A stretch of DNA of 64,000 nt, taken from assembly GCA_003971905.1 (NCBI GenBank), contig RSEE01000016.1, positions 62,001 through 126,000 of the forward strand, written 5' to 3'. Below the pieces are notes generated by a model that saw nothing but the letters and a program-made list of their open reading frames with translations, was not told where the DNA came from and did not search any database. How positions within the stretch are numbered: position 1 is the stretch's first letter; the number at the start of each line of letters is the position of its first letter. Positions 1 through 64,000 of the stretch are shown piece by piece. A program made the position numbers and the translations under genes. Source of the stretch: Moniliella sp. 'wahieum'. Its lineage: Eukaryota.

Positions 1-697
1 AGTTCATATTCTGTCTACAAGTCAATATCGTTCTCGCTATCCCTCCATTATATAGTTGTTACTAGGTCAGCATCTTTGATTCACTTAGAAGGGGTACATG
101 AGAAACGTCATGAATCAGTAATCAGTCGGCATAGAGAAACAGATATTAGCACTTAAAAGGGGTGTGTGCATTAGGGCCATTAGTAAGCTTCTGTTTTATA
201 TATACACTATACAGATGGGAATTCGGAAAGAGGGTTCCACGCCGAAGAGTCAAGATGGAGAGTCCGTGCCTTACAAGGAAGACATGCTCACACGTCCGTA
301 CCTCGTTTTATAGTCTTCACCATAAGGTGGCATGCATATCAGAGCCTCGACGATATTTAAGGAGGCAGAAAAAGAGTTTGAAAAGACAGAGCGTACCCTG
401 AGGCCTGATCCCGTTAGAGATCAAAAAAGGACGAAGTCATTATATGGTTGCAGACCGTGGATATCTCCCCTCTGTATATCTCCTCTGTCTTGTCGTCCCA
501 ACACACTTCGGTAGAATCACGGACCAATCCCTGTCGGCAAAGCTTGGCAGCTTCCCTTGTGTTTTGACGAAGAAAACACATAAAAGCATGTAGAGTGTGA
601 AACCATACGTTCTCCCCACAACATAAAACCTCTTCTCTTTTTGCTGCCTGTTGTAACACGGTACGCTTCCTACTGTTGCTCTCCTCACACCAAGAAG

Positions 698-1946
698 ATG
701 CTTTGCTTGAAGGCTTTGCTTTTCATTGCGATTGCCGTTCCCGCTTGTGCGATTGAAACAGGTTCCCCCCTCGAAAGGATCATGGGAGATTTCATCGTTT
801 CCAACTTCGTTACTCCGGCCTACGACAGTATCTGCCCCGACGCAGTGGGGGCAGCTACACGCTGGCTATGAATGCTGAGACGCCCCAAGACTTTTATAAA
901 CTGGTTTGGATTCTCCGTCCAAACTGACACAAGCGGCGGCGTCGTTTCGTACGTGAGCAAGGCGACGGCCAGCGGTTCGGCTATGCTTTGGACGGGCCAA
1001 AATGGTGGACTGGCCTTTGGGCCCGACACCAAAACAACAGGACAAAACCCACGTCATTCCATTCGGCTGGTGTCCAACCAGACTTGGGGGTATGGCGCGT
1101 ATATTTGGGATGTGTCCCACGTCCCTTCCGATTGCGGAACCTGGCCTTCGTTGTGGACGACTACCATGTACAACTGGCCAAATGGAGGGGAGATGGATGT
1201 GTTTGAAGGTGTGAATGGGGTAGCACCAAATGAGGGCACTCTACACACAGGTGTGAGTTGCAACCAGGTTGGCACCCAAACGGGCACGACACGCAAATCG
1301 CAATGTCAGGGTGGGGAAGGATGCGGTGTGGAGTTCACGGGTTCTGACAATACCTTTGGGGACGGGTACGTTGACATATTCCTCCCCTTCGCACGTTTCT
1401 ACACTTACGCGTTTTCGATCTCTGACTTACTGAGCTTGTTTCCTTGTCAACGCACACAGATTGAACAATGCGGGAGGGGCCGTTTTTGCGCTAGTGTATA
1501 CGAGTACAAAAGTCCAGATGTGGAAGTTTGACCGCGACTCAGCCCCGGCGGGAACGACCGAGGGGACCAATCGACAATCAATCCAAGTTCCTGGTCTCCC
1601 GATGCGGCATGGACGTTGGGCGGGAACGGGTGTCCCGTATCGAGCGTCAACACGGCGCAGGCGATCGTGATGAACATTGACTTTTGTGGTGCTTGGGTTG
1701 ATGCCACACCTGGTTCCTGCAACTTTGGTTCGAGTGGGTGCGCCAATTACATTGCCAACAACCCAAGCAAACTTAAAATAGCTATTTTGATGTGAATCGG
1801 TACGTTTTGCGTCTCAGAGAAGCAGAGGGTATCGAGATGCTACCGCACTTATTCAGACCCATACTCATTCTTCTGTTGTTTTTTGCCTTGATGACCTCTT
1901 CAATGTGTATTTTGCGCACAACAGGTTCGCTCATTGGTCGATATAG
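698..1946 (+). CDS. Secreted GH16 glycoside hydrolase (laminarinase / endo-1,3(4)-beta-glucanase-like)
   Basis: Signal-peptide-like N-terminus MLCLKALLFIAIAVPACA. GH16 motifs RHSIRLVS, CGTWPSLWT, catalytic WPNGGEMDVFEGVN (ExDxxE) and IVMNIDFCGAW. Introns 1366-1459 and 1800-1924 (GTACGT...CAG); last exon ends ..NSYFDVNRFAHWSI* (TAG 1944-1946). A few apparent frameshifts. Confidence 0.9.
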
Positions 1947-2387
1947 AGGAACTCTTCTGGTCGACCTGGCCTCAATGAAGGGAAGAGAGGACCTCTCCTC
2001 AATACTCCATTGTGCCAGTTCTTGTTGGCATGTTTATTACATATCTCCCCCCCTGGAAACTGATGCTGTATACTTCTTGAGACTCTGTCGGGACCAGACC
2101 CACATGCTCACGCACTGTCACCAGGTGTACTGGGCTCTGATTTGTTTTCGACCCGCAAATGATCCTCATCCTTTCCCCATCTCCATGTTCTGCTATACTA
2201 CAAGTAGTTCTGAGAACAAGAAGAGGCATCAAGCTTGCTACTCACATAAATCTTTAACTGCAAGTGGAGGTAGTAAGAAACCGTTCCATACCAGGGATAC
2301 CGCGGTGGGTATTCTACCCGATGTGTTGTGCAACGATAACGATCATTCGGGTTGAACACAAAGTATTTTCGCTACAGAAGCAACAGA

Positions 2388-2485
2388 GGCGAGATAGCGA
2401 AGTGGTCTAACGCGCTGTGTTAAGGCATCTTTGGATACCGTGACCGCAGTCCTCCGGGGCGTGGGTTCGAATCCCACTCTCGTCA
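2388..2485 (+). tRNA. tRNA-Leu(AAG) with 18-nt intron (2426-2443)
   Basis: Acceptor stem GGCGAGA/TCTCGTC with discriminator A. D-loop AGTGGTCTAA. Anticodon stem CTGTG/CGCAG with loop TT-AAG-G^C and intron CATCTTTGGATACCGTGA at the canonical 37/38 position. Long variable arm TCCTCCGGGGC. T-arm GTGGG-TTCGAAT-CCCAC. Confidence 0.95.
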
Positions 2486-2487
2486 AC

Positions 2488-2510
2488 TTTTAGCATTCAT
2501 TTCCTTTTTT
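2488..2510 (+). terminator. RNA polymerase III oligo-dT terminator of the tRNA gene
   Basis: TTTT immediately after the tRNA 3' end and a longer T run at about 2505-2510. Confidence 0.7.
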
Positions 2511-3206
2511 CCGAGTGCAAGGCCGGTCGAATATCACCTCGCCAGCGTATCCTTCCCTGAAGTTTTCCAGTTTCACGCACTGAGAAAGCAACTGGGCGAT
2601 ACGTGGGCAGCCAGCTCAGAAAACCTACGAGGGGAGGTAGAGCAGCACAAATCCCACTGGGTGGCGTCCTATAGCAGTCCTCAGGGCCTACTTACCAGCA
2701 AGTACCGCGCAAAAGGAGAGAAGGGATGCCATCCAAAGCTAGTAAGTAACGCAAGGAAACAAGCGGTGGCTGGGTACCAAGAAGAGGGAGGACAGCATGC
2801 AGGTAGAGAGACAGAACACGCCACTAGACAGACAGCAGGGAAGGCAACAAAGATGTTGCTTCCCCGGTACTTCTTTTGGAAGGACTTAGGTCCAAGACTT
2901 GGCACCTCAGACGACCAGGCAAATTACAAGCCGGTACCAAGCCCAAAACGAGAAGACGGCAACCACACAAGGACCAGAAGGAAAGTGAGACGTGGGAGAT
3001 TCATACAGAGAAACGCCTAGGGTGGAGAGGAGGTGCATTTTGGTGCACTTTGCTTGCGTTTTGCTCATACGGGGACAAGGGTGGACAGGTGTTAGGAGAA
3101 CGGGATTCTCTCCATGCATGGGCGAAGGAAAAAGATCACTCCTTGCCCCTGCCCGCTCGTGCAGGGCAAGGAGATGGATGATGGACCGTAAGAGCTGGAA
3201 ATACTC

Positions 3207-4525
3207 TTAGGCTTTTTGAGCCTTATTGGCCTTTTTACCCCCCACCGGCTTCACGGCAGAGGCAGGGATGGCACCCACAGGAGGCAATGATTCGCCACCC
3301 TCCTCCTTGAGCATTGAGAAGGCATTCATGCTCGAAAAACGTGATACGCCTCCATTGGCGACCGAGGGAGCCGGCTTGGTAGCTTGCTCCTTAGCCGGTT
3401 GGGTGGCGCGGGCACCACGAACGCGGACGCTTTCCCACCCCGGCTCGATGATGGCACTATGCGGAACAGGAGGCGGCGCAGTGAAAAACTCCGATGGGTG
3501 CACTTCGGCTGCTGCCGGCTTCTTACGGTTGCGCCGGCTGGGAAAGCAGCCGCCGACTCCGTTGGAGCGACAGCGGGTGTGGCCATCACAGGAGACTGTT
3601 CCTCCACCTCAGAAGAGATAGGCTCCGTCTCAACTGCAACCGCAGGGGCAACGGGAACAGCCTTGGCCTCCCATCCAGCTCCGGCGGACCAATCGCCCTC
3701 TCCAGCATGGCTGGGCCCCCAGTCAATGGGTTCCTCTTCCGGCAGGTAGCTGCCGGGGGGGCGGAGAGGTGCTTTCAACAATCACACTGACCTCACCAGC
3801 ACTCTCTGGAGCCGAAGAAAACAGGGACGGCATCAATCGAGGTGTTCGCTCCGTTGGCGCTGGCAAGCTCAGGGGTGGCAGTGGGAACGCCTTGGGTCAC
3901 GGCAGGCCGGGCGCAGCCTCCTCCGCTGCAGTAGGAGCGGAAGTATCAGCAGGAGCAGCAATGACGGCAGCGGAAGCAGCAGCCGCAGCAGCCTTTTGGG
4001 AGCGCTGCTTGCTCTTGCGCTGAGCCCGGGTCGTCTGCCATCCGTCCTGTTCGTCAATCTCGGTGTCGACCAGGGGAGTGGTCGCAGGGGCGAGGATCGG
4101 CGCGACCGGGGCAACGGACGAAGGGCCGGCAGGGGCAGGTGCAGAGGCAGAGGCCGCCTTGTTTCTTTTTGCGCTTGTTCTTCTTGGCCGACTTGGACTG
4201 GCCGGGGGCAGCGCCGGTGGAGACCGGCGTCTCGACCTCATCTGAGGCAGGGACAGGAGTCGATTCTACCGCGGAGGGGATGGGGGGGAAGGAGGAGCCG
4301 AGCGGGCAGCCCTGGCCTTAGCTGCCTGCTTCTTCTTCTTTTGCAAAACCCGGGCCGAGCCGGGAGCGGGACCGGATGCGTGGAGAGCAGGCTTTCCGCT
4401 GGGCCTGGAGCGATGCTGGGCGTAGAGGAGGGCGAGGGGGATGGCCGGGAGGAGGAGGAGGAGAGGCCAGAAGGGGCGGCGGGGGTGTGGGTGCTGTTGG
4501 CGTGCGAGCTATGGCTGGAGGACAT
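3207..4525 (-). CDS. Hypothetical low-complexity Ala/Pro/Ser/Lys-rich protein (frameshifted)
   Basis: Chain of minus-strand ORF segments (MSSSHSSHANSTHTP..., ...DEQDGWQTTRAQRKSKQRSQKAAA..., ...EPGWESVRVRG...NAFSMLKEE...KKANKAQKA*). TTTAAA TATA-like element about 90 nt upstream. No recognisable domain. Confidence 0.55.
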
Positions 4526-4758
4526 GGCGAGCGGGACGCGGGGGGCAGGAAGGGGCGCGAGTCGGGGAGGAAGAGGGAGAGAGAGCGTGATGGAGTGGGC
4601 CCGCGCGCGCTTTAAAGGCCGGCAGGGGCCTGCCCTGGCCGGCTGGGTTCCACACGATGCGTGACGCATGGGTGAGCTGCCGGCGGCCGAGGCAGCGCAG
4701 AGCGGCGTGGGCCGACCCACCGCCTGCACCACGCGGCGGCTGCGCAACCCTGCGGGTT

Positions 4759-5104
4759 GCATCATGCATGCATCATGCATCATGCCTCGTCTGTCCAGCG
4801 GCCACCGCCTGCGTCTTCCACGTCGCCCCGCCGCCTCCAGGAACCAGCGCGGGCAGCCCGGCCGGCCAGGCACGGCGCCAGTCGCCGCAAACACTGTTTT
4901 TTTGCTACATTGCAAATCCATCCCGAGATTAGATCCGCGCATGCTCAGATCGATCGGCCATCATGCATCATGTATCATGCATCATCGACCACGCTCCCAC
5001 CATTCGCTTCTCCGTCGGGGTTATTGCTGGGCCTTGGATCCATACACATGTCCCTCCCACCAACAAACAGGCAGGCACTATCATATCTCACTAGTCACTA
5101 GTCA
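4759..5104. repeat. 7-bp TCA+palindromic-core arrays (cores TGCA, TCGA, CTAG)
   Basis: 4768-4785 (ATGCATC)2ATGC; 4961-4988 TCA-TGCA-TCA-TGTA-TCA-TGCA-TCA-TCGA; 5081-5104 TCA-TATC-TCA-CTAG-TCA-CTAG-TCA. Confidence 0.85.
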
Positions 5105-5175
5105 CTCCTTCCCCAGCCATCTCGTCTCTAGTCACTTTGTCATAGCCACCCAGCCACCCACAATGCTCTGCGCTC

Positions 5176-6350
5176 TCAGGCCGTCGCCTTGGTCAGCCTC
5201 TCCACCTGCTCCAGCACTGCCCGCTTCGACGTCCCCCCCACCACGTCGCGGCGCTCGACCGACGTGTCAAACGACCACACGTCCATCACGTCCGCCGTGA
5301 ACAGCGGCGACAGCGTCTGCAGGTCCTCCAGCGTCAAGTCGGTCAGCTGCACCCCCCGCTCCTCGGACATGCGCACCGCCTCGCCCGAGATGTGGTGCGT
5401 TTGGCGGAATGGGACACCCTTGCGCACCAGGTACTCAGCCAGGTCGGTCGCCAGCATGTCGGGCGTCAGCGCCGCACGCATCTTCTTGGGGAAGATGGTG
5501 AGCGTCGATACCACACCTGTTGCAATCTTGAGCGAGTTGGACACGGTGCTGACCGCATCAAACAGCGGCTCCTTGTCTTCTTGCAGATCCTTGTTGTACG
5601 TAGATGGAATGCCCTTGAGGGTCATCAGGAACCCACTCATCTGCCCAAACACACGGCCGCTCTTGCCACGCAGCAGCTCAAGCGAGTCCGGGTTCTTCTT
5701 TTGCGGCATGATGGACGACCCCGTGCTTCATGCGAGATAGGTTAGTCCTTGGCCTAGCAGAGACAATCGTATATGGAGACAGAGGGGGTTAAACGTACGA
5801 GTAAGCATCGCTCAACTGGATAAAGCCAAACTCGGCACTTGAATAGATGATCAGGTCCTCAGCCATCTTAGACATGTGGATCATCGTAAGGGAAGCCCAC
5901 ATGAGGAACTCGGCAACAAAGTCGCGATCCGAAACCGAGTGCATCGAGTTAGTGCCAACAGTTTCGAACCCAAGCTCCTTGGCCAAAAAGTTGCGATCCA
6001 GCTTGGAAAAGGGGTTGCCAGCAAGAGGACCCGAACCCAGGGGAAGGACCGAAATGCGCGGAATCAGGTCGCGGAGACGGTGGTAGTCATTCGCAAAGTA
6101 GGTGGCATGCGAGAGCAAGAGGTGAGACCAACGAATAGGTTGGGCACGCTGCAAGTGGGTGTAGCCCGGCATGAGCGCATCCACTTCGCTTGCCGCACGC
6201 TTCAGCATCACATCCAAAAGCCCCTTGAGCGATGAAGTGATGTCTCCAATCGTGTCGAGCAACCAAAGGCGCATGTCGGTTGCCACTTGGTCATTGCGGC
6301 TTCGGCCCGTGTGTAGCTTGCCAGCCACAGGACCAATCAACTCCTTGAGC

Positions 6351-6382
<32 letters not shown>

Positions 6383-6640
6383 GTCCGGAGCCGGCTTGAA
6401 GGTGCCCTTCTCCCACTCCTCTCCTACCTTTGAAAGTCCATCGACAATTTGCTCCGCCTCGCTCTGGGTTAGGACACCAGCGCCAACAAGCGCCTTGGCA
6501 TAGGCCTTCGAGCCACGGATGTCTTGCGACCACATGCGCTGGTCATACGAGAGCGACTGGTTGTACTCGTGCATCAGCGGATCGGTGCGGCCAGTGAAGC
6601 GGCCACCCCAAAGCTTCTGCTTGGTGAATTCCTCGGTCAT
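5176..6640 (-). CDS. ARG4: Argininosuccinate lyase
   Basis: [51 protein letters not shown] and the fumarase-family signature [14 protein letters not shown], reconstituted across intron 5726-5798 (GTACGT...CTAAC...AG). Also [13 protein letters not shown] and [13 protein letters not shown]. Confidence 0.98.
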
Positions 6641-7349
6641 GTTTGAAAGGGCTGCGGACGGGTGGGAGAAGTAGAGAGGTGGCGGTGGGGATGGACGGTG
6701 GGGATGGTAGGAAGTCAAAGGAAAGAAGAAAAAATACGCTGGCCTTGTCGGACTATGTAGGAAAAGCGGCCGATGACTGGATGACAGTGGCTGTCCGTCG
6801 AGCGCGTCCAGCGCCCAGCGCAGCGGACTTGATTGCGGCGGATGAACCCAACAGCGCTCTCGTGCCCACCGCCTTTTTTTTCTCCGTTCGAAGATCGGCA
6901 TTCTTGCGAGGCGGCGGGCACGGACAGTCCGGAAAGTTTCATAATTTCTAGTTTCTGCTTATCGATTATCGATTCGATGATCGCGGCTGCCCCACTGGAG
7001 CAATCAATATCAAGGCGGGAGTTGGTGTGACGTGGGCGTGATGACTTGCCTAGGCTGGTGCCATGGCTCAGGGGCCCTAGGCTCGTTCATACCATAGCTC
7101 GGTGCGCGCCCCCCTTTCCTGCCCTGCTCCTTCTCTGCCGTTGGTGTTCTGCCTCTCACCACCGCTCCGCTCTTCGCTTCACTCATAACCTTGCTCCCGC
7201 TCTCCTGTGACCGATTGTCTGGCCACATCTCCTGTAGACTGCTCGTCGGAAAGTGCCCTGTTCCTCGACACAACAGAGTTACATCAATATCCTAAGCCCC
7301 CTGAGGACAGGGCGGATGATGGACAGCATGGATGCGGTATATATATAGA

Positions 7350-10004
7350 CTACAACGTGGGCGCAATGACCCCGAACACATCCATCGAAGGGCCTGTGTG
7401 GACTTCCTTCTTGGAGCGGCGCTTTTCTTGACGATCAGCTGCGCTCATCCTCTCGTGGCGCTTCTTGAGTCGCTGCGAAACGTCCTTGGCATACTTCTTG
7501 GCTGGCCCATTGGTGAAGCGAGTGATCATGTGCATCGCATCGCCACGGGTGATTTGGTCAAGGCCCAAGTCGTGATAGCTCTCGGGGGTCAGGCCGAGCC
7601 GCTTGGTAATGAATTTGGCCTGGCCGTCGGTCATGGGACTGGAACGCCAGGGCGCATCGCGCAACATCATCCTGCGGGAAACCCCTCCATGAGCCGAAGC
7701 AAAGGTGTCGCATGCCCGAATCGCCGCCTCCAACTCGTAATGCGCCACAATGCGCGTTGGCCTTGCATGGCGCGTCCTTTGGCCAGGCACCGTGACTTGG
7801 CGAATAAACGTACCCAGCCAAGCTAAAAATAATCGGCATGGTCAGTAAAATCCAAAAGATCAATTGGACGTACCAGGTGGACGGTCAATTTTGGACATAT
7901 GTCGACTACCCGATCTCCCGTTTTGCTTCTCCTCCCCTTCCTCTTCATTCTCGACCTCTTCCTCGCCCAATTCATCGGGAATAGCGTCTGCACTTGCCTC
8001 CAACCGAATCCGTCCAACAGAAGGGAGGTTGAGAACGTATGTGTCGTTGCCACAATCGGTCCAAGCAAGTCGCGAGGCGCGTAATATGGGGCTGTGGTGC
8101 TCTTCTTTCAAATCAATCGCTTCCTGCAGCGATGCGACCGAATCATAGTCAGTCATCGTCATCTTCTTGGGCACTTCAACGACAAAATCGGGCTGCTCAG
8201 GTTCCACCGTCTCAGATGAAGAAAGCGCAGGCAATGCTTCCTCTTTGCGTTGTCTCTGGGCATCCCTGCGTGCCATCAGCTCTTCCAAACTGGCTTGATC
8301 CATCTCATCTTCTGGATTCAGACCGAAAAGTGTCGGAGCACATACCGCCCCTCTGGCCCCCTCAGCGGCTGAAACGTAGTCCAGCACCAAACAATCCACC
8401 TTCCCCGTTTCCGGCGACTGGCGCGTGCCGCGTCCAATCATTTGTTGGTACCGTCCTTGACTGCGGGTGGGACGCGCAATCAACACACAATCAACGGGTG
8501 GAATGTCCGTTCCCTCGGTAAACACACCACAATTGACTAAAACAGGGAACTCGCCCGCACGAAAGCGCTGTAAGAAATCGGCCCTTTCTGCCGACCGGGT
8601 CATGCCATCCACGCCAAACGCAGGGACGCCAGCCTGACGAAAAGTCCACCACGCGAGCGACATGAGAACGGGTGGCACAAAAGACCAGCGTGCTCCTGCG
8701 GCGGTAGCGTCCACTTGTGTCTCCCTCCACCCGCTCAGGTAAGTTCCAACACCGATAAAGCCAAGTCTTGACCAGAAGTTTATTGAGCTCAAAGCTGTTG
8801 AGTACTTGGTCCATACTGTTCATGGTAAAGTCGCCCTGACCGTCCTGGGTATCAGGTCGATTGGCCTTGGAGATACGCAAAGCACTGAGGTTGAGGTGCC
8901 CCCGAATCATAGTGAAACGTAAAGGTGCAAGGTGCCCCAAGCTCATCAAGTCGATCATGCCGTTGTGGTATACAATTTTTTCAAACACCAACCCCAATGC
9001 CAGGCCATCGCTTCGAGTCAAAGTGGCGGAAAACCCAATGAGGGGGGTATTGTACTCCACACGAGGCAGGGGGGTATTGTACCCCTCACGAGGCATGGGG
9101 GTGCGGATGGACGTGGCTGTGTCGCCCGTCTGGTTGCGGTTCCGCAACGCAGGGTGAAAGTACTCAAGGACATGCATCCATGTCTCGGCGCAGGCATGAT
9201 GGGCTTCATCGATCACTACCGCCTTGAAACCAGCAGGGTCAAACTTGCTCAGTCGAGCCCCTTCCCTGGCTGCCAGGGTGGCGACAGTGGCGACCGTCAC
9301 ATCAGCCATGCCTGTAGACTCATTCCTTCCTTGCTCCACCTCCACCGTAAGGTCCGGATGGGATCGCGATACGGACATGGCGGTCTGTTTGGCAATTTCA
9401 ACCGAAGGAACGAGAATCATGACTTGCCCTCCCCTCAGGTATTCCCGCCCAGTCCAGGTGGTATCATCATTGTTGGTACGGGAGGGGATCTGTTTTAGCA
9501 GAGTCGAACTGGAGTCGGCAGTCAGCACCATGGTTCCAACATAAACGGAATTGCGTACAAAATGACCGTCTTTCCACTTCCAGTGGGAGCGCTGACAGCT
9601 ATCCTGGTCAATCCATCCGCCAAGGCACCGACACAGGCATCGATGCACTCCGATTGGTACAGGCGCAGCTCAACGAGCGAGGGAGGAGCCTGCTGCAGGG
9701 AAGAGGCAATATGTTCTTGAGCATTGTCTGACCGTTGTTTTTCTGACAGCCCCAGCGGTTGCCGGGCTTTGCGTGGCCGACCCCTCTTTTTAGGAGACGT
9801 CTCAGGCACCAGTTGATCCTCTGAGGGCTCCAATGGAAGCTGGACTTTGCGTGGCCGACCTCTCTTCTTGGGAGACATCTCAGGCACAGAGACAGTAGCT
9901 GTGCTCAACATACGTCGGGGAAGCAGCTCTGACTGCGATATCCATGTCTGACGAAAGAATTGAGGGGATGCGAAGACGCGATATGCTCCGCGGAGCCAAG
10001 CCAT
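7350..10004 (-). CDS. IRC3: IRC3-like mitochondrial SF2 (DExH) DNA helicase/translocase
   Basis: Arg-rich presequence-like N-terminus. Q-motif LRLYQSEC, Walker A APTGSGKT, DEAH, FSAT, LVFC, LVNCGVFTEGTDIP.VDCVLIARPTRS, QMIGRGTR and the Irc3-type C-terminal ..DAPWR..PMTDGQ.. segment. Introns 9509-9558 and 7823-7873; frameshift near 8640. Confidence 0.85.
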
Positions 10005-10323
10005 CGCACGGCAACGGCGGCCAAATGTACTTTGGTGGTGGTGGCGGGAAAGGAGTGCTTGCAGCTATCGCCGTCCTTGAAATTACGACCAGTATCCGCA
10101 GTCGGTGCAACGCACTTCACGCGTTCACTACAGGATTTGGACAGTTGCTATTTCTGCACTCAGCCTCTCAGGTTCCTCGGGCCTCCTCATTCCCACCTAT
10201 ACGCTGAAGGTGGGCTCACAGCCTCGTTTTTACACAACATCATATTGGCTTGATGTCAAAATTGGGAAATATTTTGATGGAAAAAGAGTGCATGAGTATG
10301 TAGTAGTAGTACATGCCAGTTGA

Positions 10324-11670
10324 TCACGACCGCCTGGGCTTTTTAGCGGGTGCTGGCTCGTCTTCGCCGGATTCCTCGTCTTCGTCGTCCTCCTCGTCTG
10401 CGCTTCCGGCGCGACGAGCAGTGACGTCCTCCATCACGAGCTCTTCCTCGTCGTCGTCGTCGTCGAAGTACTCGTCCTCCGACTCGGGAACTGGAACATT
10501 GGCCTTGAGACCCTTCATCTTCCGCGTCTGCAGCTTGGTCAAGTCCTGGCGGCCCAAGTGGACCTGACCCACAATATCGCCCATGTCGTCCACATCCACA
10601 TTCTTCCGGTCCCCCTTGCCCAAGGTCGACTTCTCTCCCTGAGTCTTGGGGCGCTTGAGCGCCTGGGCAAGCTGATCCAGCGCTGCCGGACGTCGCCGAC
10701 GAATCACGAAATCAAAGCTCGGCCCGCACTCGATGAGCTCGACCCGAGGCTTGCGCTCCCCACTCGCACGCAGATCAATTGCATAAGTCCGGAAGTGGAT
10801 CACAGAGCCCTTGGCAGAACGGTCCACAACGTTGTGCGCTTGTTGGGCGCCGGAATCAGCGCGTGCGACCCCGGCAGCATAGAGAGCACTGAGGGTGTCC
10901 TCGCGGCCCAGGGCTGCCGCATCGATGGCCGCTTTGCTCGAAGCATTAGCAGACATTGGCCCGGCTGTGACGGAAATGATGTGTTGCAGACCCGAGAGTG
11001 CAATCTGGTGCTCCCCCAACTTGATCCCTTGTCCCCGCGGAAGCTCCTCGCCGCGATAAAAGTCCATGAGAAGCGACTTGAGGTGCTGGTGAACGGGATA
11101 CTCGCTGTTGGCATATGCGCTGGCCAGTTCCATTGGCGATGCCGTGGCGGGATCCAGCGACTCGTCCAGTGCGAACTGGGGACCCGAGAAGTGGAACAGA
11201 GGCCGATTTCCCAATTGGGGCTTAATGGACTGTGGACCAGGTCAGTATGATAACCCAATAGCAAGGGGAGGGGAAATGAACGTACGCCTTTGAAGTTGCT
11301 CATGGGGAACGCTTCAAGGATGCCCATCTCGAGCATGTCGAGCACTTGTCCGTTAAACATGCGGACCCAGACCAAGTTGTCCTTGCGCTTCTTCTGGTTG
11401 GACCCCACGACAAATAGCGACGCGTCGTTCTTGGCCGAGAAGAATTCAAGGCTGGAAGGGTCGTCAAAGGGGGTGATGTCGTTCTTCTTGTTGAACATAA
11501 TAATCGGGCTTTTTGAGGGCCGCCAACTCGCGCATCGCCACATTCACCTTTTCGCCCGTCCGCAGGCCATGGACAAAGATCGCCGTCTTGGCGTTCTCCA
11601 CTTCCTTGGCGTCGCGTTTCTCAAGCGCACGTTTGGAACGGGCATTGCGCGGCTTGCGGGTGACCAGCAT
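10324..11670 (-). CDS. RPF2: Ribosome biogenesis protein Rpf2 (Brix domain)
   Basis: MLVTRKPRNARSKRALEKR, FNKKNDITPFDD, SLEFFSAKNDASLF, KKRKDNL, KPRVELIECGPSFDF, DMGDIVGQVHLGRQDLTKLQTRKMKGLK. Intron 11230-11285; frameshift near 11500. Confidence 0.95.
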
Positions 11671-11846
11671 GATGCTTCGTTGTCGGTTGCAGTGGTGGCT
11701 CGCCTCTGGGGTCCTCCCTTTTTTCTGGTAGGGAATGGGGCAAATTTTTTCAACTCCGCCGAGGCGGAACGAGGAGAAACGGGCCAAGCTGTAAGGGTTT
11801 GGTTGAACGTTTCAGGCGTGTCATGTGATGTGCCATGTGATGTGAT

Positions 11847-13625
11847 ATGCGACGGCTGAGCCTCAGCGCAGCGGTTAGCGCTACTCCGAAGGACGTGTGC
11901 CCCCCAGCGGAATTGCTGGACAAAATGTCGGGCGGATTGGGAGCGAGCTCGTCTTGGAGGGAAGCAGCGACTTGTGTTGTTGCCTGGGTCTCACCACCAG
12001 TATGCCCTTCCCTGCGCAGGCAGCCGCCTTGCCAGTGCAACTGGCCCTTGCGGCCACGAAGCACCCATTATTTCTACCAAGACCCTCCTTTCACCCTATT
12101 CCCTGCCCACCTGGTCCTTCGCCTCGCTTCCTCCACACATCCCCTCCACTCGCCTTCCAAGAACGGGAGGATCCCGATGCCACTGCCGATGCCGATTCCG
12201 AGCCCAAGACCGACACATTTGGGGAGGTGGAAGAGCACGCCGAGGATACTCATTCCAATGTCAACAACCTCCAAGAACCGATTCCCATCCACTCGTCCAA
12301 GTTGCTGACGAATAATTCACCTTCCGAAGGGGAGCCTGATACTGGGTCCCGTGCGCCCCCTTCCCTGCGGATGTCAACACCAATCCCTCGGAAAAGAGGT
12401 TGCAGTTCCTTCGCCTGCACGGCCGATTCCGGAGCATCGGACCAGGTCAAGAACAGGCTTCTTCTCGTTCCTCCTCTTCCGATCTCGCCCATGCAATCCA
12501 AGTTGATTGAGGCCAAGAAGGCGCTGCCAGAGGTCCAGACAACTTCCATTTTCATTTCGGGATTTTCACTTGACAAGGTTGATTCTATTATCAGCATGGT
12601 CTCCAAGAACGCTGTCGATGTGAGGGCGATGAAGGTAACAAGGTCGAACCGTCGCCTGGTCATTGCTCGTTTCGCCACCACCGAGGAGGCAAGAGCGGAG
12701 GCCATCCGTTTTGACCGGCTCAAATTCATGAAAAATATCCTCAAGTCTGATTTCTTCTATGACCATACCAGTGCCAGCCCTTCAACCTTGTTACGGGTCG
12801 TCAACATCCCGGATCATGTCACGCTTCACAACACAAGGAACCTCTTTCGGGGCCGCAATCCTAAAGAGGATACGGATGCCATTGGCCTGCCTTACGCAAC
12901 AGTCTTGTCGGGAAGTGACGGCAGCCACAGTAACATGGCCCTGCTCTTCCATACGCCTGGAACGGAAGATTCTGTCAGGTCTACTGCCGATTCCAACTCC
13001 AAATAAAGGTCGATGGGCACCCAGTCAATGTCAGCACACGGTACCCTAGTGCTCGTGATACCTCATTCTATACCCGCCCCAGTCTTGCACCCTGATCAGA
13101 GTACTCAATTTACCGCGAGGTACAACCTCTCAAGACCTGGTCGAACTGTTTGGTGTCCTTGTACCGGTCCGGGCTGCGTTCGTTTCGTCATACAGCCCCC
13201 GATTTGGGCTGGTGGAGCTGCCGACGAGAGAGTACGCTGAAAAGGCACTGGCGTTTGACAACTACCGTTATGGTGGACAATTCATCAATGTTTACATGGT
13301 GGAGATGGACAGCCGTCTGATGATTAAGACGGAGGCAATGCGGAGTGGCGCGCTGCCCTTCGCTCCGTCCGACAAACTGGATGAATACCCGCAGAGGCTG
13401 TTGAAGGCGGCTATCAAGGATCGTCGCCACATCCCCACTTACGGTGTGCCGAATAGGTGGGCCGTACCTCTTGACGAGGAAGAAATCGCCCCAGAGGATG
13501 TGGTTTTTACGCCGCCCCGTCAGAAGAAAAGGCGCCCTCACGAGGTTGATTGGGACAAGTTTGTCCTCAAGTCCGAGCCAACCGAGCGAGATCGACGACA
13601 CCTTGCGAGCCAGTTCCCCATATGA
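11847..13625 (+). CDS. Divergent multi-RRM-like RNA-binding protein (putative)
   Basis: RRM-like segments TTSIFISGFS...VIARFATTEEARAEAIRFDRLKFMKNILKSDF, LRVVNIPDHVTLHNTRNLF and LVELPTREYAEKALAFDNYRYGGQFINV. Start and exon structure around 13000-13200 are uncertain. Confidence 0.5.
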
Positions 13626-14633
13626 CCATCTCCGATCTCCTTGTCTGCCGAGACACAACTCTTCCGGTTTCATCCTTCATGCATCATTTCTGCCTCGCCT
13701 GGTGGCCTTCGTTGTTTTTTACATGGCTGTTATATTATAGACCTCTCTCACGAGAGCTGCCCTCTTTACAGGAGCAAGTGACGACCAGACCTTATCAGGG
13801 AATCTGGAATGGGCGCAATGGATAGTAGGATTTATGCCCGATGTGTGAAACGACTATAATAGAGTAATAATGGGCTAATAAGCGCTCATACCCTGATCGG
13901 TACACCGTATCGAAACCTATATACATCTCCGTCGTCAGGTGTGCAAAGACCAGTTCAACCTCCGTGGGAGGCACAGTAGCATACAGATGGAAACGATGGA
14001 AAAGGAGGTCATGGATATTGAATACAATCGACAACAAGTACGGCAGATACCACTCAAGTACGTTTCCTGTCGCCATTGTTGGCCAGCTTCATTTACTTGA
14101 ACCTGCAACCGTGTGGGGTTCGGTAGGCTGAGCAAGATGAGCGAGAAGATGAAGTCGGTTCGGCTGGACGGGTGGCCGGGGTCGAGGAATGAGGTGCAAG
14201 TGCGGTTGGGGTCCTGACGGACGCAAGAGAACAGGAGAACGGAGATTGTCCCGCCCGACGGTGGGGGAGGCAGGGAGGTAAGGGTGAGGTGGATGTGTGG
14301 CCGGGCCCCTTGGGGGGGCAGAGCCTCTAAGGGAGCACGGCCAGGATCGCCGGAACCTCGCCTGACTCCTCCGAATTGGTTGCCGTTGAAGCGGGGCGGG
14401 GAAGGATGTGCATATAGTAGTGGTGATGGTGATGATGTGGTGGTGGTGGTGGGACTTTTCAGACGAAAGTACACAGGCTCTCGTGTCCGCTTCCCGATTT
14501 CCCCCAACTTTGATGGTTTCGTGCGGCGGCGAGAGAGAGCGAGGGCGCTTGCACATCTCTTTCCCCGTGTCCGATTCCAGTGGATGCTTAAGGCTCGACG
14601 GTGCTGAACTGCGCTGGGGCCGAGCACTGCAGT

Positions 14634-16058
14634 TCAATCCCAAGGAGAAGGTGTGCTCAGGTTTGTGCTCGCTTCCGTATCGGACGGCGTCTCAGGAGAG
14701 AGAACTGAACGATCCTCTTCTTCGTCTTCAAATGCTAACGAGCTGGTAGAGGAGCACGGGGACGGTGGCGTGGGACGTCGAGTACAGGAGCCATGCAGTA
14801 TCGGAACCGTCGTAGTAGATACCGTCATGGTCGAATCCACCTTTTCTTTCTCCTGGGGGGCGGGTGTAGTGGGATTCGCTTCAACCGGAGGAAGTGGGGT
14901 GCAGGGGTGGGGAGAAGGGTTCTTAGCAGAATCCTCCCGCACCACCGTCGTTTGTTGGGACGGTGAGGCGTCATCAGCTACCGTCGACCTATCACTCATA
15001 CTTGTGATGGACACGAAGGAAGAACGTGGAGAGAGGTTGCCATCGCTCTCCTGTTTCCGTGAAAATTGGGGGGCAATGGGAATGGGGTTGTCAGACCCAA
15101 AAGCGCTGGGCGCGGCGACGGTGGGTGGGGCAGCAAACAGGGATGACTCTGGGCAAATGGGGAAGTGAGTCGGACCACTGCTGGTAGGATACGGACCGAT
15201 TCCACCCTCTTTCCTCATCACAGACACCTCTTCCTCATCGGTGGAGCTTACGCTGAACCGAGATCGTGTGGCATGATCCGATGGGGATGAAAGCGGATCG
15301 GCGCGGCGGTGTGGAGAAGCCTGCACGGTTGCATCCTCCCCACCCGTTGAATCTTCCCCTAGGGCATGGGCAAAGGCAAAGTGCTTGGCTTTAGCCGCCT
15401 GATCGACCTCAGAACCTTGAGAGGAGAGGGAAGAAGGAGGATCGGGATGTGAAGGATTTGACGGGCAGGGACAGTCGATGCTTCCGCTCCGAGGGAGGGG
15501 GTATTGATGGAATAGGCGCGTTGGTACTCAGCCAGCTGTTGTTGCAGTTGGCAGACATAGTCTGTACCCGAATAGGCATCGGTTAGCATAGATCGAAGAG
15601 AGAGAGAGGAGAAAACGACAGAGAGAACGCACCGTATGTGTGGGAGATGATGCAGAGTTTTTCGAGCCATATCGCTCTCGATGCGACTCGTCATTTCGGC
15701 CATGGCCACTCGCCGAGCTGATCGCTGTCCTCCGCGTTGTTGTGGCAGAGGCAGAGGCGGAGGCAGAGGCGGGTTGGGCTTGGGCGCGGGCGCGACGTTG
15801 GGCAGTGCGACGACGGGAAGGAGGAAGGGGTTTGGCCCGGAGCACATCGAGCGCCTCGGCATAGCAGGCTGGCACGAGGGTCTGGAGGGGGTGAGACGCT
15901 CGTTGATCTTTTCGCGGCGGCGGCGCTCGATGAGCGAGTGGTCCGTCTTGCGCTTCAGCACGCGGGACTTGCGCGGCGGCGGGGGGGCGGACGGGGGCGC
16001 GTGGGCATGGGTGGAGGGGCGTGGCGGGGGTGGGTGGTGCCGGGGGGCGGTGGGGCAT
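14634..16058 (-). CDS. bHLH transcription factor
   Basis: Basic region/helix 1 RKTDHSLIERRRREKINERL..LQTLVPAC. Helix 2 ..KLCIISHT^DYVCQLQQQL across intron 15562-15632. Long Ser/Pro-rich C-terminus. Frameshifts present and start uncertain. Confidence 0.85.
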
Positions 16059-16490
16059 GGGGGGGTTATATACGTGCTGGCTGGCCGTGGGGCGGGGGGG
16101 CAGACGAGCGGGCGGCGAGGACAGTAGCGGTGGCCGCCGTCCTGTGCTGCTCCGCCGCCGCCCGCACAAGGCGGCTGTGGCGCGGATGAACATTTCAGTC
16201 CCCGGTCCACCCTTCCGGCCGAGGCTCTGAGTCTCAGGGTGGGACACACGCAGTACTCACTGGTGTCCCGACAGGTAGCCCTATCGCTTCGCTTGTCTGG
16301 CTCTGTCTGGGGCAACAACCGGATCGGTTAGAACCCGCGCCCCCTCCGATCGCTGGCGTGTCGCGACACCCCCCCGGTACCGCCTGCGATGCTACCCACT
16401 ACATCTCGCCCATCCGCACGCGTGTTTGCGGCTCAGACTTCATGTACCCCCCCGCAGACGACACACCTCCCAGGGCCGCACGGGTGCCTT

Positions 16491-17480
16491 CTACGCGTCC
16501 GGGATGATTCTTGGTGCCAGCTTGCGGTTGTACTTCTCCAGTTCGACCGTCTTTTGGTAGATTTTCCGCACCAGATTCTCCTCCCGTTCGTTCAGCCTGC
16601 CATGCACACGTCATCTCGCCATCGGTCAGTAACCCCGCTCCCACGCAGCCACCCAACCCCCAAACGGACCAGGACGCACTCTTGCTCCATCGAGTACATT
16701 GCCCGCAGCCGCTGGTCGTCCGGCATGCTCAGCAGCCGCGCGCGCAGCTCCATTTCCTTGCGTTCTCTCCGCTCCTGCTCCTCCCGCCGCTGCACCTCCT
16801 CCTCGGCCTCGAGCACAGCCAGGCGCCGAGCCACCTCCTCCTCGTCCAACTGCGCATTGTTGTCAAATCCAAGCTGCTCGAACAGCTCCTGCTCATGAGC
16901 CTCCTTGGCTTTGCGGTACTTGCGCTGTGTCATCTCGTTGTACCAGCGCGACGCGAGCAACAGCAGTGACCCCAGCAACATGAGCGCACCCATCACGCTC
17001 AGCAGCACAATAACACACCCACTCACATACCGTAGTCCGAGCGGGGAAAAGTAGCGGTACGGCTCTCGCTGCACGCGCCCGGTTGGAAGAGTTGTACAAC
17101 ACGACACTGGTCCAAATCCCATCTTCTCTTTTTTCCGCATCTGCTTGAGATAGCTCCACGATAGTCCTTCTTCAAACTTGCGATCAAACTCGCTCGGTGC
17201 GTCTTTCGAACTCAGCGACTTTTGCGCCTGGCGGGCCCGCGCAGCCATCGCCTTACCAGCGCCGGCATAGCCTGAAGGGGGGCGTCGTGGCACGCCAGCC
17301 TGGGACGAAGGGGGGCGCGGCGCTTCACAAGCGCGGGCGCAAGTGCTGAACTTGCGTTGGGCCAGATCCGATCGGGAACCGGGCGAGAGACGGGGCGCGG
17401 CTGCCCCCAGCCCAGCTTGATGCAAGCCACGGGCAAAGCCAGCGCGACGAACAGCGCTGGATGACCGTACCGCCCCCATC
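16491..17480 (-). CDS. Hypothetical single-TM/coiled-coil protein with mitochondrial presequence-like segment (possibly the C-terminal part of GEP4)
   Basis: RRAGFARGLHQ...QRKFSTCARA, TM segment VSGCVIVLLSVMGALMLLGSLLLLA and a Glu/Arg coiled coil. Probable intron about 16597-16670; last exon ..LNEREENLVRKIYQKTVELEKYNRKLAPRIIPDA*. Confidence 0.55.
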
Positions 17481-17655
17481 GCTCGTTGGACAACCCGGTT
17501 CGAGGCAAGAAGGGATCCGGTCGTACGGACCAACCCCAGGCACCTTGCCAGGCGCGGCCACCGGGCCGTCATACCCGCAACCAAAACGCCCAGAGGGGAC
17601 AGTGACGAGCGCGCCACCGGACTCGTACCGGACGCTACAGCCGAGGCGGGTGTAA

Positions 17656-18614
17656 TCAAAGCTCGGGCCAACGCACGCCAAGGGTGTCGGTACGGACCAC
17701 TTGGGATGCCTGTGCTGGTGCAGAGGGCGTTTCCGTCTGGGTCGTCGAGGGAAGGGAAGATGCCATACGGACGCCAATTTGCTGCCAATAAGGTGCTTGA
17801 TAGGGCACCAAACCTGGTGCCACTCCGTCGGGGAGGAGAGATGGCAAGTGGGGGGCACTTGGCAAAGGAGGATGGGGGTCTCGCAATGCTCTGGCCCACA
17901 TGTGGGCAGCGGCACGACGCAGCACCCGGCTAGAGAACCATCCTTGCCCAGGAACAATTTCCAACCGGTTCAAGGCTCGGACCAGCGCGAGCTCTGTGTT
18001 GCGCATCAGGGTCGATCCCCTGCCTTCCCGCACCCACAAGTTGGCTGCCAAGGCGGCAAGTGCGCCGGGAGAGGGCGAGTCATGCTTGGCTCGCAGTTGC
18101 CCAGTGCGCCAGCGAAGAAGGGTGTCGATGCGGTGGGCGAGGACCAGGTCGGTGGTAGCTCGGTCGCCCAGGACAAGCACTTTTCCTTCGGCCCGAGTGA
18201 CGGATTTGGTGGTGCCGAGAAAGTGAGAGGTGACCTGCCACGCACAGGCCCACCCGGGTTTTTTGGTGCGATGGTACAACACCCCCCCCCCTGGAGTTCG
18301 GAAGAAAGGGCAGAGGCCTGCGTGCCCGCGCCATCTTCCGGCCAGGAGCCAGCCGAGTTGGACACAACCATCACATTGTGACGCCCAAATGTGCTGTAGG
18401 CCTCCTCGAGCGATTTCCGCGCGGCCGGGACGACAGACAATTGGTGCGGAAGCGTAAGCAGGTTGTCCTTGTCGAGCACAACGGCACGCACGCCAGCCGT
18501 ATACAGCGCGCGCCAATCCAGCCCGCGTATGTCACCCACGACCACATCGGGCACCACCACCCCGGGACGCACCGCGACGCTAAGGGCGGCCAGGATGCCC
18601 GGGACGTTGGGCAT
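17656..18614 (-). CDS. GEP4: Mitochondrial phosphatidylglycerophosphatase (HAD IIIA, Gep4/YqeG family)
   Basis: [15 protein letters not shown] (HAD motif I, DxD), [31 protein letters not shown]. Frameshift in a poly-G run at about 18282-18291. Confidence 0.9.
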
Positions 18615-18882
18615 GGCGGAGGAGCAAGCTCAGTCGATGCCCGCAGTGGAGATGGGCGTCGCGGCAGAAGGACTGCGGTGCCGGCTGCCGGCGGGCGTGG
18701 CGCGAGAAGAGAGAAGAGGGAAGCAGGGCGAGCGGAACTGCCCAGAGGAAATAATGAAATCCCGCCGCCGACACCGGTGCCATGCCCATCTTTTGTGCCC
18801 AGCGCCCATCGACAAACCAAGCGACGGCCAACCCACCGCGCTCGCATTCCCCCCCCCACCGCCACCATCCCCTCGGCCATCC

Positions 18883-19895
18883 ATGTCGCTCCGCAACAAC
18901 GATCTGCAGCGCAACCAGGACGCCGTATGCTACGTGGGCAACCTGGACGAGCGCGTTGATGATGGTTTGTTGTGGGAGCTCATGCTCCAGGCCGGTCCTG
19001 TTGTTCGTGTCCACATCCCACGCGACCGCGTCACCGGCCAGCACAATGCGTTTGGCTTTGCCGAGTTCCAGACGCCGGCCGATGCCGACTATGCGGTGGG
19101 CATTATGAATGGTGTCAAACTGTATGGCCGTGCACTGCGTATCAACAAAGCTTCGGCCGATCGAAAGGAGGTGGACATTGGTGCCAACCTGTTTGTTGGC
19201 AACCTCAATCCCGACGCAGATGAGCGTGATTTGCTTGATGCGTTTGCTGCCTTTGGCAACATTGTCAACCTTCAGGTGTGTTGATGTGCTTTCCAGATTG
19301 ATGTGTGTGTGTGGAGAAGGGGGAGGACTGAAGCTGACCTTATTGTTACGGACACAGGTGGCACGGGATGAGGACAACAAGAGCAAAGGCTATGCCTTTG
19401 TTTCGTTTGACAGCTTTGAGTCTTCCGACGCAGCCAAGGAGGCGATGCAGAACCAGTACCTGCGCAACCGACCTTTATCGGTTGACTATGCGATGAAGAA
19501 GGACGGCAAGCACGGCGAGAAACACGGTACCGATGCCGAGCGCTTGGTAGCTGCCCAAGCGCGCAAGCACATTCCCGCCTCGCTCCCTTCTTCCTTTGCT
19601 GCCCCACCGGCACCAGGGCGAGCGGGCTTTTCCCACCCCCCCCACCTCCTCTTCCATCGCACGTGGCCCGTGGTCTGGTGGGGCCACCACCTCCACCACC
19701 TGGGATGCCATCGCGTACGGTGCGCCTGCCCCCAGGCGCCCCGCAATATGGCGCGTTCCCTCGCGGTGTGGCCCACACCCTCCGCCAGGGATGATGGCTT
19801 ACTCTTCCCAACCAGGATGGCAGCCACCTCCGCCTCCGATGAGGGCGGGTGCCTATATGACAGGCAGCAATTCGGCCCCGTTGGGACCCCGATAA
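18883..19895 (+). CDS. HSH49: U2 snRNP SF3b subunit 4 (SAP49/Hsh49)
   Basis: [103 protein letters not shown]. Intron 19276-19357; Pro-rich tail. Confidence 0.95.
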
Positions 19896-20234
19896 AACGG
19901 TGGCGAGACGAGATGCTGCTGTCGTCTGCATCTTCCCCCTTTCCATGCCAATGCTACATGCCATGCTCTCCTGTCTCCCACGCGGGGTTGGTGATGAGCG
20001 GTTCTGCCCCCATCAAGTTGGGAAAAAAAGGGGGTTATGTAGGCTCAAGTAACGAGGCTGAACCGCCGGCACGGCGGGTCTGTCCAGGGAGATGAATGCT
20101 AGTGAAGACAAAGCCATCCATGGGACGATGAGCTCAAACACGAGGTAAGCGAGAAAAGGGATACAATTTAAGGGGAAGAAAGGGGAGGAGAGGAAATAGA
20201 CAACTGCCCGAGACGCCTGTGTACAGCATGACCA

Positions 20235-21908
20235 TCAGAGCCGTTTCAACGGACTCTTACCACCATCCAAAAACCGCTCCATGTTCCATGGCCCCGACAC
20301 GCGCGCTAACGTGTGTGACCGGGACGTGGAACCAGGTTCGATGACGTAGGGAAGGCCCGCTACTTGGTTCCACCACGGTTCGGCTTGCGTCGAACCCGAG
20401 ACAGAGAAGAACGAATCGTGATGCAGCGGCGAGGGGGGGAAAGGAGTATCCGAGGGGATGAGGGTACGCTCTTTGGCAAGTTGGGAGAAGAGGAACATGG
20501 TATGTCGTGCCGCCGACTCGAGCAAAGGCTGGCTCGCATGGCCTGTGCGCAGGAGAATCGCCGCGTTCACCTGCTCGGCGAGAGCAATGCGCCGACGATG
20601 GTCAAGGTACCTGTGAGCCGGGCTGTTCTTCGGGTCAGGGTAGGCCAGGAGCACCGAGACATTCTCAATCTCGCGAAGGTAGCTAGCCTTGGCTTTGACG
20701 TCGTCCAGGCGCTGACAGGATGCATGAACGTTCTGGATATAGCGCAGCGCATCATGAATCGCATTGTTCCGTGCCCGCGCTGCTGCTGCCTCGGGCCCAG
20801 ACAGATTGTGACTTGGCCCGCGGAGCCGGCGGCGACATGGCCACTCGGTGTCAGACTCAATGCGCTCTCGCTGCTTGCCACACTCGAGGGGGCCGGTGAG
20901 GTAGCTCGGCTGCCCGTTCGAGATCCCGATGAACGTAAGCCGAGGAAAGCGGATGGGAATGGTGCAGAGCCGATGGAGACAAGGTGCTAGTCGGGTCAAG
21001 CGGACTGGTTGACCCATTCCCCGCGCCGTTCCCAGCTGCGTTGTTGGCACTAGCACCTGCCGGGGCGGGGTTGGGCTGAAGGCTGCTCGCGCGGCGGATC
21101 GTCTCGATAAACTGCTGAATGTGAAGGTTAAGCTCAATATGGGCTGGATCAAGGCTGGTGGGGTACGAAGGTAGGGCAGGCTGCCCAGACTTGGCCTTGG
21201 CCGACGGTTCTGCGGTCGGTAGGGTGCTTCGATCGTCCGGAGCGCCGTCCTTGTTGAGGCTGCTGATGAGAACGCCAGGAAAGAAGGAATTGATGCTCTC
21301 CATGGCAGCCTGGATATTGCCTTGGTGGATAAAGTCTTTGATTTCTGTGAGACGGGAGACGGGAAACGGCGACAGATAAGGCTGGTCAGTGGCGGGGCGG
21401 GGCCGAGGCGGGGAAGGGAGGACTCACGTCGCCTGTACAGCAAGGCTGTCATCCCTCAGGGGTCAGGTCGGTGCCCTGCACGGCAGCTGTGGTAGCGTCA
21501 ATCTTGGCCTGCAACGCGGGGTCGGGACAGGCGGCTGACGTGGTATCGGGGGCGGCGTGGGACGTGGCCAGCGGGTGGCGTGGACGGTCGGACGTGGCGG
21601 CGGCGGGACGAGACCGCTTGGCGGGAGATGTGGCTCGGCCGAGATGGCGGAGGCGTCCTGGTGCACGCCGGCGCGAGCGAATGCAACGGCGGTGTCAGCA
21701 TAGGACTGGTGCACAAGATAGTCCATCACGAGGCGGCGCAGCGCAGTGGGGCTCAGCACAGCATCGGGCGTGGTGGAGGCGGGGACGGGGGCGGGGGCAG
21801 AGGCAGAGGCAGAGGCAGCAGCAGAGGCAGAGGCAGAGGCAGAGGCCGGGAGCGTGGTGGGGGCGCGTACGTGCGTGCGGACGACAAGGGGGGTGCTCGG
21901 GAGCTCAT
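20235..21908 (-). CDS. LisH-CTLH-CRA domain protein (GID8/Twa1-like, GID/CTLH E3 ligase complex)
   Basis: LisH LRRLVMDYLVHQSYADTAVAF. CTLH EIKDFIHQGNIQAAMESINSFFPGVL...ELNLHIQQFIETIR. CRA LLAYPDPKNSP..YLDHRRRIALAEQVNAAIL. Intron 21345-21427. Confidence 0.85.
21797..21846. repeat. (GCAGAG)n hexanucleotide microsatellite encoding poly(Ala-Ser)
   Basis: gcagaggcagaggcagaggcagcagcagaggcagaggcagaggcagaggc inside the GID8-like CDS. A shorter run of the same unit lies in the bHLH gene at about 15744-15770. Confidence 0.9.
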
Positions 21909-22532
21909 GGCGATATTGGTGGTGGGGGCGGGGTGGCTGCCAGGCGCTGGGGGGAGGCGGGGGGAGCGGCCGGGCGGCGCTGGGGGAGCGGCTTGGGTCG
22001 GGTTGCGCACGCGGGGCACGGGGGGAGGGAGGGCGGGCCAACCCTAGCGTGCTCGATGCGACGGGGCCTGGGAGGGGCGGCTGGTATCAGCAGCAGGTAG
22101 GTAGTTGCAGCGAGGGTTCCGGGGGGGCGGCGGGCGCTGAGCGCTGCGGCAGCCAGGCATCTCTGCGGGCCGCCAGCATCGAGGAACCTAACCCTCCTCC
22201 ACCCGAAGGCACACCTGCTGGCTATCCGCACGCGTCCCAGGCGCCCATCTGGCGCGTCCATCGCCGCTCGGGTGGAATGGGCCTATCGAACGTCCAACGT
22301 CTATCTGCTCGGCAACATCAGTGCTCAAGTTCAGCGCTCCCTCCCTCCCAGCCCCTCACAGTACCCCCCCGCTTACGTCACGCGCGTCACGCGCCATGCC
22401 CTCGTGCATCGACCCAGCCAGGCGTCGCTGCGCAGCACGGCGCCAGTGTGCGGCAGGAGCGGCCACCGGCCCATTCGGCCGCACAGCCGCTGCCGCCGCT
22501 CCCGGCGCGCTGGCCACCACCACCTGCGGGCC

Positions 22533-23238
22533 ATGCAGACCATCAAGTGCGTCGTCGTCGGCGACGGTGCTGTCGGCAAGGTGTGTGTTGCTCCCCTGCT
22601 CCTTGCGCGCTGTGTGCCTGACCCCTCCCCTCCAGACATGCCTCCTCATCTCCTATACCACCAACAAGCCCTGGACTACGTCCCAACCGTACGTCCTGCC
22701 CGCCCGCCAGCTGCCTTTCCTGCCCCCCTCCCCTCTGACCTGCCCCTGCCCCCCCTCTCTTGCACCCCCAGGTCTTTGACAACTATGCTGTCACCGTCAT
22801 GATTGGCGACGACCCGTACACCTCGGGCTTTGACACCGCCGGACAGGAAGACTACGACCGACTGCGCCCCCTGTCGTACCCGCAGACCGACGTTTTCTTG
22901 CTCTGCTTCAGCGTTACTTCGCCTGCCTCGTACGAGAACGTGAGGGAAAAATGGTATCCCGAAGTACGGCACCATTGTCCGGTGTGCCATGCCTGGTGGT
23001 GGGCACGCAGATTGACTTGCGGGACGATGCGGCGGTGGTGGACAAGCTGGAGCGGTCCAAGCAGCGCCCGCTGACCGCCGAACAGGGCGAGCGTTTGGCG
23101 CGCGAGCTAGGTGCGGTCAAGTACGTGGAATGCTCTGCCCTGACCCAGAAGGGCCTCAAGAACGTATTTGACGAGGCCATTGTTGCTGCCCTGGAGCCAC
23201 CGGTGGTGCGGAAAAAGTCCAAGTGCACCCTGTTCTAG
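22533..23238 (+). CDS. CDC42: Rho-family GTPase Cdc42
   Basis: [16 protein letters not shown]^[15 protein letters not shown]^[71 protein letters not shown] terminus KKSKCTLF*. Introns 22581-22635 and 22689-22771. Several small deletions. Confidence 0.97.
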
Positions 23239-23639
23239 TTGGGGACAGTCGTTTTGTCCCCCATGCCTCCCTAGCCCTGCGCTTCACGACCTTGCCCGCT
23301 CCCTTCCCCCGCAGAATCCCTCTCGCGCAGCCGGCCCAGGTCGCCCTGGCCCTGCTCGTCCCGTCCGCCTAGAGTCGGACAAGTCAAGGCAGCAGGAGCG
23401 ATGTCCCCCTGAGCCTACTCGTGTCTGACTGACTGACTGCGCCCTTTCTCCCCTCTTCACTCCACGCCACGCCACGCTCTGCCCGCTTCCGCTTCCATTC
23501 CTCTGCCTTACCTTGCCTTGCCTCGACTCCCACTTGCCTCTCTTATTGCACTCTTCTCCCTCCCTCCCCTCCCCCCTCCCTCCCTCTCCTCCCCATTTCC
23601 TCCTCCTGCTCTTCTCTCACCCCCATGTACGGTCCGCCT

Positions 23640-26600
23640 ACATATTCTTCTTTATCTTGTGCCCTGTGCATGTCATCTCCATAGCTCTGCTCCAGCTCAA
23701 GATGGTGGGGACCCAAGACAACAACCTTCTCTCTTGCTCCCTCGAGTCCTCATTCCGCCGCGCCAGCACCCGAAGCGCTGGAGCAAACACCGAGTCCACC
23801 CCCGTAGCGGAAATGGTTGGCACAGGCAGGGCCACTGGCTCGTCCGAATCCGACGCCTTGCCCACTGTCCAGGCAGGTGCAACGACAGTGAGCAAAATCG
23901 GGACCGGTTCGGGCCACTGAGCCCGGTCGGGCGTCGCAACGCAGGCCACGTCGAAGCGAGTGTGTGGTGTGGGGGAGCAAGGTATGCTGGCCTTGGATTT
24001 GCGGGCCAGCAAGCGCGACAGCCGAGGGCGCCAGGGGGACAGTAGTAGAAGGGTACGTTCAGGGTCGTGGTGCGGGCTGGTACGCGCCTGGAGCACCAGT
24101 TCCGAAGCGAGGGCGGAGGAGGTATTGTGCACCACCACCTTGCCTCGGCACGAACGCGCGTCGGAAGCCGTGTGGGACAAGACGGTAGCAAACACCGGAG
24201 GCACAGGCGCCAAGGCAAAGCTCAAGTCCAGCAAGCCCCTTTGCCTGTCTCGGTGCCCTCGGGCCGTTTCCATCCGACTTGACTTGGACGGTGCGGCTGT
24301 CGGGGGTGGCCTGGGCGCTGTCCAGGTGCTGGACCAGGACGACCACGACCACCTCCGCTTCGTCCCCGCCCTGCCAGGACGTATTAAGGACCACCCCTGC
24401 TCCGATCACCTTGGCCTCGCGCACAACGCCCTCCTGGGGCCAGGGCACAACGTCAAGACGAGTAAGCACGATCGGGTGGGCTTGGTGAAACTGCAACGAC
24501 AGGCGCACGTCGCACCGCACACACACCATTGTCCCAACCACCTCGGGCCGTTGCCGATCCACCTTGGCCGACAGGGAAAACGGCTGCTCGACCGCCACGT
24601 CAAAGAAGGTCGTGTGCGTGCCGGCGGCCGGACTGGGCGGGGAGACGGGCTGCGTACCGCCCGACGGGTGCTGGAGGGTTGCGAAAGAATTTGGACCGAC
24701 AGCTTCCTCTGTACGCCGGGCAAGGACGTGATCCGCAGCAAGGCGCTCAGCTCTACCCGCGTTTCGGGCGGGACCGTACCAACAAACCATAGGGCCGGTT
24801 TGTATCAGGGATAGGGTGCGTCGGATGGTCCGGTGGGCCTAGCAAGTCAGATGGTCTGGCTCGTTGCTGCCGAGTGCTGCGGTGCGGGGATGAAGTGCCT
24901 CGAGCGCGCACCATACGTCCATTGGCTCCGGTTCGTGGTTGGTCACTACAACCGGTAGCGTGAGTTGCTCATTGAGATAGGCCACCGTTTCCTCCGCCGA
25001 CTCGGCCTGGACTTTATACTCGGGCGCCGTGACGAGGAGGTAATTAGGGTGCGTGACACGGAACGGTAGACGCAGTGGGCCCGAGGCCGTAAGCCAAGCA
25101 GGTTGAGTCCCCTGGCTAAGGTGCCCGGCGGCAAGAGCGGCCGTTGTGCGACGGGCGGGAGAGGGTACAATGTCACACCTCCCATCGAAGGTTCACTTGA
25201 CGCGAGCTCGAGCCAGGGGCAAGACAAAACGCAGTGAACTGCCCACGTCGAGCTCGACCTGGGAGATGCTAAGATGACTCGGGCGAGAGGTGCGAAGGGG
25301 AAATTGCAAGACAATCGGTTTGGTCGGCGAGAGAACCAGCGATGCCTCTTGGTTGCAAACAGCGTCGTCCTTGACCAGGTCAAGTGAGATCAGACCTGCT
25401 TCAGGCACGGGGGTGTCTGCATGGGTAAGAACCAAAATGGGCTGGTCACCGCCTAAACACGGGGTGCCATCCTCCTCTTCGGCTGAGAGATAGATACGGG
25501 CGGTAGTGATGGGCAAGGACCTGTATTCCTGCACCACGGATGTGGGCGGATAGTTCCATTGCAATCGAATCTGCACCAATGCCTCCCCCAAAGCCGGGAG
25601 GAAAGTCGGGCCAAAAACGGCACTAGCCGTAATCAGTCCTGTTTCCGGTCCCATTGCCAGTTTCAGCGGCTCCACCGGGGCCTGTAAAAGCTCTTGGGCT
25701 CGGTCCCAGGAAGGTGGATCAAAGCTCAGGGTGAGCGAGCGGAACAAATACTCGACTTCAAACCGAGTGTCCTCCGTCGACGCGCGCAATCGGCCGCCAT
25801 ACGATAGAGGTTCAGGAGCATGGGAGGAAAGGCTCGGAGCTCCGGGTCCTCATAGGCAGCCACTAAACCCTCGTCGACCAAAATGCGTTGGGTCTCGGTG
25901 TAAAACCCATTTTCGTAGGTGGCTGAGGCAAAACGATACTGCACAAAGAGCGCCATCCGCTTGTCCCCCGCCGCATCGAACGCGGTACGGGCCATTTTAA
26001 AGATCTGACAGGTTCATCGGGAACAGGTTAGTCATGCTAGACCAAACTGAAAGCGGAGGGTGAAACGTACATCGGTCAGGAGTCCCAGATGATCGACGGT
26101 AGCTTCGTGGGCAACAGCAGGGTGGGTGTCCTCTTTGTCCCCTTGCTCCTTGACGTAGCGATAATACCTCCGTACCCGCTCGCGACGCACAAGGCCGAGT
26201 TATATACAGATACCCGGCGTGTGGCGGAAGAGTGAAGAGGGGAATGGATCCCTCGGCTGCCGCAGGCGCCGAAGGCTGCCGTAACATCCCAATTGCAGCA
26301 GGAGGATGGAGTGAGGCTGAGATGGTAGATGGAAGCAAGTTGGACGGCAGCGGGGGTGCATGGCGGAGGTACCAGGGGCAAGGGATTGCCCGACCTTCCA
26401 TCGGTTGCAGCAGCAATCAAGTCGGCCAACAATCGATCTTGCTTGGCCCGCCAGGACCAGTACTCAAACGTCGTATCTCCAATGCCCCATCCGGACGACA
26501 AGTCAGAGAAGCGCTGAATGTGTCGATGGAAACGGGTCATGGCGATCGCCAGTGGGCTTGCATTCGGCATGGTGCGCGTCACCGCTGCGTGGCTGGCCTG

Positions 26601-28056
26601 CACCAATTGGTACAACAACAGCCGGATCACGCGCACATTTAGTGTATCGGCTAGCATCTTGGCTTCCGCCCACCGTTTCGTCCGCGGGGGAAAGTACAGT
26701 TGAACCCATGCATGCTGGGCTGGAAGGGTATCGTATGCTTCCGTGTAGTGCTGTAGCGCTGCCTCCCAATCGCCACCATCTCGGAAAACACGCCCAGTTT
26801 GAATTCAAGACGAACATGCCAGCCTTCGCGACCGAGAGGATGCGGTTCCGGGATGCCAGCAGGCAGCGCTACTCCCGTGTCACCGCTGGGCTCTGGCCGT
26901 CTGCGGCAGCCGTCTCGATGGCAGCAGGTTCCAGGCCATTCGCATAGGTGTACTGCCACTCTACGGCTGCCGCCACAGGAGCCCAAACAGAGGGGGTAGG
27001 TGGGTAGCGTGCGCGCTTGCGCCGCGTTGCGCGCACATGTTCACGGTAGTAGTCCAAGGCAAACTCGAATTGGGCTGCCTCGAGTTTGACCACAAAACTG
27101 TGAGCGGCGTCAACCTGCGCTTGGACCAGAGCTTGCTCGGCGGCCTCTGAACTAGCTGCCTCGCCTCGCCCCGCGGGAGGGGGTGGGGCAGGCTCAGGCG
27201 TAATGAGATATACGGACGCCTTTTGGTCCAAGTTGGCGTTGCGGCGAATGTATGCCACACGGGCCTCGATCATCGGGTCGCGCACCATGTCGGCAGAGGT
27301 GATGAGCACGGCACAGAGGCGAATCCCGCGCTCGGCCAACACTGTACGGGCGCGGGCCAGAAACACAATAACCTTCTCGTCGGCCTGCTTGAGTGCCAAG
27401 AGCATCGCCTCTTCCGTGTCTCCGTCGACCAGGAGCACCTCCGGGCCTGCAGGGTTGGCGTAAGAGAGCCCGGAAAGCGAAACCTTCCGTGGGGCTGGGA
27501 CAGAGCAAAAACAGTAAACACAGCGGGAACCTGCTCTCGATGTTTGCGCACCCAAAGTGGGGAGATGATGCCATCTGGGAAAAGCGGGCTAGACGGGTGG
27601 AGCGGCGAGAGGGGAGAGCGGGCGGGAAGTCGGGCAAGCGCGGCCTCGGCTGCCTTGTGCACGGCATGTGCCGTTTCTGGAGTGAGCGAAGCGGCGGAAG
27701 GCGCAGTGGGTGGACGAGGCGCAAGGCCGACACGGACCTTGCGGGGCGGAAGGCGCACAGGCGGGAGTGCAAGCGGGGGCGCTGCGCGTGGGCGCCGGCC
27801 GCTTTCGGTGGAGGAGGGGGCGGCTGGGGGCGGGTCAACGAGCACAGCATGGAAGGGGGGAGACGGGCTTGTTGAGCTGTATGGGGGTCCCATCTTGTGC
27901 GGCGGCCAGGCGCAGCAAAGGCGACGCGCAACGCCGCACACAGCCCGGGGAAGACGTCGGATGGAGGCACGAGGCCCGGAGCCGCAGGCGCACGCAAGCC
28001 GGAGACGTGGATGCAGGGTAGTACTGCTCCACGAGCTCTCCGGGGACGCTGTTCAT
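23640..28056 (-). CDS. TRAPP III subunit TRAPPC11 (Foie gras/Gryzun family)
   Basis: MNSVPGELVEQYYP.., SPLSPLHPSSPLFPDGIISPLWVRKHREQVPAVF, ALDYYREHVRATRRKR, GWHVRLEFKLGVFSE, LADTLNVRVIRLLLY, SGWGIGDTTFEYWSW. Introns about 26005-26070 and 24839-24916. Many frameshifts; 3' end approximate. Confidence 0.85.
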
Positions 28057-28334
28057 GCTGGCGACGACGTCGGGGGCGGGGGCGAGAGGGAGGCGGGAGG
28101 GGGGCAGGTGGTGGAGGGTTGGGGGAGCGGAGGCGCAGGCGCGGGTGGATGGAGCGACGCTGGCTGGCGTGCTGGTCACTTGACGTGCAAGCTGCACGCA
28201 GCCGCCAGCAGGCCATCCTTCAAGCTTACCACCCGTGGCGCCACACGCCAGCCACGACAAATGTTCAACTTGCTCTTTCCTCGCCGTGTCACGTGAAAGT
28301 GTGCCGGCATATCACGCCTGAGTCACGCGGCCTC

Positions 28335-28424
28335 TGAGATCTGGATCTGGGCCGAGAGATGCGTGACGCGTGACGCGTGTTTTATTGGTCACCACTGCGT
28401 ACTGAGTTCAGTACTGACTAGTGA
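28335..28424. repeat. 7-bp TGA/TCA+palindromic-core array in a divergent promoter
   Basis: TGA-GATC-TGG; 28364-28379 TGA-CGCG-TGA-CGCG-TG; 28408-28424 TCA-GTAC-TGA-CTAG-TGA. Confidence 0.8.
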
Positions 28425-28727
28425 CTCCAACCGCTCGGACACCCCGCAGTAGGGTTGGGCGATCGATGATCGTTTGGCACGCGCATTGGATGCGGCGCAC
28501 GGGGACACTGCGTGGGCCGCGGCGCAGGCGGCGGGGCGTGTGTTCGGGCTGATGCGGCGTGCGACACTGGCCACGTGCCCGTGCGCACGCCAAGGCGCGG
28601 TGCGGGCGTGGTCCCTGGGCGCAGCACGGGGGCCGCTGGGCCGGCGGCCATGTCCCCCGCGAGCATCTCCGCCAACGCCCCGACAGCCCCGGCGCGCAGG
28701 CTACGTAGCAAAACCAGGTAGCTGTGC

Positions 28728-30049
28728 ATGCCGCTCCAGCCGCTAGCACACCTCCTCCTTCTCCTGCTCTGCTCCTGCTCCTGCTCTCCTGCTTGCACCC
28801 ACCCCATGTCCGCTGTAGCCCAGTCTGTGCCTACGCCCCCCTCTGGGCCCAGCACCTGGAGCCAGCCCGACTCCATGCCGCTGAGCGTAGCAGATGCGCT
28901 GCAGCAGCCCTCCACACGCCCCTCGTTGGCCCCGACGCCGCCGCACCAGCCCCTGTCGACCCGTTCCCCGTGCCCTCCTATGCGACGGATGTGTACATTG
29001 GCCAGTACGGCCCCCTCCCCCCCGGCATCCTGCCCACCAGCCGGAGGGCCCGTGCGATCGCGGACCACGACGGACGGGAGAGCATGGTATCGGACCTGGA
29101 TGTAGAGACCCTCCGCCTCGACGGCAGCAGCATTTCCACCCGCCTCGGTCCAGTCGCTGGAGTGCGGCAGCCTCGTCGTCCATACTAAGCAATACTGGCT
29201 CCCCTGAATCGGGTGGCAGCTTTTCCGTTCCGATCGAAGGGTGAGCAGGGTCCAGGTCCGACCTCCCGGTACATTGGTGCCCTGGTGCCCCCTCGGGCCG
29301 ACAACATGCCACACCCAGCATTGCTACCGACGCCCAAACCCTCTACACGGCCAAGAGCCATTTCAGCGACACTTCCTCGGGATTGAGGAGTACCAAGTCG
29401 ACCAAAGCCCGCACCGCTCGCTCCCGCAACGAGACCCCGATTGACAAGACTGGCCCCATACAGGCCGAGGCGTACTTGAGCAAGGACTGGCGTACCACGA
29501 GCAAGGCGATATGGCCCGTGCTGCATTTTACTTTGAACGCAGTGCCAAGGTGGAAGGCGGATGTGTGGTGGGCATGTGCATGTGGGGCTTGACCTTGCGG
29601 GAAGGCTGGGGTGCCCGCAAAGATCCCAAACGCGGATTCGAGTGGATTCAATTGGCTGCAGCCCGGTCAGGGGAGATGTCCAATCGGCCAGGCGTGGGCG
29701 ATGCAGAACTCAAGGCGATTCGAGTATGTTTTTGTTGCCTTCTCGGTATGTGTTTTGGGGGGCACTAACATCTCGTTCCAGTCTGAACTCAAGTTGGCGG
29801 TGTATGAGCTGGGCAAGTGCCATTGCTATGGTTGGGGAACGAGGAAAGATCCCCAAAACGCACTTGGCTATTTTGAACTGGCAGCCAAGTTAGGCGACAT
29901 GGATGCCCAGCCGAAGCTGGAGCATTGTACTTGTCAGGCAAGGGTGCAAGAAGGACCCGAAAAAGGCAGCCATGTACTACCGCATGGCCACCAAAAGGGC
30001 TTTGACCCAGTTGGCTTGGTCCTGGATCTGGAAAGACAAGTACAACTGA
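28728..30049 (+). CDS. Sel1-like repeat protein (Dsf2-like)
   Basis: AAFYFERSA..GGCVVGMCMWGLTLREGWGARKDPKRGFEWIQLAA; LAVYELGKCHCYGWGTRKDPQNALGYFELAAKLGDMDAQ; ..KKAAMYYRMA..; C-terminal ..WIWKDKYN*. Intron 29724-29781. Confidence 0.8.
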
Positions 30050-30655
30050 TTTTAGTATTTGCGCCACTCATGCACCACTGCACCTTTCATTCCCCCCTCC
30101 TCCCCTCTCGCACAGTTCGCTTGCTGAGCTACCAAGCCAACCTTCTCTCATTTACCAGCACACCTTACACGCTTACTACGAGCTTCAAGCTTCGGTCCCG
30201 CTCCTTTGCTAGTGCTTCAAAAGCACATCGGACCGGTCCTTTTTGTAACTTTCTTCACTCCACTTCCATCCCCACCCATCGGTGGGACCGCAATTGTCGA
30301 TCTCTCGCAGCCATACTGTGTCACTGTTCTCTTATCCGCTCCTCGCTCTCTGTGACTTGGCGTCACTTGGGCGGCCGCCTAGGTGGCCATGACCCAACAG
30401 GACGTAGTCTGAGCTATTTCATATGTACTTTCACCTCGATTGACAAGGTAGCAATGGCCTCCATTTCAAGTAGAGCATGTCCCAGCGCCACCGCAGCAGA
30501 AGGCCGTCCGACCACAAGGTTCGCATTGGGAGGGTAAATGGGGAATAAAAGTACATGCATGCAGGAGTGCTGGCCATTCAGAGAAGAGATCTGGGTGAAA
30601 CGGGCGACAAGCGAAAGAAAATCCGAGAATGACCAAGCCGAGAAAAGTAACGTCC

Positions 30656-31214
30656 CTACTCCAGTCGCTCCACTGTAGGCAGAGCCGCCGCCCTATCTGT
30701 CAGTATCCCTCTTCCCAACACGGCCGCAGGAGACGCACGGTAGTCCAGTCGGTTGAGCACCGCACTCTTGCTTGTTTCCTCCACTTCCCCAGCGAGAAAA
30801 ACCTCGTCCAGAATCGCATAGACCTTGTAAAAGTTGAAGACAAGGTCCAGCTCGCACACATTGCCAAAGAAGGCGTCTGTTCCACAGGTCAGGACATGTG
30901 GGCCCATTCGCCTCGATCACAAAGGCGGTGGGGACGTACCAAGGACTTCAACAAAGAAGTGGATGGCCTCTAGGTATGCCAACTCATTGTCGTTTCCGTC
31001 CACGCACACGCAGAAGAACAGGCCGGCGTACCGGCGGTAGACAATCTTGTGCGTGCGGAACTCGACAAAGTTGGACTGGCTCCGCGTATCGCGCGGCGGC
31101 AACGAGACGATGGACCTCGGCCTGGACCTTGGGCTTTTCTTCATCGTACGGCGCATACCATTTGACAAGACGCGCCTTGCCCTGCTTGTTTTGGACCAGG
31201 ATAAAGCGAATCAT
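30656..31214 (-). CDS. APS2: AP-2 adaptor complex sigma subunit
   Basis: [63 protein letters not shown]^[38 protein letters not shown]^LERLE*. Introns 30877-30939 and 30673-30738. Confidence 0.95.
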
Positions 31215-32080
31215 CCGCACGGGCGCAGCTGGCAATCAGGCGCCAGCAGATGGTGGTGGCTGCAGCACCTCGCCTGCGCGCAGGCGGCGCAGAAAGGGGT
31301 GGCGCACGTGATATTAGGTAAGGATGTGACAGCGGCAACCCCCATGCGTAGGCATGGGTCGAAGCACAAGGAGGGAGCAGGTGACGACGGGGGGCCGGTC
31401 GCCGCGGAGAGCACATGGAATGCGGTTGGGTGTCACCACCGCGCAGCTACGAGCGTCCAATGGACGCAAGACCTGTGCACGATAAGGGAACAGTCAGAGA
31501 CCGCTTCGTTTGTAAGGTCCTGATGTCGATGACGCCAATCCAATTTTCAGTGCAACAAGGAAATGAGGGGACGAGGAGCGGGCGGGAACGAGGGGCGACG
31601 CTAGCGGGATTGCGGGCACGCGGGTCGCAGAACGCGGCTTGCAGTTCCGCTTACCAGCGTCTTGGGCCGATAGAGCCATGCCTAGCTGGTTTCAACATAA
31701 TACCTCCAGTCTGTCCCTAGCTGATGTATCCAATCCGTCTGCTTCCTCCATCTTACACTGTTTCCCCTTCTCGATCTCTCTTGTCCAGCAACGTCTGTCT
31801 ACCGTACACCGCCCTCCTTGCCAGAGAGCTTGTATGTGCATAAGGCAGTGGAGCATCCCACCGCCAGCGTATAACCCACTCTTGCTGAGAGCCTGCGCAG
31901 GCACCGTCGGAAATGCAGTTCAATACATGCTTATAGGGAGATGGACAGAATCAAAGGACAACAACCGGTACATTACGCCGTGAGATGCAACTCAAAGCTG
32001 GAAGAAGGCAGGTACAGGCACAAAAAGAGCGGATCGATATAGGAGAAGATAGAATACAGAACCAGGCGCCAGCCCTTCGG

Positions 32081-34950
32081 TCAAACGTAGCTTCCAACCA
32101 CCTCCTCATACTCTACCAGCCGCGCCAGCCTGGTTGGCCATCACGTCGGCACGATGGGCACGGTCGCGCCGCCAGGAGGCCTTGGACTTGCCCCGACGTC
32201 CAGGATGGTGTTTGGGCACTTTGCGCACATGCACGCGCCTCGTTCCATCGGGCAAGATTTCGATCTGAACAGCGAGAAGTTAGCGCCCTGACCAGTCCAG
32301 CCTCAGCAGAAATAAAGGGAAAACGTACCTTCTTCTTCGTCATACTCATCTCCGGACAGATCAGCTTGAGAACGCTTGCGGCCCGCGCTCACCCCGCCGG
32401 GTGCTTCTGTGTCGGCAACAGAGGAGGCCATATGGGTCGGGACTGTAATGACAGGCATGGGCGCGTCCAGATTGATCCGGGCCACCTCAGCCCAAGCTTC
32501 CAACGACATACGGGGGACACCATCAATCACCTCGGTGTCTGGGTCAGACGGGGCCGATTCCGAAACGTGTGTCACATCCTGTTGGACAGAAGAGAAAGAG
32601 GTGGTTGGCTGTTGGACAGAATCCATCGAGACGGTGGGTAGCGTATCCATTGGACCAGGAACACGTTCCCCATCCGAAAGGAAGGCGGGCGGATCTGAAG
32701 ATAAAGCGGGGGCAACTGAGGAGCTGCTCAATAGTTCCGACGCCTTGCCCACTTCAGTAGACGTGGGCGCTACAGATGACGGTCGAGAGGAAGAGTGGCG
32801 CTTAAGCGGAGTACGCTTGGACATGATCTTGTTCATCAGCGAAGGTTGGGAAATGTCCAGTTTACGGTATTTGGCCTTGATCTGCGCACGGGTGCGGCGA
32901 GGAAACGCGCGGGCGATCATGCCAAAGTCGCTCCCCCAAAGGCCGATCGCCGCCAAAAGCTGTTTTGTTTCTTGAGGTGTCCATGCCTTATTGCGCGGCG
33001 TAGCCGCATCACCATCACGAAGGAGCGCAAAGCGCTTGCCACGGGGTAGTGTGGACGTAGGATGCACTATTGGTAAACGTCCATTCATCCCGATCCTCCG
33101 CGTGGACCTCGTCGTTGTTGGCTTGGTCAAACGCCTCCTGGTTCCGGTCGTAAAGCAACGAATCAGGGTCCACATCGATCGTCCCATCGTCCCGCATGCG
33201 AAACTGCGCCGCGCCACCTGATTCCCGAAATTTGCGCGATCTGACTACCGGCTTGGCCTCCATGCCAGCTTCGAATGAGACCGGATCGGTGTCGTTCGCC
33301 TTGGTCTTGCCCCGCTTATTGCGCGCCGATTCCCCATCCACCGGACCGACCTCATTATCCGTGTCTGCGCCCGTCGTCTCACCTGCTGTCTCGATAGTGC
33401 CGACCAGCTCTTCGTCCGTTGGGTTACCAGGTTTGGGGGGAGAGGGGAAGCAAGGCCATTGGCCTGAGTGGTCGGCTCGGAGCCCGTGTTGTTGGGCACC
33501 GAGGCGTCCAAGCTTGCTGGATCCGGTCCCGGTCCCTCGGGTTCGGACTCGGGAATCGCCCCCAAGCCCTCGGCCTCTGAATCATCGCTCTTGATGTCGG
33601 TACGATACTCCTCCCCGTTGGCAATTCGGCGCTCAAGGTGGCGCTGGGCTTTGGCCGCCAACTCAGCGTTGGCCGTTTTCCAAGCACTGTACTTTTCAGC
33701 CAGAGCAAACGTCTTGGGTCCGGGCAATCCCCGGGTCCAGCGCATGCCCGTCAGGTCCGCCATACTTGTACTGCTCTCCGGTCCCTGCATCGAAGCCGGT
33801 AGGACCAAATCGGGCTCCGACTGGTCGGATTCGGACGTGGTATCCTCCACTTCCAACCCTTGCGCTCGGCGCTGTTGCCGCTCTTCCCTCCGTTGGCTCG
33901 TGCATGGCGGTACTCATCGACCTGAGCTGAGTGCTCAGCTTGAAGATGCTCCCATTGAAGACGTTCCTGCTCCACGCTCGGGAGATTGGAGTGAGCAAAC
34001 GGACGTCGACGGCGTTGATGTGGGGAGGGATTGTGCCCCGTGGGTTGCCGAACGAGATCCGCGTTGGCATTGGTGCGCAAGCTAGAAGCGCGATGTTTGC
34101 GCCGGCGGCTCAGAATTGGGTTGCCAGGTGATCCCAACGAGTCGTCGGACGAAACACCCGCTTCCTCACCCATATTCACGTGCGTAGTAGTCTTCTTAGA
34201 AGCTCGAATAGCGGGTTGAGGACATGGACTGGCAGAACCCGGGGGAGGCGGTAGCAGCCCCACACCCGAACTAGGGGTAGAGCTTGGCGGCGGTACTATT
34301 CCAAAGTGTGGGTGGGAGCGGGCCATCGAAGATAATCCCACATGGAAAGCAACTGGTTCGGAAGCGAGCGAGGTCAGAGCTTGGGGCTGTGCCAACGAAA
34401 GACGCGACGAGGGCGTACGCCCACGACTAGGCCCAGGGGAAGGACCCGGAGTAGACCCCATCCGGTTCCAAGGCACAGACGATGATGTGCCCTGAGAAGA
34501 GAGCCCGGGTTTCCCCAAAGCTTCGGACGGTACGGTTGGAGAAGAAGGCTGAACAGGAATCGGGGTCGCCTGCTGCGTCAGGTCAGGCTGAGAGCTAGAC
34601 GCGAGTGTTGGCACCATGATGTTAACCTCAGGACGGCGCGTCTCGACGGGATCCTTCGACTGTGGTTGAGAGGATCCACCATCTTGCACGTGAGAAGAGC
34701 TAGCCGCTGCTGATACGGTGTGCGGGGTGACATCGGGCTCAGGGAGTGAAGCGAGGGCTGGGGCTGGGCCCGGCTGAGACGAAGGATGCGGCGGTTGCGG
34801 ACTTGGCCGTCGCGTGCTTCGGCGGGTTGTGCGCTGGGCAGGGGAAGTGGTGGTCTTGGATTCGGTGGATGTGTCGGCGGCAGGTGCGGTGCGGCGGCGC
34901 GATAGCGATGGCCTGAACTTGGAGCCAGCCTTCTCGACACGCGACGACAT
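32081..34950 (-). CDS. BDP1: TFIIIB subunit B'' (Bdp1), SANT/Myb domain
   Basis: N-terminal MSSRVEKAGSKFRP, AQFRMRDDGTIDVDPDSL, FTNSASY and SANT domain WTPQETKQLLAAIGLWGSDFGMIARAFPRRTRAQIKAKYRK. Intron 32265-32328. Frameshifts present. Confidence 0.85.
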
Positions 34951-35257
34951 GTTGATGGGGGCGACGTAAAAAAAGATTTGACATGACCTGGGTTCGTTCT
35001 GGCGAGAGGGCGGCTGTTTGGTTACGTAACACGTGCTGGCATTTCCAACTGGCCTATTCTCTCTCCGTGCAGGGGAGGGCACTGGAGCGATACGCTCCAA
35101 CAAAGAACGCAATTGCTGATTGACTGACATGCTGACACCTGACCCGCCTGGCGCGTGACCCATGATCAGAACTGACCCTTTTGGGTTGGCCTGCCCACCC
35201 TCCCTATTTGGAGCATCCCTTGCCCCGCACTGCACTTCCTGCGGCCCACCCTCCATC

Positions 35258-37071
35258 ATGTCGTTTACAGCGGCACTGGTGCTGGCCGCGTGTCTATCGG
35301 CGCTCCCGGCCAGTCAGGCCTTGTGGCCCCAGCCCAAACACCTCCAGTCGGGCGCCCAGCCCATCCAGATCGACAGCGCGTCGTTGCGGATCACCTGGCC
35401 ACCTGATGCGCCCCAGGATCTGCGCATGGCCGCCACCAGGATTTGGAGCGAGATTGACGCCAGCCAGGTCGCAGCGCTGATTCCAGATCGTGGGGCAGGC
35501 GGTGGAGTGAAGTACACGCTGCTCCCACTTTGGACACTCTCGATATTCATCTCCCCCCCAATGTGTCAAGCTTGCAAGCCTCCGTTGCAGCCCCATTGGA
35601 CCAGTACGATGAGAGGTACAACCTTACTGTACCTGTTGATGGACGTCCCGCCGTAATCGAAGCGTACACCGCTTTGGGCGCATTGCGTGGCCTTACCACA
35701 TTTCAGCACCTGGTTTTCTCTCTTCCTCAAGATGGGTCGCAGTACATTTGGGACGGACCCTACCGCATCCGAGATGAGCCAGCCTACCCCTACCGTGGTT
35801 TCCTCTTGGATACTGCCCGCAATTTTTACTCGGTAAAGGATCTAGAGCGAACGCTCGATACCATGTCGTTCGTCAAGATGAACCAGGTATGTTCTGCACC
35901 TCTTTTGTAAACACTCGCTGACCTGGACTTGACACACATTATGGGATCAGTTCCACTGGCATATTGTCGATTCGCAAAACTTTCCCTTGCAGTTGGACGG
36001 TGCCTACGCTGTTCTCGCTCAAAAAGGATCTCCGGTTGGGATGCGCTACACCAAAGACGATGTGGCGCACGTGGTCCAGTACGCGGCTCGGCGTGGCATC
36101 AATGTGATTGTGGAGATTGACATGCCTGGACACCAGTATGAAGGGCCAGCTTCGTTCCCTGGGCCCAATTTGATGCAATGCGGTGGCGAGGCTGACTGGT
36201 GGGACATTGCCAACGAACCCCCTCCAGGATCTCTCAAACTGAACGACCCAGCAGTCAATGCGTACATTTCCGGACTGATCGAGGAAGTGGCACCATTGTT
36301 TCCCAGTACCTACTTTGGTACTGGTGGGGACGAAGTGGACCTGAACTGCTATGGTGCCACCAACGCTTCGGACATTGATGCCGATGGCATCCTTCCCTTT
36401 GTCAGCCATGCCCATGCAACGCTCGCCCGCCAAGGTAAAACACCCCTCGTATGGGAGGAGATGGTCCTCGACTTCCCCGAGACGGGCAAATCATTACGAA
36501 ATGGTACTGTGGTCGAGGCTTGGACCACCTCAACGAATGTGGCTAGGATCCTTTCGTCCAATCCGGGTGTCTTTCTCATTCACGCTCCGAGTAATTACTT
36601 TTACCTCGATTGTGGGACTGCGGGCGACTGGTTACGAGGTGCCTCAGGGAATGCAAGTTACTGGTGCCCTTACGTTTCGTGGAGCAAAACGTACGAGTTT
36701 AATCCGTGGCAGGAATTGAGGAAGGACACATCCAAGGTGGTGCATCCCGTGTCCTCGGCGGAGAGGCGACCCTCTGGTCAGAGACTGTCGATGGCGGGGT
36801 TCTCGATGCAACTATTTGGCCTAGAGCGGCTGCGGCCGCGGAGGTGTTTTGGACAGGTGCTTCGTTTTCCCTTAGTAACGGCACAAATCATCTTCCAACG
36901 ATTGTCAAGCGCAACGTGACCGAGGCCTTACCCCGACTACACGATGTCCGCTACCGGATAGTGGACCGCGGGGTGGCCGCACGTCCGTTGCAGCCGTTGT
37001 ACTGCACCCTACGGCCGGATGTGTTTGTCTCCGCCCGCCAAGCGGGTGTAGACACTCGTGAATCGTCCTGA
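35258..37071 (+). CDS. Secreted GH20 beta-N-acetylhexosaminidase
   Basis: Signal peptide then ALWPQP, DERYNLTV, GALRGLTTFQHL, DEPAYPYRGFLLDTARNF, KMNQ^FHWHIVDSQNFPL, EIDMPGH, catalytic GGDEV, YLDCG, VLGGEATLWSE, IWPRAAAAAEVFW. Intron 35887-35950. Confidence 0.95.
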
Positions 37072-37923
37072 TCCAGTGTACTTTTTTTCCCTTTTTAGAG
37101 AGCTTGGGGTTGGCTCTGAAGGTTACGCGTTCTCAATGAGGAACCAGATCAGAGCGTGCCAGCCTCAAGACGTAATCCCTGTCTGATCTGCCATAACTTT
37201 CTTTCGCTTTGTTGTACATTTTCTGCCCTGCCCACGATCTTCATTGACCATTCATTCTTCTCGCAGGAGTCTAAGCTCACAGTGCCATAGTTTGGCCGTC
37301 TCGCTTCTTCCCTGTTCTTCCGCTTCCCCCCATGTCCTCTGTCTTCCTTCTTCCCCACGAACGATTGATATATCCCTTGGTCTAGTCCCGACTCTGGTCT
37401 CTCTCGCCCTTAGCCCCGACTTAGACATCATCGGTCCCATCCGTCATTTATCAGCATCATCCGTCCACTTGTCACATCTCCGCTTTCCCCATGGGGGAGC
37501 GCACTATGCCTGCTGTTACAGGTTATCGACAGCTCGGACGCGATGGGGTCTCCCCCCTCTCGGGCAATCCATGCTTCGTCCAGAACGTTGCTCCCAAGCA
37601 CATGCATCCGCGTCGATCTATACAAGCCGGACTCGGGTCTGGTCAAACTCAATTCGCTCGTGCATCTCTCCGAGCTGAATCCAGTGAGGCATGTGCCCAG
37701 ATTCGCTGTGACTTCCTGCTAGCTCACCTTTCCACACGCTTGAGGCGTGGGAACAAGAGCTGGCTACGTGGTAACGAAAGTAGGTTAAAATGCTGGATGT
37801 GATGGACGTTATTGGACGTGAACAACCTACTGTGACCACGTTGGAGACGGAAAGGCCAGATAATCAAAAGGGGCGGTTGCGGCATAGGTAAACAAAGGAG
37901 GGGATTGCAGTATAAGTAGTTAG

Positions 37924-39240
37924 TTACAGCCGACCCACATGGCTATTGTGTTGCTGAGCAACCATCTCCTGCTCTTCTTTCTTTTCCCGCGCCAATGCCA
38001 ACCAACGGCGACAGCTAAGCCCGACGCTTGCCCGCGGCCATGTCCACACTTCCAGCCAGCCCACCTCGACAAAGTGCGGCTGGCGCGTCGGGCGCAGACC
38101 CAGCCACGTCCTGTGCATCCACAGAGACCATGTGGGACAATCGGGCCACGCCATGTGCACCTCGGCCGCTCGCGGAGTGTGCCTGCCCATCTCGAGAGTC
38201 CAGACGAGTCCGATGGTTGAGGTGGGGTATGAGCTTGCGCTTGGGCCATCGCTTCGAACGTAGCCGGGTACCAAGTCCCGTCCGGATTGGGTTTCCATCC
38301 CATAGCGTGAAACTGAGCCGCTTGAGCGGCCTCCTCGTCCGCCTCTGCCTGCGCCTCGAGCACTTCCGGCGATTCATCCACCCCCTCAGACGCCGGGGCA
38401 GAGGAAAGTGTGCTCCGGGAAAATGGATGGAGGGAAGCTACAAGCGAGGGGGATGGGGAAGGGGCCGCGGAACGGAGCCGTGAGGCGTACGGGGCCCGTG
38501 TGGGGCTGGGCGCGTCGGACGAAACGGAGCGGGAGAAGGGGAGGTGGAGGCGGTGGAGCGAGCGGGGTGGAATAGGATTGGGATGATTGGTGCGAGATCG
38601 AGGGCGTGTGTACGCTTTCAGAGGGGGCAGACTGATCCCGTTGCTTGTTCGGGGTGTGTTGGTGGCGAGGCGGAGGAGGACACTTTTTCAGCCCTCCGAA
38701 CACCGCACGGAACGCCGCATTTCTTTTCCGCTGGGCTAAGTAGCGAGAAGCATTCAGGCCCACCCAGGCGCTTGGCACCTTATCTCCCCCCTCACCTCCT
38801 CTTCCTCCTCTTCTTCCTCTTCCTCTTCCTCCTCTCTTCTTCCTCTTCCTCTTCCTCCCTCCATTCCTCCTCTTCGTTGCTCTATGCCTTATTCTCGGAA
38901 GAACGGTCCAAGGGGTCAATGGATGGCGGACTTTGGGATGAGGGCTCTTTGGCGGTGGGAGCGAAAATAGGAGCGAGTGGTTGGGAAGTGTGCGAGATCC
39001 AGAACCGACCTGGAGGCGGGGGCGTTTGCGTTCTTTCTCCTCAGCCGACGCAGGCGGAGCCGACTTGCGAGATTCGGGACTAGGTTGGTCCACTTGGGGC
39101 TGTGTGTGGAGACACGTTCGGTGGCACAGGCATACATCGGGCACAGAGCTGGGCGGTGGAAGGGTGAGGCCGATGGATGGACTGGGCTCGTAACGACTCG
39201 AGTCGGCGTCAGAGTCCGAGGGATAGGACACAAGCGCCAT
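37924..39240 (-). CDS. Putative PRCC-like (MAD2B-interacting) proline-rich protein
   Basis: N-terminal MALVSYPSDSD, LPPP motifs, acidic tract, GWKPNPDGTWYP and a C-terminal ..QLS.LV.LAREKKEEQE.. segment resembling the PRCC C-terminus. Heavily frameshifted; family assignment is from recollection of motifs. Confidence 0.45.
38797..38875. repeat. (CTTCCT/CTC)n pyrimidine tract (Glu-rich codons on the minus strand)
   Basis: Near-pure C/T run cttcctcctcttcttcctcttcctcttcctcctctcttcttcctcttcctcttcctc. Confidence 0.8.
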
Positions 39241-39257
39241 GATGGTGGTGGTGGTGG

Positions 39258-40640
39258 ATGAGTACGATCGATGAGTATTGGATGATCAATTAGAGTGGTG
39301 CGGGGGATCGATAATCGATGAGCGCTTTTTAGCCATCTTTGGACAACTGCTGCTGTGCCCCGCTCCTGTTTGAAAGTTTGACCTGGTCTGTGCGCATAAG
39401 CGGGTGTCTGTACTGCGTGGAGTGCTGCCCGCTTGTTTCGATCCGATCAATCAACATCAATCGTCTCGAAATTGAAACCATTGAACATGAAACTTTTGAC
39501 TGCCTTGCTCTACAAATGACACGAATCCAAAGAAAATGATTGATGCTGCAATGGCATGCACGTGCCCTATGGACTTCCCACAGCAGCGGAGCTAGGCGCT
39601 AGCGACATGTGCTAAGTACGAAGTACTCACTTTACGTACTCGTGCACTTCTCGCCTCTAGCTTGTTTCAAGCTTCAAGCTTCACGTTCTGCAAGCCTCAA
39701 TGAGGCCTCAGGTCAACGGTCACCGGTCAGGCCCTGAGGCTCAGGCCTGAGGCTCAGGGCTTTACATTCACATGGATCCTGAGCTTAAGCCTCAAGCGCT
39801 TCTCAACCCTGTGATGCATGTGAGGCCGAACGAATTAGAAGAGCAGGATATTGGAAACTGCTGCGCCATGTGGTTGGGGAGGCACACATAGTAGGTGGCA
39901 TACATAGGGACCGCAGGTCAACGAGGTCCTCACTATGTATTGGCGCGTACATCAGGGACTATTCTTTGATGTTGATAGCATGCACTGATTAACTGATTGT
40001 GCTCTTGGAGAGGCGGACGGACAATGGATGATGTCGCGGATGCATAGGTGAGAGCAATGATTAATGATCGATGACTTGATGACCCCATTTATTGAATCTC
40101 AGATCGATTCAGATCACGGTTTGGGCACTTGGGCACTGGGGCGTTTGAGTGGCGTTTGACGCGTAACGTGCGACACTTTGGAAGCTTGAGAGCTCGAAAC
40201 AGGGCGGTTGAGGCCTCCAGCGCGCGGAAGATTGGGTGGGGCAGCACTGCTGCACAACGCCCTGACGTGTGACAGGCATCAGCAACCTGCACCGACCCGC
40301 CCAATTCGGTGCTGATCATGCCCCTGACGTAAATAGACACTGGCGCCGTGCGCTCCCGAGTGGGGTGCACTGGCCACCAAGACAGCCCTGGCAGCTGGAG
40401 GAACGTACGAGCTGGGGGCGCCGCAGCGCAGCTTGGAGCTCGGAATTCAAGTCTGAGAGATCTGAGATCCTGAGATATGAGAACTGAGATATACTGCGGG
40501 CTGAAGCGCCGAAGCGCTGAGCGGCCGAGCGCCGAAAAAAAAAGCTGAGCTTCTGAAGCTTCAATTGAACGTCGGGACGCGTGATAATCACACGAGGCTT
40601 GAGCTTTAGCGCTTGCGCTTCGCTTAGCGCTGGGCCTGCT
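39258..40640. repeat. Cluster of 7-bp palindromic-core arrays in a long divergent intergenic region
   Basis: 39307-39326 ATCGAT-A-ATCGAT-G-AGCGCT; 39667-39683 TCA-AGCT-TCA-AGCT-TCA; 39713-39757 TCA-ACGG-TCA-CCGG-TCA-GGCC..TCA-GGCC-TGA; 40058-40074 TGA-TTAA-TGA-TCGA-TGA; 40455-40490 GATC/GATA cores; 40554-40563 TGAAGCTTCA. Confidence 0.85.
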
Positions 40641-41089
40641 GGGCCTCAGCACGGGCAGTACTTGCCCTTAACTGCGAAAGCAGCACTGCTGCGGGCAGCG
40701 GCTTGGGCTGGCGGCCATGGCTAGTGGCTAGTGGGATGTGGAAGCGTCCCTGGGCATACATAGCGACCCGAGGAGCTGCCTCAGGCCCCAGTGCTCGGCG
40801 CTGGCACTGGGCCAGTGCCTAGTGACTAATGCATGACGTGGGACAAGTGCGTATGACAGACAGCCACCGCAGGCCACTGCGCCAGCCAAGCCACCTGCCT
40901 CTTTGGGGCAGCCAGCCCGCATGCAGCAGCACCCCCGCCTCCTGCACCACCCCAGGGCCACGCCAGGCCACTCCACCCCCCCCCCTCGCCCCATCCCACC
41001 ATCCACCGCCATCCCCATCCCCACCGCCATCCCCACCTCCCCCCCTGCCTTCCTCCCTCCAAGTTGGGCAATGACGGACCCTTCCTCCC

Positions 41090-43499
41090 ATGCCTGCTGG
41101 TGACGCCAATCCGCACCCGCATCCTGTCCTCATGCTCTCTTCTCCCCGCCCCCCGCCTGCCCAGCGCGCAGACTTTGACCCCAACTCTGTGCCCGACACC
41201 GACACCAATCCCAACTATGCTCCCAACGGTTCCGGCAGCTTCGCCGACTCCGACTCAGGCTCCGACCCATCCGGCTCCTCATCCTCCCCTGGCTCCAACT
41301 CCGGCTCGGACGACTGCGACACGCACCCCTCCTTCCCCGCCCACCTCCATTTCAATGTCCGGCCAACCTGCTGCGATCCATTTTTCTCTCGACGTGACTC
41401 CGCCCACTGCCTGTAGCCCAATGAACATTACCTTCGCCCCATTTGGTGTTCCGCCCTATCACGTCACGGTTGCCATCACCAATCAGTACTACTACGCGTT
41501 TGAAATCCCGCAAGACTATGCCCGCTTGACCGGGGTTGTGGACGTACGAGTGGACTGTACCGTTGATCTCTGACAACCAATCGTCTCTCGTCGTGGCCCT
41601 GACCGATACCAGTGGCGCGATGGCCAACACGTCCCTGATCCAAAGTATCGTATCACCCTCCACTCTACCTCAACAATGCCCTTCTCCCTTGCGTCCGGCC
41701 GATTTCGTGTTCTACAGTTCTGGCGCTCCACTTCAATGCGAGCGCTGGAATATCATATTTTATTCAACAATGGCAACTACCACCGCCCTCAGCTCCGACT
41801 TGACTAACAGTCATGCCATCCCTCCTTTTACCATGCAATACTATCCCGAGCAACAACCGCCCATCTCGGTTAACATCCCCATCGGCTCCTGGGACTCCAC
41901 CAATCTTAATGGATCCGCTCGGTCTTGTTGCCCATGCGCGCCGGCACTGCCTTTATGTACACCATGGCCGACTCGGGGGCCTACCCACAGGGGGGAGTGT
42001 CCTTCCGCAACGTGATGGGCTTAGACGAGAATTTTCTCAACGACTCGTGTCTCAACGCGCAGATTCCGGGCTACGGCGCACAACTTCCAAGGCCTAGTGA
42101 GACTGTGGCACCCATGTCGCTGCAGGGGCTACCAGACGATATGTGACCACAACCTTCTCATACACACCGGTTCGCACGTCCACTTCCTCTCCCATTGCTG
42201 CAATCCAAACCGTTGTGAAAGGAAACCCCCTACCTGGTTACCGTTGGAGATCCCAAGTCGCCTCTCTGCCGGCAGTGCAAGTCAACGTTCAGGTCTGACC
42301 CACGGACAGATTGCGGGTGTGGTGGTGGCAGTAGTAGGATGCGCAGTGTTAATGGTGTTTGCCCTGATTTTCGCCCGCTGTCTCGCACGCAAACGTCGAC
42401 GGGATGGTGGTGTGACGGCTTGGGACTTACCTTCTTCTGACGCTGACAAGCGTCCGACGCTGTTCAATGCACAGGCCCCTATTACCGAAGGCATCTTTAC
42501 TGGGCGGACTGCGTATTTCCCGTCCGCAAGCCAGTCGTCAACCGATGCGTTGGCACCTATGCGCGCCTCGGACGTGGCCCAGATGAAGCAGACGCTGCCG
42601 TCGGGAACGGAACTGGCCATATGTCCTGACCAGCAGCGCCGGCGACACCCCATACCCTCTTCTTCCAGCCACTCCGATACCACAATGCGCATCTCTGGTT
42701 TCGACCCCGTCAATGCCTCCCTTCATGGTTGACGCCACAGACTCTAACGCGCTCCTGCGTCCTCCCGCACGCGACGTGCCTTTGATCGTGGTCCCTCTAG
42801 CATAGAGGAAGCACGTTCAGCCTATGTTGGTTCCAGTCTGCGTGGAGCCGGCATGAGCGTGACGAGTCTGAGTCGCCCTCAGAGTTTAGTGCCTCTTCCG
42901 TCAACCCATTCCGTAATGGGGCGAGAGACGAGCACCTTGTCGTCGGATCACAATACGGTTCATATTCGTCAGCACCTTGATGCCGGGGTCATCTTGATGG
43001 ACGACAATGAAGCGGGGGAGGTGGTCGATTTGCCCCCCAGTACGAGTCGCTATCGAGGCCGTATGTGCCCACTCCGTACGGAGGCACAGCCGCGCCTGAG
43101 CCGTACCCGACCTATGCACCCTTGTACCCCACTCCTCGTCCTTACACAACCTATTCGTATTATGTCGGCGACAATGGGTCGCACCTGATCGCCCCCGAGA
43201 TCGAGTCGTACCCGGCTTCCCCGTCCTACTTGGGCCAACCTTCTCAGTTTTCGGATCAATCTCCCGCCATTTTGCCAGCTCATCCCATTACCTTTCCCCG
43301 GTGCCAGCTCTTCCCATCCGATTGGCTCCTCTGCCTCGCGTCCCCTCATCTCCTACTGCCCCCTCTCCGTCTCGGACGATGGTATCGCATCCGTCCGTCC
43401 CCTCAATCCACCCGAACCCACTACGCCTGCCAGGCCTGGTTCAGAGCTCCCCGGCGCCTCGGGTGTTCCTCCAGGTACTTCCTCCCCTGCTGGGAATAG
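41090..43499 (+). CDS. Single-pass type I membrane protein (basidiomycete-type cell-surface protein)
   Basis: Two similar beta-rich ectodomain modules (..PTACSPMNITF..GVPPYHVTV..; ..APLQCERWNIIF..PPFTMQYYP..). TM segment GQIAGVVVAVVGCAVLMVFALIFA followed by RKRRR. Cytoplasmic RQHLDAG...VDLPPQY (PY motif). Frameshifted; start uncertain. Confidence 0.6.
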
Positions 43500-44169
43500 G
43501 GAAGAGGAAAGGGTCGAGGTGGTGGGATGGGATGGGGAGGGACAGGCAGGTTCTGGCTCGATCGCATTCCTACGCCGCCACCTGCCCCACCACGAAGACG
43601 ATAGTATGCGTTCATCGGGGAAGGCCAACAGCTTGGCCCCAACGACACGCTGGCCTGCGCATCGCCGAGACCGCCGAGAAGGCCGGTAGCTTAGCGCGTA
43701 TCCTGCCCGCGCGTCGGAAACGGTGCCCACAGTGTGATCCGTGCTAGTTAATAATGCAATGGGGATTGTTTGGCTGCCCATGTGATCCGATGCTGACGAA
43801 CGCGTCCCTGTGTGTCCCGCCAGTCTAGCCTAGCGTGGTAGTTGTTCTCGCTGCACACCTTGCGTCTCTCCGCCTCGTCGCATCGCATGCTCGGGTAGAG
43901 CACTGCGGCGAGGCACGTATATAGTCGTCCCCGTCTCCGTGTCCCATGCCACCTGCCCGTGCTCGGCACGTGGCGGGCCAACAGAAATGAAACATTGAAG
44001 CCAGGCGAGCAAGGGCCATCCAACCCACCGCTGCGCCGCGCCAGCGCCCAGCGCCCGCGCCAATCGTAGGTCATGGCCGCCATCTCCCCCTCCCCCACCA
44101 CCCCCTGGCACTGCACGCGATGGTGCGTGCCCATGACACCCGCTCGCTCCAGAGTCACGCCCACCCACC

Positions 44170-47100
44170 ATGATGTCCATCGTTTCCCCCGGCCTCGTTG
44201 CTGCCCCCGCCGCTGCAGCCCCAGCGACGGCGACGGCGGCCGTCGCTGCAGCGGGCGCCAGCGCCGGCCCATCTGCCTCGGCCCCTCCCAGCCTGGCGCC
44301 GACGGCGCCGACGACGCATTGTGGCGTACGCCTGCTGCCCGCCGAGCCGAGCGTACTTGGGCGTTGCAGCATGAGCGCACTGCGCTGCGCGACCCAAGCC
44401 AGCGGCGCTACGTGGCTGCCGTCGAGCGCGTTCTGGCTAGCTTTGACTCGGTGAGCGAGTGGGCGGACTTTATTGCCTTTCTTACTCGGCTTGCCAAGAC
44501 GGTGCAGATGCCTGCCGCTGGCTCCGCGTTGTCCCCGCCATCCCAACAAGCATGTGGTCGCCAAACGTCTGTCGCAGTGCCTCAACCCCCTTGCCAGGTG
44601 GCGTGCACACCAAGGCGCTCGAAGTGTATGCATTGATCTCACCCGAATCGGGCGGGATGGGCTGCGGCGCGACCTGGGTGTGTGGACACCGGGTTGCTTC
44701 CCTTTTATGCTGCTGCCGGCCTCTCCTCCCGCAGCCAAATTGTCGACATCTTCACGCGCTTCTACCTCCCTCTCGGCGGAGATGACCTGCGGCCCCTGGC
44801 AGCGGCTTTCGTAGCCGCCATCTTACCCGGCTTGGATGATGAGGCGGCCGAGCACGCGGATGCAACCAACCGGCTTCTGGACCGGCTTGCTTCGTTAATC
44901 GGCTTCCCCTCCTTCGCCTCTGCCCTTTGGCTGGTCACCACCCAAACCGCCAACGTTCGGCGCGCGGCGCTCAACCTCACCCTGCGCGCCTACCCAAACT
45001 CGCCTCGACCCCCCCTCTCGACGGCCGAATTGGAAAACACACTAGGCAGCGACAGGGGGCTTATGCCCGCGCTTTGGCTGCTCTGTCTCCGCGCTGGAGG
45101 TCTGCTCGAGCGCCGATTGTCCTTGGATGTGTTGATTGCCAAACTGCCTCTGTCTAGCGGGCTGTTCCCTCGAGTGATGCACGACGATCCGGACGACAGT
45201 ATGCCCCACGAGAGCCACACCATCGCCACGTCGGATGCGCTCTTACTTGTGGATGCGGCGGCGCGGGTGGTGCTAAGGCGCGACGTGAGCCTCAATCGGC
45301 GTCTCTATGCCTGGCTCCTTGGCTCGGGTTCGGGCAAGCGAAGGAGAGACGGGTGGGCAAGAAGAGTACTTACGCTCTTATACCCTTCCGCTTCTCTCAC
45401 GTGCCCTGATTGGCGCATTCGAACGATTCCACTACCCCCCCGGACAAGACCAACCAACAAGCAGAGCCCGGTGAACCGCAAGAGACGCATCGTACCTTCA
45501 TTGCATTGCTGGACAAGTGGGAGATTGGAAGTGCGCTCACGTCCGAAATCATCTTGGACATTCTAGCTGCGTTTTGGGCTTCGGCGCCCGAGGCACTCCG
45601 CGCTGCGGCCGTCCCGCCCCTATTGCCCGAATCCGGGCAGGAGGAGGCGCCTTTGGACTCGACGGTGGCAGTGGGGACAACAGAGAAGATGCTTCTGGCC
45701 GCGGTGATCCCCAAGTCCTCTACACCCAGCTCGCTCAGGCTATCCAAACCGAACTTTCTGCGTCTGAGCCTTCTTGCTCACTTCGTCCGCCTCTGCTCCA
45801 GTACAGGGATTGCCCAAGCCGACTGGTACGGCGTTGCTCGGCTTTGTCTCACCGCGTTTCCCATTACGGATGATGAGGAGCGCACGGTCCATGTACCAGC
45901 AACTTTGGCCCTCTTCTCTCCCACTCCGCTTGGGGCTGCTCACCTCCTCTTCGGCCCCGAGCCCTGAGAAGAAGGACAAAGTTGGCCGTGCTCTGTTTGC
46001 GGCCCAGCTGGCGCTCAAGCATACCGCCTCAGTGTCTTTTCCTTTTACCACGTTGAACCCGATGCGCCCAAGCCGGGTGGACTGGCGGCTGTGCTGGGAA
46101 ATCTGTATGGTCCAGCCGGTACAATTGGCTTGCCCGAGCTCGAGAATCGCTCGCCGTGCCCCATGCTCCCAACCTGTCCACTCGCACCCTCGGCGACGTT
46201 CTCTCCTCTGACCCTCCTTCGTCGGACCTGCCCCGCTCGAGCCAGGAAGCAACGCGGGCGATTGGATCGGATATGTGGACGCCCGAAGTCGTCATGGAGT
46301 TGCTGGGCGTGGCCGAACTGGTTTTAGCCCAATGTCTCCTGGCCGAACCTTTGGATGGAGCATTGACTTTGCGTGCAGCTGGTATTCTCCAGGGACTGCT
46401 TCGTGCGCTGGACGCTGCGGCGCGCTCGACAGGGCGGGAAGAAAGGGTGGTGGTGCGATGGGTGCCCGATAAGTTGGCCAAGATTGCCCTTCAGCGCCTT
46501 GCTACGTCGGCGGGGGTGCAAGTGGTTCAGGCTGGTCGAGGTGCTGGTGATGTGTGCCACTTGCCGTGCACTGGAGCGGCCTTACCAACTCCGCTCACGT
46601 CCTGCTGTTCAACTCTGACGGATCGCCTCCTCTCCCTCCTCGGGGCAGAGGAAGCGAACCAAGTGAGTGCGGCCACAAGCTCTTTTTATCCCTACAACAA
46701 GCTGCCCCGGTGGGTCTGGTCGAGTCCTGCTCACAGCTCGTTGGTCGCCGGTCCTGCCGTCGCTGCCCCGCCGCGTTGGCAAGGGGGCCTGGGCGATCCA
46801 CCAGCCCGATCGCGCAGGGCAGCGAATCTCTCGCTTGGCGCCTGGGTATCCTCTGGCTTCAATTGGACGAACGCAGCGCCGATACACCTTCCTCCATGCG
46901 CCCTTGCGCTTGGTTCTTTCCGGTCTCTGTGGCCCACCCGGGGTTGCACACCGTCAAATTGCATCGTCCTGGCTCGGGCCTACGTCAAGTCCTTTGCCCG
47001 CGTGGTCGGGCCCATTTTGGTGGATGCCATGTCGGTCCAGGTCATTGTCCGCCCTGCTGACTCGGCGGGGTCGAATTCAGACAATGAGCCTGCCCGCAAG

Positions 47101-50100
47101 GGCGGAACAAGGGGGACGAGTCCCAGGCAGAGTTGTTCCCTCCGCTCGTCTGCACCCAGCCTGCCGACACCGAAGCTCTGGCGAGCAGCGTCGGTCTTCT
47201 GGTTGGAGTAGTCAAAGAAGGTGGGAATACTGCGTTGCGGGCCATGTCAAGCAACCACGTGGGGGGGGCGCCGATCGGGCCTGGTTCGATTCGGGCCAAG
47301 TCGGCAGAGATGCTGGGTGTGGCAGCGTCGCGGGTGGGCTTGGCGCCCGATACGAGCTTGTTGGATGCAGCGGTCATCATGGCCGCCCGGCTCTTGGCTA
47401 CCAATCTGGCGAACCATTAATCCCCACCGCTGGTGCCGGTTGGGCAGCTGTACATGCAGCAGCAGCAGACTTGATCCAAGCAATTGCTGCTCGTCAGAGC
47501 TTGCCTTTGCCTCGCGTGCGCGGCGTTCTGATGGTCCTATTCCGAGCTGTGCGGAGAGCAACAAAGAACGAAACGTCCTGACCCAGGATTCGCTTCTGCG
47601 GGCGCTGCATGACGTTCTCTACACCCGTGTTCCTTCCTTTACCCCTACTGCGTTGGGGGCAGAGACAGTCCCGCCGAGATTCGCCATGCCCGTCGGGCGA
47701 GCGACGATGGGACTCCCCTGGCTACATCTCTTGATGCCTCCCAGGTCGCGGAGCTGCTTCGCATCTTGCGATACGGCATTGTTCCGGGTAACAAGGATGC
47801 TCTTACCCATTGGTCTGACTTTACTCTCTCTGTGCTTCCTGCCGTGAAGGGGCACAGCAAATCGCTCCTTGCCCCGCTGGCTCAGCACTTGTCCAGCTTG
47901 CTCGAACGCGACACGCTGCTTCTCTCTGGGAGAGGCTTGCCCGAGACGGATGTGCTCCTGCTCATGTATCGGATGCTGAGGTGGCGACCCACTTGGCCTT
48001 GGCTGAACGTGCAGTGCTGATGTGTGTGGAAGATGCCATGCCATCGGTCATCGTTCCAGAGACCATGTCAATCCGCTCAGGGCAACGGGACACGTCGAGC
48101 GGGTTGCTGGGGTACGTGACTCGGGCGGCTGGAGGGACGTAGGGACCCCGCCATTGGAAGGGATGCGAGGCGCCAGCCTACCGCTTTGGGCAGCCGAGCT
48201 TCTCTACACCTTGGTGGCCGACGCTCAATCCGCATGGCAAGTCTGTGCCTCGATCGAGCTCGCCTCCACCACACCACGGGACGCTCGTGCGAAAGACATT
48301 CGCCTGCTTACCGCCGCACGCACTCGGGCGCGCTGCCGGCGTACGCTGGAGCGTCTCTATCGCCTCGCTCCGGAGACACGGTTTTGTCGTTGGTGGGTTC
48401 GGCTGCGCAGGTGCACTGGAGTAAGGACGGTACCCGCCACAGCACCACGTTTGTCCCCGTCTTGTTCAGCATTCTCCCTGCCCTGGTCGCGTCGCCTGCT
48501 GTGGCTGTCAACTGTGTGAGCGATGTGGTGACTGGGCGGCGCAAGGCAGACCACCTCCACGTTACCGATACCCTTTTGCTTAGCTTTATCACAGCGTATG
48601 CATCCCATTTGGATGGCGCCGGGGCTGCGGGTGTCTGGCCCGTCGTCGCTGCGATGGGGAGAGATGTGCTGGGCAACACGGCGACAGGGGTCCCTGTCCA
48701 CTTGTGGACAGTGTCCTTCGCGCGGCGACAGGCTTGGCCTCGGCAGCCGCCAAAGATGCCTCGTTTGCATCCGACCGCCGGTTCCGGAAGGACGTGCAAG
48801 ACCAGGTTGTCAAATTGCTCGACTTGTCCGTCTTGGTAGCCGGGCGTGCAGTTGAGTCGTCCACTTCGTCCACTTCGGACTCGTTGGTGGGTGGAGCGCT
48901 TCTGTTCAGCCGCCGTCCAGGGTCAATCACTACGACACCCTGTCCGCTCAGCCTGGCTCTCCTGAAGATGCTGCGCCCGAACCTGATAGCCTGATTGACT
49001 ACATTGCGCACATGGCTTCCACATCCTGCGCCAGCTCGGGGTCGATGCTGATCGTCTGTCGGCCTCGACGAGCAATGCTGTCTACTATTTGATCGTCCCG
49101 CCTTGCGCAACAAACCTCGGTACGTTTTCCCTCATTTGGAGCGATGCAACTTCGGACTGACATTGTACGTGCAGGGATCCTCCTCCCAGTTTAGCTGTGC
49201 TGCAGCTTCTCCATGAGTTGACCACAATGGGGAGCACCCTCAAAGTCTGGCGTTCGATTGTGTTTGAGTCATTTACGGATGGTCGTTTCTTTTCTCAGCC
49301 AGCTTCGGCCATGAAGTGTGGGCGCCGATTATGTGCAACACTTACAGTCTTGACAAGGAGCGCATGATTGACACGATTGCGCGCGTCGGTGCGCCCTCAG
49401 TGCCAATATCAACATTTTTGCCAACCGCGAGGCCGAAACGCGTCTGCGTGCGCTCAACGTCCGTCGACTCGCTTCCTGGTCTATGCAGGAGAGATGGACC
49501 ATTGGCTTCCTCAGCTACCCATGATTCAAGAACGGGTGGTAGACCTCCTCAAGACAAGCGCTCAGCCATCCATCCAGGTCGAAACGTGGCTCGTGCTCCG
49601 CGTGCTTTTTACCCGCTTCAATGGTCAACACCTTTCGCCCCTCTGGCCTAACATTATTGCCGAATGGTGCGTAACCCCCTGTACTTTGAACGGGATGAAC
49701 TTGCTAACCATCTGATTCTATGCAGGTCTCAACTCTTGAGCCACTCACCGACGCAGATCTGATGCCGGCTGAGGGATCCAGTCAATCCAGGTCATCTGGG
49801 CGGTGGCCAAGTTCCTCGACCTGATGCTCACTCTCCAGATTCCTGATTTCCAGATGTACGTGATCGATCAATTGTGTCCAACGATACTAACTCTTTCTCA
49901 TTTCCAGCCAACAATGGCTCTTCATCACGGATACGTCAGATGTGCTTTATCCACCTGAGGGCTGGTTACCTGAGGGCCTTCTGGAACGGGTTGCCGCCGC
50001 CCTGGTCGAGCGAGTCCCGCCTTCCATTGCTGCTGCCGCTCAAGCGTCCACCCCCCGTCGCTCAGCGACAACGGAAACGGCGACCAAAGAAATCTCCAGC

Positions 50101-50434
50101 CCTGGTACGCCAACTCGGCCAAAGGTCCTGCTACCCCGTTCGCCCTGCGCACCCTACAAAGGGAAGTCGTGCTGCGACAGCCGCGCACGAGGCAGCACTC
50201 GCGCCGCAGCGGCGCAAACCGATGCTCCCGGCAGGCGAGAGCGGGAGCGTGGCCCGTTGCTCTGGTTTTGCACTCAGGCAGCCCAACGGTCGTACGAGAG
50301 TGTGTATGCATCGAGCGCACGATTCCCTGCGTAGCGACGGGACGGCCAATGGACCAGCGCCGTCAGGCAACGGTGGTGGTGTTGACTTGGCTGCCGTTGA
50401 TCAAGGCCTGCTGGCGGACATGCTCGACAGCTGA
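44170..50434 (+). CDS. DOP1: Dopey/Dop1 Golgi-endosome trafficking protein
   Basis: Dopey N-terminal domain RRYVAAVERVLASFDSVSEWADFIAFLTRLAK, VAKRLSQCLNP..GGVHTKALEVY, ILPGLDDE, LRRDVSLNRRLYAWLLG. C-terminal HLSPLWPNIIAE, KFLDLML..FQ..QWLFITD. Introns 49120-49174, 49667-49725 and 49856-49907. Many frameshifts. Confidence 0.92.
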
Positions 50435-50940
50435 TTTTGCATCCTGGATATCCATCCTTTTCATCTCGGCGGGTGGGAACGTGCGGGCGGAAAGTAGTCA
50501 AAAAGTGTAGCTGATGTTAGCTCATGTGGCCGCGAAGAATCTCCAAGTACTATTAGTAGCAGCTGGGCCGTTTACGCCTCCAAAAGAGGGTTGCCAGCCA
50601 TTCTAAAAAAGCAATAAGTCGGTCCAGTGCAGGCGAGTTGCAGCCCAGGCAACGGCAATTGCCTATCCGCCAGGTTATACCCCCTCGCCCATTCCTGCCC
50701 ACATGTGGCCAGTTGCGCGGCGGACAAGCCGAAGTGCCGCGACTGCAGGAAAACGCAGAGCGCGGAGAAAAAACAGCTGTGACGAGCTAACCAAATTTCT
50801 AACTCGCCTCGTGCCTTGGCGGAGACAGGTCTTTGAAATTGGGCCCACCACTCCCTTCAAGCTTCAAGCAGGCTTCAGGTGCGGATTATTGGGCCTGCTC
50901 CTCCTACCTCCAACCACCTCTGTTGCGCCCGCTCATCACC

Positions 50941-51944
50941 ATGGCCTCAAATCTACTTGCGAGTGAAGACCTTAACAACCGGATGCTCTTTGCCATCCCC
51001 AAAAAGGGTATGTTTCCTTCCTTGGGCCAGCTGGGAGCGGTCAGCTGACGCATGAGCGGCAGGGCGGCTGTACGAAAAGTGCCTCGCGCTTTTGCAGGGG
51101 GCAGATGTGCAATTCAAGCGACAGCATCGGCTTGACGTTGCGCTGGTGCAGAACTTCCCCATGGCGCTTGTTTCCTTCCTGCTGCCGACATTCCTCGCTT
51201 TGTGGGCCTCGGTAACGTTGATCTCGGCATCACAGGCCAGGACATGGTGGCCGAGAGCGGACCGGCAATTGCGTCGCGGGTGACCGAGGTGCTTCCGTTG
51301 GGTTTTGGCAAGTGCAAGCTCCAAGTCCAGGTACCAGACCCATCTCTGCAGCCACGCGGCAGCGTCGCGGCGCAGGGCCCAATGAAGACATTGGAGGACC
51401 TGGTCGGGTGCCGGATCGCCACATCGTTTGACCATTGGCTGGCGCGTACTTTGCCGACTTGGACAAGCGCGTCGCTTCGGGTAAGCAAACCGAGATTCAG
51501 TTCATTAGCGGCAGTGTCGAGGCTGCATGCGCATTGGGCATTGCCGATGGCATTGTGGACCTGGTGGAGAGTGGAGAGACGATGCGCGCCTGTGGCCTCG
51601 CGCCGATTGCGACGCTCCTCGAATCGCAGGCCACGCTCATTCGTTCCGCCCAGCCCCACGCGCGCTCGGATACAAAGCTGATCAACCTCATTACCAACCG
51701 GATCCGCGGTGTGATCGCAGCACAACGCTACGTGCTTTGCACCTACAACATCACCAAAGCCGACTTGCCTGCACACTCGAAATCACCCCCGGCCGGCGGG
51801 CAGCGACAGTGATGCCGCTTGAGGATGAGACGGAACGCCGTATCGGCGATGATTGTGCGCTCGAGGCAGCCACCATCATGGACCGTCTCGAGGCAGTGGG
51901 CGCATCCGACATTCATCACCACCATCGCCAACTCGCGGGCGTAA
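50941..51944 (+). CDS. HIS1: ATP phosphoribosyltransferase
   Basis: RMLFAIPKKG^RLYEKC, RQHRLDVALV, GNVDLGITGQD, LGFGKCKLQVQVP, RIATSF, SGSVEAACALGIADGIVDLVESGETMRACGL, ITPGRRAATV, ..TIANSRA*. Intron 51008-51062. Confidence 0.95.
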
Positions 51945-52093
51945 AAGGAGGTTTGGAACCAAATGCATACATGTTGGCTGTCTTTCCAAAGGCACCTCGT
52001 TGTTTACATTTCCAGACAACGTGGACAAAGCCTGCACCTGGGATCTAAAGAGTTCGGGGAGGGTGGGGTGCAAAGGTATCTTTTAGTTTTGGT

Positions 52094-54587
52094 CTACCTG
52101 TGAAGTAGCATAGCTACCAATGCCAGCAAAGTACAGCCTTGCAAGCCCCGGTGAAAGGCAGTGCCGATACGATGGGCCTGGGCCAAGCGGCGCGGAGAAG
52201 GACGACGAGCCGGGCGAGCTTCCTCAATCAGTTCCGGATCCCATTCTTGCCCCTCCCTGCCCGGCCGCCCACTGTTCTGCGGCCGAACGGAGCAGGACAT
52301 GGACGACTGTGGAGGCATCCAAACCAGGAAGTGGCAGGCCATTGAGCAAGGCAAGCGAGACGGACGTTAACACGAAATAGCCGGCACCTAGTTCGAGCAA
52401 CATCAGCCATCCATCCCACGTAGCGTGCGGGAGGGGTAGTAGTTGAGTCCATTTTCGAGCCACGTAGGGCGACACGGTTGTCCCCCCAAGGCGCTGCTGG
52501 GATCTCCAGCAAGCAAGAGCGTCTGGCTTGGAATTCCCTCGTTCGAAACCGCGGCACTGGGGGAAAGGAAGTTGATCCGTACCAAAGGGACCGTTGGGAA
52601 GATGCATTCCCCTTTCCGGCGAGTGGTGCACATATCCGAGGTTTGGCACACCTTACCGCCAAATTGCTCAAAGGGGGCTGTGCGCCAATAGGGCCAGTGC
52701 GTTCACTCCGCGCATCCGACCTTGTCTGTCGCTGAAACATACATCGGATCCTTGAATGGCCGAGCCGCGGGAGCACGAATGCAGCAAGGAAGTGTTGGTG
52801 CCGTTGCTGGGCAGGGGGTCGGGCGCAAATAGGTCCGAGCTGCCCGTGTCCGCATCTGCGTAAGTCTCCGAGGGTGCAAATAAATCTTCCCCCGCAGCGT
52901 CAGGGGCTTCTGATCCAGGTTTTGGCCTGCAGACTGGGGCTGTGGTGCCCAGATGGACGAAGCGACGCACCATCCTCTTGTCTCCGTGGAGGCAAAGATG
53001 GCCTGGGCATAGCTTCAAGTCGGTCCCCAGCTGAGGGGATGCGACCCGAGGCGTAAAACTTGGTCTCCTCCACCGAGAGAAGGACACTGCCTACACCCAA
53101 AACAGGAGCAGCCTGTGCCAAAGCAGAGCCAGGGTCGACTTTTGCAACGCGGAGTCCGCCCTTGGCATCACATGTAGGTCCTAGCCCGCACTTCCCCGTA
53201 TCCTCATCTGATGAGGGCAATGCGGCGGTAATGGGGTCCTTGCTCCATCCAAAGTACCGCATCATTGCAGCAACGCCACCTTCGGCACCACCAGGAAGGT
53301 ACATGCCCGCCCGGACTGAGCGGACTCCCGCCAAGAGTGAATGAGGCAAAACCAACGCCCCAGGCCTAGGGGCAAACGAGGTCGGTACACCCACCACAGC
53401 AATGAAGAGGAAAACCGAGACAAGGTTAGCTGCCACCCCAGCACCAAGGATGCGAAGCTTGTGTCGCAAGGCCAATCGTGACTCTTTCCCCCTTCAAACA
53501 GGGTAGGGGGGAAAACGACAAACGCGGCGACAAGCCAGCCGGGGATGGGAATCCAGACGCCCAATGCTCGAGGAAGACACTCATCTTCTTCTCCCTCCCA
53601 CTCGGTCTCCTCTCTCCGCTGAGCACGACGGCTGAGGTAAACTGATACCGCAGCCAAAGCGTGGCCACCCACCTCGGATGAGCTGGGCCCCAAACAGGTG
53701 ATGAGCAAAAGGGTGGTGTGGGAAAAGGGTATGGTCAAGCCGGGGATGAGTGGGACAAGGTGCACGCCACCCGAACTAGGGGCAGCGGGTTCAGCAGCAG
53801 CGGCAGCATCGCGCGCTTGGCGAAGACGTCATCATTGTTCTCGGCCACGACAGCATCGCCTGCATGGTTCGACGGATGTGGAAGTAAACGGCGCTCAGGA
53901 GTTGTTGTAGTGCAGGCAGAGCAAGATGCCCAAGACACAGACACATGGCGGCCGACCAGAGCAGCGATACAACGGCTGCGATGGATGTGGCCGTCGTAGG
54001 CCGCGGCTAGATGAGAGACAGGCGAAGGGAGTGGGCGAAATGGGCAAGCCAGGCGTGATGAGAGTAGACTCAACATGGATGCTGTTGAAGGACAAGTGCA
54101 AGGTTGTGTTGGATACCGGTACAGGTTCAAGAGCAGGTGCAAGAACGGGTGAGCTGGAAGGCAGGGCGGAGGCGGAAGAAAGGCGGTCGTGGGCGCGAAG
54201 CGTGTTGCGACGTGGACGCGTGGAAGGGGTGGAAGCAGGAGCGTTGGCAGTGGTGCTGGTGCTGGCGGGGCGGTGTTGCTACTGCTGGAGGAGAGGGGGA
54301 GCAAGGGGATGGTGGCGGAGGGCTCGCCGTCACTGCCCCTGCCCAAGGGACGCGGTGGGTCCATGTGCGGGTCAGAACCTCGGTCCAGGTGGGCGGGGCA
54401 GGCCGTGTGTGGCGGACGACGAGACGGAGGGCGGGTGGGATGGTGGCGGTGGAGCATCGACAGCGAGGGCGATGCCGCCGCCGTGCCGCTGCCGGGCGGG
54501 GGCAAGCACCGCCCGCAGCAGCGCCTGGGCCACCAGCCACGGCGCCAGCGCGACGGCGACGATCCACACCAGCGTAGCGGCGTCCAT
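52094..54587 (-). CDS. Site-2 protease (M50 intramembrane metalloprotease)
   Basis: Hydrophobic N-terminus MDAATLVWIVAVALAPWLV; LVPLIPGLTIPFSH; Zn motif region QLI(H)EVGGHALAA at about 53661-53682; KLRILGAGVAANLV; third-ligand motif SLALLNGLPLPGLDA at 52317-52343. Frameshifted. Confidence 0.8.
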
Positions 54588-55119
54588 GGCGCTGCGGCGT
54601 GCGCCCTGGGAGGAAGGCCTCGCACCCGACTGCGGCTTTGGTGGGCCTCAGGGCCGCATGCACTCATGGCCCCATCCATCACCCACCATCCCTCCCCGCA
54701 CCCAGCCCGCTCGCTTCGCGGTCACGTGCTGCCGCTGGTCGCAGGCGGCGCTCCTGTGTGCTTACATCAGGCGCTCCGGCGCCCCAATGCCCTCTTCAGC
54801 AGCTTGGTTTAATGACTGACGCCATGCCGCCCCCTCGCCGCCGCCTCTCCACCGGCTCCGGCATGGAGGCAGTGTCGAAATGGACGGCCAACTGCGCGAG
54901 TAGGGCACAGGGGCAGTGTGCTGTCGTTATCGCCACCCATGCATCGCCCGCAGCTGATACGATGCGCTTATTAGGGGCCATCTGATGTGGGCCTCTGCGG
55001 CAACCACTCCTCTCACCCCCCCCCCCACCACCACCGATTCTATCTGCTCTTTCGTCCCCTCCCCCCGCCCCTCCGGTCTTCTCCCGTTCCTGTTTCGCCG
55101 TTTCGCACTCGTCCACACC

Positions 55120-57995
55120 ATGCATCCGTCCGGCATGTTTGATGCCCAACAGCGGAGTAAGGACCTGGCCTCGCCAATCCCCGTCAGCATCGCCTCCTGG
55201 CCCTCCGCCACCGGCTCGCCACAAATCCACGTACTATCCAGCGACGAAGAGTCCGCCGCGGAGGATGGTCCCGATTCCTATGATTCTGATGGCAGCGGTA
55301 ACCGCAGTGGCTGTGCCGCCAGTCCCAACGCCTGCAGCCCCGTTCGTCCCGTGTCCTCCTTTCTTCAGGAGTACCCCAAGACTCTTTGGTTGCCAGCAAC
55401 AGCATGGCCCCACAATCAGCGAAGCTGATATGACACGTGCCAGTCTTCGGCCTGTTCTCCCGGGAGTCAGCCAGGAGCCTGTTCCCCACATCCAGCTCGA
55501 GGCATCCGAGGCCTTTCCTATCCCCGTTCGTCGTCACCTTCCTCGGAAAGTTCGGACGTTTTGGACATGAACACAAGCTTAGTGAACATATTGATGAGGT
55601 GCAACCAGAGGAGGTCGAATTTCGAGTAAACTGCAACTGGAACGGGGATGCCTATGATCGTCATTCTTCCGAAGAATCCTCCCATCAACCGGGGGTAGTG
55701 GGAGACACATGTTTGCTGCACGATACGCCCTCGTCGGAATTGCCCGAAGAACGCCCCGTGCCAGTTAGATCTCAATCACCCGTCCCAGTTTTACATGCAG
55801 AAGACGAGATGGACAAGACGCTCTTATCCGATGCATGAAACTTACTTTAATAGAGGTGCAACGATTCCAGACCGTGGCCCTGCCCACAACGACCGCACCT
55901 ATTATCCCGCTCTCGATGTGTTCGGTGAGGGCGACCGCATTGACGATACGACTAAATACGAATTGGAGCAGCTCGGACCCGTGTCTGATGAAGAATTGGC
56001 ACACGATGTATCGTCCCCTTTGCCCGAACTGTCGGGCGAATCGGCGACACAGTCCAAACGAGTCGGAGGGGGATGACGAGTTGGTTGATGAAGACAGTCC
56101 GCACCCAGAGTCAACTATGTCCCCAACCCGGTTGAAAACACTCTCCAGACCTCCCCCAATCTTTTAGATTTGTGGAACACTAAGCTTCAAGCCCCCTTTG
56201 AAGCCCCTTCCCTGCTTCCAAAGGGTGCAGCCGAGGCCACGAGCGCTGCATCTGGGGTCGTGTCCGCTGCAGGTGAGACTTTGGGGTCAAACTGCAAATC
56301 TCAGTCCCATGCAACTGTCCTTTCGGGGACAAAGGGCACGGTGGATGGCATGGATACCAGGGTGGAAGAGACAAACAAGTCTTGTCTGGTACTTTGCTTC
56401 CGTGATGGTGGTCTTAGCCTTTTGCGCGAGGACGATTCGACCATTGAGCCCGCGTTGGCCGCAACTCTTGCGGCACCTGAGATGACATTGAGCTGGCCGG
56501 GCCCCCTGTGGGATAAAGGAACGCAATTGCCTCCGCCCTCGCGTTGTATCAAGAAGGACCCGGACGGTGACGGATGGATGGAAGAGATGCGGTTTCCCCC
56601 CCCCGAATCGCTACCATCACTGCTAGTGAAGTTGCAACGCCCTTGGCCCAAATTATCCTCGGCCGCAACAGAATCGAGGTTCAAGTCGCAATCATGGCGC
56701 GTTGGAAGGGTGTGCTTGAAGACTCTCCGGAAGTTCTTCCATCTTCAGTCGTGTGGCAGCCGGACACCTTTGGCGAAAAAAAGTGGGAGCCTGGGCAGCC
56801 CATGATGGATAACACACTCCATGCATGGCGGATGTTGGCGCTGTACAACTTCAATGGCTCTTCGACTGCAACAAATCGAGGGTAGTGTCAGGCCAACACG
56901 TGCGCTTGGACGTGACACCAGCGGCGGTGAAGGCAACCGACCTAGGTTCAACTCATGGGACACACCTCGTCCATGGATACGATAGTACGACGCTCAATCC
57001 CAAGGATTCATCGGACTGGGAAACGATAAAGTCGGCGCGGATCGTGCTCGGACGCCATCGCAAGTCGCGTGAGGCGGAAACAGTACACCGCCGGGTGGAA
57101 GCTTCTGTATGTCTCCTCTTGGTCATTGAGTATGGCATATTGACTTGCTCTCCCACTATCATTTTTTATCACAGATTACATTTGATATGGAACCCGCTAA
57201 GGTGTTGCTCAATCTGCCCGCGAGCGGAAGTAGCATTGCCAATACAAATGTCCGTCCGCACTTGCCCGACCGTCGTCGACGGATGCTTTGGCGTGACTGG
57301 GGCCGATCACGGCCGACGACTGCAGGTACTGGACGGTCCGTATGGGGCCGGGTGCCGCCTCCGCCGTTGTCCAACCGGGTGCACATTGCTCAACCTACGG
57401 CTTCTAGGCCCCTTAGTTTTCAGCACTCGCCGCTGCGACCCTCAGTGTGGATGCCGTCCCGTGACGATAAGCGCATGAACCAGCGGCAAAGGATTCTGCC
57501 GCTCATTACACGCCGCGACGATTCCGTGGCGAATATCATGGACCAGCAAACGGCCAACGCTGCGTCACCCATTCCAGGCCCAGCGCATTTGGATGAGATC
57601 AACTGTCTCTCACCTGATGAGGAGCTCCCGCCGATCGACCCTTCATCTGAACGGGAAACCACGGTCCAGATTGCACCGCCCGAGGAACCTGTTGAAGAAG
57701 CACCTGTGCCGGATGAGCAAGAGAATTTCTCTTTCGATCATCCTGAACAGCATGTGGACCAAGAGGCGGATGTGACACTTGTTGCTATTTCTACATCGCC
57801 GATGGCTAAAGAGGCTGGACCAAGCCTGAAGCGCAAGCGGGCATCCGAGCCTGAAGACATACAAGACCAGCAGCAGCAGCGCCGCCTACAAAGCGCGTGA
57901 TGCGGGAACGCGTACGCGACTTGTTGTTGGGCGGAATAGTGGGTGCTGTCGCCACTTTCACTTCGCTTGCAGCTTTGGGAGCTAGCTTGGAGTAA
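55120..57995 (+). CDS. FHA-domain protein with C-terminal tail-anchor TM segment
   Basis: FHA elements IILGR ... RVVSGQHVRL ... ATDLGSTHGTHL ... IVLGR. Intron 57107-57174. Acidic disordered regions. C-terminal DLLLGGIVGAVATFTSLAALGASLE* (TAA 57993-57995). Confidence 0.65.
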
Positions 57996-58603
57996 ATTGC
58001 CCAACTAGACTGCCTTACCTGGATTCATGTTCATACGTGTTTTGCGTTTTGATACTTTTGGTACTTCTATACTACCTCTCGCTTCGACTTCTCGCCCATC
58101 TAACTACTTTTTCATGCCTCTTCTCCCTTCTTCCCTTTACCGGTTCTCATTTCTCTCTCCCCCTCCCTGCTCTACCCCTGCGCATCAGATTAGCTACTGT
58201 TGATTTTCCTATGATCTCTCGCCGCCATATATTGCCGCCAAGGGTCAAGTTGAAGTACCCCTCCTCTGCAAGAAGACGAAAAGGGGAGAGCGGTTGTTGG
58301 CCCGGAAATGTATGATTTTGACTTCCTCTAAACATCATGCTGCTTTCAATCGGCATATAATAGTGGAAACGAATGTACCCTCTATAAAAGTTCAGGTGGC
58401 AGGACGTTCGTGAAGTTAAAGTCACTTGCAATGTGCTGAAAAAGTCTGTGAGTCTCTCACCACTGTTTTCATAACGAGGTTCAAGCATCCACGACCGTAG
58501 ATCGTTGCTTGCTTCTTCGGTTGGTGTGATCTCCTGTGCTAGCTTTCCGGCCCCTCTAACATGGAACGGTTGCCGCTACGCGCCACGGGCTACGGAAGCC
58601 CTT

Positions 58604-58800
58604 AAAGCTTGATGCTTGAGGCAAGCCCCCCGAGGTCTGAGGCTCAGGCCTGAAGAACGCGTAGCGCGTAGCGCTTCCTTGCTCTACCGCGCGCATGCGC
58701 ATTCGTATATTCTCACTGCGTACGCGTGAACGCGTGAACGCGCTCTCAGATGTCAGATGTCAGATCTGATCGATGATCGATGATCTTAGATCTCACGTGC
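58604..58800. repeat. 7-bp palindromic-core array cluster
   Basis: 58746-58783 TCA-GATG-TCA-GATG-TCA-GATC-TGA-TCGA-TGA-TCGA-TGA; AAGCTTGATGCTTGA; TCAGGCCTGA; (ACGCGTGA)2ACGCG. Confidence 0.85.
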
Positions 58801-59288
58801 TCAGGCGTCCCAGCCATGCGGTGCGAGAGGGCCAGCATCATGTATCACTAGAAGACCACCGGGCCTACGGCCCGGTCAGCTGGGGCTTCGCCCCAGCTTG
58901 GTGTGCTTGGTGTCCCAGCCTTAAGCTCTGTCAATGGAATGCACACAACAAGAAGGGAGATGCATCATCTTTTAGTTCCATACGCGAGGGTCCATCAAAA
59001 AGTGTGCAACCCTACTGCTCCCCGACCTGCCATGACGGGGGGGGCTGCGCCAACTATCGGGCATATGACAGAGTCGCGTCGACGCGTCCCTCTCCACCCA
59101 CTTAAAATGCCCCCTACCCGTACTCACCGCCAGTGCCCCCATTGCGGCACCAACGACTACACTGGCACACGGTGCCCCTTCAATCCACTCCCACGTTTGT
59201 GCCCCCACGGCCGTCGACCTGGCTACAAGGCTGCCGCGGAGCGGTGGAGCAAGGAGGAGATGTGGAAAGCAATTGGGGTCTTTGCGAC

Positions 59289-59428
59289 AAAAATAAGGTG
59301 GGGGAAGGACAAGAAGAGGGGGGGGAGGACAAGAATAGGGGGGGGAGGACAAGAAGAGGGGGGGGAGGACAAGAAGAGGGGGGGGAGGACAAGAAGAGGG
59401 GGGGGGGACAAGAAGAAGGGGGGACAAA
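59289..59428 (+). repeat. Purine-rich minisatellite of about 20 bp, AAGAAGAGGGGGGGGAGGAC, about 6 copies
   Basis: Units start at 59311, 59331, 59351, 59371 and 59391, with degenerate flanking copies; each carries a G8-G10 run. Confidence 0.95.
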
Positions 59429-60489
59429 GGGGATTGGTGGAAGGATGGAGTAAGGATGATCGATGGTCCAGAGGTGGCGGGCTCGATCCATGTAACGTGA
59501 ATTACGACGACCCTGTCGCAGGCGGGCCCTGCCAGGGGGCTCACTCAGGTTGGTGGGGTACAGTCCCTTACGTGAAAGACGGCTCACGGTAGTTTCGAGC
59601 TTGGGCTATCCGAGCGAGGAGGAGAAGCCTTTGGGCGTGAAGCCGAGGCGGCTGCACGCGTGGCAAAAGGCTGCGTATACGCCGGCTGGAGGGTAGTAAC
59701 GTGTCTGAAGCCTCCGGGGCTGAGAGACGGGTAGATGCAGTGGAGCGGACAGACACTGCCAGGGCTGAGAGGCATGATGGCAGTGGTTGTCAAAGGAACC
59801 CACGCGACATGTTGTGGTATGGAGAACCGACGCGGCTGATGGACGGCTCGCGCGACTGGGCAGATGGAAAGCTGGAGGACGAGGTTGGATGATGAAGATG
59901 ATGCAGCTAAGTGGAGACGAGAGGTTGCCTGTATTACTGAATCAATTGGCTGGAAACGTTCAGGAGTTGGACAGGAAAGGCGGGAAGGGACGAGAACGGA
60001 AGGTGGGAAAGGATCCCCACCAATCGAGGATGCTGACTGTTGGTTGGCCCCTTTTGGTAACCCCTTCTGTCTAAGCCCCGCACTGGGATAGATGTTGACA
60101 GAGCGAAGCAGACGAAGCTGCTACAGAGTGCGACTTGGGAGCATTCGCGATCCTATGGATGAGCTGCAAAGCAGCCTTCAGACAGGCGTGAAGGCAAAGG
60201 GGTGACCACAAGTCTACAAGCATCTGAAGGAAAGAAGGCAGGAGAGAGAGAAGGGAGATGGAGCGAGCAGGGCGTGCGCGGCCTGCGAGCGGAACTCTTT
60301 CGACCGGCTAAGCGAGAGCGTCACCGATTCACTGAGGGGTGCAGGGGAGGCCTAGCACTACCACCCCAATAGAAGCAAGCGGAGGCTGCGAAGGGGCTAA
60401 GAATATCATCCGATAGCACTTCCTCGTGTGACATGGCGCGTCAGCACTCAGCGCGGCCGTCGTTTACCTCCTGGTACATATTCATACCT

Positions 60490-61010
60490 CTCAGAGATCG
60501 CATCAATCTCAGATCTCGAAGGTTCAGTGCTTTGAGTACCAAACGTACCAACGCCGAGTATAGTACTGAGTTGCTCAGGACGGAGTTATACTGAGTCTTC
60601 TCACATCTGAGAACTACTCTCAGTGTACAGAGTACTGTGAGTACTGAGAGTACTGGATTCTGGCACTGCATCCCGCCGGGAAGCAATGATGGGATATGGC
60701 CACAGCGTTCGATATTCGTATCCTCTTTCAATATTCCATGTCAAGTCTTCAAAACAGCTTCACATCCTTGAAACCCTTCATATGCTCTCAAGTTCAGCCT
60801 GGCCAATTCCAGGTATAGCGCTGATCGATGATCGATAGTCGAGAGTATCGATCGATTATCAAAAGCGAGATCCAAATTCCAATGAAGGAACGCTACCAGC
60901 GTGAGTTTAAATGACCGCAAAACGTTTTAAGCTGTTACATGTTACGTGTTTTATATTGTCCAACGTCCAATCCCCTGTAACTAGGTTGCTAGTTACTAGT
61001 TACTTAGTTT
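60490..61010. repeat. Palindromic-core arrays (GTAC, TCGA, CATG, CTAG cores)
   Basis: AGTACTGTGAGTACTGAGAGTACTGG at about 60631-60656; TGA-TCGA-TGA-TCGA-TAG-TCGA at about 60822-60842; TTA-CATG-TTA-CGTG at about 60935; TTG-CTAG-TTA-CTAG-TTA at about 60986. Confidence 0.75.
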
Positions 61011-61867
61011 ATACGTATAGGCCGCGAGTTGCTCATTGTGTATGTGCCCCCCTTCCCCCCCACCATGGGGAGTCTACTCTGCGATATATCGATTATCGCA
61101 CTCACTGATCCGGAGGACGGGATTCAATTTATCAATGCGGCACCCGCACCCACACACTTAAGAGTGCCCTCTTTGTGTTTTCGACGTCCACGATGCATGA
61201 GGCGGCGAGTGAGTATGCAAGAGTGTCTGTGAGCATGTGTATGGTGTACGAGAAGGGCCTGGGAGTTTGGACGTTTGCCGATGCTCGCATGTTGCCCCTC
61301 CCGCCTGGGTATGCTCGCTCTACGTCTCTCTGCAATGCATATATGGTTCCCGCTTATCGAGTTAATGATCATCCTCTTGAAACGCCGAGCTTCAGCAGCC
61401 TGATGCTTTTTGATGGGGCAATGCACGATACCTGTCTAACCTCTCCATGAGCCATGAGCGTATGAGCTCCATAGCTTGCTGAGGGAGGAGAATGGAGGAT
61501 GTGTGTGACGCCTAGTGGTGCAGCTGGCCCAAGTCCGGAACCTTCTGGTTCGTTCCGTGTAATATCCAGGAAAGTATTCTCTAGCCTCCGTAGCTCATGT
61601 GCAATGCAATACACTACCAACTGCCTGCTCTCTGGTCTGTAACAATGTGGTTCTGAGGAGAGGTACGGGAGCTTTAAGAAGGGTAGGGCCTTATACAGCC
61701 GAGGGAACCGCGGAGCAGAGGGAGCATCCCAGCGGATAAGAGGGGTGATGCCTATCACACGCAGGAGAGGGCGTGATTGGGGCATTGCCCAACATATGGC
61801 TTTTCATTTTGCATTCTCGCTGTTTCCTTCCGACAGAGGATCCAATGGAGCAGAACCTGCCTGTGCT

Positions 61868-62965
61868 ACGCGTTAAGCCATAACGCGTAACGTTTAATGT
61901 CAACATGTAACAGACATCCGGTGATCGGATCCGCTTTCCCTAGTAACTAGTAACTAATAACAGGTGACCGGTGACTGGTGACGCGGTGACGCTTGAAGCT
62001 TGAAGCTTGATGCATGATGCATGATGCAGACGCGGGACTAGTGACCAGTGAGTGACTTGCGATGTGTGGCCCCACGTGGTCGGGACCGCGGGACCGGCGA
62101 TAAATTCACGATTTGATGGACGAGAATCTGAGGCGCTGAGGCTGCTGGGCAAGGCCAACCCTTCATGGCGTGGGGCCAGACATTTGATTGGTCCGAATTG
62201 TGGTCCGGACATTTGAGATGTTGTGGCTTGACGTAGTGGGCCAGAGTGAACCAGGTGAGGGCGTTGCGGAGTTTGCCTCCTCTGGCAAGTACCAAGTTAG
62301 CGGGTAGCATCAATGTTAAAGAGCGTTGGCCCAGTGCGCTACCGATGTTTGGCGCCTATGTATGGGCCAGAGCCCCCACCGGTGATGCGTGCGAGCTCTG
62401 TCTGTCATCGGTGTCACCGTGTCACCAGGCACCGGTCACCTGTCACCAAGTACACAGACCGGAGACAGCGCCCAGAACATTGATCATCGACCAAACCACG
62501 TGGTACAATATAACCCAAAGTAACCGGTGACTACTGAGTACTGAGTACTGATTAAATTACTGATTAATGATTAAGTCGATTAAGCTTAAGCTTTAAGGAT
62601 TAACGATTCGTGACGCGTGACCCATGTTTCGGGACAAGCAGGGTGCGTCAGGCGTCACTCGTCACGCATGTATGGTCTCAGATGTGGTTCACCCGGTGAG
62701 CGCTCAGTGAGCTCAGCGCTCAGCCGGAAACGGTTACATGCAAGTCATGCACTGCTGCAGATGCATCATGCATCACCTGCATCAACATCATACGCTCCAT
62801 GCATTCTCCACACCATACCCATACATCACATGCATCACACATCAGCCACCCCAACCTATCTGACCGCAACGCTGGTCCCCATCGCCACGGATGGAGCTGA
62901 GGAAGGGAGCAGATGGTAGGGCCAGCCATCAGGCCTGAGTCAGGCCTCAGGCCCAGGCCTCAGGA
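61868..62965. repeat. Largest cluster of 7-bp TGA/TAA/TCA+palindromic-core arrays
   Basis: About 16 near-contiguous heptamers at 61940-62051; further arrays at 62405-62448, 62521-62620, 62697-62724, 62759-62790 and 62929-62964. Confidence 0.9.
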
Positions 62966-63125
62966 GTGCCGCGGCTGAGCCCCTCATCGCTTCTGTGGGC
63001 AACTCGAAGCGATCGATGGGCATGGTTGTCTGGTTATTATAACCCGGCCATTCTGCTTCCAGCAGCGTTCGCGCCCAACTTTGGCCCTTCACCATCTTTG
63101 CCCCTTCTGTCAGCTGCGGCCAGCA

Positions 63126-64000
63126 TGCAAGCCCAGGCCTACCCGGCGCCCTGCGCGCCGCGCAAACTTCCGCTCCCCAGCGACAGCGATCCAAGCGGCC
63201 CTCCTACTCCCTCCGACCACACCACGCCCTTCTACCTGCAGCGCAAGCCCCTCGTCCAGTCCAGCGATGCCCAGCCCTGGTCGCGTTCTTATGCCCCAGA
63301 CGCTATTGCGTTTCGCGGAAAGAGCCCTGACGAGCAGCAAATTGAACACCTGCGCACTATGCTCGCCCACATTGCTCCTGACGGTACGTGTCCCTATGAC
63401 CCTTACCCGGTCACGCCTTTACAAAATTCTGACAACGTCCGCTTTCTGCCCATAGGCCACCAAGCGACGTCATACAATTATTACCAAACGACCCCACGGA
63501 CATAACCGTGCCGGGTACGAACGCCGCGAGTGGAAGTTAGCCAGCCGCAACGCGTCTACGCCCTCGGTCGAGGCGTGCAACGCTGATGTCGAGGTGATCG
63601 AGACACTAGACGAGGGGTGGCGGGCAAACCTCTGGTGCAGACTCCCATCAGCTCGTCCATCATGGCGACGGAAGCGATGCCAAAGTTGTTTCCAACCTTT
63701 CTGCCGTCGACGTACAGTTCCTCGTGTCCAACCAAGAGCCCATCCCGCCCTCGTCGGAGGAGTTACGTGACCGGATTGTTAAGCAGCATCGGTTCCTCAG
63801 TCAGCGCATCGAGCCTGGTGCCAAGCCACGCAAGCGCACGAGAACCCACCTGCCGTTGACAAAGCCATCCGGGCTCGATTCAAACCTATTGGCCCGAAGA
63901 GGAGCAAGCCCGCCTCGCTGCCCTCCAGGTGCAAGTCGACAGCGTGATGGAGCAGAGCGTTGTGCGTGGCGTCGTTGTCCTCGAGAAGAGAGGCTTTGTG
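63126..64000 (+). CDS. Hypothetical protein, 5' part (runs off the window)
   Basis: MQAQAYPAPCAPRKLPLPSDSDP... ORF; probable intron 63384-63456 (GTACGT...CTGAC...TAG); coding-like continuation with frameshifts. No recognisable domain. Confidence 0.45.

Follow-up and report, generated by a model that had tools for sequence, protein, structure and literature searches.

Short arrays with a 7-bp period, in which T-N-A (T.A) precedes a palindromic 4-mer, recur in the non-coding DNA of Moniliella sp. 'wahieum', a Ustilaginomycotina-like fungus. Are they due to chance, do they spell out a code, or do they record the way in which this DNA was copied? We addressed the question in a window of 64 kb, meaning by this the whole stretch of DNA analysed.

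Statistics of the 7-bp pattern

The T.A + palindromic N4 pattern is genuine and well above chance. Among the 157 T.A-N4-T.A strings of the 64-kb window, 57 (36%) had a palindromic N4, compared to 3.3 to 10.1% in each of the 15 other X.Y classes, with A.T, C.G and G.C at background; the figure for all trinucleotides pooled was 125/1653 (7.6%). An enrichment of palindromic cores over dinucleotide shuffles, claimed in the first-pass annotation, was confirmed: 18 of 36 TGA-N4-TGA were palindromic (mean 0.7, sd 0.9, in 30 shuffles) and 15 of 40 TCA-N4-TCA (1.2, sd 1.3, 30 shuffles), i.e. 33 palindromic cores for TGA/TCA-N4-TGA/TCA versus ∼2, and TTA-N4-TTA gave 4 of 9 (shuffle mean 0.1). With a spacer of k = 4, 57 palindromic T.A spacers were found against 9.8 expected. 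The excess was weak at k = 5 (14 versus 6.5 expected), and none was detected in the window at k = 2, 3, 6, 7 or 8. Thirteen of the 16 possible palindromic 4-bp cores occur in the T.A frame, in roughly even use, and all twelve A....T hexamers listed at first pass are employed, plus AACGTT.

Successive A....T hexamers were found 7 bp apart 19 times, versus 1 for C....G, 4 for G....C and 1 for T....A. Exact period-7 tandems of at least 14 bp number 32, and 19 of them carry a 6-bp palindrome, of the A....T form in 18 and GCCGGC in 1. The A....T class therefore makes up 18/32 of these tandems, when a few percent are expected; non-palindromic 7-mers are ∼2-fold enriched. Single T.A-palindrome units were not enriched over block shuffles (200 versus 171 ± 14); chains of at least two units were (15 versus 0.32). 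Once chance was subtracted, there were ∼21 singles, next to 10 chains of two hexamers, 3 of three and 1 of five. T.A was present on both flanks, giving isolated 10-mers, in 26 of 85 isolated ORF-poor hexamers (∼5 expected). The same repeat unit reappears at unrelated loci in the window. In 551 kb of unrelated DNA used as a control, the palindrome-core pattern was missing, and literature searches for a published description of it found none.

All eight clusters named at first pass were found in place by sequence inspection and TRF (Table 1). The looser traces proposed at 22.38, 30.18 and 35.1 kb turned out to be variants of the grammar, not standard units: the one at 22376 has a palindromic spacer of 6 bp and a period of 9, the one at 30181 consists of a single AAGCTT next to a near copy, and that at 35.1 kb is no more than an irregular TGA run. 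The 7-bp Ustilago maydis repeat mentioned at first pass was also sought, and the full-text literature search returned nothing relevant.

Table 1. Arrays and chains of the T.A + 4-bp palindrome type in the window
Positions	Feature	Context
4759..4785	TCA+TGCA array, exact run 4767-4785 (19 bp)	3′ of ARG4 stop
within 4759..4785	4-bp core doubling TGCATGCA, preceding the TCA+TGCA exact run	
4959..4985	TCA+TGCA array, 3.9 copies, 90%; last unit with another palindromic core, TCGA	
5088..5106	TCA+CTAG array, exact 19 bp; stops past first half of next core	
6959..6974	TTA+TCGA array, exact 16 bp	∼320 bp upstream of ARG4 ATG (∼6643, minus strand)
28361..28426	TGA+CGCG array (exact 19 bp), then in-phase chain GTAC -> CTAG	
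within 28361..28426	GTAC -> CTAG chain: middle base changes C -> G	
39258..39325	Chain ATCGAT / ATCGAT / AGCGCT and related units	immediately upstream of ATG 39241 (minus strand)
within 39258..39325	Two CGATGAG strings	
39666..39765	TCA+AGCT array, GGTCA-type array, period-13 array	
within 39666..39765	Period-13 array: TGA/TCA alternate around GGCC/GGC cores (overlapping palindrome)	
40056..40074	In-phase chain TGA+TTAA, TGA+TCGA, TGA	
40457..40640	Degenerate, looser arrays: GAGATCT, GAAGCGC, AGCGCT types	
50855..50869	TCA+AGCT array, exact 15 bp	∼75-90 bp upstream of HIS1 ATG (50942, plus strand)
58603..58795	Cluster: AAGCTT and AGGCCT elements, TCAGATG array, chain GATC / TCGA / TCGA	
58722-58742	ACGCGT+GA variant, 8-bp period	within 58603..58795
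60440..61004	Looser cluster of variant and T.A arrays	
60629-60655	AGTACT variant, 9-bp period	within 60440..61004
60822-60836	TGA+TCGA	within 60440..61004
60933-61004	TTA+CATG and TTA+CTAG arrays	
61881..62028	TAA+CGCG element, then ∼14 units sharing one 7-bp phase, one 1-bp indel	
61881..62028	Core order: CTAG, CTAG, CTAA, CAGG, CCGG, CTGG, (C)GCGG, CGCT, AGCT x3, TGCA x3	
62413..62447	Inverted copy (94%, 31 nt) of GGTGAC-type array 61960-61990	
62521..62621	Chain and arrays, cores CCGG, GTAC x2, TTAA x2, AGCT, CGCG	
62521..62621	TRF: up to 7 copies, 73-78% identity	
62697..62775	AGCGCT elements, mixed TGA/TCA; TCA+TGCA array	
62929..62965	AGGCCT arrays, mixed TCA/TGA	∼160-200 bp upstream of ATG 63126

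Anatomy of the elements

Periodicity counts gave 52 at lag 7, over a background of ∼20, 28 at lag 14, and nothing at lags of 21 or more, so that the 7-bp phase announced at first pass holds at short range only. Elements measure 10-24 bp and arrays end at ∼3 units. Exact runs do not go beyond 21 bp, and many show 100% identity. With such runs and a lag-7-only periodicity, the elements look young.

Of the 33 exact runs, 10 measure 12-13 bp and 6 measure 19-20 bp, the two peaks of the length distribution, as against 4 of 14 bp and 1 of 21 bp; clean tandem duplication predicts lengths of 7n, whereas copying of the kind proposed below predicts 7n+5. Eight of the 33 runs end directly after the first half-core, versus ∼1.5 by chance extension (a hand estimate). 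In 31 of 47 elements a flank carries on with the matching half-core (∼12% by chance), and outward identity over the four core positions declines from 60% and 61% to 46% and 36% (72 flanks). The elements therefore sit inside decayed copies of themselves, which indicates turnover. The signal for a boundary at the half-core is weak: the conditional flank match goes from 0.72 to 0.52 past position 2, a difference that is not significant.

Of 15 perfect chains, 8 are made of palindromic cores that differ from each other yet keep the phase. In 6 of the 8 such neighbour pairs, the cores differ by exactly one complementary pair (40% in random pairs; hand binomial p ∼0.05, on 8 cases only). Each unit of these heterologous chains is self-complementary but not complementary to its neighbours, and the constraint must therefore lie inside the 6-bp unit, which is unable to self-fold.

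An inverted duplicate of 31 nt (94%) links 61960-61990 to 62413-62443, 422 bp apart, and it shows that inverted copying occurs in the DNA of this window. Both copies retain identical imperfect units while two point changes have accumulated, which speaks against a fast and ongoing form of the repair of cores towards palindromes envisaged at first pass.

Distribution along the window

Coding status was approximated by the longest stop-free frame covering each site. Density was 17 per kb in DNA lacking any ORF of 60 aa or longer, and 0.04 per kb within ORFs of at least 250 aa. There were 45 matches in the 12.7 kb lying under ORFs <150 aa only and 1 in the 27.4 kb under ORFs ≥250 aa, so that the scarcity in coding DNA first noted by eye holds with this proxy. 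Arrays are clustered in sub-regions and uneven across non-coding DNA: almost none lie in the ∼870 bp at 61010-61880 or in most of 1-3000, and they are absent at three putative convergent gene ends (20093-20237, 52046-52226 and ∼37000-37920). Several lie a short way upstream of start codons, those of HIS1, ARG4 and the ORF at 39241 (Table 1), as well as the plus-strand ATG at 63126, with arrays 160-400 bp upstream. Such a distribution would suit a function as well as a process targeted by chromatin or by breaks.

Origin of the arrays

We tentatively read the elements as mutational products rather than a sequence code, made by strand-switch or hairpin-type copying at T-N-A, followed by slippage and purging from coding DNA. 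With the same reserve, they may be described as short (10-24 bp), fast-turning-over insertions or duplications of period 7 bp that carry their dyad symmetry from the start. We infer every step of the route from the anatomy and statistics given above. It would start at a T-N-A followed by bases x1x2. A strand switch during copying, or the opening of a hairpin-type end, would write the reverse complement x2′x1′ after x1x2, and copying would realign on the original T-N-A. The product, TNA-x1x2x2′x1′-TNA-x1x2, would have gained a net 7 bp with the dyad built in. Once two units were present, ordinary slippage could gain or lose units, and later strand-switch events could alter both core halves together. 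Frameshifts and stop codons would purge insertions from coding DNA, so that elements would accumulate between genes, surrounded by their decayed remains. Template switching in which one event produces both perfect stems and compensatory changes is described in passages of PMC8794818, PMC5453318 and PMC3820800.

A templated, mutational origin, one of the interpretations raised at first pass, is favoured by the free self-complementary cores, the short elements within decayed copies, the run lengths and the complementary-pair changes. Cores that are free yet palindromic are hard to reconcile with base-specific reading by a protein, and match copying by base pairing. The sharp preference for a 4-bp spacer, the young look of the elements, the inverted copying seen in this window and the depletion in long ORFs are likewise on the side of this reading. 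Since only T.A with a 4-bp core is used, some polymerase, nuclease or repair enzyme specific for both sequence and geometry would be implied; the copying model as such allows any X-N-X′, which counts against it. The uneven spread over non-coding DNA and the unrepaired units of the inverted duplicate also count against it.

A less probable but serious alternative is that the arrays, lying in promoters or nucleosome-free regions, are dyad-symmetric sites for one or more proteins that bind as dimers or multimers, in the form of A-xxxx-T hexamers one base apart or of T-S-A direct repeats; small duplications adding copies of a functional site would then have been selected. It would account for the arrays near the four ATGs and for their concentration in parts of the non-coding DNA, which they do not fill. 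Self-complementarity of each unit despite differing neighbours is the symmetry of a dimer's duplex site, not of a hairpin, and three units make 21 bp, two helical turns. Two cores match fungal promoter motifs: ACGCGT at 28361 and 58722, the MluI cell-cycle box, and CGATGAG at 39258-39325, a PAC-like motif. However, as 13 cores are used about evenly, no single base-reading protein accounts for the palindromy, and a dozen paralogues with a common frame would be unparsimonious. The decayed-copy surroundings and frequent 100% identity suggest turnover, not conservation, and the cluster 4759-5106 also lies just 3′ of the ARG4 stop. ARG4 and HIS1 are classic co-regulated genes, but their arrays have different cores, and TGASTCA, the Gcn4-type site, is missing upstream of both (3 matches in the window versus 7.7 expected). 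We consider it unlikely that the arrays are scars left where T-N-A was cut by a sequence-specific nuclease, by an enzyme derived from a transposase or by a cut-and-paste transposon, repair leaving a short target duplication and a small palindrome. The palindrome would come from the element's inverted ends (2 + 2 nt) or from a hairpin-capped end opened off centre, two bases away (the P-nucleotide type). The minimal TNA-pal4-TNA does have the geometry of a duplicated target around a 4-nt palindromic remnant, the excess of T.A-flanked 10-mers and the strict tie to k = 4 agree with it, and a 5-bp duplication (TNA x1x2) plus 2 hairpin-derived bases yields the exact unit and 12-bp runs. Intergenic or promoter bias is common in many transposons and break hot spots. 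Yet with inverted-end remnants each element family should have a single core or a handful, not 13; the hairpin variant predicts the mirror product (palindrome N′ATN) equally often, and this was not seen as a class; and the multi-unit chains are too frequent, relative to the singles, for independent events. None of the window's 150 ORFs ≥150 aa matched a transposase, integrase or nuclease family at E ≤ 1e-5, and no TNA-flanked element with terminal inverted repeats was found in the window. Few fungal transposon families are known to combine a 5-bp duplication with flank hairpins.

It is very improbable that the arrays act as DNA hairpins, cruciforms or RNA stem-loops, e.g. at origins, terminators or boundaries. 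They are quasi-palindromic at all scales, two neighbouring units can pair into a stem of 5 bp closed by a T-S-A triloop, and the period-13 array 39727-39765 folds well (z = -5.0; 0/200 shuffles as good). However, the DNA-fold z-scores of seven array stretches were -0.35, -0.5, -1.3, -1.6, -2.1, -3.6 and -5.0: five (-0.35 to -2.1) fold no better or slightly better than shuffles, and only two are clearly below them, so that the stable hairpins or cruciforms suspected at first pass were not borne out. Moreover, G....C and C....G hexamers, expected to give more stable stems, are unused. It is hardly credible that errors of assembly, polishing or base-calling produced the arrays, or that they belong to foreign or vector DNA: they are diverse, exact and restricted to non-coding DNA, surrounding genes read normally (the ARG4 exon, for one, shares 81% identity with a named relative), and identical 17-mers occur in independent assemblies (6 viral contigs and at least 119 from metagenomes). 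No error mode known to us would produce T-N-A + palindrome.

Relation to known systems

Template-switch or quasi-palindrome mutations, as presented in parts of PMC5453318, PMC8794818 and PMC3820800, create or perfect short inverted repeats by opposite-strand copying, like the route proposed here; in PMC8794818 both sides of a pair can change at once, and the event can act in place, with no loop. The cases described in these passages are isolated, of arbitrary sequence and usually looped, whereas the Moniliella elements recur in a 10-24 bp form with fixed T-N-A, an exact 4-bp spacer and a 7-bp period, by the dozens per 64 kb and in one sequence class only. Palindromic microsatellite-like repeats, proposed to be mobile or mutagenic, are described for Fusarium in passages of PMC7218506. 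These are also fungal palindromic units, but mitochondrial, in larger palindromic organisations and tied to large indels, and those passages hold nothing resembling the T-N-A + pal4 grammar. Bacterial intergenic heptamer arrays (in the part of PMC4692102 concerned) likewise place 7-bp units between genes. Some of these families have TGA-containing units. They are prokaryotic, with one fixed unit per family, in long arrays or opposed long-hairpin arrays, whereas the fungal units are palindromic, vary in core and come in twos or threes; no homology is implied.

Excision footprints of cut-and-paste elements, as generally known, share the arrangement of a small perfect palindrome between short duplicated targets and the intergenic bias. 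They differ in that here neither a resident element nor a transposase came to light in the window, cores are too diverse and multi-unit chains too frequent. Finally, microsatellites and other very short tandem repeats with self-complementary units share with these arrays the head-to-tail order of short units in non-coding DNA and the return of one unit at unrelated loci. Unlike them, the Moniliella arrays end at ∼3 units, use 13 unit types in one frame and let different units abut in phase; as a contrast, ATGCATG arrays reach 23 units in contigs of other organisms, as an ordinary expanding repeat does.

Palindromic cores between T-N-A triplets

The first-pass annotation had pointed to intergenic stretches in which T-N-A triplets alternate with a 4-bp palindromic core, and the runs of TCA+TGCA, TCA+CTAG, TGA+CGCG, TCA+AGCT, TGA+TCGA and TGA+GTAC were indeed read in the clusters it named, each repeated two to three times. 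Exact tandems of period 7 and at least 14 bp number 32 in the window. A 6-bp palindrome is present in 19 of them, 18 of the form A....T (a core with its flanking bases) and one GCCGGC. With these 32 exact tandems and TRF entries of period 7, the arrays are head-to-tail short tandem repeats.

The suspected excess of palindromic cores held against dinucleotide shuffles: 18 of 36 TGA-N4-TGA and 15 of 40 TCA-N4-TCA sites had a palindromic N4, where 30 shuffles gave means of 0.7 and 1.2. Over all trinucleotides pooled, N4 is palindromic in 125 cases out of 1653. T.A-N4-T.A is palindromic at 57 of 157 sites (36%), against 3.3 to 10.1% in the remaining 15 X.Y classes; A.T, C.G and G.C are at background, and T.A alone is used. 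At the 57 sites, the middle bases of the paired triplets are the same (GG 18, CC 15, TT 4, AA 2), flipped (CG 5, GC 4) or, for the rest, other mixed pairs. Thirteen cores are used (AGCT 9, TGCA 8, TCGA 8, GGCC 6, CTAG 5, CGCG 4, GTAC 4, GCGC 3, CCGG 3, GATC 3, TTAA 2, ACGT 1, CATG 1), and AATT, ATAT and TATA do not occur among the palindromic T.A-N4-T.A sites of the window. Successive A....T hexamers at a distance of 7 bp were found 19 times, compared to 1, 4 and 1 for the other three hexamer classes. The excess of palindromy is seen with a 4-bp spacer (57 versus 9.8 expected), is weak at 5 bp (14 versus 6.5), and is absent at the other lengths tested in the window (2, 3, 6, 7 and 8 bp).

Anatomy of the elements

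In ORF-poor DNA, the autocorrelation of T-S-A (TGA or TCA) is 52 at lag 7 against a level of about 20, weak at lag 14 (28), and flat from lag 21. The elements are sites, not satellites; a decayed long satellite was rejected, as the periodicity ends after lag 14. Lone perfect units (TNA plus palindromic core) are not enriched (200 versus 171±14), and chains of at least two units in one phase are (15 versus 0.32), the minimal element being the 10-mer TNA-palindrome-TNA. Isolated A....T hexamers in ORF-poor DNA carry both T.A flanks in 26 of 85 cases, for about 5 expected. By hexamer count, some 21 singles lie above chance, and chains of 2, 3 and 5 hexamers occur 10, 3 and 1 times.

The 33 exact 7-bp-periodic runs that include an element peak at 12–13 and 19–20 bp, with a maximum of 21 bp (10 bp, 2 runs; 11, 3; 12, 5; 13, 5; 14, 4; 15, 3; 16, 2; 17, 1; 18, 1; 19, 4; 20, 2; 21, 1). 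Eight of them end past the first half-core, and eight begin with the second half-core. The matching half-core carries on into at least one flank in 31 of 47 elements. Compared with the unit that should come next, 72 flanks match outward at 60%, 61%, 46% and 36% for core positions one to four, which means that the elements are embedded in degenerate copies; the step at the dyad is mild and not significant. ORF-poor T.A-N4-T.A cores are palindromic in 45 cases, with one mismatched pair in 26 and two in 18, for a random ratio of 1:6:9.

Unlike palindromic cores are joined in one phase in 8 of the 15 perfect chains. Six of these eight neighbour pairs differ by exactly one complementary pair, as in AGCT to TGCA (40% at random; binomial p of about 0.05, calculated by hand on 8 cases). 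The run at 61.94–62.03 kb holds about 14 units in one phase, with a core that drifts from CTAG to TGCA by way of CCGG and AGCT, with half-matching intermediates. A 31-nt piece of it is found again 422 bp off in inverted orientation, 94% identical and with the same imperfect units.

Folding

Hairpins or cruciforms had also been proposed at first; stable ones were not supported. Seven array stretches folded as single-stranded DNA gave mostly weak z-scores (−2.1, −5.0, −0.35, −0.5, −1.6, −3.6 and −1.3), the typical fold being a 5-bp stem with a T-S-A triloop. The only convincing palindrome is a period-13 array at 39.73 kb (39727–39765), in which TGA and TCA alternate. In mixed chains, each unit is self-complementary, and the units are not complementary to one another. 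Together with the weak folds, this indicates that the constraint is the dyad symmetry of a 6-bp duplex site rather than hairpin stability, and it is very unlikely that the arrays function as a hairpin or cruciform.

Position relative to open reading frames and genes

The longest stop-free frame covering each site was used as a proxy for coding DNA, since a codon-usage mask and a GC3 filter discriminated poorly. By this proxy, which counts some non-coding DNA such as the cluster at 4759–5106 as ORF-rich, hits per kb fall from 17.0 in DNA whose ORFs all stay below 60 aa to 2.9 (60–100 aa), 2.5 (100–150 aa), 0.46 (150–250 aa) and finally 0.04 inside ORFs of at least 250 aa, that is, one hit in 27.4 kb. 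The scarcity in coding sequence that had been noticed by eye is thus borne out. That a sequencing or assembly artefact produced the arrays is extremely improbable.

ORF-poor DNA holds 109 A....T hexamers, versus 42, 44 and 32 in the other classes, and these 109 are preceded by T at base −2 in 56 cases and followed by A at base +2 in 66. The spread is uneven: elements are dense at 39.26–40.64, 58.6–58.8, 60.44–61.0 and 61.88–62.97 kb, and nearly absent at 61.01–61.88 kb and 1–3 kb. Three putative convergent spacers have no element, and one has two lone 10-mers (13677, 13879). The gene models are our own rough reading, with no annotation behind them.

Arrays placed relative to genes, array variants, and other features of the window
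Feature	Position	Strand	Remark
Array	~75–90 bp upstream of the HIS1 ATG (50942)		
Array	~320 bp upstream of the ARG4 ATG (~6643)		
Array	directly upstream of ATG 39241	−	
Arrays	160–400 bp upstream of ATG 63126		
Cluster	4759–5106		just downstream of the ARG4 stop
Joint variant, period 8	58722		2- or 3-base joint type
Joint variant, period 9	60629		2- or 3-base joint type
Spacer variant	22376		6-bp palindromic spacer
tRNA	2388–2485	+	Rfam, 47.3 bits over 98 nt
27-bp tandem repeat	9041–9102		2.3 copies, 91%; inside helicase gene region
Two 76-nt direct copies	9734–9887		79% identical, 78 bp apart; between both helicase-domain ORFs
GGCAGA hexamer repeat	4128–4154, 15744–15770, 21796–21846		at most 8.5 copies; GC-rich, ORF-rich DNA
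Irregular CTGAC/TGAC strings	35100–35180		upstream of GH20 gene; outside the 7-bp grammar
20-bp G/A-rich tandem repeat	59300–59423		6.2 copies, 95%; within open frame 58852–59589 (+)

Comparison with regulatory motifs

Sites of bZIP proteins (AP-1/Gcn4-type) consist of inverted TGA/TCA half-sites 1 (or 2) bp apart, as in TGASTCA. They were rejected as a model: the array spacer is 4 bp, and the triplets are mostly direct repeats (33 with the same middle base, 9 flipped). TGASTCA itself occurs 3 times in the window for 7.7 expected, and is absent upstream of ARG4 (6644–7300) and HIS1 (50600–50941). The MluI cell-cycle box, ACGCGT, is repeated upstream of G1/S genes; ACGCGT arrays are found at 28361 and 58722, this core being one of the 13. 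Reading the AAGCTT arrays as heat-shock elements was discarded, as their spacing does not match that of such an element. Two CGATGAG strings, which we take to be a PAC-like motif, lie in 39258–39325, within 85 bp upstream of ATG 39241, and the Lys/Arg/Gly runs of the predicted product suggest a ribosome-biogenesis gene.

Search in other DNA

Relatives were sought with one array as seed (a 17-mer), which gave stretches with a total of 551 kb, 6 of them viral and at least 119 from metagenomes; full flanks were available for 80 of the at least 125 loci. Among the matches listed, 182 non-seed period-7 tandems comprised 8 A....T (4%), 7 T....A, 6 G....C and 1 C....G, so that the A....T share is at chance level there, compared with the 18 of 32 counted for the window. 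The multi-core grammar was found at none of the seed-matched loci listed. The best of these loci, L067, had 4 of 8 hits palindromic (p of 9×10−4, uncorrected among at least 125 loci); on reading, it had no array grammar. Because the listed loci lack the grammar and their A....T share is at chance level, it would seem, as far as these sequences go, to be specific to this genome or lineage.

Pure long ATGCATG arrays of up to 23 units were seen at metagenome loci from other organisms (L120, L071, L054 and L113, with 23, 15, 12 and 7 palindromic-core hits). This unit is thus capable of expanding well past the three-unit ceiling of the window.

How the pattern may arise

That the cores are free in sequence and yet exactly self-complementary suggests base pairing as the device by which the pattern is written or read; twelve or so base-specific proteins with one frame in common are unlikely. 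We tentatively favour writing, by a generative process of strand-switch or template copying, which we regard as plausible if not quite probable. Beside a T-N-A, two bases would be copied as their own reverse complement, and copying would resume on the same T-N-A, with a gain of 7 bp. Slippage would then lengthen the array, more strand switches would change the cores, and selection would remove the insertions from coding DNA. Such a process agrees with the 7n+5 run lengths, with the boundaries at half-cores, with the decayed copies around the elements, with the core changes in pairs and with the inverted duplicate. In the material drawn from PMC8794818, one template-switch event can make perfect stems and compensatory changes, and its interstrand form works in place; the portions consulted of PMC5453318 and PMC3820800 likewise describe both outcomes in one event.

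The generative process leaves unexplained the use of T.A only, the exact 4-bp core and the clustering near some promoters, and for these reasons two rivals stay in play. One, a cis-regulatory grammar based on dyad symmetry, is, in our estimate, unlikely but deserves serious consideration. The other, in which a transposon or a sequence-specific break-and-repair enzyme left the elements as scars, appears rather improbable. An excision footprint leaves short duplicated target flanks, as do the T-N-A on both sides of the isolated hexamers (26 of 85, for about 5). It also leaves few remnant types, matching resident termini, whereas 13 different cores are present here, which together with the high proportion of multi-unit elements contradicts the simple form of such scars. 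So does the absence of any transposase family among 150 ORFs, and no TNA-flanked inverted-repeat element was found in the window.

A symmetry-based cis code or enzyme-recognition grammar, in which a lineage-specific factor would read T-S-A at 7-bp spacing with a dyad of any sequence between, and would mark or cut promoters and nucleosome-free regions there, is a long shot. If true, intergenic DNA would be the record of the repeated action of one DNA-processing machine, with cores that co-vary like RNA stems, yet in duplex DNA. Topoisomerase II cleavage fits in geometry (4-bp stagger, dyad) but was rejected, as break fill-in gives 4-bp direct duplications, not palindromes. For etoposide-trapped complexes, the section of PMC6813358 concerned gives a preference for C just 5′ of the scissile bond; this differs from the A found here, may be drug-specific, and is uninformative. 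Three-frame stop codons were discarded as well. Every T-N-A does provide a stop on one of the two strands, but there is no enrichment of TAG, and in the sense direction the array near HIS1 has TCA.

Relation to known systems

No description of the grammar was found in the open-access PMC and bioRxiv literature, in Ustilaginomycotina or elsewhere, nor did searches there bring up the 7-bp Ustilago maydis repeats to which the first-pass annotation had referred. The nearest kinds are template-switch or quasi-palindrome mutations, self-complementary microsatellites, transposon footprints, and bacterial heptamer arrays as presented in an excerpt of PMC4692102. None of them has the combination seen here, of a fixed T-N-A, a free 4-bp palindrome, a 7-bp period, two to three units, and many cores for one frame. 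Hairpins of heptamer arrays and REP-like elements have opposed arms, a stable long hairpin and one unit per family, whereas here folds are weak and cores vary. The palindromic repeats of Fusarium mitochondria, going by partial accounts of them, are a different thing. We would place the arrays among short tandem repeats generated through template switching, with a minority chance that they are something categorically new.

If mutational, the arrays would be a clear imprint, left in nature, of a copying or repair process of the strand-switch or hairpin type (a T-N-A anchor, a 4-bp dyad, a 7-bp gain), a direct handle on that mechanism, and a rare case of one mechanism visibly making a sizeable share of intergenic DNA. 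If functional, they would be a regulatory grammar set by symmetry, not sequence; we know of no transcription-factor sites that work in this way. Standard repeat surveys would miss the grammar because they usually end at 6-bp units, and the same regular expression can be applied to any fungal genome.

Host DNA and other features

The DNA is nuclear, fungal, intron-bearing and GC-rich (59%). In the ARG4 exon, identity is 81% to Tilletiaria anomala and 74–77% to Malassezia species, with 91–93% in further assemblies. Pfam families in the window include ARG4, helicase, Brix protein, RRM proteins, GH20, Dopey and HisG, among others. Against the Rfam covariance models, the sole match in the window is the tRNA, so that the arrays fit no known structured RNA. 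This tRNA, for which ARAGORN gave no call in the window, is probably intron-bearing, judging from its span. The 76-nt direct copies are possibly a duplicated intron segment, and the 20-bp repeat would be translated as a repetitive Gly/Arg/Lys-rich stretch. ORF 872–1528 (+) lies at the left end of the window, which is AT-richer and almost free of arrays; it has no Pfam family at E≤1e-5 and a GH16-like look, with a GGEMDVFEG stretch.

Follow-up and report, generated by a model that had tools for sequence, protein, structure and literature searches.

The stretch of DNA analysed here, which we call the window, is 64 kb long, and all repeat statistics in this study refer to this single 64-kb window. 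By its coding content it is nuclear DNA of a Ustilaginomycotina-like (smut-related) fungus. A long exon of argininosuccinate lyase (ARG4) was recognised by Pfam at 5789–6958 on the minus strand, and the best named relatives of its product come from Tilletiaria anomala (81%) and from Violaceomyces and Malassezia (74–77%). Other open reading frames (ORFs) of the window encode the eukaryotic domains CTLH, Dopey, GH20, Myb, Brix, RRM and HisG. When the ARG4 exon was used as a query against metagenome contigs, 80 loci were retrieved, none of them from a close relative (best amino-acid identity 57%). Two stretches of the window, at about 36.6–41.1 kb and 57.9–63.0 kb, are gene-poor, and neither a Pfam domain nor a coding signal was found in them. 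A centromere-like GC trough at 57–64 kb was considered and rejected, as there is no sharp trough. RIP is recognised by a TpA/ApT index above about 0.89 and a (CpA+TpG)/(ApC+GpT) index below about 1.03; in 1-kb windows over 36–42 kb and 56–64 kb the two indices were 0.41–0.84 and 1.10–1.83, respectively, and RIP was rejected.

The repeat array at 61940–62051 is the biggest local cluster of a class of micro-repeats found in this window. It is 112 nt long and, by direct comparison, identical letter by letter to the string reported in the initial annotation, which had described a heptamer array of about 16 units with five palindromic cores and two phase slips. Each of the 16 units consists of a 4-nt core followed by a TAA or TGA spacer. 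The core is palindromic in 10 of the 16 units, with five distinct palindromes (CTAG, CCGG, AGCT, TGCA and CGCG), and the phase slips by 1 nt twice, at CGCGG and at TGCA-GA. Tandem Repeats Finder (TRF) divides the array into four period-7 rows (61940–61961, 61963–61990, 61987–62010 and 62008–62028). With head-to-tail period-7 rows over 61940–62028, the array is a microsatellite by the usual definition of a head-to-tail unit of 1–9 bp. It is a mosaic of blocks of two to three copies that abut in 7-nt phase; units 8–13, for instance, are two separate blocks of about three copies each. The array, its blocks, its inverted partners and the other sites of the same class are given below.

61940–62051, plus strand: the reported array, 16 units of core plus TAA/TGA with two 1-nt slips (sequence and TRF).
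61940–61961, plus strand: block 1, (CTAGTAA) x2.4 followed by CTAATAA, with a W-type (TAA) centre; exact run at 61940–61956.
61960–61990, plus strand: block 2, units 4–7, with the cores CAGG, CCGG, CTGG and CGCGG, each followed by TGA.
61991–62010, plus strand: block 3, an exact run of (GCTTGAA) x2.9, with the unit ctTGAag, equal to AAGCTT plus G.
62008–62028, plus strand: block 4, an exact run of (TGATGCA) x3.0, with the unit caTGAtg, equal to ATGCAT plus G.
62029–62051, plus strand: degenerate tail, GA-CGCG-GGA-CTAG-TGA-CCAG-TGA (sequence).
62413–62443, minus strand: right arm of a 31-nt inverted repeat, (GTCACCN)n, TCA-centred on the plus strand (TRF row 62413–62447).
60985–61004, minus strand: inverted partner of block 1, (ACTAGTT)n, TTA-centred, 937 nt upstream of the array.
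61873–61897, plus strand: upstream in-phase TAA chain, TAA-CGCG-TAA-CGTT-TAA.
62521–62620, plus strand: neighbouring mosaic with the cores CCGG, CTAC, GTAC x2, TTAA, AGCT and CGCG and with TGA, TAA and TTA spacers.
62689–62960, minus strand: TCA-oriented arrays, gcTCAgc x2, caTCAtg x2.1 and ccTCAgg x2.
60822–60836, plus strand: (TGATCGA) x2.1, with 16 nt identical to 58766–58781.
58722–58800, plus strand, 3 kb upstream: (ACGCGTGA) x2.6, (TCAGATG) x2.9, the 10-nt palindrome TCAGATCTGA and (TGATCGA) x2.7.
39666–39760, no strand assigned, in the other gene-poor stretch: ctTCAag x2.6, then alternating TCAGGCC/TGAGGC units forming a strong hairpin.
4758–5106, minus strand: caTCAtg arrays, an 11-nt unit TGCATCATGCA and agTCAct x2.7.

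Two blocks of the array have reverse-complement copies nearby. Units 4–7 (61960–61990) and a segment 423 nt downstream (62413–62443) are the left and right arms, respectively, of an inverted repeat (31 nt, 94%). The pair was recovered by self-BLAST of the window with E = 8.6e-6 as one of only seven non-tandem matches in 64 kb, and apart from it we found no dispersed repeats in the window. Because the variable seventh bases keep one order across both arms in the alignment, the block of units 4–7 must have been copied whole. Block 1 (units 1–3) is the right arm of a second, 20-nt, 90% inverted repeat, and both arms share the rare W-type centre (TAA in the array, TTA in the partner at 60985–61004). 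The two pairs, each with one arm in the array, bracket segments of 977 bp and 484 bp. An inverted partner is lacking for most arrays of the class. The initial annotation had read the array as an ordered record of successive unit additions. This reading does not hold, since the array is pieced together from small blocks, carries no polarity signal and has its units 4–7 inverted 423 nt away. Similar mosaics exist at 58722–58800, 62521–62620 and 39666–39760, and among their features are switches of orientation from TCA to TGA where a perfect 10-nt palindrome occurs, TCAGATCTGA being one example.

Two features of the units went unmentioned in the initial annotation: their constant part is a T-S-A centre (TGA or TCA), which makes each 7-mer an odd palindrome, and units of this type recur throughout the non-coding DNA of the window. 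Exact period-7 tandem repeats of at least two copies number 32 in the window, against 4.07 expected from 30 order-3 Markov simulations, an 8-fold excess. In 19 of these 32 arrays the unit is odd-palindromic, that is, an arm, one base and the reverse-complement arm, against 3.6 expected; two other ways of describing such a unit are as a 4-nt palindrome followed by a T-S-A spacer and as a hexamer palindrome A-NNNN-T plus one base. The centres of the 19 symmetric units are TCA (8), TGA (7), TTA (2), TAA (1) and CTG (1), so that 18 of the 19 conform to T-N-A. No excess of symmetric units was seen at period 4 (20 of 263, 29.9 expected), period 5 (26 of 90, 25.4 expected), period 6 (2 of 57, 2.8 expected) or period 8 (0 of 9). 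There are two symmetric period-9 units, CGTCACGCG, centred on TCA, and GGCGCCGAC, centred on GAC, and the sole period-11 array, the TGCATCATGCA unit listed above, is TCA-centred.

The palindromic cores and their spacers obey the same rule. Ten-mers composed of a 4-nt palindrome between two TNA spacers (TNA-pal4-TNA) occur 57 times against 8.07 expected (maximum 15 in 30 simulations) and include 13 different cores; their spacer pairs are direct (TSA...TSA) in 33 cases and inverted (TCA...TGA) in 9. The same 4-nt palindrome is met again at a distance of 7 in 72 cases against 18.3 expected, with a comparable excess at no other distance, and the spacer is T-S-A in 18 of these 72 recurrences, though TCA and TGA make up only 2.7% of the trinucleotides. 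Spacer and core are coupled: a 4-nt palindrome followed by TSA and the identical palindrome occurs 18 times against 0.35 expected, whereas the same arrangement with a non-palindromic 4-mer is found 7 times against 6.2 expected. Non-palindromic stem-4 hairpins with a TSA loop are also at the expected level (7 against 6.5), which rules out a hairpin with a TSA triloop as the basic unit. A general enrichment of palindromes is ruled out by the hexamer palindromes of non-coding-like DNA, 613 against 614 expected. The sole enriched class there is that of the A..T hexamer palindromes (195 against 103 expected), and ATGCAT, ACGCGT, AAGCTT and ATCGAT rank among the most over-represented hexamers of the window. 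As single copies, TSA-centred odd-palindromic 7-mers are mildly enriched (151 against 113.5), and odd-palindromic 7-mers with other centres (184 with GSC, 177 with CWG and 171 with CSG) are almost never duplicated. A rough coding-like mask takes up 40% of the window, and outside it lie every one of the 19 symmetric arrays and 56 of the 57 TNA-pal4-TNA 10-mers. The arrays concentrate in the two gene-poor stretches, and exact symmetric blocks are only 2.0–3.0 copies long.

Neighbouring units are related by descent, as indicated by the excess of identical and nearly identical neighbours in the arrays of the window: adjacent cores are at Hamming distance 0 in 7 of 32 pairs (1.3 when shuffled) and at distance 1 in 10 of 32 (1.8 when shuffled), together 17 of 32 against 3.1. 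Of the one-mismatch intermediates that had been proposed to bridge successive palindromes, CAGG and CTGG are not short-lived: each arm of the 31-nt inverted repeat has retained these half-step cores, and this speaks against efficient correction. Neighbouring units are separated by 7 transitions and 19 transversions, a spectrum that ordinary point mutation would not give, and the variant base falls on the four core positions without a clear hotspot (c1 6, c2 6, c3 3, c4 4). Paired changes had also been proposed. Inside the array, a single complementary pair changes at each of the six steps between successive distinct palindromes, for which the chance is 0.4^6 = 0.004 in a count made post hoc, whereas outside it 12 of 20 palindrome steps are single-pair and 8 double-pair, which is only a weak trend at a chance single-pair rate of 0.4.

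The initial annotation had further claimed that plain slippage would homogenise the unit, and had stated that its reading would fall if simulations of neutral slippage and mutation reproduced the palindrome fraction. We ran simulations in which units descended from a palindromic founder were duplicated, deleted and point-mutated, and kept those runs that had 9–12 distinct cores among 16 units. At least five distinct palindromic cores arose in 0 to 1 of the 663–3953 runs kept per setting (at most 3e-4), and at least ten palindromic units in at most 0.05% (5e-4), so that neither the fraction nor the diversity of palindromes was reproduced. Under this model of neutral slippage and point mutation the array lies far beyond chance, and something must accordingly favour symmetry. 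A model in which only palindromes are copied reached five distinct palindromes in only 0.1–0.4% of runs over the seven settings covered.

The array and its class might best be explained as a by-product of copying errors, that is, by slippage combined with short-range template switching on near-self-complementary units, and without a function; we give this reading a probability of roughly 45%. Replication slippage or a small local duplication would first produce two to three copies of an odd-palindromic 7-bp unit. Such a unit is nearly its own reverse complement, and the nascent strand could therefore anneal again with a shift of one unit, or to the opposite strand. Short-range template switching would then give rise to paired complementary changes in the core, turning one palindrome into another, and could also generate the TGA-to-TCA flips and the reverse-complement patches a few hundred bases away. 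Error-prone synthesis at structure-prone repeats might keep the blocks short and diversify them. The 112-nt walk is not chronological; it consists of several such blocks that abut in 7-nt phase.

Parts of this scheme have precedents. Template switching is described in PMC8794818 as a source of reverse-complement repeats and of multibase compensatory changes, and in yeast promoters it has been found to make inverted repeats more uniform as well as longer (PMC13100816). The length of short tandem repeats (STRs) is presented in PMC7441554 as a balance between slippage and point mutations introduced by error-prone synthesis at DNA structures, and the short blocks of the array class fit such a balance. 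In the array itself, template switching is plausible because reverse-complement patches of it lie nearby: the 31-nt and 20-nt copies are each able to serve as a template. The initial annotation had offered selection for self-complementarity or template switching as the cause of the palindromes. That symmetry is favoured and that switching is plausible are both in keeping with our results, and with one sequence selection is inseparable from mechanism.

Several observations do not sit well with copying errors as the whole explanation. Neither slippage nor template switching predicts the T-S-A centre rule, because other centres are equally common as single copies and yet almost never duplicated. 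The 7:19 ratio of transitions to transversions counts against the by-product reading, and so does the low rate of 0.1–0.4% at which even palindrome-biased copying reaches five palindromes. Hairpin or cruciform potential, which the initial annotation had suggested probing, did not emerge when both strands of the array were folded: as single-stranded DNA it folds no better than dinucleotide shuffles (z = -1.45 for the plus strand and -1.14 for the minus strand), and a structure-driven process is not evident at the level of the array. Among three other arrays that were folded, two likewise showed no advantage over shuffles (z = -0.61 and -0.34).

A sequence-directed duplication would account for the centre rule. 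An undescribed process of this lineage might duplicate T-S-A-centred self-complementary segments of 7 bp, rarely 9 or 11 bp, with self-complementarity kept as the copies diversify; in this general form we regard the idea as doubtful. In its more specific form, which we think somewhat less likely, a lineage-specific enzyme or repair pathway would act at T-S-A-centred symmetric sites and add one symmetric unit per event, the arrays being its scars. Candidates would be a dimeric nuclease, a transposase or a recombinase with cuts staggered by 7 and sometimes 9 or 11 bp; alternatively, a 7-nt flap or loop might fold into a mini-hairpin with a 2-bp stem and a 3-nt loop and so escape removal. Such a process would be expected to show the strict centre specificity seen here, with T-N-A in nearly all symmetric period-7 arrays and duplication limited to symmetric units with a T-S-A centre. 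The TCA centre is found at periods 7, 9 and 11, with arms of 2, 3 and 4 nt, though at period 9 in only one of two units. Blocks of two to three copies are the expected outcome of discrete events, not of runaway slippage, and the mild enrichment of single-copy TSA-centred odd palindromes points in the same direction. On the other hand, a protein that reads bases leaves the arbitrary complementary arms unexplained, given 13 different cores. No candidate enzyme or element came to light: none of the 143 ORF translations of the window matched a transposase or transposon-nuclease domain in Pfam, and no insert bounded by terminal inverted repeats (TIRs) and flanked by 7-bp symmetric or 3-bp TNA duplications was found in the window. 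The 2-bp stem of the mini-hairpin is thermodynamically marginal, and we know of no special stability of T-S-A triloops. As a base-reading protein fails on the arms and pure base pairing fails on the centre rule, a sequence-directed process, unlikely as it is, keeps its place beside copying errors.

The inverted pairs around the array invite a comparison with mobile elements, and the arrays might be repeats situated at or near the ends of foldback- or MITE-like elements (61960–62443 could be one such element) or footprints of their excision, an origin we judge to be less probable than a sequence-directed process. In the footprint version, a 3-bp TNA target duplication plus two bases of each inverted end would have accumulated at sites used repeatedly, and a 4-nt palindrome between two TNA triplets is what a 3-bp target duplication with symmetric end remnants would be expected to look like. 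Terminal inverted repeats are present in the form of the 31-nt and 20-nt pairs, which bracket the 484-bp and 977-bp segments, and the clustering of arrays in the two gene-poor stretches would suit mobile elements too. However, neither inverted pair is flanked by a target-site duplication, as the flanks differ, the 422-bp interior of the 31-nt pair has no second copy within the 64-kb window, and the searches for transposase domains and for TIR elements bounded by 7-bp or TNA duplications were negative, as stated above. To account for footprints, no fewer than 13 families of elements that differ in their end dinucleotides would be required, and the predominance of direct over inverted spacer pairs (33 against 9) is the opposite of what hairpin-opening (P-nucleotide) scars would leave. 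Excision footprints of DNA transposons should show constant bases from the element ends between the duplicated target sites, with donor elements present; the 13 different cores and the lack of a transposase domain in the 143 translations speak against them.

We consider a functional cis-element slightly less probable again. Selection might hold the symmetry if the units were sites for a dimeric protein or terminator- or insulator-like structured DNA or RNA, or if a TGA every 7 nt served to place stop codons in three frames. Palindromy is indeed maintained across changes of the core, and the arrays are intergenic and adjoin gene ends; those at 4758–5106 lie 70–420 nt past the ARG4 stop codon, with TGA on the sense strand. 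One relative of the array, the alternating TCAGGCC/TGAGGC stretch at 39655–39765, is strongly structured and folds far beyond shuffles as DNA (z = -4.73). Against this, thirteen different cores do not make one protein's site, and the array at 61940–62051 is not unusually structured. A structured RNA family was rejected for it on account of this fold and because Rfam gave no match at E up to 0.1 in 57500–63500; no tRNAs were found either. Orientation to genes is inconsistent as well: a rule that TGA lies on the sense strand of the upstream gene was tried on rough gene models and given up, since a TCA-type array at 50855 lies downstream of a plus-strand gene and orientations are mixed within 39.3–40.8 kb. 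Finally, an ordinary compound microsatellite, derived from a single founder heptamer by neutral slippage and point mutation with palindromes arising incidentally, is very improbable, because although the region is tandem with period 7 and has neighbouring units one base apart, neutral simulations hardly ever attain its number and diversity of palindromes and the window-wide coupling of TSA with palindromes (18 against 0.35) cannot be incidental.

If the rule holds genome-wide, it would provide a countable signature beyond ordinary slippage, namely a T-S-A odd-palindromic 7-mer in two to three copies with complementary-pair changes of the core. Such arrays would be a natural system for studying how self-complementary repeats originate and diversify in a eukaryote, in which paired "compensatory" change without RNA-level selection becomes directly testable, and they would flag a possible lineage-specific DNA-processing activity. 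Were a sequence-directed process at work, the non-coding genome would be seeded with "mirror heptamer" arrays that report naturally on one specific activity, be it of a nuclease, in flap processing or in template switching. In practice, the arrays are likely to serve as hypervariable markers in these fungi and to be hazards for alignment and assembly; should they prove conserved, they would instead represent a new kind of intergenic cis-element.

Searches of open-access literature turned up no account of fungal arrays of palindromic heptamers centred on TGA or TCA. Several known systems share some of their features. Foldback transposons such as the Drosophila FB elements have ends made of short tandem repeats, and, like foldback elements and MITEs, the pair at 61960–61990 and 62413–62443 consists of inverted short-repeat arrays that bracket a few hundred bases. 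Unlike them, the array shows neither a target duplication nor a transposase and is not accompanied by a second copy in 64 kb, and most arrays of the class lack an inverted partner. Ogata and Miura reportedly observed a polymerase reaction in vitro, "hairpin-elongation" of palindromic tandem repeats. In that reaction, as in the array class, self-complementary short units are multiplied; it takes place in vitro and yields long arrays, whereas the arrays described here are chromosomal, have two to three copies and follow a centre-specific rule.

Two further systems can be compared with the array. Compound or variant-interspersed heptanucleotide STRs are, like this array, short head-to-tail non-coding units with single-base differences between neighbours and with variant blocks in phase. 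The units of the array class differ from them in being self-complementary around T-S-A, their blocks are held to two to three copies, and the neutral model fails. Quasi-palindrome correction and short-range template switching (PMC8794818, PMC13100816) share with the array the paired complementary changes and the reverse-complement patches within about 1 kb. The known cases concern inverted repeats with a loop or with arms of several bases or longer, whereas the array has a loop-less core of 4–6 nt, is tandem and has a fixed 3-nt centre. We class these arrays as kin of both the compound microsatellite and the template-switch-prone quasi-palindrome.

The majority of the mirror-heptamer arrays, period-7 repeats whose unit is an odd palindrome with a T-S-A centre, are found inside two stretches of about 4.5–5 kb each (36600–41100 and 57900–63000), which carry neither a Pfam domain nor a coding signal and are surrounded by an otherwise compact gene array. 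The second stretch, which houses the heptamer array at 61940–62051, also contains a tandem repeat at 59300–59423, composed of 6.2 copies of the G-rich 20-bp unit GGGGGGAGGACAAGAAGAGG with 95% matches. An imperfect palindrome of 38 nt (60615–60652; 79%), which includes TGAGTACTGA, has no spacer between its arms.

Two short direct duplicates comprise an array together with its flank, one of 16 nt with 100% identity (58766–58781 and 60821–60836) and the other of 19 nt with 89% identity (59455–59473 and 60827–60845), the copies being separated by 1.4–2 kb. These duplicates could be further templated patches, that is, copies made by short-range template switching, or chance matches.

The alternating TCAGGCC/TGAGGC units at 39655–39765 build a near-perfect palindrome of 30 nt (39731–39760), and the folding of this region is much stronger than that of dinucleotide shuffles (z = -4.73).

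Short arrays of the hexamer GGCAGA were observed at three distinct sites (4128–4154, 15744–15770, and 21796–21846). Inside or adjoining a helicase-like gene on the minus strand, we noticed 2.3 copies of a 27-bp unit (9041–9102; 91%) and a 43-nt direct repeat with 36 nt between its copies (9767–9887; 91%), both of which may be intronic.
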